Part shown: positions 1-24,000 of the stretch, in pieces
Layout of the letters: every line of letters starts with the position of its first letter
Numbering within the stretch: the first letter of the stretch is position 1
Source of the DNA: Pseudomonadota bacterium
GTDB taxonomy: Bacteria > Pseudomonadota > Alphaproteobacteria > JAAXGF01
Length of the DNA stretch: 24,000 nt
Reading direction: 5' to 3'
NCBI GenBank assembly: GCA_022572945.1
Contig: JACZUY010000007.1
Coordinates: forward strand, 1-24,000
Translations under genes and position numbers: made by a program
Notes under the pieces: generated by a model
What the model was told of the DNA's origin: nothing
Seen by the model: the letters and a program-made list of their open reading frames with translations, nothing else
Databases searched by the model: none

Positions 1-156
1 GCCGATCGTGCCGTGGCCGATGAGCGCGACCCGCGCGCCCAGCTCCGACGCGCGAATGGCCGCGGCAAAGCCGGCCGATCCGGCGCCGATCACCGCCAGG
101 TCGAAGCTCTCGCCGCCGCCGACGGTATCGCGACGGGTATCGGTTCTCTCGCTCAT
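1..156 (-). CDS. merA: Mercuric reductase MerA, first 52 codons only (gene continues past the window start); no N-terminal HMA (NmerA) domain
   Basis: My own minus-strand translation from the ATG at 154-156 gives MSERTDTRRDTVGGGESFDLAVIGAGSAGFAAAIRASELGARVALIGHGTIG. This is the FAD GxGxxG fold and is clearly paralogous (about 80% nt by eye) to the merA fragment at 500-610. An AAGGAA RBS lies just upstream, and the gene sits directly downstream of MerR-type promoter P1. The redox CxxxxC lies outside the window, so the merA call rests on the paralog and on context. Confidence 0.75.
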   Translation of the reverse strand, partial: MSERTDTRRDTVGGGESFDLAVIGAGSAGFAAAIRASELGARVALIGHGTIG

Positions 157-195
157 CTCGGTTCCTTTGCGTCCCCGCTCCTCGTCTCGCCACGA

Positions 196-226
196 TAGAT
201 AGTGCCTGTAGTAACTACAGGTTCAA
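196..226 (-). promoter_or_regulatory. MerR-type promoter/operator P1 (TTGAAC-19 bp-TATCTA) with perfect dyad CCTGTAGT-A-ACTACAGG, driving merA
   Basis: Read on the minus strand: -35 TTGAAC (221-226), a 19-nt spacer (202-220) holding the dyad at 205-221, and -10 TATCTA (196-201). A 19-bp spacer with a centred dyad is the hallmark of MerR-family activated promoters (Tn501/Tn21 PmerT). It aligns with P2 and P3 to give the consensus gCCTgTAcCAaCTACaGGTTCAAGg. Confidence 0.75.
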
Positions 227-661
227 GGCCCATCGGGTAACAAAATCGTGAACCGCGAGCCGCGCTGGCCCCTCGAGATAGGCGATGGTGTTGTAAGCCG
301 GCAGAAGATCGCTGTACTTCGACTGGCGCAGTCCGCTGACCAGCTCGTCCTTCTGGGCGACGAGAGCGCGCCAGTCCTCCAGGTCGGCCCGGCCGCGAAT
401 TCCGGCAAAGCGCGAGGCGGCCTCGGCCTGGTGGAGCGTCTCGGCGGCGCGGATGAGGGTCTTCGAGGGAACGCAGCCGACATTGACGCACGTGCCGCCG
501 ATGGTGCCGTGGCCGATGAGCGCGACCCGGGCGCCAAGCTCGGCCCCCCGGATCGCGGCCGAAAAGCCGGCCGAGCCGGCCCCGATCACGGCGAGGTCGA
601 AGCCTTCGCTCCCGCCCTTCGCGGCTTCCGGGCTGCAATCCGCGGGGCTTCCGCCCATCAC
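215..661 (-). pseudogene. merA: Truncated merA remnant (5' third only, 148 codons): FAD-binding fold plus redox-active disulfide, then loss of homology
   Basis: The ORF reads ...FDLAVIGAGSAGFSAAIRGAELGARVALIGHGTIGGTCVNVGCVPSKTLIRAAE...YLEGPARL, then unrelated residues. Its stop codon (215-217) lies inside the P1 operator dyad. GGTCVNVGCVPSK is the class-I pyridine nucleotide-disulfide oxidoreductase/MerA active site. Full MerA cores are roughly three times longer. The start is ATGA-coupled to the merF stop (658-661). Confidence 0.8.
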
Positions 662-909
662 GATTCCTCGGTTTCCGGGTTGGCTTGCGCCGTAACACGC
701 TGGGCAACCGGCACGCGCTTCGACCGGCGGTAAAGCGCGTAGCCGGTCAGGCCGAGAAAGAACGCCAGCGCGGGAAACAGCACGTAGTCGAGGTAGCCGA
801 CGATCGCCGACAAGCCGACCGCCGTCACCAAAACGACCAGCACCGGGGTGACGCAGCAGATCGCCATGACCACCGAGCCGGTGATCCCCGTGCCGAGAAG
901 CTTATCCAT
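658..909 (-). CDS. merF: Mercury transporter MerF (2-TM, vicinal Cys pair in TM1; C-terminal Cys pair absent)
   Basis: MDKLLGTGITGSVVMAICCVTPVLVVLVTAVGLSAIVGYLDYVLFPALAFFLGLTGYALYRR... closely follows the MerF pattern (LCCFTPVLV...GLSALTGYLDYVLLPALA). The start is taken at the ATG at 907-909, inside the longer listed ORF 658..1272. Confidence 0.8.
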   Translation of the reverse strand: MDKLLGTGITGSVVMAICCVTPVLVVLVTAVGLSAIVGYLDYVLFPALAFFLGLTGYALYRRSKRVPVAQRVTAQANPETEES

Positions 910-926
910 GGGAACACACCTCGCTT

Positions 927-1691
927 TCAAGTCCCGGCCAGCATCGGCGTGAAGATCGCCTTGCCGGCCTGAAACGCCTCGTCGATCGACAGCCGGATTC
1001 CGTTCAGGTCCGGGTAGTTGGCGCCGCGCCAGCGGTCCAGATGCGCGTCCGAGCAGAAGAACGTCATCACCGTGCACAGCGAGCTGGCGGCGCAGGCGCC
1101 GGCGTAACGCAGCCCGACCCAGACCACGGCGCCTTCGGGCGTCGCCCGGTCGAGCGCCGCGCCGCGGTCGCGGGTGATGATCTCGATCGCCTCGCCGCAC
1201 GCGCGGCAACTGGAGTGGATGGCGACATCGCGGTCGCACATCGCGCCGACGCCGAGCGCGTCGATCGCGCACATCGCGCTGACCGTCGTGCCGCCGAGAT
1301 CGACGCGATGCCCGGTGTCGCGTTCGGTGAAGGGATAGGCGCCGAGGATGGTTTCGCCAGCGTCGTCCAACAGGATCAGGTCGCGCCCCTTCAGCTGCTT
1401 GAGCAGGCCGCGCACGGCGTCGGACCCGAGACCGGTCACGTCGCCGAGCGCGGCGATCGACGGCGCGTGCCCCCTCGCGGCGTAATGGCGCAATACCGCG
1501 CGGCGAACCGTATCCTCCGCCTCGCCGATCCCGCGCCAGCGGTCCTCGAGGCTTGCCAGGTCGATGAAGGCGTCGACGACCGCGCGCGCCTTGTCCGAGT
1601 TCACCGCCGACCAGTCGGGAAAGATCGCGCCGGGCCCCAGCGGGATCTCGCGCGGCGATGGCGCGGCATCGACCGTTTGGTTGGCGGTCAT
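927..1691 (-). CDS. merB: Organomercurial lyase MerB (254 aa, with an N-terminal extension relative to classical MerB)
   Basis: SAMCAIDALG...HSSCRACG...SLCTVMTFFCSDAHLDRW...SIDEAFQAGK aligns with R831b MerB YAWCALDTLI...SHCAATG...SFCCHVHFFAS..EDW...SVHEAFGLG. This covers the positions of catalytic Cys96, Asp99 and Cys159. Confidence 0.8.
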   Translation of the reverse strand: MTANQTVDAAPSPREIPLGPGAIFPDWSAVNSDKARAVVDAFIDLASLEDRWRGIGEAEDTVRRAVLRHYAARGHAPSIAALGDVTGLGSDAVRGLLKQLKGRDLILLDDAGETILGAYPFTERDTGHRVDLGGTTVSAMCAIDALGVGAMCDRDVAIHSSCRACGEAIEIITRDRGAALDRATPEGAVVWVGLRYAGACAASSLCTVMTFFCSDAHLDRWRGANYPDLNGIRLSIDEAFQAGKAIFTPMLAGT

Positions 1692-1710
1692 TCGGGCGAA
1701 TCCCGCCGTG

Positions 1711-2001
1711 CTAGTCGCTCTCGACGAGCTCGGAGGGGAACCCGATCCCGGCGGTCGCCGCGGTCAGCGCGGCCACGTCGACGCGGTCGTCGTCGAACGT
1801 CACCACCGCGGACTGCTCGCGGTACGAGGTCGTCACCGCGACAACGCCCGCGACCCGTTCGAGCGTGCGCTGGACGATATAGGGGCACGTCGCGCAATAC
1901 ATCGGCACGCGCAACGTCACGGTGCGCTCGCGCGCAGCCGCGCCGGGAGCGCCGGCCAGCAACATCGCCGCGAGCGCCAGCGCAAAGAGCCAATGTTTCA
2001 T
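1711..2001 (-). CDS. merP: Periplasmic mercury-binding protein MerP (signal peptide plus HMA domain, CxxC motif MYCATCP)
   Basis: MKHWLFALALAAMLLAGAPGAAA (signal peptide) followed by RTVTLRVPMYCATCPYIVQRTLERVAGVVAVTTSYREQSAVVTFDD...ATAGIGFPS. This parallels Tn501 MerP (TVTLAVPGMTCAACPITVKKAL...REAVVTFDD...ATADAGYPS). There is an ATGA overlap with the upstream gene. Confidence 0.88.
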   Translation of the reverse strand: MKHWLFALALAAMLLAGAPGAAARERTVTLRVPMYCATCPYIVQRTLERVAGVVAVTTSYREQSAVVTFDDDRVDVAALTAATAGIGFPSELVESD

Positions 2002-2276
2002 TTCGTGCTCCCGTCCTCAGAGGTCCAACTATGCCGGCGCGACGTAGGGATACGCCGCCGCCGCAACGCGCCCGCGCCGCGTTTACCGCCGTGGATCAAC
2101 CCATAGGCGAGAACAGCGACGAGGAGGGCGACGCTCGCGGCGAGCACCGGATCAAGCCCGCCAAGCCACGCCCACAACCAACCGATCGCCCCAAGAACAA
2201 CAAAGGGGGCGACGCAGCACAGGATCATGAGCGCCGCGCCACCGGCGATGCCGGCGGTCTTGAGCAATTCTTTCAT
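1998..2276 (-). CDS. Small 2-TM membrane protein with a vicinal Cys pair in TM1 (MerF-like putative Hg transporter paralog)
   Basis: MKELLKTAGIAGGAALMILCCVAPFVVLGAIGWLWAWLGGLDPVLAASVALLVAVLAYGLIHGG... followed by a basic tail. The LCCxxP motif in the first helix is as in MerF/MerT. It lies between the HMA gene and merP, and its stop overlaps the merP ATG (ATGA). The start is taken at the ATG at 2274-2276 rather than the TTG at 2297. Confidence 0.6.
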   Translation of the reverse strand: MKELLKTAGIAGGAALMILCCVAPFVVLGAIGWLWAWLGGLDPVLAASVALLVAVLAYGLIHGGKRGAGALRRRRIPTSRRHSWTSEDGSTK

Positions 2277-2306
2277 CGCATGACCCCAAACAACCAAACG
2301 GCACCG

Positions 2307-2828
2307 CTACTGAATGACCAGTGAGGGGTAACCGTATTTCGCGGTGGCCGCGATCAGAGCGGCCACGGTCGTCTTCGATCGGTCGTACGTGACCACCGCT
2401 GTGCCCTCGCGTCCCGAAACTTTGGCCTCCAGCACGCCCGGAGTCCCGGTGAGCGCCTGGTGCACGAAATACGCGCAGGATCCGCACCACATGCCGTCGA
2501 CCTTGAGCGCCACGGTCTCGAGTGTTGGTTCCTGAGCCGTGGACGGCGCCGTGGACGACGGCGCGGAAGACGACAGAACGCCCGGTGCCGCCGCAATCTC
2601 CGACGTTGTCGGCGCGAACACCCCGAATTCGGCGAGACGGGCTTCAAGCTCTGCCGCTTGGGATGCGGGCGATTCCTCGACGGTGGGTGACGGCGCGGTG
2701 GACGGCGGAGTGCCGGAAACCGCTGCAACCTCGGAGGATGTCGGCGCCAGGACCCCGGATCCAGCGAGATAGGCGCCGATTGCCAAAATAACCGCTCCGG
2801 CTGCTGCGATCGCGTTCACGCGTCTCAT
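2307..2828 (-). CDS. N-terminally anchored (or secreted) heavy-metal-associated (HMA) domain protein with a long Ser/Thr/Pro/Ala linker; MerP-like second metallochaperone
   Basis: It starts with a hydrophobic N-terminus, MRRVNAIAAAGAVILAIGAYLAG. A roughly 90-aa low-complexity linker follows, with an internal repeat (VLAPTSSEVAAVSG... / VFAPTTSEIAAAPG...). The C-terminus is an HMA fold: TVALKVDGMWCGSCAYFVHQAL...GTAVVTYD...ATAKYGYPS. Confidence 0.75.
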   Translation of the reverse strand: MRRVNAIAAAGAVILAIGAYLAGSGVLAPTSSEVAAVSGTPPSTAPSPTVEESPASQAAELEARLAEFGVFAPTTSEIAAAPGVLSSSAPSSTAPSTAQEPTLETVALKVDGMWCGSCAYFVHQALTGTPGVLEAKVSGREGTAVVTYDRSKTTVAALIAATAKYGYPSLVIQ

Positions 2829-2841
2829 TATCGGTTCCTTT

Positions 2842-3270
2842 TCATTCGACCCCGAGCAGGGCAGGCACGGCGTAAGGAAACGCCATGGCCGCGATGACCA
2901 GAACTGTCGAAGACCACAAAACGACCTTGTTGACGCGGTCGATTCCGGGCGCGGCGCAAGCGGCGCCGGACGCGCACTCGTCCGCCTTCGGTTTGCGATA
3001 AACCATATAGAACCCGCCGGCGATGAACCCGGCCGCGGGCACGAAGAAATACCATTTGTAGGGGTAGAGCGCCGTGAGCGTTCCGAGCCACGCGCCGCTC
3101 AGCCCCAGGCTGAACAGCGCCAGAGGCAAGACGCAGCACAACGACACCGCCAGCACGCCGAGGATGCTGCCGCCGGCGAAGACTCTTTTCTTGGTTTCCT
3201 CATCGACAGTGGTATCGGCCCGAGCCAAGCGTGGGACGTACCGGGCTGTCGAAGGATTTTGGTCGGACAT
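2842..3270 (-). CDS. merT: Mercury transporter MerT
   Basis: ...GGSILGVLAVSLCCVLPLALFSLGLSGAWLGTLTALYPYKWYFF...YRKPKADECASGAACA...VLVIAAMAFPYAVP matches Tn501 MerT (ACCLGPLVLIALGFSGAWIGNLTVLEPYRPIF...AACKPGEVCA...). The start is taken at the ATG at 3268-3270 (GGAG RBS upstream, downstream of P2), not at the listed upstream start at 3336, which would lie inside the promoter. Confidence 0.85.
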   Translation of the reverse strand: MSDQNPSTARYVPRLARADTTVDEETKKRVFAGGSILGVLAVSLCCVLPLALFSLGLSGAWLGTLTALYPYKWYFFVPAAGFIAGGFYMVYRKPKADECASGAACAAPGIDRVNKVVLWSSTVLVIAAMAFPYAVPALLGVE

Positions 3271-3301
3271 TGGCACTCCGGTAATCCTCGACATTCTGGC
3301 C

Positions 3302-3332
3302 AATCTAATGCCTATACCAGCTACAGGTTCAA
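3302..3332 (-). promoter_or_regulatory. MerR-type promoter/operator P2 (TTGAAC-19 bp-TAGATT), imperfect dyad CCTATA-N5-TACAGG, driving merT and the operon behind it
   Basis: Minus strand: -35 TTGAAC (3327-3332), 19-nt spacer (3308-3326), -10 TAGATT (3302-3307). It aligns base for base with P1 and P3. Confidence 0.7.
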
Positions 3333-3464
3333 GCATATTTCCTGGCGATAACGAATTCGTGAAGCGACGTATTCGCGCCAGGCGGCCTCGGCGATCACCA
3401 AGGCCACCGAAGTTCCCATGGGGCGGACGTGGACATCACATGAGTCATCCTCTTGCACAAGGTA

Positions 3465-4256
3465 TCAGCGCCGTCCCAGGGACGCGCGGGCGCGATACAT
3501 CGGCAGGAGCATGCGAAAGACCAGCCACCAAAGGACGACGCCCGCGGCGAACAGCGCGAGCAATATCTGCCACGACAAGTGTTCGATCTGGTCGCCCATG
3601 ACGACCATAAGGATGGTCATTGGGAGGATCCCTAGCCCCGTCGCCCAGGTGAATGTGAGCCACGAGATTTTGGTCAGACCCGCCGCGTAGTTGATGAGAT
3701 TAAACGAGATCACCGGCAGGAAGCGGCTCAGAAACAACATGCCGCCGCCCTGGCGCGCCGCCCAGTCGTCGAGCCGCGACAGTTGTTTGTCGGGCACCAT
3801 GACCTCGACAAACGGGCGCCCCAAGAGGCGCGACAGCCCGAACGCGAGATAGGCGCCGAGCATGGCCCCCGTCCAGGTGATCACGGTGCCCCAAAACGCT
3901 CCATAGATCATGCCGTTGGCAAGCGCCACGAACTCGGCGGGAAACGGAATGAACGAATGGACGACCATCAGGCCGATCGACGCGCCAACGCCCCACGGCC
4001 CCCATGACCTCACCAGCTCTTCAAACGCTGCTACCGAGACGCCTTCGTCGCCGAATATCCACATGTCGCCCACGAACACGCCCACGGCCAGGGCGCCGAC
4101 GATCACGATTACGAGGGCGGTGGCGACAAGGCGTTTTCGCGCCAACCAGGCCGATGGCTCGCGTCTCTGTTCGTGCGCCGACGCCGCGGCCCGCCGGTTC
4201 GCCGTTGCTTCCTCGCGCGGGCCTTCGTCGCGCGGGTATGATGAATTTTTGCCCAT
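3465..4256 (-). CDS. TVP38/TMEM64 (DedA superfamily, VTT/SNARE-associated domain) integral membrane protein
   Basis: 263 aa. The charged N-terminus is followed by several TM segments. The characteristic stretch reads ...HSFIPFPAEFVALANGMIYGAFWGTVITWTGAMLGAYLAFGLSRLLGRPFV...FLSRFLPVISFNLINYAAGLTKIS... and is typical of the PF09335 family. I saw no cysteine in it. A GGGAG RBS lies upstream and promoter P3 lies immediately upstream of that. Confidence 0.75.
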   Translation of the reverse strand: MGKNSSYPRDEGPREEATANRRAAASAHEQRREPSAWLARKRLVATALVIVIVGALAVGVFVGDMWIFGDEGVSVAAFEELVRSWGPWGVGASIGLMVVHSFIPFPAEFVALANGMIYGAFWGTVITWTGAMLGAYLAFGLSRLLGRPFVEVMVPDKQLSRLDDWAARQGGGMLFLSRFLPVISFNLINYAAGLTKISWLTFTWATGLGILPMTILMVVMGDQIEHLSWQILLALFAAGVVLWWLVFRMLLPMYRARASLGRR

Positions 4257-4274
4257 TCGTTGCTCCCGACTGTT

Positions 4275-4305
4275 AACATAAACCCTGTACCAACTACGGG
4301 TTCAA
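4275..4305 (-). promoter_or_regulatory. MerR-type promoter/operator P3 (TTGAAC-19 bp-TATGTT), dyad CCTGTA-N5-TACGGG, in the divergent merR / TVP38 intergenic region
   Basis: Minus strand: -35 TTGAAC (4300-4305), 19-nt spacer (4281-4299), -10 TATGTT (4275-4280). It lies between divergent merR and the TVP38 gene, exactly where the mer operator sits in Tn21/Tn501. A plausible overlapping plus-strand merR promoter has its -10 at CATATT (4308-4313). Confidence 0.75.
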
Positions 4306-4349
4306 GGCATATTTTGAACAAAACCGCCGCAGAAGGATCGTCGTATCGC

Positions 4350-4757
4350 TTGACCATCGGTGAGCTGTCGAAGCGCACCGGCTGCATCATCGAGACGATC
4401 CGCTATTACGAACGCATTGGGGTCATGCCCGCGCCGCCGCGCACCGCCGGCGGTCACCGGATTTACGACCGCGACCATCTCAAGCGGCTCAACTTCGTCC
4501 GCCGCGCCCGCGCGCTGGGGTTCACGCTCGATCAGGTGCGCGGGCTGCTGGCGCTCGCCGACGAGCGCGAAACCTCGTGCGCCGAGGTCGAGAGGCTGGC
4601 GCGCGCCCAGCTCGATCAGGTGCGCGCCCGCATCGACGATCTCGGGCGCATGGAAGGCGTGCTCGACGAGATGGTGGCGCGCTGCGCCGGCGGCAGCGTC
4701 CCCGAGTGCCCGATCCTCGAGGCCCTGTTCGACGGCGGCGACGAGGGCGTGGGCTAG
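4350..4757 (+). CDS. merR: Hg(II)-responsive transcriptional regulator MerR
   Basis: LTIGELSKRTGCIIETIRYYERIGVMPAPPR (MerR-family HTH) ...RETSCAEVERLA...RMEGVLDEMVARCAGGSVPECPILEAL. This aligns with Tn501 MerR HCEEASSLA...[28 protein letters not shown], so the three Hg-ligand cysteines (Cys82/Cys117/Cys126 equivalents) are present. The start is uncertain because there is no in-frame ATG or GTG. TTG at 4350 (AAGGA RBS at 4333) is preferred; TTG at 4314 is the alternative. Confidence 0.85.
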   Translation: MTIGELSKRTGCIIETIRYYERIGVMPAPPRTAGGHRIYDRDHLKRLNFVRRARALGFTLDQVRGLLALADERETSCAEVERLARAQLDQVRARIDDLGRMEGVLDEMVARCAGGSVPECPILEALFDGGDEGVG

Positions 4758-4778
4758 CGACATTGGCGGCGGAAGCGG

Positions 4779-4818
4779 TTGACAGGCGTTGAATCAGTAA
4801 CTACGTTTTTGTAGTTAC
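4779..4818 (+). promoter_or_regulatory. Putative brnA promoter (TTGACA-17 bp-TACGTT) overlapped by the perfect palindrome GTAACTAC-N6-GTAGTTAC
   Basis: TTGACA at 4779-4784, 17-nt spacer, TACGTT at 4802-4807. The 8-bp perfect inverted repeat arms lie at 4797-4804 and 4811-4818, 24 nt upstream of the brnA ATG. This is a typical autoregulatory operator layout for RHH antitoxins. The -10 match is weak. Confidence 0.45.
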
Positions 4819-4841
4819 ATCGAACTGATACCTCCGAGCCT

Positions 4842-5138
4842 ATGAAGAAGGCGGGTTCTAAATCGCTGACCCGGAAGCAGAAGGCGGAGCTCGAGGCGCT
4901 GGCGGCGCTGCCCGACGACCGGATCGACGTGAGCGACATCCCCGAGGTCCGCGATTGGTCGGGCGCCAAGCGGGGCCTTCTCTACCGTCCGGTGAAGAAG
5001 CAGCTCACGTTGCGCGTGGACGCGGACGTCGTCGCGTGGTTCAAGGAGCACGCGCGCGGCGGCCGCGGCTATCAGACCGACATCAACCGCGCGCTTCGCG
5101 AACACGTCGGCCGGCGCGAGAAGCTGGCCGGCCGATAG
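4842..5138 (+). CDS. brnA: BrnA-family (CopG/RHH-like) type II antitoxin, with no cognate BrnT toxin gene
   Basis: MKKAGSKSLTRKQKAELEALAALPDDRIDVSDIPEVRDWSGAKRGLLYRPVKKQLTLRVDADVVAWFKEHARGGRGYQTDINRALREHV matches the BrnA_antitoxin pattern (D..ID.SDIPE......RPVK.Q.T.R.D.DV..WFK....GYQT.IN..LR..V). Only 84 bp separate it from the merR stop, so there is no room for the upstream brnT normally present. Confidence 0.8.
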   Translation: MKKAGSKSLTRKQKAELEALAALPDDRIDVSDIPEVRDWSGAKRGLLYRPVKKQLTLRVDADVVAWFKEHARGGRGYQTDINRALREHVGRREKLAGR

Positions 5139-5148
5139 CCCGGCGGCT

Positions 5149-5226
5149 TGCGCCGGCGGCAGCGTCCCCGACTGCCCCCTCCTCGACGCACTGTTCGACG
5201 GCGGCGACGAGGGCGTGCGCTCGTAA
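5149..5226 (+). pseudogene. merR: Displaced 3'-terminal remnant (last 25 codons plus stop) of a second merR
   Basis: It translates to CAGGSVPDCPLLDALFDGGDEGVRS*, compared with intact merR 4683-4757, CAGGSVPECPILEALFDGGDEGVG*. There are about 6 mismatches in 73 aligned nt. No upstream merR sequence precedes it; homology stops at about 5148. Confidence 0.85.
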
Positions 5227-5415
5227 AGGGTGGGCTTGGCTGGGTCTCGACCAGCGCCGCCGATGGCCGCTCGGTGTCAGAAGTGGACCAAGGTTGGCTC
5301 GGATTGCTTCTCGCGGTTCAGCTCGTCGAGAAACGATCGGACACCATCGCGGCCCACCCCGGCGGCATTGCCAGAGCAGAATGCCCGCTCGTCCGGGCCC
5401 CCGCGACGCGTAATA

Positions 5416-5580
5416 CCGGATTTCAAAATGAATGGATCAGGTTTGAAATCCGGAGCCTGCGCCCCCTTTGATCGCAATAATTGCGGGCTGCCGCTTATGC
5501 GGCCAGGTTTTGATCAATGTAACGTTTGGCCTGCGTGGCGTTTGAACGCAGCAATTTCACAAAAATTGTGACATTGCGTA
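5416..5580 (-). repeat. Mosaic intergenic element, copy A (inverted relative to copies B, C and D)
   Basis: Hairpin CCGGATTTCAAA/TTTGAAATCCGG (5416-5427 / 5442-5453). Core ...CCCTTTGATCGCAA..., small hairpin GCCGCTTATGCGGC, and stem CTGCGT/ACGCAG. Hairpin GCAATTTCACAA/TTGTGACATTGC (5551-5577). It is close to 90% identical by eye to the reverse complement of 19036-19197, and it ends 5 nt past the tldD stop. Confidence 0.85.
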
Positions 5581-5585
5581 TGAGC

Positions 5586-7019
5586 CTACACCGCGGCGCC
5601 GCCGACGGTGAGGCCGTCGATCAGGAGCGTCGGCAGGCCGACGCCGACGGGCACGGTCTGGCCGTTCTTGCCGCAGGTGCCGATGCCGGGGTCGAGCGCC
5701 ATGTCGTTGCCGATCGCCTTGATCCGCGTCAGCACGTCGGGGCCGTTGCCGATCAGCGACGCGCCCTTGACCGGGGCACCGACCTTTCCGTCCTCGATGA
5801 GGTACGCTTCGGAAGCCGAGAACACGAACTTGCCCGAGGTGATGTCGACCTGGCCGCCGCCGAAGTTGACCGCATAGAGCCCGCGCTTGACGCCGGCGAT
5901 GATCTCCTCGGGGTCGCGATCGCCCGACTCCATGAAGGTGTTGGTCATGCGCGGCATGGGCGCGTGCGCGAAGCCCTGGCGGCGGCCGTTGCCGGTCGGC
6001 TTCATGCCCATCAGCCGGGCGTTCTGGCGGTCGTGCAGATAGCCGGTGAGAACGCCGTCCTCGATCAGCACCGTGCGTTCGGTGGGCGTGCCCTCGTCGT
6101 CGACCGTGAGCGAGCCGCGGCGGTCCGCAATCGTGCCGTCGTCGATGACGGTCACGCCCGGCGCGGCGACGCGCTCGCCCATGAGCCCGGCGAAGGCCGA
6201 GGTCTTCTTGCGGTTGAAGTCGCCCTCGAGGCCGTGGCCGATCGCCTCGTGCAACAGGATCCCCGGCCAGCCCGGCCCCAGCACGACCTGCATCTCGCCC
6301 GCCGGCGCGGGCACCGATTCGAGGTTCACCAGCGCCTGCCTGAGCGCCTCGTCGACCTGGGCCTGCCAGTGCCCGGGCTCGAAGTAGGCGTGATACGAGC
6401 CGCGCCCGCCGGCGCCGTCCGAGCCCGATTCCATGTGCTCGCCATCGGCCACGACGACGTTGACGTTGAGCCGCACGAGCGGGCGCACGTCGCCCACCCG
6501 CGCGCCGTCGGCGCGGACGATCTCGACCGCCTGCCACTCGCCCAGGAGCGACACCATGACCTGGCGGACGCGCGGATCGCGCCCCCGGGCGTAGGCGTCG
6601 ATGTCGGCGAGCAGCTTGACCTTGGCGGCGAAGTCGACCTCGTTCAGCGGGTTGGCGTCGTCGTAGAACGCCTGGTTGGTGCGCGCGGGGCCGGCGCCCG
6701 CCGCGCCCCCGTGGCCGGTGCGCACCGCCTGCACGGTTCGCGCCGCGCGGCGCATCGCCGCTTCCGACAGCTCGGAGGCGTGGGCGTACCCGGTCGCCTC
6801 GCCCGAGACCGCGCGCAGGCCGAAGCCCTGCGTGGTGTCGAAGCTGGCGTTCTTGAGCTTGCCGTCGTCGAAGGCGAAGCTCTCGGATTGGCGGTACTCG
6901 AGGAACAGCTCGCCGTCGTCGGCGCCGGCGAGCGCCTCGGCGACGATCCCCTCGACGCGGGCGCGGTCGAGACCGGCGCGGGTGAAGAACAGCTCATCGG
7001 CGCTCGGATAGGCGGTCAT
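5586..7019 (-). CDS. tldD: Metalloprotease TldD
   Basis: ...ELFLEYRQSESFAFDDGKLKNASFDTTQGFGLRAVSGEATGYAHA...LLHEAIGHGLEGDFNRK (HExxxH zinc motif)...TCGKNGQ.VPV. It is co-linear with E. coli TldD. The ATG at 7017-7019 is preferred; a GTG at 7031 is possible. Confidence 0.9.
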   Translation of the reverse strand: MTAYPSADELFFTRAGLDRARVEGIVAEALAGADDGELFLEYRQSESFAFDDGKLKNASFDTTQGFGLRAVSGEATGYAHASELSEAAMRRAARTVQAVRTGHGGAAGAGPARTNQAFYDDANPLNEVDFAAKVKLLADIDAYARGRDPRVRQVMVSLLGEWQAVEIVRADGARVGDVRPLVRLNVNVVVADGEHMESGSDGAGGRGSYHAYFEPGHWQAQVDEALRQALVNLESVPAPAGEMQVVLGPGWPGILLHEAIGHGLEGDFNRKKTSAFAGLMGERVAAPGVTVIDDGTIADRRGSLTVDDEGTPTERTVLIEDGVLTGYLHDRQNARLMGMKPTGNGRRQGFAHAPMPRMTNTFMESGDRDPEEIIAGVKRGLYAVNFGGGQVDITSGKFVFSASEAYLIEDGKVGAPVKGASLIGNGPDVLTRIKAIGNDMALDPGIGTCGKNGQTVPVGVGLPTLLIDGLTVGGAAV

Positions 7020-7089
7020 CGGCTTGCCCACTGATCGACACGAGGGTGCGTCCGGCGCGGACGCACACCGGTAACATAAAGCATTAGTC

Positions 7090-7229
7090 GTTCACCTTTA
7101 CACAATAAAGGTGAACCGCGTTCAATCGCCACGCGGGCTTCCGCCGCATAAGCGGCGGCCCCCATTTGTTGCGATCAAAGGAGGCGCGGGCTGGCGTAAT
7201 CCGAACGAATGGAATCGTTCGGATTACGC
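7090..7229 (+). repeat. Mosaic intergenic element, copy B (in the divergent tldD / ctaC intergenic region)
   Basis: Hairpin GTTCACCTTTA-cacaa-TAAAGGTGAAC (7090-7116). Stem CCGCGT..ACGCGG. Hairpin CCGCCGCataaGCGGCGG. Core CCCCCATTTGTTGCGATCAAAGGAGGCGCGGGCTG. A 15-bp perfect hairpin GCGTAATCCGAACGA-atggaa-TCGTTCGGATTACGC (7194-7229). The module order is the same as in copy C, but both terminal hairpins have different sequences. Confidence 0.8.
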
Positions 7230-7567
7230 TTTAGGGGCGCGATCGGGCGAAGCAAACCTTCGACATCCGCGGCGGCGGCGGGGCGCCGGCGGAGGTCCCG
7301 AAGCCCTCGCGCAGGGCGAATGAAACTCCGCTGAAATCGCCCGAAAAGGCGGTCGAGACCGCGGGCTCGCGGTCTTGTGGTTGGCGGTTCCGTGTTGTAC
7401 GTTCCGAGCGGCGGAGCGCCGTCGACGGGGCCCAGCAGGGAGCACAGGTTCACGAACCGCGTCGGTGCCTGGGCGGGCCGCAGCCTTTGGCGCGAAGCCG
7501 TCGATCCAGCATTGCCGGCGGAGGCGTTATTCGTGGCCGATCATCCGCTTCGGGGAGATCGCGGGAC

Positions 7568-8420
7568 GATGTCGCTTAACGGCAAAATTTTTGGCCTCGC
7601 GGCCGCCGCATGGTCGATGACGTTCGCCGCCGCCGCCAACGCCGGCCAGCCGGTGCCCTGGCAGATCGATTTCCAGGAAGCCGCGACGCCGGTCATGGCG
7701 CAGGTACAAGACTTCAACACCACGATTTCGGTCGTGATCGTTCTCATCAATTGGTTCGTGATCGCCTTGCTGGTCTACGTCATGTGGCGGTTCAACGCCA
7801 AGCGCAACCCGACCCCGTCGAAGACCACGCACAACACGCTGATCGAAGTCGTGTGGACGGTGGCGCCGATCATGATTCTGATTATCATCGCCGTCCCTTC
7901 ATTCCGGCTGCTCTACTTCCAGGACCGCGCCGTCGACGCCGAGATGACGATCAAGGCGGTCGGCAACCAGTGGTACTGGACGTACGAGTACCCGGATCAC
8001 GGCGGATTCGAGTTCGATGCGCTGATGATTCCCGACGACGAGATCGGGCCCGGCCAGGTCCGCCTGCTCGAAACCGACAACCGCATCGTGGTGCCGGTCG
8101 ACACGTCGATCAGGTTGCTGGTTACCGCCGCCGACGTGATTCACGCGTGGGCGGTGCCCGCCTTCGGCGTCAAGGTCGACGCGGTGCCTGGACGCCTCAG
8201 CGAAACCTGGTTCCGGATCGAGCGCGAGGGGGTTTATTACGGCCAGTGCTCGGAACTCTGCGGCGTCTATCACGGCTTCATGCCGATTGCCGTCGAAGCG
8301 GTGTCGAAACAGGCGTTCACCGCCTGGGTCGAACGCGCCAGGCAGGAGTTCGCGCTCGACGACGCGCGCGCCGCGACGACGGTGGCGCAGGCGCGGACTA
8401 AAGCGGTTCAAGGTCGATAG
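7568..8420 (+). CDS. ctaC: Cytochrome c oxidase (aa3) subunit II
   Basis: Signal-like N-terminus MSLNGKIFGLAAAAWSMTFAAAANA, two TM helices, and the CuA motif HAWAVPAFGVKVDAVPGR...CSELCGVYHGFMP. The start is taken at the ATG at 7568; the 64 codons upstream in the listed ORF do not look like coding sequence. Confidence 0.9.
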
Positions 8421-10058
<1,638 letters not shown>

Positions 10059-10088
10059 CCGCGGCGGCACCACCAACGCGAGGCCCAC

Positions 10089-11009
10089 GTGACCGATCAG
10101 ACCATTGCGCTCGACCCACCCGTCGGCAGCGGCGGCGGCGCCGACGCGGGCGTGGCCGATTACATCGCCCTGCTGAAGCCGCGGGTGATGTCGCTGGTGG
10201 TGTTCACCGGCTTCGCCGGGCTGTATCTCGCGCCGGGCTCGCTGCACCCGGTTCTCGCGTTCGCCGCCATCCTGTGCATCGCCGTGGCGGCCGGCGCCTC
10301 GGGCGCGATCAACATGTGGTACGACCGCGACATCGACGCCCGCATGGCGCGCACCCGCGGCCGGCCGATTCCTGCGGGCCGGATCGAACCCGGGGCGGCG
10401 CTCGGCTTCGGCGTCACGCTCGCGGTGGGATCGGTCGTGGTGATGGGTCTCGCAGTCAACGCCGTGGCGGCGGCGTTGTTGGCGCTGACCATCGGCTTCT
10501 ACGTGTTCGTCTACACCATGTGGCTCAAGCGGCGGACGCCGCAGAACATCGTCATCGGCGGCGCCGCCGGGGCGTTCCCGCCGATGATCGGCTGGGCCGC
10601 GGTGACCGGCGACGTAAGCCTCGCCGGTGTGATGCTGTTCGCCATCATCTTCGTGTGGACGCCGCCGCATTTCTGGGCGCTGTCGCTCTACCGTGTGAAA
10701 GACTACGCCAACGCCGGCGTGCCCATGCTGCCCGTGGTCGCGGGCGCGGCAGCGACCGAGCGCCATATCCTGGCGTATGCCCTGGTCCTGTTCCCGGTGG
10801 CGCTGGCACCGGCGTTGCTCGGCGTCGCCGGACCGGTCTACGCGATCGGCGCGGCGCTCCTCGGCGCGGCGTTCGTGGTCTGCGCGATCCGCGTGCAGGG
10901 CGATTCGACGCACCGCGAGGCGCGCCGCATGTTCGGCTTTTCGATCGTCTATCTGTTCATGATCTTCATGCTCTTGCTCGTCGACAAGGGCCTCGGCGGC
11001 GTGGGCTGA
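10089..11009 (+). CDS. ctaB: Protoheme IX farnesyltransferase (heme O synthase)
   Basis: UbiA-family polytopic protein with [16 protein letters not shown], the [19 protein letters not shown] motif, and [14 protein letters not shown] start. Confidence 0.9.
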
Positions 11010-11010
11010 T

Positions 11011-11658
11011 ATGGCGGTCACCGGGCATCACGGACGCCGACGCGGCAAGATCGTTACCGTGGCCGCCCTGGTGGCGGTCCTCGCCGGCATGGGCGGGCTC
11101 ACTTACGCCGCGGTGCCGCTTTACCAGCTGTTCTGCCGGGTGACCGGGTTCGGCGGCGCCACCCAGGTCGCCGAGGCCGCGCCCGAGACGATCGCCGACC
11201 GCGTCATCACCGTGCGCTTCAACACCGACGTCGGCCGCGACATGCCGTGGCGCTTCCGGCCACCGCAACGGCCGATGACGGTGCGCGTCGGCGAGGTGGC
11301 GATCGCGTACTTCAGCGCCGAGAACCCGTCGGACGAGAGCGTGACCGGCACCGCCGTCTTCAACGTCACGCCGTTCAAGGCGGGTCCATATTTCGCGAAA
11401 ATCGCGTGCTTCTGCTTCGACGAGCAGACGCTGGCGCCGGGCGAGCGGGTCGAGATGCCGGTGACGTTCTTCATCGACCCGGCGATCATGGACAACGTCA
11501 ACGTCGATGATGTCAACACCATCACGCTCTCCTACACCGCCTTCCGGGTGGCGGGCGCGAAGGCGCCCGAACCGGTGGCGCTGAACCGGCCGCGCGGGGC
11601 GCGACCTGCGCCCGCGCATGATGAGGCTTCAAGGCGGTTGTTGAAGGGACCGACGTGA
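11011..11658 (+). CDS. ctaG: Cytochrome c oxidase copper assembly protein CtaG/Cox11
   Basis: Single TM anchor, [15 protein letters not shown], and the copper-binding CFCF motif ([16 protein letters not shown]). Confidence 0.9.
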
Positions 11659-12488
11659 TGGTCGAGAGGCAGGCCAGGGCGCACGAATACCATCTCGTCG
11701 ACCCGAGTCCGTGGCCGGCGGTCGGCGCGTTTGCCGCGCTCGTCATCGCGGCCGGCGGCATCCTGCTGATGCACGGCATCGCCGACTGGCCCTTCTACCT
11801 CGGCGTGCTGCTGGTGCTGTTCTCCATGTTCGGCTGGTGGCGCGACGTCATCCGCGAGGCCGAGTTCGAGGGCCACCACACGCCGATCGTGCAGCTCGGG
11901 ATGCGCTACGGCATGGCGTTGTTCATCGCCTCGGAGGTGATGTTCTTCGTCGCCTTCTTCTGGGCCTTCTTCGACGCCAGCCTGTTCCCCGGCGGCGCGG
12001 GCAGCGAGGAGATGATCGGCCGCGCCGCGTACACCGGCGGGGTGTGGCCACCGACGCACATCGAAGCCTTCAACGCGTTCGAGATCCCGTTCGTCAACAC
12101 GCTGATCCTCCTGACCTCGGGAACCACGGTGACCTGGGCGCATCACGAAATCCGCGACGGCGACCGCGCGCGCGCGATCTTCGCGTTGTGGCTGACGATC
12201 CTCCTCGGCATCAGCTTCACCGCGCTGCAGGCTTACGAGTACGTCCATGCCCCGTTCGACTTCACCGGCGGCATCTACGGCTCGACGTTCTTCATGGCCA
12301 CCGGCTTCCACGGCTTCCACGTCATCATCGGCACCTGCTTCCTGTCGGTGTGCCTGTGGCGGCTCTACCAGGGGCATTTCCGGCCCGACCACCATTTCGG
12401 CTTCGAGGCGGCGGCATGGTACTGGCACTTCGTCGACGTGGTGTGGCTGTTCCTGTTCAGCAGCGTCTACTGGTGGGGCGGCGGCTGA
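11658..12488 (+). CDS. ctaE: Cytochrome c oxidase subunit III
   Basis: [12 protein letters not shown]..., [54 protein letters not shown]. The ATG overlaps the ctaG stop (TGATG). Confidence 0.92.
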
Positions 12489-12510
12489 GCGCGCCGCGAT
12501 CGCACGCGGC

Positions 12511-13251
12511 ATGACAACGGCGACGTCCCGGCGTGAGGCGCTGCGATTTCGCCCGACGCTTCGGGCGACCGCGATCGCCCTGCCCGCGTTTCTCGTTCTC
12601 ATTGCGCTCGGCGCCTGGCAGGTGCAGCGGCTGGCGTCGAAGACCGAGCTGATCGCCTTGATCGAGGCCCGGCTCGCGGCGCCGGCCGCTCCCTTGCCCG
12701 CCGGCCTGCTGCGGCCCGGCGACGTGTCCGGCATCGCATTCCGCCGCGTCACCGTCGCCGGGACGCTGCTCCACGACCGCGAGATCTACCTCGTGGCCAC
12801 GCGTCGCGGAAAGTTTGGATTTCACGTCGTCACCCCGCTGCGGCGCGCCGGCGGCGGCTTCGTGCTCGTCGACCGCGGCTGGGTGCCGGTCGAAGCGCGC
12901 GATCCGGCGCGCCGTGCCGCGGGCCAGATCGGGGGCGCGGTGACGATCGAGGGGCTGGTGCGCGCGCCGCAGGAGCCCGGCTGGTTCACGCCCGAAAACG
13001 ACCCGGCCAAGAATTACTGGTTCTGGCGCGACGTTCCCGCCATGGCCGCGTTCGCCGGCGTCGACGCGCCGCCGTTGATCGTCGAAGCCGGGCCGGCGGC
13101 CAACCCCGGGGGTCTGCCGATCGGCCGCGCGTTCCGCTTCGATATCGCCAACGACCACCTGCAGTACGCGATCACCTGGTTCCTGCTCGCCGCGTCGCTC
13201 GCGGTGATCTACGTCCTGTCCCAGCGCTCGCCCGTGTCGGAGAACGGCTGA
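12511..13251 (+). CDS. surf1: SURF1-family cytochrome oxidase biogenesis protein
   Basis: N-terminal TM followed by LGAWQVQRLASK, ...GFHVVTPL...VLVDRGWVP, and a C-terminal TM with NDHLQYAITWF. The start is the ATG at 12511; the listed longer ORF from 12247 overlaps ctaE out of frame. Confidence 0.85.
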   Translation: MTTATSRREALRFRPTLRATAIALPAFLVLIALGAWQVQRLASKTELIALIEARLAAPAAPLPAGLLRPGDVSGIAFRRVTVAGTLLHDREIYLVATRRGKFGFHVVTPLRRAGGGFVLVDRGWVPVEARDPARRAAGQIGGAVTIEGLVRAPQEPGWFTPENDPAKNYWFWRDVPAMAAFAGVDAPPLIVEAGPAANPGGLPIGRAFRFDIANDHLQYAITWFLLAASLAVIYVLSQRSPVSENG

Positions 13252-14183
13252 TGCGGGGGTTTCGGCGGCTCGCCGGCGCGGCGGTCCTATTCACCTTCGT
13301 GCTGATCGTGCTCGGCGCGGTCGTGCGCGGCACCGGCTCGGGCCTCGCCTGTCCCGACTGGCCGCGCTGCTACGGGTTGTGGCTGCCGACGCCGGCCGAG
13401 ATCGGCGCGGCCGACTACAGCTTCGGCCAGGTCATGCTCGAGTGGAGCCACCGGCTGATCGCCGGTTTCGTCGTCGGCCCGCTCGTGCTGGCGCTCTTGA
13501 TCTGGGCCGTGCGGCGGCGGCACGAGATGCGCGGGCCGGCGCCGATCATGGGCGTGGCGTTCATCCTCGTGCTGATTCAGGCGGGGCTGGGCGGCTTCAC
13601 CGTCCTCGACCAGAACAGCCCGTTGTCGGTGGCGGTGCATCTCGCCACCGCGCTCGTCTTCCTCGCCGTTTTGATCCTCGTGTTTCTGGTGTCGAAGCGG
13701 CGCTCCGGGCTCGACGCCACGCCCGAGCCCGTGCCGCCGGGCCTGCGCGCCGCCACCGGTTTGACTCTCGCCGCGGCGCTCGCCGTGGTGACGAGCGGCG
13801 CGGTCGTGGCGAAGAGCGGCGCGTCGCTCGCCTGCACGGGCTGGCCGTTGTGCGCCGGCCTGGCGCTGCCTGACCTCGGCGATCCGTTGGTGCGCCTACA
13901 CTTCGGCCATCGCCTGCTGGCGCTCGTCGCCGCTGTTTTCATCGGCGGTCTCTACTTGGCCGGGCGGGCGCGGCGGTGGGAGGCGCCGATGTTTCACCGC
14001 GACGCGCGCGCCGCCGGCGTTTTGCTGCTGACCGAGGTCGGGGTCGGCGCCGGCGTCATCTTCGCCTCGGTGCCGTTGTGGCTCGCCGTCGTCCACCAGG
14101 CCGTCGGCGTCCTCGTCTTCGCCGCGCTCGCCGTGGCCTTCCTGAGGCCGTTCGTGAGGCGGCAGCGCTTCGGCCATGGCTGA
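13251..14183 (+). CDS. ctaA: Heme A synthase CtaA/COX15 (short form carrying two Cys pairs)
   Basis: 310 aa, 8 predicted TM helices. GAVVRGTGSGLACPDWPRCYG, EWSHR, AVHLA, second half SGASLACTGWPLC, HFGHR, VVHQA (His ligand positions in both halves). TGATG overlap with surf1. Confidence 0.85.
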   Translation: MRGFRRLAGAAVLFTFVLIVLGAVVRGTGSGLACPDWPRCYGLWLPTPAEIGAADYSFGQVMLEWSHRLIAGFVVGPLVLALLIWAVRRRHEMRGPAPIMGVAFILVLIQAGLGGFTVLDQNSPLSVAVHLATALVFLAVLILVFLVSKRRSGLDATPEPVPPGLRAATGLTLAAALAVVTSGAVVAKSGASLACTGWPLCAGLALPDLGDPLVRLHFGHRLLALVAAVFIGGLYLAGRARRWEAPMFHRDARAAGVLLLTEVGVGAGVIFASVPLWLAVVHQAVGVLVFAALAVAFLRPFVRRQRFGHG

Positions 14184-15672
14184 GGCCTACGCCGAGCTCG
14201 AACGTCGGTTCCGGCGGCTCGGCATTCTGCGCGGCGCGGGCGCGGTGCTCGGCTGGGACCGCCAGACGATGATGCCCGTGGGCGGCGCCGACGATCGCAC
14301 CGAGCAGGCCGCCGCGCTCGCCCTGGTCGACCACGAAACGCTCACCGACGCGTCGATGGGCGCGCTGCTCGACAGTGCCGAAGCCGACGAGGCGGGAGCG
14401 CTGGAGCAATGGGAATCGGCCAACCTGCGCCTGATGCGGCGCCAGTGGATCCACGCCAACGCGGTCGAGGCCGGGCTCGTCGAGGCGCTGACCCGCGCCG
14501 CCGCCACGGCCGAGATGCGCTGGCGCACGGCGCGCGCGGAAGATGACTTCGCCGGCTTCGCGCCGCTGCTCGCCGAGGTCGTGGCACTGGTCCGCGAAGT
14601 CGCCGCGGCCACGGCCACGGCGCTCGGCTGCACGCCGTACGAAGCGCTTCTCGATAGCTTCGAGCCGCACGGCCGTACGGCCGACATCGACGCGCTGTTC
14701 GCCGACCTCGAGGCGTTCCTTCCCGGCTTTCTCGCGCAGGTGATCGAGCGTCAGGCCGGGCGTCCCGCGCCGCTCCCGCTCGACGGGCCGTTCCCGGTCG
14801 CGGCGCAGCGCGATCTCGGCCGCCGGCTGATGGCGGTCATCGGCTTCGACTTCGACCACGGGCGCCTCGACGTGAGCGATCACCCGTTCACCGGCGGCAC
14901 CCCCGGCGACGTGCGCATCACCACGCGCTATCACGACGACGACTTCGCCAAGTCGCTGATGGCGGTGCTGCACGAAACCGGGCACGCGCTCTACGAACGC
15001 GGCCTGCCCGCGGCGTGGCGCTACCAGCCGGTCGGCGAGTCGGCGAGCATGAGCCTGCACGAGAGCCAGTCGCTGCTGCTCGAGATGCAGGCGTGCCGCG
15101 GCGAGGCGTTCATCGGCTTCGCCGCGCCGCTGATGCGCGACGCCTTCGGCGGCGACGGCCCGGCGTGGGACGCCGGGAACCTCCACCGGCTCGCCACCCG
15201 GGTGGCGCCCGGATTGATCCGCGTCGACGCCGACGAGGTCACGTATCCGGCGCACATCCTGCTGCGCTACCGGCTCGAGAAGGCGCTGATCGCCGGCGAC
15301 CTCGCGGTCGACGACCTCCCCGGCGCGTGGAACGACGGCATGCAAGCGTTGCTCGGGGTCACGCCGCCCGACGACCGCCTCGGCTGCCTGCAGGACATCC
15401 ACTGGGCGGAGGGCCTGTTCGGCTACTTCCCGACCTACACGCTCGGCGCGATGATCGCGGCCCAACTGTTCGATGCGGCGACGGCGGCCGACCCGGACAT
15501 CGTGCCCGGAATCGGCCGCGGCGACTTCGCGCCGCTGATGCGCTGGCTGCGCGCGCAGGTCCACGAACTCGGCGCGTCGCTCACCACCGCGGAGCTCGTC
15601 GAGCGCGCCACCGGCCGGCCGCTCGACGTGGCGGTGTTCAAGGCGCACCTCGAAACCCGCTACCTCGCGTGA
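14176..15672 (+). CDS. M32 family carboxypeptidase (carboxypeptidase Taq-like)
   Basis: 498 aa. HPF..G....DVRITTRY, HETGHALYE (HExxH), SMSLHESQS, IRVDADEVTYPAHI.LRY..E, and DIHWAEG.FGYFPTYTLG are M32 signatures. It overlaps the ctaA end by 8 nt. Confidence 0.85.
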   Translation: MAEAYAELERRFRRLGILRGAGAVLGWDRQTMMPVGGADDRTEQAAALALVDHETLTDASMGALLDSAEADEAGALEQWESANLRLMRRQWIHANAVEAGLVEALTRAAATAEMRWRTARAEDDFAGFAPLLAEVVALVREVAAATATALGCTPYEALLDSFEPHGRTADIDALFADLEAFLPGFLAQVIERQAGRPAPLPLDGPFPVAAQRDLGRRLMAVIGFDFDHGRLDVSDHPFTGGTPGDVRITTRYHDDDFAKSLMAVLHETGHALYERGLPAAWRYQPVGESASMSLHESQSLLLEMQACRGEAFIGFAAPLMRDAFGGDGPAWDAGNLHRLATRVAPGLIRVDADEVTYPAHILLRYRLEKALIAGDLAVDDLPGAWNDGMQALLGVTPPDDRLGCLQDIHWAEGLFGYFPTYTLGAMIAAQLFDAATAADPDIVPGIGRGDFAPLMRWLRAQVHELGASLTTAELVERATGRPLDVAVFKAHLETRYLA

Positions 15673-15736
15673 GCTTGTAACGCCGGGACCGCGCCGATAG
15701 TCTGTTCGCCCGCCGCGGCGGCGGGAAGGAGCGGTT

Positions 15737-17149
15737 TTGAATTACGTCTCGACGCGGGGCGAGGCCCCGGTTCTCGCCTTCGACGACGCGCTTCTCGCGG
15801 GGCTCGCCCGCGACGGCGGGCTCTACGTGCCCGAGCGCTGGCCGCGGTTCACCGAAGACGAGATCGCCGGCCTCGCGGGGCTCGGTTACGCCGAGCTCGC
15901 GACCCGGGTGATGGCGCCGTTCGTCGGCGACGCGATCGCGCGCGACGACTTCGCCCGCATCGCCGGGGACGCTTACGCCGGCTTCGCCCACCCCGACGTC
16001 GCCCCGCTGCGCCAGATCGGCGAGAACGAATGGCTGCTCGAGCTGTTCCACGGGCCGACGCTGGCGTTCAAGGACTTCGCGTTGCAGCTCGTCGGACGGC
16101 TGTTCGACCACGTGCTCGATCGCCGCGGCGGGCGCGTCACGATCGTCGGCGCGACCTCGGGCGACACCGGCTCGGCGGCGATCGAGGGCTGCCGCGACCG
16201 CGCCAACCTCGACATTTTCGTGCTCCACCCCAAGGGCCGCATCTCCGAGGTGCAGCGCCGGCAGATGACCACCGTTCGGTCCGGGAACGTGCACAATATC
16301 GCCATAGACGGCACCTTCGACGACTGCCAGGCGCTGGTGAAGGCGATGTTCGCCGACGCCCGGTTCCGCGACGAGATGGCGCTCGCGGCGTTCAACTCGA
16401 TCAACTGGGCGCGGGTGGCGGCGCAGACCGTCTATTACTTCGCCGCCGCGCTCGCGCTCGGCGCGCCGGGCCGCGCCGTCGCGTTCTCGGTGCCGACCGG
16501 CAACTTCGGCGACGTCTACGCGGGCTACGCCGCGCACCGCATGGGATTGCCGGTCAGCCGGCTCGTCATCGCCACCAACCGCAACGACATCCTGGCGCGG
16601 TTTCTTGCGAACGGTCGCTACGAGCTGGCCGAGGTGGTCGCGACCCTGAGCCCGAGCATGGACATCCAGGTGGCGAGCAACTTCGAGCGGCTCCTGTTCG
16701 AGCTTTACGACCGCGACGGCGCCAGCGTGCGCCGGCTGATGGAGCGGCTGCGCGCGAAAGGCGGCTTCGCCATCGACGCCGAGCGGCTGGCGGCGGCCCG
16801 CGCGCTGTTCGCCGCCCACCGCCTCGACGACGCGGAAACGCAAGCCGAGATTGCCCGCATCCACCGCGACAGCGGCGTCGTGGTCGACCCCCACACCGCG
16901 ATCGGCGTCGCCGCCGCGCGCGCGTGCCGCGACGATCCGCGCACGCCGACAGTCGCGCTCGCCACCGCGCATCCGGCCAAGTTTCCGCAAGCGGTGGAGC
17001 GCGCCGCCGGCGTCCGCCCAGAGCTGCCCGAGCGGCTCGCCGACCTGTTCGAGCGGCCCGAGCACTGCGAGGACTTGCCAAACGACCTCGACGCCGTGCA
17101 AACTTTTATACGCGAGCACGCCATTATCCGGGGTTATTCGAAAGGCTAG
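15737..17149 (+). CDS. thrC: Threonine synthase
   Basis: MNYVSTRGEAP..F.DALL.GLA.DGGLYVP, the PLP-lysine motif FHGPTLAFKDFALQ, ATSGDTGSAA, and PTGNFG. TTG start at 15737 with a GGAAGGAG RBS 5 nt upstream. Confidence 0.92.
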   Translation: MNYVSTRGEAPVLAFDDALLAGLARDGGLYVPERWPRFTEDEIAGLAGLGYAELATRVMAPFVGDAIARDDFARIAGDAYAGFAHPDVAPLRQIGENEWLLELFHGPTLAFKDFALQLVGRLFDHVLDRRGGRVTIVGATSGDTGSAAIEGCRDRANLDIFVLHPKGRISEVQRRQMTTVRSGNVHNIAIDGTFDDCQALVKAMFADARFRDEMALAAFNSINWARVAAQTVYYFAAALALGAPGRAVAFSVPTGNFGDVYAGYAAHRMGLPVSRLVIATNRNDILARFLANGRYELAEVVATLSPSMDIQVASNFERLLFELYDRDGASVRRLMERLRAKGGFAIDAERLAAARALFAAHRLDDAETQAEIARIHRDSGVVVDPHTAIGVAAARACRDDPRTPTVALATAHPAKFPQAVERAAGVRPELPERLADLFERPEHCEDLPNDLDAVQTFIREHAIIRGYSKG

Positions 17150-17151
17150 GG

Positions 17152-18414
17152 GTGACGGAGATACGGACAACCACGCTCGACAATGGTCTCAGGGTGGTCA
17201 GCGCAGACATGCCCGGGCTCGAGTCCGCGGCGGTTGGAGTGTGGGTCGACGCCGGCGCGCGCTGCGAATCCAGCGACCTCAACGGCGTCTCGCACATGTT
17301 GGAGCACATGGCGTTCAAGGGCACCCGGCGGCGCAGCGCGCTGGCCATCGCCGAGGACATCGAAGCCGTCGGCGGACACCTCAACGCCTATACCTCGCTC
17401 GAGCGGACCGCCTACATCGCGCGGGTGATGAAAGACGACGTGCCGTTGGCGGTCGACATCCTCGCCGACATCCTGCAGCACACGACCATGCCCGAGGACG
17501 AGCTCGCCCGCGAGCGCGAGGTGGTGATCCAGGAGATCGCCCAGGTCCACGACACCCCCGACGACGTCGTCTTCGACCTGTTCCAGGAGACCGCCTATCC
17601 CGACCAGCCGCTGGGGCGCTCGATCCTGGGGACCGCCGAGCGCGTCAGCCGGTTCTCGCGCGACGCGCTGATCGCCTACATGGACGCGCATTACAGCGCC
17701 GAGCGCATGGTCGCGGTCGCCGCCGGCCGCGTCGATCACGAGACCTTCGCCGGCCTCGTCGGCGACGCCTTCGCATCGCTGCCGCGCCGCACGCCGGAAC
17801 CGATCGAGCCCGCCGACTACCGCGGCGGGGATTTGCGCCGCGAGCGCGACCTCGAGCAGGTCCATCTCGTCATCGGGTTCAACGGCGTGTCGTATGACGA
17901 CCCCGAGTTCTTCGCCCAGCAGGTGCTGTCGACCGCGCTCGGCGGGGGCATGTCGTCGCGGCTGTTCCAGGAGGTGCGCGAGAAGCGCGGCCTCGCGTAC
18001 TCGATATTCTCTTTCGCCGCCTCGTACATCGACGGCGGGGTGTTCGGAATTTACGCCGGCGCCGGCGCCGACCGCCTCGACGAGCTGGTTCCGGTGATCT
18101 GCGACGAAGTCGTGAAAATCGCCGCCTCGATCGACGAGGACGAGATCGACCGGGCGCGGGCGCAGCTCAAGTCGTCGCTTCTGATGTCGCTGGAAAGCCC
18201 GTCGGCGCGCTGCGAGCAAATGGCCCGGCACATGTTGATCTACGGCCGGCCGTTGCCGGCGGACGAGATCATCGAGTGCATCGAGGCGGTCGACGCCGCG
18301 GCGTTGACCGGCGCCGCGCGGCGGATGATAGCCAACGGGAAACCCACCGTCGCGGCGCTGGGGCAGGTCGGCGGCATCGAGCCGTACGACAGCATCGCCG
18401 CGCGTTTCGGCTGA
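17152..18414 (+). CDS. M16 family zinc peptidase (pitrilysin / mitochondrial-processing-peptidase-like)
   Basis: GLRVVS..MPG..SAAVGVWVDAGARCE....NGVSHMLEHMAFKGT (HxxEH zinc motif) ...YTS.ERTAY. GTG start at 17152. The listed 794-aa ORF from 16030 is an out-of-frame shadow over thrC upstream of this point. Confidence 0.88.
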   Translation: MTEIRTTTLDNGLRVVSADMPGLESAAVGVWVDAGARCESSDLNGVSHMLEHMAFKGTRRRSALAIAEDIEAVGGHLNAYTSLERTAYIARVMKDDVPLAVDILADILQHTTMPEDELAREREVVIQEIAQVHDTPDDVVFDLFQETAYPDQPLGRSILGTAERVSRFSRDALIAYMDAHYSAERMVAVAAGRVDHETFAGLVGDAFASLPRRTPEPIEPADYRGGDLRRERDLEQVHLVIGFNGVSYDDPEFFAQQVLSTALGGGMSSRLFQEVREKRGLAYSIFSFAASYIDGGVFGIYAGAGADRLDELVPVICDEVVKIAASIDEDEIDRARAQLKSSLLMSLESPSARCEQMARHMLIYGRPLPADEIIECIEAVDAAALTGAARRMIANGKPTVAALGQVGGIEPYDSIAARFG

Positions 18415-18425
18415 GGGGAAAGCGC

Positions 18426-19034
18426 GTGCTCGGATTCCTCAAAAACGACTCCCCTGCCGCCGCCGCCACGCGTCTCACCGGGGAGCGGGTCTACCTGCGG
18501 CCGCCCTGCCCCGGCGATTGGCGCCCGTGGGCCGAGCTGCGCACCGCCTCGCGCGCATTTCTCCAGCCCTGGGAGCCGCGCTGGGCCGATGGCGCGCTCA
18601 CCAGCGCCGCGTTTCGCCGCCGGCTACGCCGGCAGGCGCGCGAGAGCCGCGAGGATACCGGCTACAGCTTTTTCGTCTTCCTCCGCGAAGACGACGTCCA
18701 CGTCGGCGGCGTGAACTTCAGCGAAATCCAACGCGGCGTGGCGATGTCGTGCACGCTGGGCTATTGGATCGGCGCGCGGTACGCGCGCCAGGGCCTGATG
18801 ACCGAGGCCGTGGGGTGCGTTTTGCCGTTCGCGTTCGAGACCCTTGGACTGAATCGCGTCGAGGCCGCGTGCCTGCCGACCAACACCGCGAGCGAACGGC
18901 TGTTGCGAACGCTCGGGTTTCGCCAGGAAGGCTTCGCCCGCGACTATCTGCGCATTAACGGCGAGTGGCGCGATCATCTGCTGTTCGCGATGCGCGCCAG
19001 CGACAATATCAAGCGATCGCGCGGGAAAGGATAA
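18426..19034 (+). CDS. GNAT family N-acetyltransferase (RimJ/RimL-like)
   Basis: ...RVYLRPP...DW..W..LR..S..FL.PWEP..., GYWIGARYARQGLMTEAV..VL.FAFE.LGLNRVEAAC.P.N..S.RLL...GF..EG.ARDYL.ING.W.DH. GTG start at 18426, in frame with the listed ORF. Confidence 0.8.
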   Translation: MLGFLKNDSPAAAATRLTGERVYLRPPCPGDWRPWAELRTASRAFLQPWEPRWADGALTSAAFRRRLRRQARESREDTGYSFFVFLREDDVHVGGVNFSEIQRGVAMSCTLGYWIGARYARQGLMTEAVGCVLPFAFETLGLNRVEAACLPTNTASERLLRTLGFRQEGFARDYLRINGEWRDHLLFAMRASDNIKRSRGKG

Positions 19035-19035
19035 T

Positions 19036-19197
19036 ACGCAATGTCACAAACCTTGTGACATTGCTGCGTTCAAACGCCACGCAGGCCAAACATTACATTG
19101 ACCAAAACCTGGCCGCATACGCGGCGGCCCCCAATTCGTTGCGATCAAAGGGCGCGCGGGCTGCGGATTTCAAACTGACCAATCAATTTGAAATCCG
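19036..19197 (+). repeat. Mosaic intergenic element, copy C (fills the convergent GNAT / yqgE intergenic region)
   Basis: 12-bp perfect hairpin GCAATGTCACAA-acc-TTGTGACATTGC (19038-19064), starting 4 nt after the GNAT stop. Stem CTGCGT..ACGCAG. Hairpin GCCGCatacGCGGC. Core CCCCCAATTCGTTGCGATCAAAGGGCGCGCGGGCTG. Hairpin CGGATTTCAAA-12 nt-TTTGAAATCCG (19164-19197), ending 10 nt before the yqgE stop. Confidence 0.85.
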
Positions 19198-19207
19198 ATA
19201 AGCAGCG

Positions 19208-19774
19208 TCACGCGCGCCCGGCGGTTCCCGACAGCATCGAGAAGTCGACGCCGAGCTTGTTGATCGCCTGCTCCCATTTGGCGTCGAGGTCGAGGCCGAA
19301 AATCAGCTCGTCATCGGCGGGAACGTTCAGCCAGCCGTTGGCGTGGATTTCCGCGTCGAGCTGGCCGGGCGCCCAGCCAGCGTAGCCGAGCGCCAGCAGG
19401 CTGCGCTGCGGGCCGTCGCCGCCGGCGAGCGCGCGCAACACGTCCACCGTCGCGGTCAGCGCAACGCCGTCCCGGATTACCAGCGTCGCTTCGCGCACGT
19501 AATCGTCGGAATGCAACACGAAGCCGCGGCCCGATTCGACGGGGCCGCCGAAATGAACGCGGATCTGCTCGTCGGGGGCGTCGGTGTCGATGTTGAGCTG
19601 GCGCAGGAGATCGGGAAAGGTAACCGAGTCGATGAGCTTGTTGACCACCAGCCCCATTGCGCCTTCGGCGCTGTGGGCGCACAGATAGATCACCGAGCGG
19701 GCGAAGCGCGGGTCGCCCATCTGCGGCATCGCGACCAGCATCTGCCCTTCGAAGTAACCGGCGGTCTCGTCCAT
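19208..19774 (-). CDS. yqgE: YqgE/AlgH family protein (UPF0301)
   Basis: [46 protein letters not shown]...GGPV....GFVLH...[14 protein letters not shown]. The start is taken at the ATG at 19774; the listed upstream extension is not homologous-looking. Confidence 0.85.
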
Positions 19775-19938
19775 CTGGCTTTCCACGTCCGCGCGGCGGT
19801 GATCGCCCTGCGACTCACGCAAGTATCTCACAGAAGTGACAAACCAAAGGTAAAAAAACCGTTTATATACTACATACGGCGCGTGAATCCGCCGACACGC
19901 GGATGACCCGGCGGGGTCCGCGCCGTGCTGGAGAATTG

Positions 19939-22050
19939 ATGACCGGTTCGGGGACGACATTTTTCGCGCGCTTGGCCGCGTCGGCGCTGCTCGCGGTTCT
20001 CGGGCTCGCGTCGGAGGCGCGGGCGCAGGCGAGCGCGTGGGACCGGACCGAGGTGAGCGAGGCGCGGCTGATCTCGGCGCAGAGCGCGGTCGGCGACGGC
20101 GCGGTTTCGCTCGGCCTGCAGATTCGCCTCGCCCCGACCTGGAAGACGTATTGGCGCACCCCAGGCGAGGCCGGGTTCCCGACCAGCATCGACTGGAGCG
20201 CCTCGACCAACCTCGCCGGGGCCGAGATCGCCTGGCCGGCGCCCGACCGCTTCCTCGAGATCGGCGACCTGGTGACCCACGGCTACACCGACGAGGTGGT
20301 GTTTCCCATCACCGCGCGCGCCGTCGACCCGGATGCGCCGCTGGCCCTGCGCGCGGTCGTCGACTACGCCGCCTGCCAACAGATTTGCTATCGATTTCAA
20401 GCCAACCTGGCGCTCGACCTGCCCGCGGGTCCGGCGTCGCCGACCACGTTCGCCGACCCGATCGCCGAGTTCCTCGCGCGCGTCCCCGGTCCGCCGCGCC
20501 CGGGTGGTCCGGCGATCGAAGCGGTCGAGGTCTCGGGCGCGGGCGCCGACCGGCGCTTGCGCGTCACCGCGCGCGCGCCGGCCGGGTTCGTCCGGCCCGA
20601 CCTGTTCATCGAGGGGCCCGACACAGTGTATGTGGCCGCGCCCGAGCTCGAGCTACGCGCCGGCGCGCGACAGGCGGTGTTTCGCATGGCGGCGCCCCGG
20701 GGGCGCGCGGGCGAGGCGCTCGCCGGCGTGGCGCTGACGCTGACGCTGGTCGACGGCGACGAGGCCGTGGAGCAGACGCTCGCCGTCGTGCCCGGCGCGG
20801 CCGAGACGCCGATGTGGAGCGCGCTCGCGGCGATCCTCGCGGTGGCGTTCGCGGGCGGGCTGATTCTCAACCTCATGCCCTGCGTGCTGCCGGTGCTGTC
20901 GCTCAAGATCATGGGCGTGATCGGCCTGGGCGGCGAGGCGCGGGGCCGAATCGCCGTACGCTTCCTCGCCGCGGCGGCGGGAATCCTGGTTTCGTTCCTG
21001 GTGCTCGCCGCCGGCACCGTCACGCTCAAGGCGGCGGGCATGGCGGTCGGCTGGGGCGTCCAGTTCCAGCAGCCGCTGTTCCTGGTCGCGCTGGTCGTGA
21101 TGCTGACGCTGTTCGCCTGCGCCCTTTGGGACCTGCTCACGATCCCGCTGCCGGCGTGGCTCGGCGGCCTCGGCGCGTCCGAGCGGGGCGCCAAGGGCAT
21201 CGCCGGCCATTTCATCAGCGGCGCCTTCGCCACCGTTCTGGCGACGCCCTGTTCGGCACCGTTCCTCGGCACCGCGGTGGGCTTCGCGCTGGCGCGCGGC
21301 ACGCCCGAGATCTTCGCCGTGTTCACCGCGCTCGGCGTCGGCATGGCGACGCCGTATCTCGTGGTGGCGGCGTTCCCCGGCCTGGCCAGCCGCCTGCCGC
21401 GTCCCGGTCCGTGGATGGTGACGCTGCGCCGCGTGCTCGCGCTTCTCCTGGCGGCGACGGCGGTGTGGCTGCTGACGGTCTTGGCGACCCAGTCGGGCGC
21501 CCCGGCGGCGCTCGCCGTCGGCGCGCTGATGGCCGTCGCGGCCGCGCTCCTGTGGTTCGCTTCGCGCGACATGCTGCGCCTCGCCGCCGCCGCCGGTGGG
21601 CTTGGCGTCGTCTTCGTGCTCGCCTTCGCCACCCCGGGTCAGCTCGGGCGCGCGGCGCTACCGCCCCCGCCCGCCGCCGACGCGTCCATGTGGCGACCGT
21701 TCGACCGCGCGGCGATTCCCGAGCTGATCGCCGCCGGCAAGACCGTGTTCGTCGACGTCACCGCCGATTGGTGCGTCACCTGCCAGTTCAACAAGAAGTT
21801 GGTGCTCGAGCGCGGCGAGGTGGCGCGGCGGCTCGCCGCCGACCATCTGGTGGCGATGCGCGCCGACTGGACCCTGCCCGATGCCGGGATCGCCGCCTAT
21901 CTCGAAGAGTTCGGCCGCTTCGGCATCCCGTTCAACGCGGTCTATGGGCCGGCGCTGCCGCGCGGGCTGGCGCTGCCCGAGCTGTTGACCGAACGCGCCG
22001 TGCTCACGGCGTTCGACCGCGCCGGCCGCATCGTCGCTGCGTCCGACTGA
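19939..22050 (+). CDS. DsbD/ScsB-family thiol:disulfide interchange (protein-disulfide reductase) membrane protein
   Basis: Signal peptide [29 protein letters not shown]. The N-terminal periplasmic domain has YAACQQICY. The central TM core has [13 protein letters not shown] and TPCSAPFLG. The C-terminal thioredoxin fold has [21 protein letters not shown] 5 nt upstream of the ATG at 19939. Confidence 0.85.
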
Positions 22051-22144
22051 TGGCGCTCGCGCGGTTGTGGCCTCGCGGCAACAAACGCACTACATTCGGC
22101 GCCAAGGCTCGCAAGGCCCGGCAACCAGTACGGGGGGGGGCGCC

Positions 22145-22627
22145 ATGACCATCAAGGTCGGCGATCGCATACCGTCCGCCACGCTTCGCCGAATGACCGC
22201 CGACGGCCCGGCCGAGATTTCCACCGAGGAGCTGTTCGGCGGCAAGCGCGTCGCGCTTTTCGCGCTTCCCGGCGCGTTCACGCCGACCTGCTCGGCCAAG
22301 CATCTGCCGGGCTTCGTCGCCAACGCCGACGCGCTCAAGGCCAAGGGGGTCGACGCCATCGCCTGCGTGTCGGTCAACGACGCGTTCGTCATGGACGCGT
22401 GGGGCAAGGACCAGAACGTCGGCGATACGGTGATGATGCTCGCCGACGGCAGCGCCGAGTTCACCCGCGCGCTCGGGCTCGAGCTCGACCTCATCGCCCG
22501 CGGCCTCGGCGTGCGCTCGCAGCGTTACTCGATGGTGGTCGAGGACGGCGTCGTCGCGGCGCTGCACGTCGAGGACGGCACCGGCATGAGCGTCAGCGAC
22601 GCCGAAACCCTGCTCGGCGACCTTTAA
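22145..22627 (+). CDS. Peroxiredoxin, Prx5 (type II) subfamily
   Basis: MTIKVGDRIP.ATL...........EELF.GKRVALFALPGAFTPTCSAKHLPGFV...LKAKGVD.IACVSVNDAFVM.AW (peroxidatic Cys in the PGAFTPTCS motif). No signal peptide. Confidence 0.88.
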   Translation: MTIKVGDRIPSATLRRMTADGPAEISTEELFGGKRVALFALPGAFTPTCSAKHLPGFVANADALKAKGVDAIACVSVNDAFVMDAWGKDQNVGDTVMMLADGSAEFTRALGLELDLIARGLGVRSQRYSMVVEDGVVAALHVEDGTGMSVSDAETLLGDL

Positions 22628-22629
22628 TA

Positions 22630-22750
22630 CCATCGGTCATCAAGAATGACCGATGGGCGTTCAATCGGCACGCAGCCTTGACGTAAGCATGAGCGGCGGC
22701 GCGCGGTCGCGCTTGCCAGCGGTCATTATGAGTCAATCATAGTGACCGCT
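22630..22750 (+). repeat. Mosaic intergenic element, copy D (shortened: central core module missing), in the convergent prx / rnhA region
   Basis: 11-bp perfect hairpin CCATCGGTCAT-caaga-ATGACCGATGG (22630-22656), starting 3 nt after the prx stop. Conserved module GCGTTCAATCGGCACGCAG (compare B GCGTTCAATCGCCACGCGG and C GCGTTCAAACGCCACGCAG). GCATGAGCGGCGG (compare GCATAAGCGGCGG in B). 14-bp hairpin AGCGGTCATTATGA-gtcaa-TCATAGTGACCGCT (22718-22750) with one G-T pair. Confidence 0.7.
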
Positions 22751-23227
22751 AGTATATGAGGCCGCCTCCGAGGCGTTCCGGTCGGCGAGGAATTCGGCCA
22801 TGCCGCGGCGGGCGAGCGCGTCGGCGCGCTCGTTGCCGGGATCGCCCGCGTGTCCCTTGACCCAGCGCCACTCCAACGCGTGCGCCGCGAGCGCGGCGTC
22901 GAGCCGCCGCCACAGGTCGACGTTCTTGACCGGCTTCTTTTTCGCGGTCTTCCAGCCGTTCGCCTTCCAGCGCCGGATCCAGTCGGTGATGCCGTCCTTG
23001 ACGTAGACGCTGTCGGTGTAAACGCGGACGCTCGCGGGGCGCTTCAACGACTCGATCGCCGCGATGACCGCGGTCAGCTCCATGCGGTTGTTCGTGGTCT
23101 CGGGTGCGCCCCCCGATATCTCCTTTTGGTGGCCACGATAGCGGAGAACCGCCCCCCAGCCGCCCGGGCCGGGGTTTCCCGAGCACGCCCCGTCGGTATG
23201 GATCTCGACGACCGCCTCCGCGCTCAT
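22733..23227 (-). CDS. rnhA: Ribonuclease HI
   Basis: [30 protein letters not shown].....ISGG...[17 protein letters not shown]......[29 protein letters not shown]......H...W.WVKGHAG..GNE.AD.LA carries the DEDD catalytic motifs. The ATG at 23227 overlaps the thrB stop (ATGA). The listed 390-aa ORF upstream of this point is an out-of-frame shadow of thrB. Confidence 0.9.
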
Positions 23228-24000
23228 GTCAGCCCGTACGCGGCGGGTCCCGACACGCCCTGGTGGAAACGCAGCTTGCCGAGGTATTCGAGCGGGTCCT
23301 TGGGCTTCACCAGCGCGCCGTCGACCCGATTGAGCCAGTCGTAGAGCCGCGTCAGCAGGAAGCGCAGCGCGGCGCCGCGGGCGAGCAGCGGCAGCGCCTC
23401 GAGCTCGTCGTCCGAGAACGGCCGCACGCGCCGGTACGACGACAGCAGCTGATGCGCCTTGGTGACGTTGAACTCGCCGCTGCGCTCGAAGCACCAGGCG
23501 TTCATGCACACCGCGATGTCGTATGCGAAGAAGTCGTTGCACGCGAAGTAGAAGTCGATCAGTCCGGTCAGCCGGAGGCCCTCGAAGAACACGTTGTCGG
23601 GAAACAGATCGGCGTGAATGACCCCCGCCGGAAGATCGCCGGGCCAGTCGGATTCGAGCAACGCGAGCTCGTCGTCGAGCGTCGCGCCGAGCCCGGGACT
23701 CACCGAATCGGCGCGCTCCCGGCAGGCCTCGACCAGCGGCCGCCAGCCGCCGGTCGACAGCGCGTTGCGCCGGCGCGGATCGAAATCGACTCCGGCGAGA
23801 TGCAAGCCGGCCAACGCCGCGCCCAACTGGGTGCAATGCTCGGGCTGGATGCGTCTCGGCCACACGCCCTTGAGAAAGCTGATGATCGCCGCCGGCCGTC
23901 CGCACAGCACGCGTTGCGCCTCGCCGTCGCGACCATGGATCGGCGTCGGGCAGGGCACGCCGCGCGCCGCGAGATGCTCCATCAGGCCGAGAAAGAACGG
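23224..24000 (-). CDS. thrB: Homoserine kinase, type II (ThrB, aminoglycoside-phosphotransferase fold); the N-terminus lies beyond the window end
   Basis: ...[19 protein letters not shown]...DG........[11 protein letters not shown].......HC..LG.ALA.LH.....F...R.N......W......[14 protein letters not shown] (APH-family HxDxxxxN catalytic loop) ...INDFYFAC.D...YD.A. The reading frame stays open to position 24000. Confidence 0.85.

What the first reader, a model, noticed from the sequence alone, without database searches (positions are those of the whole stretch)
3465..4352. A DedA/TVP38-family membrane protein occupies the merT slot, divergent from merR and behind its own MerR-type 19-bp-spacer promoter
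In canonical mer operons (Tn21/Tn501) the gene transcribed divergently from merR through the operator is merT. Here that position holds a monocistronic 263-aa TVP38/TMEM64 (VTT/SNARE-associated, DedA superfamily) protein. Its promoter (P3, TTGAAC-19 bp-TATGTT, dyad CCTGTA-N5-TACGGG) matches the two other mer promoters in the locus almost base for base, so Hg(II)/MerR-dependent induction is the direct prediction. DedA-type proteins are not among the established mer functions (merR/D/T/P/C/F/E/G/H/A/B). I saw no cysteine in this protein, so thiol-relay Hg uptake as in MerT/MerF is unlikely. A role in membrane or PMF homeostasis, or in export during Hg or organomercury stress, would be new. From memory, and unverified here, database annotations include fused TVP38/TMEM64-FAD-dependent (MerA-like) oxidoreductases. 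That would make the association recurrent.
Basis: partly seen in the sequence, partly recalled or inferred. Interest (0 to 1): 0.78.

Follow-up and report, generated by a model that had tools for sequence, protein, structure and literature searches.

The report
Mercury-regulated DedA membrane protein gene
A gene for a DedA/TVP38-type inner-membrane protein sits between the mercury sensor gene merR and the mercury transporter gene merT, behind its own MerR-type promoter; the same arrangement recurs in seven related loci, so it looks like a real but undescribed accessory of mercury resistance whose biochemical job is still unknown.

Summary
ORF 3465-4256 (-) encodes a 263-aa, cysteine-free protein with a full VTT/DedA domain (PF09335, E 3e-27). 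It belongs to the TVP38/TMEM64/YdjX (COG0398) subfamily. It is transcribed divergently from merR through a promoter with TTGAAC, a 19-bp spacer, TATGTT and a 7-3-7 dyad. That operator type occurs three times in the window (0 expected by chance); the other two copies sit before merT and before a second merA.

The layout merR <-operator-> dedA, operator -> merT recurs in six further metagenomic loci (DedA 64-93% and MerR 70-95% identical, dN/dS 0.3-0.5). The association is therefore conserved, but only within one narrow clade. About 30 loci with 50-71% homologues have no mer genes.

A nested sister group lies behind an ArsR-type regulator, with rhodanese, SodC, ScsC and redoxin genes. More distant plasmid homologues sit mostly in copper, mercury or thiol-disulfide islands.

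- "Monocistronic" is not shown.
- "Base for base" is really 23-24 of 31 positions.
- Lack of cysteine is a family trait.
- The TVP38-FAD-oxidoreductase fusions exist but are not MerA.

The most likely role is a Hg(II)-induced extra copy of a housekeeping DedA transporter that protects the envelope. I found no paper describing this link.

The parts
3465..4256 (-). dedA-like gene: 263-aa TVP38/TMEM64/YdjX-type (COG0398) DedA-superfamily inner-membrane protein, no Cys
   Evidence: ORF. Pfam VTT_dom E 3.2e-27. Homologues are named YdjX/TVP38. 51 columns are invariant across 33 homologues. AF2 model is all-helical with breaks at 101-106 and 178-184, mean pLDDT 79. dN/dS 0.31-0.52 against orthologues.
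4275..4305 (-). P3: MerR-type promoter/operator reading into dedA. TTGAAC, 19-bp spacer, TATGTT; dyad CCCGTAG-TTG-GTACAGG.
   Evidence: Sequence. 3 matches in the window against 0 in shuffles. The same architecture stands before dedA in six other loci.
4314..4757 (+). merR: MerR-family metal sensor, probable TTG start, with Cys89, Cys124 and Cys132
   Evidence: Pfam MerR_1, MerR-DNA-bind and MerR. The best NCBIfam match is TIGR02051 MerR, at 122.5 bits, below the 150.85 cut-off. The best solved relative is CadR, with all three Cys aligned; MerR of Bacillus and of Tn501 follow. Cys positions.
3408..3462 (-). Conserved 3' tail of the dedA cassette. It is a remnant of the RBS and ATG of the downstream gene (sodC) found in the ArsR-linked sister loci.
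   Evidence: Alignment of the regions downstream of dedA. Window, L012, L047, L038 and L040 share GAGGATGAnTCATGTGnTGTCCACGTCC; in L009 the same GGAGGATGAATCATG starts the Sod_Cu gene.
3381..3408 (-). GC-rich 12-bp hairpin after dedA, without a U-tract. Possibly a weak terminator or an RNA-stabilising stem.
   Evidence: RNA fold of 3300-3480, minus strand. The terminator scan finds no canonical site in the intergenic region.
3349..3363 (-). Palindrome TTCACGAATTCGTTA upstream of P2. It is conserved upstream of the second (merT-type) promoter in related loci and upstream of P1.
   Evidence: Sequence comparison. Its function is unknown.
3302..3332 (-). P2: MerR-type promoter/operator before merT. 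TTGAAC, 19-bp spacer, TAGATT.
2842..3270 (-). merT. The ORF extends to 3336, but the probable start is ATG 3270, behind GGAG.
   Evidence: Pfam MerT E 2e-21. NCBIfam MerT. Sequence.
2307..2828 (-). Membrane-anchored HMA-domain (MerP-like) protein, 173 aa, with an internally duplicated linker
   Evidence: Pfam HMA. NCBIfam MerP 64 bits. Internal repeat D2.
1998..2276 (-). Small MerF-like membrane protein with a CC motif
   Evidence: Weak NCBIfam trans_MerF match, 22.6 bits against a cut-off of 50. ORF.
1711..2001 (-). merP
   Evidence: Pfam HMA. NCBIfam MerP 78 bits.
927..1691 (-). merB (alkylmercury lyase)
   Evidence: Pfam MerB E 1e-34.
658..909 (-). merF
   Evidence: Pfam Transport_MerF E 1.7e-20. 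NCBIfam trans_MerF 94 bits, above its cut-off of 50.
215..661 (-). Truncated merA' (first ~140 aa of the core; no NmerA domain)
   Evidence: NCBIfam MerA matches model positions 1-116 only. The reading frame runs into P1.
196..226 (-). P1: third MerR-type promoter/operator. TTGAAC, 19-bp spacer, TATCTA; perfect 7-3-7 dyad.
1..156 (-). 5' end of a second merA, which runs off the window
   Evidence: Translation MSERTDTRRDTVGGGESFDLAVIGAGSAGF.... 1-120 is 83% identical to 497-616.

Best explanation
The gene encodes a genuine COG0398 (TVP38/TMEM64/YdjX-type) DedA-superfamily inner-membrane protein. In one lineage of uncultured Proteobacteria it has become a separate MerR-controlled transcription unit between merR and merT.

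How it is switched on (inferred from sequence and comparison). MerR binds the 7-3-7 dyad inside the over-long 19-bp spacer of P3. With Hg(II) bound, it realigns the -35 and -10 elements and switches on dedA together with the merT...merA genes, which carry the same operator.

What the protein does (inferred, less certain). Its invariant core is unchanged from housekeeping homologues, so it probably performs the ordinary family reaction: translocating an endogenous amphipathic, lipid-like or sulfur/thiol-linked substrate across the inner membrane. It would give the cell extra capacity for envelope and membrane homeostasis while thiophilic metals attack the envelope. It is not a cysteine-relay Hg(II) importer like MerT, MerF or MerC.
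For: Family membership.

Regulon membership:
- P3 has the -35, 19-bp spacer, -10 and dyad of MerR-activated promoters, and reads toward dedA.
- The same operator precedes merT and the second merA. There are 3 hits in the window against 0 expected.

Conservation:
- Six further loci carry merR <-operator-> dedA: L012, L041, L048, L049, L050 and L051.
- In every locus where sequence continues past dedA, a second MerR-type operator follows it, before merT or the next gene.
- DedA is 64-93% and MerR 70-95% identical to the window proteins.

Selection: dN/dS is 0.31-0.52. All residues that are invariant in the family are kept, and clade-specific changes are conservative.

Stress context of relatives:
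- The nested sister group lies behind an ArsR/HTH_20 regulator with rhodanese. It is followed by Sod_Cu, ScsC_N or AhpC/redoxin genes.
- Ten of eleven inspected plasmid contexts of more distant homologues lie in Cu, Hg or thiol-disulfide islands. Their neighbours include CueR-like regulators, P-type ATPases, DsbG/DsbE/CcdA, DUF305 and bufferin operons.
- Bufferin operons are documented copper defences (PMC11626156).

Housekeeping origin: homologues at 50-71% identity have metabolic neighbours and no mer genes. COG0398 proteins are reported essential in Caulobacter and Dinoroseobacter (PMC10127716).
Against: - No expression or phenotype data exist. Everything about regulation is inferred from sequence.
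- The regulator scores below the NCBIfam MerR cut-off, and its closest solved relative is CadR. Hg specificity therefore rests on the mer genes that share its operator.
- The substrate of every COG0398 protein is unknown (PMC10127716), so 'envelope homeostasis' is guilt by association.
- The association is limited to one small clade, known mostly from 1-3 kb metagenomic contigs.
- The window and L012 copies share 5' and 3' flanks with the ArsR-linked cassette. The gene therefore moves between regulons, which is also what a loosely selected passenger would do.
Confidence: 0.55

Rival explanations
1. The protein is itself a transporter of mercury species. It would carry Hg(II)-thiolate complexes or lipophilic organomercurials (the locus carries merB) across the inner membrane, without a Cys relay. 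It would act either as an uptake route feeding MerB and MerA, or as an exporter.
For: - It sits exactly where the uptake gene merT sits in canonical operons, under the same operator.
- merB is present in the window and next to merR in L041.
- DedA proteins are transporters of amphipathic molecules (PMC10193950, PMC10127716).
- COG0398 domains are often fused to cytoplasmic disulfide-type reductases (PMC10127716). That fits a role in delivering a substrate to a reductase.
Against: - There are no Cys residues and no clade-specific metal-ligand residues. The core is the same as in housekeeping homologues.
- The locus already encodes MerT, two MerF-type proteins and two MerP-type proteins.
- Close relatives work with ArsR-type and CueR-type regulators and with copper genes, not only with mercury.
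- The fused reductases lack the MerA C-terminal Cys pair.
Confidence: 0.2
2. The protein moves a sulfur or thiol compound, or otherwise supports periplasmic thiol-disulfide maintenance. It would supply reductant or a ligand that buffers Hg(II) or Cu(I) in the periplasm. This is a specific sub-version of the envelope-protection idea.
For: Neighbours of COG0398 genes recur across very different hosts:
- a rhodanese beside the sister clade and in D. shibae;
- a ydjX/ydjZ-type pair followed by an AhpD-like protein, an ABC transporter and a sulfurtransferase in Klebsiella;
- DsbG, DsbE, DsbD-N and CcdA in Halomonas, and DsbA, CcdA and VKOR in Jiella;
- ScsC_N in L038;
- DsrE-like in L018;
- fusions to class I disulfide reductases with a CLNTGC active site.
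Against: This rests on association only. No COG0398 protein has a demonstrated sulfur or thiol substrate. The mer-linked loci themselves show no rhodanese or Dsb gene on the short contigs available.
Confidence: 0.15
3. The gene is a passenger. It is a mobile dedA cassette that recombined in behind a duplicated mer promoter. It may be co-induced by Hg, but it contributes nothing to mercury tolerance.
For: - The locus is a mosaic. It has a truncated merA', two merA starts, a duplicated merR 3' end around brnA, and three promoter copies.
- The same 12 nt before the ATG and about 55 nt after the stop are shared with ArsR-linked copies. This shows cassette-like exchange.
Against: - The arrangement persists in seven loci down to 64% protein identity, with the operator retained each time.
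- The gene is under purifying selection.
- mer-linked copies span the deepest split of the clade.
Confidence: 0.1

Closest known systems
Tn21/Tn501-type mer operon control region (merR <- merOP -> merT)
   Same: Divergent merR. A promoter with a 19-bp spacer and a dyad operator whose half-sites contain CCGTA-like sequence. The structural genes are activated from that promoter. The locus also has merT, merP, merF, merB and merA (the Tn21/Tn501 layout is from established knowledge).
   Different: The first gene behind the operator is a DedA-family gene, not merT. merT has its own second copy of the operator-promoter 1 kb downstream. The dyad is 7-3-7 rather than 7-4-7. The regulator scores below the MerR equivalog cut-off and is as close to CadR.
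E. coli YdjX/YdjZ and other COG0398 (TVP38/TMEM64) bacterial DedA proteins
   Same: The same Pfam domain and the same subfamily naming by sources. The highly conserved core motifs are kept. Function is unknown in both. Both recur next to sulfurtransferase and AhpD-like genes.
   Different: Those genes are housekeeping or uncharacterised and are not known to be metal-regulated. This one sits in a MerR regulon. It is only about 30-40% identical to the enterobacterial copies.
UptA and PetA (COG0586 DedA lipid flippases for undecaprenyl phosphate and phosphatidylethanolamine)
   Same: The same superfamily and domain. They are the only bacterial DedA proteins with an experimentally supported activity, which is lipid translocation (PMC10193950, PMC10127716).
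   Different: A different subfamily. NCBIfam UptA models score 47 and 23 bits against cut-offs of 250 and 300. Substrates cannot be transferred from one subfamily to the other.
'Bifunctional TVP38/TMEM64 family protein/FAD-dependent oxidoreductase' fusions
   Same: An N-terminal COG0398 DedA domain. They are found in metal-stress islands, downstream of bufferin operons and, in B. glumae, about 13 kb from merR, merC and merA.
   Different: The window protein is not fused. The fused reductase has the CxxxxC disulfide centre but no MerA C-terminal Cys pair, and it falls below the MerA cut-off. The DedA domains are only about 30-35% identical to the window protein.
Non-canonical mer accessory membrane genes (merC, merE, merF, merG, merH)
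   Same: A small inner-membrane protein encoded inside a mer locus and predicted to be Hg-induced.
   Different: No sequence relationship; the only Pfam hit is VTT_dom. It has no Cys pair, which the MerT/C/F/E/H transporters use (established knowledge).
Extra envelope-maintenance genes carried by copper-resistance islands (ScsC, DsbG, DsbE, CcdA, Lgt copies)
   Same: Stress-island copies of housekeeping envelope functions, next to metal sensors. TVP38 genes sit among them in Halomonas pHAL1 and in a Jiella plasmid.
   Different: Those are thiol-disulfide or lipoprotein enzymes with known chemistry. The DedA activity is unknown.

Membership tests
DedA superfamily (VTT domain, PF09335) | Significant full-length match to the VTT/SNARE-associated domain model | tested here: met
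   95.9 bits against a gathering cut-off of 33.9, E 3.2e-27. Residues 105-223 cover model positions 1-123 of 123.
DedA superfamily (VTT domain, PF09335) | Polytopic helical membrane protein with two short re-entrant segments carrying conserved Pro/Gly motifs | tested here: inconclusive
   The AF2 model (mean pLDDT 79) is all-helical, with breaks at 101-106 (HSFIPFP) and 178-184 (RFLPVIS). P104, P106 and P181 are invariant. No solved DedA structure was available for comparison: there was no PDB hit by sequence or by fold.
COG0398 / TVP38-TMEM64-YdjX subfamily | Closest relatives are named or classified as YdjX/TVP38/TMEM64 rather than as DedA/YqjA/UptA | tested here: met
   JGI and NCBI names of the hits. 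RefSeq names of plasmid homologues. The identical GenBank protein MCH9018951.1 is named 'TVP38/TMEM64 family protein'.
UptA-type undecaprenyl-phosphate flippase (COG0586) | Score above the NCBIfam equivalog cut-off | tested here: not met
   47 bits against 250, and 23.4 bits against 300.
MerR regulon (Hg(II)-activated promoter) | -35 and -10 hexamers separated by an over-long 19-bp spacer that contains a dyad operator | tested here: met
   TTGAAC, 19-bp spacer, TATGTT, with CCCGTAG-TTG-GTACAGG.
MerR regulon (Hg(II)-activated promoter) | The same operator is present at bona fide mer structural genes of the locus, and a merR gene lies adjacent and divergent | tested here: met
   Operators before merT (3311-3332) and before the second merA (205-226), with 0 expected by chance. 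merR starts 57 nt from the dedA ATG.
MerR regulon (Hg(II)-activated promoter) | Operator conserved in orthologous loci | tested here: met
   Six other loci have TTGnnn, a 19-bp spacer and TAnnnT with a 5-7 of 7 dyad in front of dedA.
MerR regulon (Hg(II)-activated promoter) | Transcription induced by Hg(II) in a MerR-dependent way | not testable with these tools
   Needs a reporter fusion, qRT-PCR or footprinting.
MerR (Hg(II)-sensing) regulator proper | Three metal-ligand cysteines at the positions of Cys82, Cys117 and Cys126, and a score above the equivalog cut-off | tested here: inconclusive
   Three Cys (89, 124, 132) align with the CadR ligand cysteines. TIGR02051 MerR is the best family but scores 122.5 against a cut-off of 150.85, with CueR and CadR close behind. 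Hg specificity is inferred from the mer genes that share the operator.
Established mer transport proteins (MerT, MerC, MerF, MerE, MerH) | Homology to one of these families, and a membrane-embedded Cys pair | tested here: not met
   The only Pfam family is VTT_dom. The protein has no Cys.
   364.6 bits against 454.45. The best family is NF004991, 'FAD-containing oxidoreductase'. The C-termini ...YQAWMRRS and ...FHQWSLGR contain no Cys.

The most novel reading that the evidence does not exclude
COG0398 DedA proteins, whose function is unknown and which are essential in some alphaproteobacteria, are transporters tied to thiophilic-metal and sulfur chemistry. The mer-linked clade would then be a cysteine-independent route that moves Hg(II)-thiolate or organomercury-thiol conjugates, or the thiol/sulfur ligand itself, across the inner membrane. 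That would make it a new class of mer transport function and would give the first substrate clue for the whole subfamily.
Probability: 0.15. Interest if true: 0.8.

Novelty: new variant of a known kind. Interest (0 to 1): 0.55.

Why it matters
Mer operons are the textbook metal-resistance system, and their gene catalogue (merR/D/T/P/C/F/E/G/H/A/B) is considered nearly closed. A conserved MerR-controlled DedA gene would add a function that is not thiol-relay transport.

The COG0398 branch of the DedA superfamily has no known substrate, although it is widespread and sometimes essential. A copy that is non-essential, inducible and wired to a defined stress (Hg), and whose relatives are wired to ArsR- and CueR-type sensors and to thiol-disulfide genes, gives a tractable genetic handle on what this branch does.

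The three-fold reuse of one operator-promoter module in the locus also shows how mer regulons grow, by promoter duplication and cassette capture.

Tried and rejected
- Solved-structure comparisons gave nothing. phmmer against PDB sequences found no match at E<=1. Foldseek of the AF2 model against PDB gave no hit better than E 1.5. The afdb50 library was not available.
- The exact-sequence look-up of the window protein found no contig. The source was identified only indirectly, through cluster member MCH9018951.1.
- The scan of GTDB species-representative genomes found 8 homologues, all at 71% identity or less and none mer-linked. The metagenome scan found 25 loci at 69% or less, none mer-linked. 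The viral-contig scan found none. The mer-linked copies came only from look-ups of the top protein hits.
- A megablast of 1-8000 against plasmids hit only tldD and a 100-bp merA stretch. The locus is not a known plasmid or transposon.
- I considered that the Cys-free state is an adaptation to Hg and rejected it: 74 of 120 homologues also lack Cys.
- I considered that the FAD-oxidoreductase fusions prove a MerA link and rejected it.
- I considered UptA/PetA-type lipid-carrier flipping as a direct assignment and rejected it as a membership claim, because the subfamily is wrong (PMC10193950 places PetA in the UptA-like clade).
- I looked for clade-specific metal-ligand substitutions and found only conservative changes: V/I, Y/F, S/A, L/W, L/V and F/L.
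Full report
**What is in the sequence.**
The minus-strand ORF 3465-4256 encodes 263 aa. It starts at an ATG preceded by GGGAG. It matches the whole Pfam VTT/DedA domain (PF09335, 95.9 bits, E 3.2e-27). Its many homologues are named 'YdjX (TVP38/TMEM64 family)' by JGI, NCBI and RefSeq. The NCBIfam models for the UptA lipid-carrier flippases score far below their cut-offs. The protein therefore belongs to the COG0398 branch of the superfamily, whose function is unknown (PMC10127716).

An AlphaFold2 model built on 33 homologues is all-helical (mean pLDDT 79). It has helix breaks at the invariant HSFxPFP and RFxP motifs. No solved structure resembles it by sequence or by fold.

The protein has no cysteine, but neither do 74 of the 120 best homologues.

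Residues 38-263 are identical to GenBank MCH9018951.1, a 'TVP38/TMEM64 family protein' from a Proteobacteria MAG, encoded on a 27.5-kb contig. That record uses an internal start. The 37 extra N-terminal residues are conserved in homologues, so I keep the long form.

**The promoter.**
Between the dedA ATG (4256) and the probable merR start (TTG 4314), the minus strand reads TTGAAC, 19 bp, TATGTT (4305-4275). Inside the spacer is the 7-3-7 dyad CCCGTAG-TTG-GTACAGG. The same operator core occurs at 3311-3332 in front of merT and at 205-226 in front of a second merA. None of 100 shuffles contained a match. The three 31-nt promoters are 23-24/31 identical. They share architecture, but they are not 'almost base for base' identical.

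The regulator has the three Pfam MerR-family domains. It also has three Cys that align with the CadR ligand cysteines. It scores below the MerR equivalog cut-off and is as close to CadR as to MerR. Its Hg specificity rests on the merT, merP, merB, merF and merA genes that carry its operator.

No canonical terminator follows dedA. There is only a GC-rich hairpin without a U-tract. 'Monocistronic' is therefore not established, although merT clearly has its own promoter.

**Is the association more than a one-off?**
Yes, within one clade. Contig look-ups for the closest protein hits gave six further loci with the same layout:

| Locus | Arrangement | DedA identity* | MerR identity |
|---|---|---|---|
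| L012 | merR <-op-> dedA, op -> merT | 93% | 95% |
| L041 | merB, merR <-op-> dedA, op -> unknown secreted protein | 68% | 76% |
| L048 | merR <-op-> dedA, op -> merT, then an HMA-domain gene | 68% | 77% |
| L049 | merR <-op-> dedA, op | 70% | 70% |
| L050 | merR <-op-> dedA, op -> merT | 65% | 80% |
| L051 | merR <-op-> dedA, op -> merT | 64% | 87% |

*Whole-gene identity to the window protein, from the alignment.

Every dedA is preceded by TTGnnn, 19 bp, TAnnnT around a 5-7/7 dyad. dN/dS against the window gene is 0.31-0.52. In a neighbour-joining tree the mer-linked copies span the deepest split of this clade.

Outside the clade the link disappears. About 30 loci with 50-71% homologues contain no mer gene. 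Where I annotated the flanks, the neighbours are metabolic or other housekeeping genes: acyl-CoA dehydrogenase, PEP carboxylase, fumarase, CheR and cbb3 oxidase.

**The sister group and gene exchange.**
A subclade nested in the tree (75-81% identical; L009-L011, L038-L040, L047) lies behind an ArsR/HTH_20 regulator, with a rhodanese gene beside it. Downstream come a Cu,Zn-superoxide dismutase, a membrane protein with an LCCTPLVP motif, an AhpC/redoxin protein or an ScsC-type protein. The window and L012 copies share two flanks with these loci. One is the last 12 nt before the ATG. The other is about 55 nt after the stop, which is a remnant of the RBS and ATG of the sodC gene. dedA has therefore moved as a cassette between two metal(loid) and redox-stress regulons, with the breakpoints right at its ribosome-binding site.

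**Wider family context.**
I inspected eleven plasmid contexts of more distant homologues (28-56% identity). Ten lie in metal or thiol-disulfide islands:
- Acidiphilium plasmids: a CueR-like regulator, then TVP38, and on pACMV1 also a second DedA gene.
- Burkholderia plasmids: ECF sigma/NrsF and bufferin operons (documented copper defences, PMC11626156). B. glumae bglu_2p also carries merA, merC and merR.
- Halomonas pHAL1: metal regulator, P-type ATPase, DsbG, TVP38, DsbE, Lgt, DsbD-N.
- D. shibae: rhodanese, VTT, CDF, DUF411.
- Jiella: DsbA, CcdA, TVP38, VKOR.
- Rubrobacter and Rhodococcus: DUF305, P-type ATPase and CsoR islands.
- IncC plasmids: a bufferin operon followed by a TVP38-FAD-oxidoreductase fusion.

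The eleventh is a Klebsiella record. It shows a ydjX/ydjZ-type pair followed by an AhpD-like protein, an ABC transporter and a sulfurtransferase.

They are also the commonest COG0398 fusion (PMC10127716). Their reductase, however, is a generic class I disulfide reductase. It has the CLNTGC centre but no C-terminal Cys pair, and it falls below the MerA cut-off.

**Most likely mechanism.**
Shown by sequence and comparison:
- dedA is a conserved member of this lineage's MerR-type regulon.
- It is under purifying selection.
- Its core is the same as in housekeeping paralogues.

Inferred:
- Hg(II)-MerR activates P3 by the classical spacer-distortion mechanism.
- The protein performs its normal family reaction at higher dosage during soft-metal stress, protecting the envelope.
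- It does not relay Hg(II) through thiols.

The substrate (lipid-like, or a sulfur/thiol compound) cannot be decided here. Direct transport of Hg-thiolates or organomercurials remains possible. A neutral-passenger explanation is made unlikely by the conservation, but it is not excluded.

**Novelty.**
Seven full-text searches found no paper connecting DedA, TVP38, VTT or SNARE-associated proteins with mer operons or MerR regulation. The library lacks most subscription journals, so this is not proof of absence. I rate the finding a new variant of a known kind: a mer regulon with an undescribed accessory gene from a known protein family. Interest is moderate (0.55). It is conserved and testable, and it bears on the open question of COG0398 function. 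But it is confined to a small uncultured clade and has no functional data.

Noticed in passing
window 1-661: merA is present twice. A truncated merA' (215-661, about the first 140 aa of the core) runs straight into a third MerR-type promoter (196-226). A second merA start follows (ATG 156) and runs off the window. Positions 1-120 and 497-616 are 83% identical. The locus looks like a fusion of two mer operons.
   Followed up: partly
window 4676-5221: The last 80 nt of merR (4676-4755) are repeated at 5142-5221 (89% identity). The two copies bracket a solitary brnA antitoxin gene (4842-5138, Pfam BrnA_antitoxin), which has a GTAACTAC-N6-GTAGTTAC palindrome upstream. No brnT toxin gene is present.
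   Followed up: partly
window 3349-3363 and about 240-255; L012, L041, L048, L050, L051 upstream of the second promoter: A palindrome, TTCACGA(A/T)TTCGT(G/T)A, lies 10-15 nt upstream of the -35 of the merT-type promoters (P2 and P1) in all loci. It is absent upstream of the dedA promoter. It could be a second regulator site or a relic; its meaning is unknown.
   Followed up: no
window 2307-2828: The 173-aa membrane-anchored HMA (MerP-like) protein contains an internal duplication of about 92 nt at 132-nt spacing, in its Pro/Ser/Ala-rich linker (D2). The locus thus has two MerP-type proteins and two MerF-type proteins in addition to MerT.
   Followed up: no
L009 3902-4468 (also L010, L011): A 188-aa polytopic protein with no Pfam family carries an LCCTPLVP motif. 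The motif is reminiscent of the Cys pair of MerT and MerF. The gene sits between Sod_Cu and an AhpC/redoxin gene in the ArsR-linked dedA operon.
   Followed up: partly
L041 2319-2684: In this mer-linked locus, the promoter after dedA is nearly identical to window P1. It drives a secreted protein with no detectable family, not merT or merA.
   Followed up: partly
L045 (B. glumae bglu_2p) 20010-22220; L053 (Salmonella IncC plasmid) 6794-8938: TVP38-FAD-oxidoreductase fusion genes directly follow bufferin operons (DUF2282-DUF692-DUF2063-DoxX). In the IncC plasmid the fusion is followed by a second FAD oxidoreductase and a YnjBCD-like ABC transporter. This suggests the fusion belongs to the copper-stress bufferin module.
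   Followed up: partly
window 5586-12488: The mer locus abuts core chromosomal genes: tldD (5586-7031, about 78% identical to Shinella, Sinorhizobium and Paracoccus tldD) and a cytochrome c oxidase cluster in the order ctaC-ctaD-ctaB-ctaG-ctaE. It is therefore chromosomal, in an alphaproteobacterium-like genome, and not on a known plasmid or transposon.
   Followed up: no

What the first reader, a model, noticed from the sequence alone, without database searches (positions are those of the whole stretch)
4683..5226. An orphan brnA antitoxin module is bracketed by about 75-bp direct repeats of the merR 3' end
The last 24-25 codons of merR occur twice in direct orientation: 4683-4757 as part of the intact gene, and 5149-5226 as an isolated remnant. 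The two copies have about 6 mismatches in 73 nt, and both keep the two C-terminal Hg-ligand cysteines in frame. Between them lie only a promoter/palindrome and a 98-aa BrnA-family antitoxin gene, with no brnT toxin and no recombinase. An intact gene end, an insert and a displaced older gene end is the classic footprint of integration into the 3' end of a gene. It is also what a collapse between two tandem merR-containing modules would leave. Either way a lone RHH antitoxin has been fixed immediately downstream of merR. There it could act as a transcription factor, or as an anti-addiction module against BrnT encoded elsewhere.
Basis: partly seen in the sequence, partly recalled or inferred. Interest (0 to 1): 0.65.

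Follow-up and report, generated by a model that had tools for sequence, protein, structure and literature searches.

The report
Decayed brnTA cassette inserted into merR
A small toxin-antitoxin cassette once inserted into the end of a mercury-regulator gene, duplicating about 75 bases of it, and this strain has since lost the toxin gene; this is an ordinary kind of decay, but the insertion footprint had so far been described mainly for restriction-modification genes.

Summary
An 80-nt direct repeat (4676-4755 and 5142-5221, 89% identical) brackets a promoter/palindrome and a BrnA-family gene (4842-5138). No brnT occurs anywhere in the 24 kb.

The interpretation needs correcting. Metagenomic relatives 96-97% identical carry a complete brnT-brnA operon between the same two repeats. 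The window, and two other assemblies with the identical junction, have lost about 262 nt that held brnT. The orphan antitoxin is therefore a secondary deletion product, not an inserted orphan.

Un-inserted merR alleles end in ...GVRS* and run straight into the sequence that follows the window's second copy. That copy is therefore the original merR end, and the insertion created a new TAG stop.

A cassette whose BrnA is 87% identical sits at an unrelated gene (FemAB-like). It has the same footprint, a 58-62-nt duplication spanning the stop codon, and an empty site was found for it too. Flanking repeats are enriched around this cassette family (9 of 71 real cassettes against 1 of 135 control positions).

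The closest known phenomenon is "insertion with long target duplication", described for restriction-modification modules. No integrase is present. The insertion mechanism remains inferred.

This is a new member of a known kind, of moderate interest.

The parts
4314..4757 (+). MerR-family metal-responsive regulator gene (TTG start, 147 aa). It is divergent from a VTT/DedA-merT-merP-merB-merF-merA cluster.
   Evidence: Pfam MerR_1, MerR-DNA-bind and MerR. The best NCBIfam model is TIGR02051 MerR at 123 bits, below its 150.85-bit cut-off. Coordinates follow the 147-aa gene called in L001-L004 and P0121.
4676..4755 (+). Repeat copy 1: the last 24-26 codons of the intact merR.
   Evidence: It aligns to the single copy in the empty-site loci L152 and L153.
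4755..4757 (+). New TAG stop codon at the left insertion junction (...GGGCT|AGCGACATT). MerR now ends GVG* instead of GVRS*.
   Evidence: Comparison of copy 1, copy 2 and the empty-site sequences.
4779..4818 (+). Cassette promoter/operator. It has a -35 TTGACA (4779-4784), a -10-like TACGTT (4802-4807) and a two-box palindrome GTAACTAC-N6-GTAGTTAC (4797-4818).
   Evidence: Read. The same two-box motif lies upstream of the first cassette gene in 63 of 80 family loci and in 0 control segments. The simple promoter scan did not call it, because the -10 matches only 3 of 6 positions. Its function is inferred.
4819..4841 (+). brnT deletion scar. Positions 4824-4835 replace L001 3453-3726, and homology resumes 6 nt before the brnA ATG. 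The GAGGAG Shine-Dalgarno sequence present in relatives is lost.
   Evidence: BLAST block boundaries and sequences. The junction is identical in L155 and L156.
4842..5138 (+). brnA: an intact 98-aa BrnA-family (DUF4415) antitoxin gene, now without its toxin partner.
   Evidence: PF14384 at 2.8e-14. It is 97-99% identical to the BrnA of brnTA-bearing relatives.
5142..5226 (+). Repeat copy 2: the displaced original 3' end of merR, including its original stop (TCG TAA, 5221-5226).
   Evidence: It is contiguous with the downstream flank, as in the un-inserted alleles.
5227..5271 (+). Original merR-downstream flank, homologous to the sequence that directly follows merR in the empty-site loci L152 and L153.
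   Evidence: BLAST of window 5149-5271 against L152 1820-1942 gives 83%. The aligned sequences are shown.

Best explanation
This is the decayed remnant of a mobile brnT-brnA type II toxin-antitoxin cassette.

Step 1 (shown by comparison). A minimal cassette of promoter/operator, brnT and brnA, about 0.74 kb with no mobility gene, was inserted 5 nt before the end of the original merR reading frame. The insertion duplicated the last 73-80 nt of merR. The upstream copy stayed joined to merR and acquired a new TAG stop at the junction. The downstream copy is the displaced original end.

Step 2 (shown). In the lineage of this window about 262 nt were deleted. This removed brnT and the brnA Shine-Dalgarno sequence but left the promoter, the operator palindrome and an intact brnA.

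Step 3 (inferred from the general behaviour of type II antitoxins). The orphan BrnA, if still translated, binds the two-box palindrome and represses its own promoter. It has no toxin to neutralise in cis. It is most likely a tolerated remnant, because losing the toxin is harmless while losing the antitoxin first is not. It could also neutralise a related BrnT encoded elsewhere.

Step 4 (inferred, weakest). The insertion was not integrase-mediated. It belongs to the 'insertion with long target duplication' class known for restriction-modification modules. Plausible routes are repair of a staggered break with fill-in, or homology-facilitated illegitimate joining. A CCGGCGGC microhomology lies at the right junction.
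For: Relatives L001-L004 are 96-97% identical and have the order merR, brnT (96 aa, PF04365), brnA, merR 3' remnant, tldD. The window aligns to them in two blocks. Window 4824-4835 stands in for L001 3453-3726.

The brnT-less allele has an identical junction in two further assemblies, L155 and L156.

MerR homologs P0124 and P0125 (95-96% identical) end in GVRS*. Their loci L153 and L152 hold the repeated sequence once, continue into a flank homologous to window 5222-5271, and contain no BrnA or BrnT.

There is a second, independent event. In L006 (BrnA 87% identical) the cassette is bracketed by a 58-62-nt duplication spanning the stop codon of a convergent FemAB-like gene. L157 is its empty site. 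L159-L161 share the L006 insertion.

Flanking direct repeats of at least 40 bits occur at 9 of 71 cassettes against 1 of 135 pseudo-cassettes in the same loci (Fisher p = 3.5e-4).

Toxin loss is common in the family. Of 80 loci, 59 have full-length brnT, 12 have partial or frame-split brnT, and 9 have none.

The operator motif is conserved in 63 of 80 loci.

No integrase or transposase was found among the window ORFs scanned.

The literature describes long (46-423 bp), variable target duplications flanking restriction-modification genes. These often span a start or stop codon and leave the target gene intact (PMC2853133; PMC3874152).
Against: The empty-site loci L152 and L153 are only about 94% identical in the mer region and diverge about 50 nt downstream of merR. 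They are therefore proxies for the un-inserted state, not the direct ancestor.

An 'empty' site could also arise by precise excision between the repeats, so the direction of the event is inferred.

The two copies differ by 8-11%, mostly at synonymous or conservative positions. The remnant differs between the window and L001 by about 11%, against about 3% in the flanks. This fits recombination or gene conversion with other merR alleles, or a donor-derived copy, at least as well as a simple duplication followed by drift.

The mechanism is not demonstrated. Only two events have empty sites.

Two other repeat-flanked loci (L067, L081) carry halves that look like the 3' end of tRNA-Pro, which is typical of integrase att sites.

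Expression and function of the orphan BrnA are untested, and its Shine-Dalgarno sequence is gone.
Confidence: 0.72

Rival explanations
1. A larger integrative element entered the merR 3' end by site-specific (tyrosine-integrase) recombination, carrying its own copy of the gene end. It later eroded until only brnTA, and then only brnA, remained between attL and attR, as in an integrase-less CIME-like element.
For: The layout of intact end, insert and displaced end is what such elements leave. In L067 and L081 the flanking repeats are 47-49-nt sequences, 100% identical, that read like the 3' half of tRNA-Pro(CGG) and carry a shared element-end sequence. The differences between the two merR copies are conservative, as expected if one copy came from another host's merR.
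Against: No integrase is present in the insert or among the ORFs scanned across the 24 kb. The insert is equally minimal in all seven assemblies. A cassette 87% identical at the protein level sits at an unrelated target, in the opposite orientation, with a different duplication length. The two targets share only a 10-mer, with an empirical chance of about 0.05. ARAGORN and Rfam found no tRNA in L067 or L081.
Confidence: 0.12
2. The bracket arose by unequal or illegitimate recombination between two mer modules, a resident operon and an incoming diverged one. One of them had brnTA downstream of its merR, and the event left a merR 3' fragment behind.
For: The mer region of the window holds other duplications involving diverged mer sequences. 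There is a truncated merA followed by a second merA start (1-120 versus 497-616, 83% identical). A 792-nt extra merF-like plus HMA module is bracketed by an imperfect duplication of the merT 3' end. There are three merO-like operators. The remnant carries allele-like C-termini, GVRS in the window and EEQGVCS in L001, that resemble functional alleles such as P0124 and P0135.
Against: The remnant is contiguous with exactly the flank that follows merR in un-inserted alleles. No second merR 5' part is seen in any relative. The same footprint occurs at a non-mer gene and has its own empty site.
Confidence: 0.1
3. One reading: brnA was acquired and fixed as a lone antitoxin gene next to merR, for a regulatory or anti-addiction role.
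For: The window, L155 and L156 carry only brnA, with an intact ORF and operator.
Against: Close relatives have brnT between the same promoter and brnA. The window retains the last 26 nt of brnT, which overlap the brnA start, together with a diverged brnT leader. In the family, brnA is normally preceded by brnT (59 of 80 loci).
Confidence: 0.03
4. The repeat is an assembly artefact.
For: None found.
Against: The same repeats and junctions are present in at least seven independent assemblies from different samples.
Confidence: 0.01

Closest known systems
Insertion with long target duplication, described for restriction-modification gene complexes (Nobusato et al. 2000, Gene 259:99; Furuta, Abe and Kobayashi 2010, PMC2853133)
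   Same: A small addiction-type module with no mobility gene lies between long direct repeats (46-423 bp in that work, 58-80 bp here). The repeats correspond to a single copy in a related genome with an empty site. They often span a stop or start codon, so the target gene survives. Repeat length varies from event to event.
   Different: The cargo here is a type II toxin-antitoxin pair, not a restriction-modification system. BrnT is reported to be an RNase (my own knowledge of the family). The DNA double-strand breakage by the cargo that was proposed for restriction-modification modules therefore cannot be invoked here. In the papers I could search, this mode is stated for restriction-modification systems and not for type II TA systems.
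BrnTA type II toxin-antitoxin system (Pfam PF04365 BrnT_toxin and PF14384 BrnA_antitoxin)
   Same: The relatives have the toxin gene first, a roughly 20-nt overlap with the antitoxin gene, and a palindromic operator over the promoter. The window's BrnA passes the Pfam threshold.
   Different: The window has lost brnT, so it is no longer a TA system. It is an orphan antitoxin with its operator.
Decaying chromosomal TA loci and orphan or anti-addiction antitoxins (reviewed in PMC2654758)
   Same: Chromosomal TA systems lose their addictive properties through mutation and deletion. Toxin loss with antitoxin retention is seen in about a quarter of this family's loci.
   Different: No anti-addiction activity has been tested here, and no cognate toxin is known in the rest of the genome.
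Integrase-less att-flanked elements (CIME-like) and islands at the 3' ends of tRNA or protein genes
   Same: The insert is flanked by direct repeats of the target gene's 3' end, and the target gene is kept intact.
   Different: There is no integrase. The targets of near-identical cassettes are unrelated. The duplication length varies (58-80 nt), and the insert is only a promoter plus two genes.

Membership tests
BrnA antitoxin family (PF14384 / DUF4415) | Match to the family HMM above the gathering threshold | tested here: met
   53.7 bits against a 26.1-bit cut-off, E = 2.8e-14. No NCBIfam model matched.
BrnTA type II toxin-antitoxin module | Adjacent, co-oriented brnT (PF04365) toxin gene | tested here: not met
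   No BrnT is found in the window by tblastn or by family HMM on six frames (best E = 4.5). brnT is present in relatives L001-L004 and L006.
BrnTA type II toxin-antitoxin module | Autoregulatory operator upstream of the operon | tested here: inconclusive
   The two-box palindrome is conserved in 63 of 80 loci and retained at 4797-4818. Binding was not tested.
Hg(II)-responsive MerR (NCBIfam TIGR02051 equivalog) | Score at or above the equivalog cut-off | tested here: not met
   123 bits against a 150.85-bit cut-off. CueR (115.8 bits) and CadR (114.7 bits) score nearly as well. MerR-family membership itself is met.
Hg(II)-responsive MerR | Divergent mer transport and detoxification genes, and a merO-type operator | tested here: met
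   MerT, an HMA/MerP-like protein, MerB and MerF are present in the window, and MerA is present in relatives. A merO-like palindrome lies at 4278-4306.
Insertion with long target duplication (criteria of Furuta et al. 2010) | Direct duplication of the target longer than 30 bp | tested here: met
   73-80 nt in the window and 58-62 nt in L006.
Insertion with long target duplication (criteria of Furuta et al. 2010) | Insert shorter than 20 kb with no mobility gene | tested here: met
   The insert is about 0.39 kb in the window and about 0.65-0.74 kb in relatives. It holds only brnT and brnA.
Insertion with long target duplication (criteria of Furuta et al. 2010) | An empty site in a related genome where the repeated sequence is single-copy and aligns with both repeats | tested here: met
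   L152 and L153 serve for merR and L157 for the FemAB-like gene. The merR empty sites are about 94% relatives, not the same strain.
Insertion with long target duplication (criteria of Furuta et al. 2010) | Cargo is a restriction-modification system | tested here: not met
   The cargo is a type II TA pair.
Site-specific integrative element | An integrase or recombinase gene in or beside the insert | tested here: not met
   None was found in the insert or among the larger ORFs of the 24-kb window.

The most novel reading that the evidence does not exclude
brnTA-type toxin-antitoxin cassettes, and possibly other small modules in this lineage, spread by a host-mediated, integrase-independent 'insertion with long target duplication' that lands at gene ends. 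The other candidate modules are the extra merF-like/HMA pair and the VTT gene in the same mer locus, each of which is bracketed by a junction duplication. If so, the process is general and does not depend on DNA cleavage by the cargo, contrary to what was proposed for restriction-modification systems.
Probability: 0.3. Interest if true: 0.6.

Novelty: new member of a known kind. Interest (0 to 1): 0.4.

Why it matters
How two-gene toxin-antitoxin cassettes move between chromosomal sites without any mobility gene is still poorly understood. This locus gives two filled-site and empty-site pairs showing that a brnTA cassette landed at gene ends with 58-80-bp target duplications. That footprint was described for restriction-modification modules and attributed there to their DNA-cutting activity. 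An RNase-type TA pair leaving the same footprint points instead to a host repair or recombination route. The locus also documents, in natural populations, the expected order of TA decay, with the toxin lost first and the antitoxin and operator retained. For annotation it explains a puzzling merR pseudo-fragment and a lone antitoxin.

Tried and rejected
1. The JGI metagenome scan with MerR returned only relatives of 65% identity or less and gave no empty site. The empty sites came from the protein database plus contig look-ups.
2. An exact look-up of the window's BrnA found nothing on record.
3. ARAGORN and Rfam found no tRNA or tmRNA in L067 or L081. Reading the repeat as the 3' half of tRNA-Pro(CGG) is my own reading of the sequence.
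4. I looked for a recombination core common to the two targets. The only shared element is the 10-mer TCGAGGCCCT, with an empirical chance of 0.04-0.06, so it is not convincing.
5. I looked by eye for terminal inverted repeats or conserved cassette ends. Homology between cassettes starts at about the -35 and ends near the brnA stop, and I saw no terminal repeats.
6. tblastx of left against right flanks added no further old duplications beyond those seen at the DNA level.
7. The sigma-70 pattern scan did not call the cassette promoter.
8. Rfam gave no hit for the window, including the REP-like element.
9. The plasmid collection has many BrnA genes but none closer than 61% identity, and it holds no relative of the merR-brnA arrangement.
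10. Three-way substitution counts over the 73-nt repeat, taken by eye from the sequences (copy 1 versus copy 2 = 6 differences, copy 1 versus empty site = 4, copy 2 versus empty site = 5), cannot distinguish a true duplication from a donor-derived copy.
11. Extra look-ups for a third insertion site (P0015, P0025) only recovered the FemAB-like site again.

Full report
**1. The observation.** The window contains one strong direct repeat in this region, 4676-4755 and 5142-5221 (80 nt, 89% identical). Its core, 4683-4755 versus 5149-5221, has 6 mismatches in 73 nt. Chance matches between unrelated flanks of the same size reach only about 24 bits at the 99th percentile, whereas this pair scores 97.6 bits. 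Copy 1 is the end of a MerR-family gene (Pfam MerR_1, MerR-DNA-bind, MerR). Copy 2 translates in its own frame to ...CAGGSVPDCPLLDALFDGGDEGVRS*. Between the copies lie TTGACA (4779-4784), the palindrome GTAACTAC-N6-GTAGTTAC (4797-4818) and a 98-aa ORF (4842-5138) that passes the Pfam BrnA_antitoxin threshold. No brnT exists in the 24 kb. tblastn with the nearest BrnT finds nothing. A 48-sequence BrnT HMM searched against all six frames gives a best E-value of 4.5, against 4.8e-45 for a positive control.

**2. Context.** merR (4314-4757) is divergent from a VTT/DedA gene, merT, an HMA protein, merP, merB and merF. Downstream lie tldD on the minus strand, the cox/cta cluster and housekeeping genes. 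No integrase or transposase was found among the ORFs scanned. The regulator scores best against NCBIfam MerR (123 bits) but stays below the equivalog cut-off (150.85 bits), and CueR and CadR score almost as well. Calling it Hg-responsive rests on its mer neighbours, not on the model.

**3. Relatives show that brnT was lost.** BrnA has hundreds of close homologs in metagenomes. Contigs carrying 97-99% identical BrnA (L001-L004) are 96-97% identical to the window at the DNA level. They read merR, brnT (96 aa, PF04365), brnA, merR 3' remnant, tldD. The window aligns to them in two blocks. Window 4824-4835 takes the place of L001 3453-3726, a net loss of about 262 nt that removes brnT except for its last 26 nt, which overlap brnA. 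The deletion also removes the GAGGAG Shine-Dalgarno sequence in front of brnA. Two further assemblies from other samples (L155, L156) are 99.5% identical to the window and have exactly the same junction. The brnT-less form is thus a real allele circulating in nature. It is a secondary product, because what was inserted was a complete brnTA operon. Across 80 non-redundant loci of this family, 59 have full-length brnT upstream of brnA, 12 have partial or frame-split brnT, and 9 have none. Toxin loss with antitoxin retention is therefore common. Some frame-splits may be sequencing errors in MAGs.

**4. The un-inserted state of merR.** MerR homologs at 95-96% identity (P0124, P0125) end in ...GGDEGVRS*, like the window's copy 2 and unlike the intact gene, which ends in ...GVG*. 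Their contigs (L153, L152) hold the repeated sequence once. They then continue TCATAAAGATGGCCGTGGCTGGGCTTTCGGCCAGC, which is homologous to the sequence after copy 2, TCGTAAAGGGTGGGCTTGGCTGGGTCTCGACCAGC. They contain no BrnA or BrnT. Copy 2 plus its flank is therefore the original merR end. The cassette sits 5 nt before the end of the original reading frame. The left junction...GGGCT|AGCGACATT, creates a new TAG stop. At the right junction the cassette ends 3-10 nt after the brnA stop. There the motif CCGGCGGC occurs in both the cassette end and merR, a possible microhomology (family D2; sequence). One caveat applies. L152 and L153 are about 94% relatives whose sequence diverges about 50 nt beyond merR, so they are proxies for the empty site rather than the direct ancestor. 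In addition, an empty site could in principle arise by excision between the repeats.

**5. A second, independent event.** In L006 the BrnA is 87% identical and the context is unrelated (CbiM and FemAB-like N-acyltransferase genes). The cassette is again bracketed by a direct repeat, 5592-5649 and 6379-6436 (58 nt, 91%). One copy is the 3' end of the convergent FemAB-like gene. The other is a remnant on the promoter side, so the cassette lies in the opposite orientation relative to its target. Homologs of that gene end in ...FRKG* as in L006. L157 (92% protein identity) is the empty site. Its gene end...CGCAAGGGGTAGTAC|CAGCGGTCATTATGATCG..., runs straight into the flank that follows the L006 remnant. 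The duplication (58-62 nt) spans the stop codon. L159-L161 are further assemblies of this same insertion.

**6. How general the footprint is.** I compared 600-nt left and right flanks of the cassette in 71 non-redundant loci that have both flanks. Nine have direct repeats of at least 40 bits, against 1 of 135 pseudo-cassettes placed elsewhere in the same loci (Fisher p = 3.5e-4). The cases are heterogeneous.
- L044: a 46-nt repeat spans the start of paaA.
- L048 and L055: the repeats are fragments of groEL or of its terminator region.
- L030: the repeat is a 176-nt internal fragment of an aminotransferase gene.
- L062: the repeat is 397 nt, occurs in three copies, and includes the 3' end of a DUF2887 gene.
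- L067 and L081: the repeats are 47-49-nt identical sequences that I read as the 3' half of tRNA-Pro(CGG) next to a shared element end. This is the classical integrase signature, although ARAGORN and Rfam report nothing.

More than one route evidently places these cassettes between repeats.

**7. [quoted passage not shown] That mode was described for restriction-modification modules. The authors note that the repeats often span a start or stop codon, which leaves the target gene intact. They also note that such repeats allow amplification, and they suggest that double-strand breakage by the cargo is involved (PMC2853133; PMC3874152). In the papers I could search, this mode is not stated for type II TA systems. 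A TA cargo that does not cut DNA would point to a host process instead. I consider two routes compatible with the data:
- a staggered break filled in around captured DNA, which would be a true duplication;
- integration of donor DNA that already carried a homologous gene end, either Campbell-type or homology-facilitated illegitimate recombination using the CCGGCGGC microhomology.

The substitution pattern does not decide between them. The copies differ at mostly synonymous or conservative positions. Copy 1 is no closer to copy 2 than to the empty-site allele, by my count from the sequences. The remnant differs by about 11% between the window and L001, against about 3% in the flanks, in patches that resemble other natural merR alleles (GVRS versus EEQGVCS). 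That suggests gene conversion or allelic recombination. Integrase-mediated integration of a larger element that later eroded is less likely here. There is no integrase, the insert is minimal in all assemblies, and near-identical cassettes occupy unrelated targets in opposite orientations. The targets share only a 10-mer, expected by chance with p of about 0.05.

**8. What the locus does now.** The two-box palindrome is the family's conserved upstream motif. It is found in 63 of 80 loci and in none of the control segments. TTGACA lies at -35 distance in the window and in many relatives. By analogy with type II antitoxins, BrnA should repress this promoter, but this is inferred and untested. With brnT gone there is nothing to neutralise in cis. 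With the Shine-Dalgarno sequence gone, translation may be weak. brnA itself shows only 1-3 amino-acid differences from brnTA-bearing relatives, too few to test for selection. No terminator-like site separates merR from brnA, so read-through from merR is possible. The most economical reading is a tolerated remnant of a selfish cassette. An anti-addiction role against a related BrnT elsewhere cannot be assessed from 24 kb.

**9. Verdict.** It is partly wrong: the module was not inserted as an orphan, and there is no evidence for classical integration. The locus is a new example, with a new kind of cargo, of a known but little-studied insertion footprint, combined with ordinary TA decay.

Noticed in passing
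window 2029-2892: Relative to L001 and L002 (96-97% identical), the window carries an extra 792 nt (2065-2856) between merP (1711-2001, minus strand) and merT (2842-3336, minus strand). The extra segment encodes a MerF/MerT-like 99-aa ORF (1998-2297) and a 173-aa HMA protein (2307-2828). Its junctions share an imperfect duplication of about 26-36 nt from the merT 3' end. This is the same kind of footprint as at merR, but with a non-TA cargo.
   Followed up: partly
window 199-227, 3305-3333, 4278-4306: There are three merO-like operator/promoter sites, CCTGTA-N5-6-CTAC(A/G)GGTTCAAG, and no others in the 24 kb. The VTT/DedA gene (3465-4256) sits between the second and third. The more distant relative L154 has merT directly beside merR without that gene.
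   Followed up: partly
window 1-661: merA appears truncated (ORF 215-661, minus strand, 148 aa, ending in a stop). It is followed by a merO-like site and by the start of a second, diverged merA that runs off the left edge of the window. Positions 1-120 are 83% identical to 497-616.
   Followed up: partly
window 5454-5556 (+), ~7100-7192 (-), ~19040-19130 (-); L157 2260-2340; L006 5480-5545: A dispersed intergenic repeat contains a GCCGCTTATGCGGC hairpin followed by AGGTTTTG and ...GCGTTTGAACGC. It has three copies in the window, two of which flank tldD. A copy also lies 50-260 nt from both brnTA insertion sites, including the empty site L157. It has no Rfam match. It may be a REP-like or terminator element.
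   Followed up: partly
L013, L014, L015, L022, L025, L033, about 60-80 nt upstream of the brnTA -35: A conserved motif, GTAAATAGTCATT...(G/A)CAAATCAAT, is shared by six loci from different alphaproteobacterial MAGs at the same distance from the cassette promoter. I have no explanation for it.
   Followed up: no
L062 414-2272; L028 1916-4267: L062 has three copies of the target-gene 3' fragment, and the repeat unit begins inside the brnA 3' end. This suggests tandem amplification of the unit made of cassette plus target end. L028 carries two 5'-truncated brnT plus brnA units about 1.9 kb apart.
   Followed up: no
window 2551-2774: The N-terminal half of the 173-aa HMA protein contains an internal direct repeat, 2551-2642 and 2683-2774 (92 nt, 73% identical). 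It encodes a low-complexity linker rich in Ala, Pro, Ser and Thr.
   Followed up: no
window 5416-5453: A perfect 12-nt inverted repeat, CCGGATTTCAAA-N14-TTTGAAATCCGG, lies in the intergenic region between the merR remnant and tldD. It is conserved in L001. The fold is not significantly more stable than shuffled sequences (z = -1.66).
   Followed up: partly

Follow-up and report, generated by a model that had tools for sequence, protein, structure and literature searches.

Short interspersed repeats with a three-hairpin core, probably of the REP/BIME, REPIN or MITE kind, in uncultured marine Alphaproteobacteria

The window analysed here, a stretch of 24,000 nucleotides (24 kb), contains four similar, hairpin-rich intergenic segments, which raises the question of what kind of element they represent and why their structure is maintained. 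All four copies of the original prediction are confirmed, far above chance. The motif GCGTTCAANCGNCACGC has 4 exact occurrences in the window against 0.39 expected, a count reached by none of 100 shuffles, and TTGCGATCAAAGGNNGCGCNGGCT has 3 against 0.01 expected. Copies A to D fold far better than their own shuffles (z from -4.3 to -6.6), and among the 25 longest local inverted repeats of the window, terminal hairpin H1 of copy C and terminal hairpin H2 of copies B and C are the sole long perfect stem-loops with separate arms. Copies A and B recur in L093, an independent assembly from another sample; therefore, the copies in the window are not an assembly artefact. The anatomy of the four copies, including the core hairpins P1b, P2 and P3 described below, is as follows.

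5411..5581, minus strand: copy A, whole element from cap to cap, A/C subtype monomer, between tldD (5586-7031, minus strand) and the mer-island side; also in L093
5551..5577, minus strand: H1 terminal palindrome of A, GCAATGTCACAA ttt TTGTGAAATTGC, with one mismatch
5533..5549, minus strand: 5' core module of A, GCGTTCAAACGCCACGC, with the invariant GCGTTCAA and the 5' arm and loop of P1b
5501..5531, minus strand: accessory hairpin of A, GGCCAAAC...CCTGGCC, inserted between P1b and P2
5490..5503, minus strand: P2 hairpin of A, GCCGC-ATAA-GCGGC
5455..5489, minus strand: P3 hairpin of A with loop insertion (the "core" of the original prediction)
5416..5453, minus strand: H2 terminal palindrome of A, CCGGATTTCAAA ... 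TTTGAAATCCGG
7090..7229, plus strand: copy B, B subtype monomer, in the divergent tldD-coxB intergenic region
Modules of B: H1 7090-7116; 5' core module 7118-7134; P2 7142-7157; P3 with insertion 7158-7192; H2 7194-7229
19032..19201, plus strand: copy C, A/C subtype monomer, between a GNAT gene (plus) and algH (minus)
Modules of C: TAATAC cap 19032-19037; H1 19038-19064; 5' core module 19066-19082; accessory hairpin 19084-19114; P2 19112-19125; P3 with insertion 19127-19162; H2 19164-19197; ATAA 19198-19201
22625..22755, plus strand: copy D, D subtype monomer, between a peroxiredoxin gene (plus) and rnhA (minus)
Modules of D: TAATAC cap 22625-22630; H1 22630-22656; 5' core module 22657-22673; degenerate P2 22683-22698; short P3 22699-22717; H2 22716-22752; GTAT 22752-22755

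The rnhA reading frame extends 9 codons into H2 of copy D. The similarity between the flanks of A and C that continues beyond the hairpins was discarded as GC-rich coding background, and related copies elsewhere share no flanks.

The constant unit of the element is a GC-rich core of about 60 nt that consists of an invariant 5' GCGTTCAA followed by the hairpins P1b (3 bp), P2 (6 bp, loop ATAA or ACGG) and P3 (4-6 bp, loop GGTC), whose loops are the places where insertions fall. The core sequence is nearly invariant across genomes of 45 to 69% G+C, the GC-rich core being the same even in loci of 45% G+C, and contains GCGT-N9-ACGC, itself a dyad. Among 95 distinct cores, 92.2% of the cells are paired, compared to 82.3% in shuffles, and the covariation score is 0.261, compared to 0.099 in shuffles (0 of 500 reach 0.261) and at most 0.07 in slid controls. 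The observed pair states are CG 69, GC 18, UG 7 and other 1 in P1b, GC 77/AU 18 and CG 63/AU 31 in P2, and GC 52/CG 36 in P3; these counts take in inherited changes, and most could be accounted for by roughly six independent events. Covariation of the three core helices, along with a compensatory T-A to C-G change in H1 of orthologous copies, bears out the proposal that structure is kept despite sequence turnover. The compensatory change originally reported for the CTGCGT/ACGCAG stem does not extend to the family: its four GCGT/ACGC pairs are invariant, 40 of 83 copies form the adjacent pair, and 24.5% form the outermost one. The 3-bp helix P1b, which overlaps this stem, does covary, and it was chosen over CTGCGT/ACGCAG as the conserved helix because eight copies swap ACGC for an insertion yet keep GCC/GGC. 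In copy D, P2 is broken: the GCCGC-n4-GCGGC hairpin assigned to it is absent, the 5' arm reading GTAAGC.

The segment CCCCCA..TTGCGATCAAAGG..GCGGGCTG, initially taken for the core of the family, is actually an expansion of the P3 loop that is found only in A, B, C and L031. A short P3, GCCCGC-n4-GCGGGC, is present in L037, which has the H1 and H2 of B, and in L103, the ortholog of C, and the insertion with TTGCGATCAAAGG is absent from the orthologous copy of C in a relative with a 96% identical AlgH; the P3-loop insertion is lineage-specific. The form seen in the window surrounds the core with long, AT-richer palindromes, H1 and H2, capped by T-N-A-T-A. The claim that these are perfect in every copy is slightly overstated: a single G.A mismatch interrupts H1 of A, and H2 of D includes one T.G pair and is degenerate at its outer end. 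Nor do they differ completely among copies, as first thought, given that the variants have a common GTCA...TGAC centre and are found with almost no change in other genomes. Each subfamily has its own H1 and H2 modules, which reappear from genome to genome instead of varying freely. Their interpretation as ordinary terminators or pre-existing target palindromes was set aside, the longest listed perfect stem-loops with separate arms in the window being all located inside copies. Other accessory modules joined to the core are a T-rich leader, TTTGGAAAGC, an inverted second variant core, and head-to-tail repeats. The T-run of the accessory hairpin of A comes after P2 on the opposite strand, a weak terminator-like motif. 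The outer arms of the D subtype, TACCATCGGTCAT and ATGACCGCTGGTA, agree at 12 of 13 positions; the A/C subtype has weak terminal inverted repeats (9/14), and B and the monomer at 4403-4486 of L077 have none. Arrays terminate in a solo GCGTTCAATCGC. One solo H1 is present in L061.

The search for further copies beyond the window, suggested in the original prediction, identifies about 200 core matches in marine alphaproteobacterial metagenome-assembled genomes (MAGs) and metagenomes, from many samples and assemblers, long-read contigs included. A strict pattern detects 37 stretches among species-representative genomes, nearly all in marine alphaproteobacterial MAGs with several loci per MAG, and 49 stretches in metagenomes; further cores come from a covariance model. 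Some copies sit in bins labelled Planctomycetota and Acidobacteria. The 14-kb contig L077 carries six cores in four elements, next to the 4 in 24 kb of the window. The core occurs in monomers, in tandem arrays and in inverted dimers of about 200 nt that fold into a long hairpin of 35-45 bp and join two unit variants, v1 (GCCGC-ATAA-GCGGC, GCGC-GGTC-GCGC) and v2 (GCCAA-ACGG-TTGGC, GCCCGC-GGTC-GCGGGC). Scanning both strands of the whole window with the Rfam covariance models yields 0 matches at E<=1; a blastn search of copies B and D against 72,556 plasmids (PLSDB) gives no match, and neither does a viral contig collection. Full-text literature searches (RIME, REP/RAYT/Rhodospirillales, core strings) return no description of the element, and a tRNA/tmRNA scan, prompted by the T-loop look of TTCAA in the 5' module, detects nothing. 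Thus, having matched no described family in these Rfam, plasmid, viral-contig and literature resources, the family is apparently undescribed; it falls within a well-known type of bacterial repeat and does not make a new type of system.

Comparison of orthologous sites in this group of uncultured marine Alphaproteobacteria reveals gain and loss of copies at gene ends, as well as exchange or inversion of modules between orthologous copies. The D site is empty in L094, L095, L096, L098 and L101 (peroxiredoxin 86-96% identical), and in these five relatives the flanking genes overlap by 4 nt, at TTTAA. The C site holds a copy with a short P3 in L103/L104 and is empty in L102 and L105. At the B site, L041/L042 carry a D-subtype element and L038-L040 carry nothing. 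Compared to L002, L077 contains an 84-nt monomer that divides the overlapping stop/start ATGA, with ATGA duplicated. A 160-nt dimer present in L014 is precisely missing from L061, with the breakpoint exactly within GCG|TTCAA...TTGAA|CGC; instead of an insertion in L014, a hairpin may have been deleted in L061. Orthologous dimers are flipped between relatives.

Among the candidates initially put forward, a REP/BIME-like element and a non-autonomous mobile element are the best supported, on account of the many further copies and clean presence/absence at orthologous sites. The family is probably a set of REP/BIME-, REPIN- or MITE-like short interspersed repeats, neither coding nor autonomous, in a clade of uncultured marine Alphaproteobacteria. 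An enzyme whose gene lies elsewhere in the genome would act in trans to insert copies, recognising either the conserved core or the ends of the hairpins and preferring T-N-A or stop-codon sites at gene boundaries, where insertion is tolerated. Complementarity would be kept since only well-paired copies propagate or persist, selection acting at the level of DNA or of the element, not on one RNA strand. Ectopic gene conversion may pass variants, such as the P3 insertion, among the copies of one genome, and effects on transcripts (3'-end hairpins, a stop codon supplied at a boundary) would be secondary. The sequence comparisons leave room for a host function of the element.

Like the REP/BIME elements of Enterobacteria and the GTAG/CGTC REP superfamilies (Di Nocera et al. 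2013), these are multi-copy, short, GC-rich extragenic palindromes that lie in both orientations and mainly where genes end, with mosaic composition, alternating orientation and head-to-head dimers of two unit variants; some REP dimers also lie inside longer palindromes (PMC3733652). By definition, however, a REP is one palindrome of 20-40 nt that carries an unpaired GTAG or CGTC tag terminally; CGTC REPs have an 8-9-bp stem that starts with A-T pairs, a 4-5-nt loop and a CCA tail (PMC3733652). Here, the unit is a fixed array of three hairpins plus the invariant GCGTTCAA, about 60 nt in all; the stems are 3-6 bp, all G-C, without A-T first pairs or a CCA tail; no conserved unpaired tag is found, GACG occurring beside P2 only in v1 (GGCC in v2); and, unlike in REP/BIME, long AT-richer terminal palindromes belong to the element. 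What is shared with REPs and REPINs is the high copy number, extragenic location, both orientations and frequent head-to-head dimers folding into a long hairpin. The resemblance to BIMEs is in architecture only (v1-H2-spacer-v2 dimers, recurrent leader and spacer motifs), and no sequence relation to E. coli BIME units is seen in a comparison made via Rfam and the literature alone. The REPIN-RAYT systems of Pseudomonas and Enterobacteria (PMC3116915, PMC3337134) likewise have two inverted units that fold with their spacer into one long hairpin, non-autonomous copies, and related but diverged populations in related genomes; their mark is a cognate single-copy gene for RAYT, a Y1/HUH transposase, flanked by repeats. 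No RAYT is found in the roughly 0.8 Mb around the copies analysed here, and the window copies are monomers flanked by their own hairpins, not REP doublets.

With MITEs (Correia elements of Neisseria, ERIC/IRU, RU-1/2/3; PMC3184786, PMC2759123), the family shares a length of 110-200 nt, the lack of coding capacity, terminal inverted repeats in the D subtype (12/13) and the dimers (35-45 bp), insertion polymorphism, and short AT-rich flanking repeats compatible with a 3-4-bp target duplication. It differs from them in that conservation is higher in the interior core than at the termini, opposite to a classical MITE, with several unrelated-looking termini on one core; moreover, some monomers lack inverted repeats (L077, 4403-4486), and no parent insertion sequence (IS) with matching ends is found in the roughly 0.8 Mb searched. 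BOX elements of Streptococcus pneumoniae and RIMEs of rhizobia are modular intergenic mosaics of a few conserved boxes with stable structures, and RIMEs are alphaproteobacterial. At the level of general description, the likeness is that of a modular mosaic lacking an identified mobilising agent; the module set and the host clade differ, and the PLSDB plasmids, expected to include rhizobial megaplasmids, show no blastn similarity to B or D. Integron attC sites, structured ends of promoterless cassettes arrayed beside an integrase, were also considered and rejected: the flanking genes are housekeeping ones (cox operon, tldD, thrC, algH, dsbD, rnhA), there is no integrase, and orientations are mixed.

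With regard to the mobilising enzyme, all-against-all clustering of the ORFs around the copies recovers no recurrent transposase, only common metabolic families. A phmmer search with E. coli RayT against the 4780 ORFs of all fetched loci, about 0.8 Mb, gives no match at E<=10, and in the same loci no pair of cores flanks a transposase gene. The IS5-family element of L039 was rejected as a parent, having unrelated ends and a TTAA duplication. Filled and empty sites compared in pairs show the flanks TAA...TAT (D), TAA...TAA (C) and (A)TGA...(A)TGA (L077); the flanks of L103 are 7-mers matching at 6 of 7 positions, 3 of 10 D-type monomers have identical TTA/TTA or TAA/TAA flanks, and no target-site duplication is seen at A or at L042. 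A target duplication of fixed length could not be established from the flanks compared. It is conceivable, if rather unlikely, that GCGTTCAA and the three-hairpin core are the recognition/cleavage module of an unrecognised site-specific mobilisation system, and hence define a new REP-like class. Such a system might use a domesticated enzyme that acts on single-stranded DNA, of the HUH/Y1 type or another, with no relation to known RAYTs, and would move or copy the core from one interchangeable "shell" to another (hairpin pairs, leaders, dimers). A mechanism of this sort would account for the interior being more conserved than the termini, the breakpoint exactly inside GCG|TTCAA...TTGAA|CGC, the solo GCGTTCAATCGC at array ends, and the flipped orthologous dimers.

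Gene context bears on an alternative, that the element is a host-selected mRNA 3'-end element, i.e., a U-tract-less or bidirectional terminator or a barrier to 3'-exonucleases, with copies kept for stabilising or insulating the transcripts of neighbouring genes. Copies lie in either orientation to genes, and 34 of the 37 that could be classified border the 3' end of one gene or more. Convergent pairs are over-represented: 14 copies lie between convergent genes, 11 are antisense and 9 sense in tandem contexts, and 3 lie between divergent genes, figures that are approximate because the crude GC3-based gene caller missed several real genes. Three of the window copies begin 0-5 nt from a stop codon; of the three adjacencies originally described, only two involve well-supported genes, ORF 4955-5413 beside A being doubtful. 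A compensatory change keeps the stems, and on the reverse strand of A and C, the P2 hairpin followed by AGGTTTTG forms a weak terminator-like site facing the converging gene; this P2 with TTTT is all that scores in a terminator scan, which does not report H1 or H2. Nevertheless, H1 and H2 lack the direct U-tract that accompanies the G+C-rich hairpin of an intrinsic terminator, a class rejected for them, and related genomes do have canonical A-tract/GC-hairpin/T-tract terminators that look different. Tandem contexts hold both orientations, and hairpin mismatches (G.T 12, A.C 20, other 22) show no enrichment of G.U over A.C. Furthermore, B sits in a divergent promoter region, close relatives manage without the element at the same gene pairs, where the genes even overlap, and purifying selection against insertions elsewhere would also produce a 3'-end bias. 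The terminator or 3'-stabiliser candidate of the original prediction is accordingly weakened by the two orientations, the missing U-tracts and the lack of a G.U excess, and the 3'-end function is an unlikely explanation.

The element could also serve as a DNA scaffold to which a protein binds, for example gyrase, a regulator or a nucleoid-associated protein, the core being kept by binding of a host protein. E. coli BIMEs bind IHF, gyrase and Pol I, which offers a precedent, and both the near invariance of the core across 45 to 69% G+C genomes and the GCGT-N9-ACGC dyad fit this possibility. Read from the sequence, however, the core has no IHF-like consensus and no binding protein can be named; copies decay, with P2 lost in D, and are dispensable in close relatives; and binding of a mobilising enzyme explains the conservation of the core equally well. 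Such a scaffold is therefore quite improbable. Slimmer still are the prospects of a multi-copy structured non-coding RNA (a new small ribozyme, regulatory RNA or guide-scaffold RNA), a reading suggested by the covariation of three helices whose loops expand, by strongly stable predicted folds, and by a P1/P1b pseudoknot that may form around the invariant UUCAA. Against it stand the lack of an Rfam match at E<=1, both orientations to transcription, no G.U excess, no promoter or terminator framing the unit, and inverted dimers, tandem arrays and insertion polymorphism that are typical of DNA repeats. Chance similarity or an assembly/binning artefact, a concern because the contig of the window is metagenome-assembled, can be dismissed given 4 and 3 occurrences against shuffle expectations of 0.39 and 0.01, the reproduction of A and B in an independent assembly, and about 200 core matches from many samples and assemblers.

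As probable non-autonomous repeats, the copies reach a density of about one element per 4-6 kb in the sampled regions (window, L077), and, if this holds genome-wide, they would be a major non-coding component of uncultured Alphaproteobacteria of the deep sea and oxygen-minimum zones. With its conserved interior and swappable hairpin ends, the family lends itself to the question of what selection acts on in such repeats, and it also bears on which enzyme moves alphaproteobacterial REP-like repeats, many of which have no known transposase (PMC3733652). The element is a ready marker for strain-level population genetics and will confound gene calling, assembly and binning. Where gene pairs overlap, it splits them, and it provides or shifts stop codons; rnhA in the window becomes 8 residues longer.

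The original prediction placed four copies of a mosaic repeat in the window, at 5416-5580 (copy A, reverse strand), 7090-7229 (B), 19036-19197 (C) and 22630-22750 (D); these positions are right, and the sequences match its description. The observation is confirmed, and its interpretation is supported in part. The GCGTTCAANCGNCACGC module has four exact occurrences in the window (0.39 expected) and the TTGCGATCAAAGGNNGCGCNGGCT motif has three (0.01 expected), and all four copies fold far more stably than their own shuffles (z from -4.3 to -6.6). An assembly artefact is excluded because a 5.3-kb contig from another sample and another assembler (L093) contains A and B. In a listing of the window's 25 longest local inverted repeats, long perfect stem-loops with separate arms occur only as terminal hairpins (H1 of C, H2 of B and H2 of C). 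The claim that these hairpins are perfect in every copy fails for H1 of A (a mismatch) and H2 of D (a T.G pair), and the small GC hairpin attributed to all copies lacks its 5' arm in D.

The window (68% G+C) belongs to a marine metagenome-assembled contig labelled "Proteobacteria bacterium" and includes the following features:

1-5400, mercury-resistance island
215-661, reverse strand, merA fragment
927-1691, reverse strand, merB
1711-2001 and 2307-2828, reverse strand, two HMA/merP-like ORFs
2842-3336, reverse strand, merT
3465-4256, reverse strand, DedA/VTT
4260-4757, forward strand, merR
4842-5138, forward strand, BrnA antitoxin
reverse strand, tldD
operon coxB-coxA-ctaB-ctaG-coxC-SURF1-ctaA
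M32 carboxypeptidase, thrC, M16 peptidase and GNAT genes
reverse strand, algH
dsbD and peroxiredoxin genes
reverse strand, rnhA and APH-family kinase

Convergent gene pairs enclose A, C and D, and the divergent tldD and coxB enclose B. TAA terminates three of the window's 22 ORFs, all three abutting an element end as TAA|TAC (one ORF is doubtful). The long ORF 4955-5413, which abuts A, is unlikely to be a genuine gene. In relatives, PAS-GGDEF-EAL or SDR genes occupy the island's side of tldD, so that the mer island (window 1-5413) is lineage-specific. The island contains three MerR-type promoter/operator dyads (200-227, 3306-3333 and 4279-4306; reverse strand CTTGAACCTGTAG-TTA-CTACAGG), with 79-82% mutual identity and each upstream of a mer gene, and two direct duplications, 1-120/497-616 (83% identity) and 4676-4755/5142-5221 (89% identity), the latter repeating the merR 3' end downstream of the BrnA gene. 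A 92-nt direct repeat (2551-2642/2683-2774, 73% identity, 132-nt spacing) within the HMA-domain ORF 2307-2828 suggests that this protein may have an internally repetitive linker.

Further copies exist elsewhere. A scan of a genome collection with the pattern GCGTTCAANCGNCACGC-N(8-38)-GCATNNGCGGC identifies 37 stretches, nearly all in MAGs of uncultured marine Alphaproteobacteria, from sources including the 3000-m ocean and oxygen-minimum zones, with three MAGs containing 6-9 loci each; matches in Roseateles and Mycobacterium are probably due to chance. The same pattern identifies 49 metagenome contigs. The constant part of the aligned copies is a core of ~60 nt, GCGTTCAA-P1b-P2-P3, where P1b, P2 and P3 are short hairpins, with the consensus GCGTTCAAnCG-nCACGCAGnC-TCC-CGCCGC ATAA GCGGCG-A-CGCGC GGTC GCGCTTGCC and a second variant, GCCAA ACGG TTGGC / GCCCGC GGTC GCGGGCT. 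A covariance model built on 35 cores (R1) yields 18 matches at E<=1 (seven strong ones) across the window plus five tldD loci, 55 in the genome loci and 87 in the metagenome loci; a single 14 kb contig (L077) carries four elements with six cores. Typical D-type elements are also present in L008, L027 and L031, from bins of one sample series titled Planctomycetota, "Proteobacteria" and Acidobacteria, which are probably mis-binned alphaproteobacterial contigs; the repeat could be used as a binning check.

Across 95 distinct cores, 92.2% of the cells are paired versus 82.3% in column shuffles, and the covariation score is 0.261 versus 0.099 (0 of 500 shuffles reach 0.261), with slid controls at 0.07 or less. 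Pairs switch in P1b (CG 69, GC 18, UG 7, other 1), in P2 (GC 77/AU 18; CG 63/AU 31) and in P3 (GC 52/CG 36), counts that include inherited changes in an alignment fitted to the model and correspond to an estimated half a dozen or so independent events. The GCGT/ACGC stem is invariant across copies and, because it never varies, uninformative either way; its extension, to which the original prediction attributed a compensatory change, is paired in just 40 of 83 copies. In eight copies, ACGC is replaced by a 20-25-nt hairpin with the P1b arms GCC/GGC kept, and loop insertions also occur in P2 (L033) and P3; because these expansions fall in loops, they support the three-hairpin model. The segment previously taken for the core, CCCCCA..TTGCGATCAAAGG..GCGGGCTG, turns out to be accessory, namely P3 with a ~20-nt loop insertion. 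A locus with both H1 and H2 of the B type (L037) has a short P3 nonetheless, and so do the orthologs of C in L103 and L104 (AlgH 96% identical), which share its site, H1, accessory hairpin, P2 and H2; the C orthologs indicate that the insertion is recent. In the window's genome, three copies contain it and belong to two hairpin subtypes, which suggests copy-to-copy conversion.

The hairpin-flanked monomers of the window are one form of the element, and three further arrangements are found elsewhere. Inverted heterodimers, which predominate among the metagenome matches, have the order leader TTTGGAAAGC (a T-rich accessory module), core variant v1, H2, spacer, variant v2 reversed and leader reversed, and are predicted to form one long hairpin whose stem spans 35-45 bp (-135 to -162 kcal/mol). 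Some monomers possess the leader and no hairpins. The SGMAG-56 MAG (L021 6560-6801, L033 97-360 and L004) has head-to-tail arrays without hairpins, with a period of 76-85 nt and AT-rich spacers, in loci of 45% G+C where the core stays GC-rich; in one unit the P2 loop is expanded by an insertion of ~100 nt, and a solo GCGTTCAATCGC closes the array.

Comparison of orthologous sites reveals gain, loss and turnover. The D site is empty in five contigs (peroxiredoxin 86-96% identical), where there is a 4-nt overlap (CTT TAA GCG) between rnhA and the peroxiredoxin gene; in the window, a 121-nt element directly follows TAA, with TAT after it, and rnhA reads 9 codons into H2. At the C site, L103 and L104 carry the element, and both L102 (93% identical, with a spacer of 8 nt) and L105 (80% identical) lack it; filled alleles have TAA on both flanks. 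In the tldD-coxB spacer, the B-type element of the window has as its counterpart in L041 and L042 a D-type element with the same orientation, and L038-L040 have no element there. At a gene pair that overlaps at CTAG in L038, L042 has an element placed precisely between the two stop codons. In L077, an 84-nt leader-type monomer resides within the ATGA stop/start overlap of tandem genes that appear to be moaD/moaE-like, with ATGA duplicated; L002 is empty at this site. In two pairs of orthologous dimers (L002 4567-4755 versus L077 1586-1755; L009 3682-3872 versus L088 1147-1320), flanks and ends are identical and the interiors (v1-H2-spacer-v2) have opposite order, compatible with either a recombinational flip between the 30-45-bp inverted arms or independent re-insertion. 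Module content differs between the orthologous dimers of L003 and L086. Where L014 has a full 160-nt dimer, L061 (3274-3320; flanks 90% identical) has only a solo H1, then GCGC and a leader remnant, with the breakpoint within GCG|TTCAA...TTGAA|CGC; the difference represents either insertion or hairpin deletion, and the solo H1 shows that hairpin modules can occur without the core. At the peroxiredoxin-rnhA junction of L102 (121-144), a 24-nt spacer between the two stop codons, TACCCCCTATCATAGGAGGAGGTC, begins with TACC, similarly to the 5' end of D-type elements, and includes the TCATAG found in H2; it may have been left behind by an element since lost.

The terminal hairpins do not vary freely: their subtypes recur in other genomes. 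The D subtype (CCATCGGTCAT.. and CCAGCGGTCAT..) is almost unchanged in many MAGs, relatives of the A/C subtype are present in MAG BS3bin.25 (CAAAGTCACG..; CCGAAAGTCAAAACGA..), and the B subtype is found again in L037. A GTCA...TGAC centre is common to every subtype, and T-N-A-T-A caps both element ends. About half of the hairpins outside the window contain a mismatch (G.T 12, A.C 20, other 22), without the G.U excess that would indicate selection on one RNA strand; in H1, the orthologs L025 and L087 (91% identical) differ by a double change from T-A to C-G. Neither H1 nor H2 is terminator-like. A following TTTT is present only at P2 of A and C, read on the reverse strand, and classical A-tract/GC-hairpin/T-tract terminators do occur in these genomes. 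Of 57 cores put through a crude reading-frame test, 14 were assigned to a convergent context, 11 to tandem antisense, 9 to tandem sense and 3 to divergent; thus, the copies avoid promoters and have no strand preference.

The element behaves like REP/BIME, REPIN and MITE repeats, and lacks the tags that define the GTAG and CGTC REP superfamilies (PMC3733652). The original prediction allowed for a known family, and none in Rfam matches; nor is there a match in a viral contig collection (also scanned with the pattern), in a database of plasmids or in the searchable literature. The element is therefore filed as what is apparently an undescribed family of a known kind, unusual in that its core of three hairpins shows higher conservation than the termini, its terminal palindromes are interchangeable, its loops are expanded in places and its dimers flip. 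The element is probably best explained as a mobile mosaic repeat that is non-autonomous.

With respect to a partner enzyme, no recurrent ORF family beyond common metabolic families is found beside the copies, E. coli RayT has no match among the 4780 ORFs of all loci, and a parent IS is not demonstrable. The IS1031 group of the IS5 family (ISfinder) has TNA targets. The flanking T-N-A repeats suggest that a DDE-like staggered cut of 3-4 bp might be involved, the flank evidence being inconsistent; a core-recognising enzyme fits better with the conserved interior. An IS5-family element (DUF772 and DDE_Tnp_1) interrupting an SDR gene (L039 11910-13179; TTAA duplication, ~19-bp inverted ends GGGCACCTCGAAAAATGCC), the site of which in L040 (9561-9565) is without the element, has ends unrelated to those of the repeat. 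The tldD neighbourhood of L039-L042 contains many IS4/IS5/IS66-type transposase genes. Between ctaB and ctaG, L039 (6036-6158) and L040 (3693-3815) encode a YCO2-family ORF of 40 residues that is missing in the window at ~11073-11081 (a 117-nt difference).
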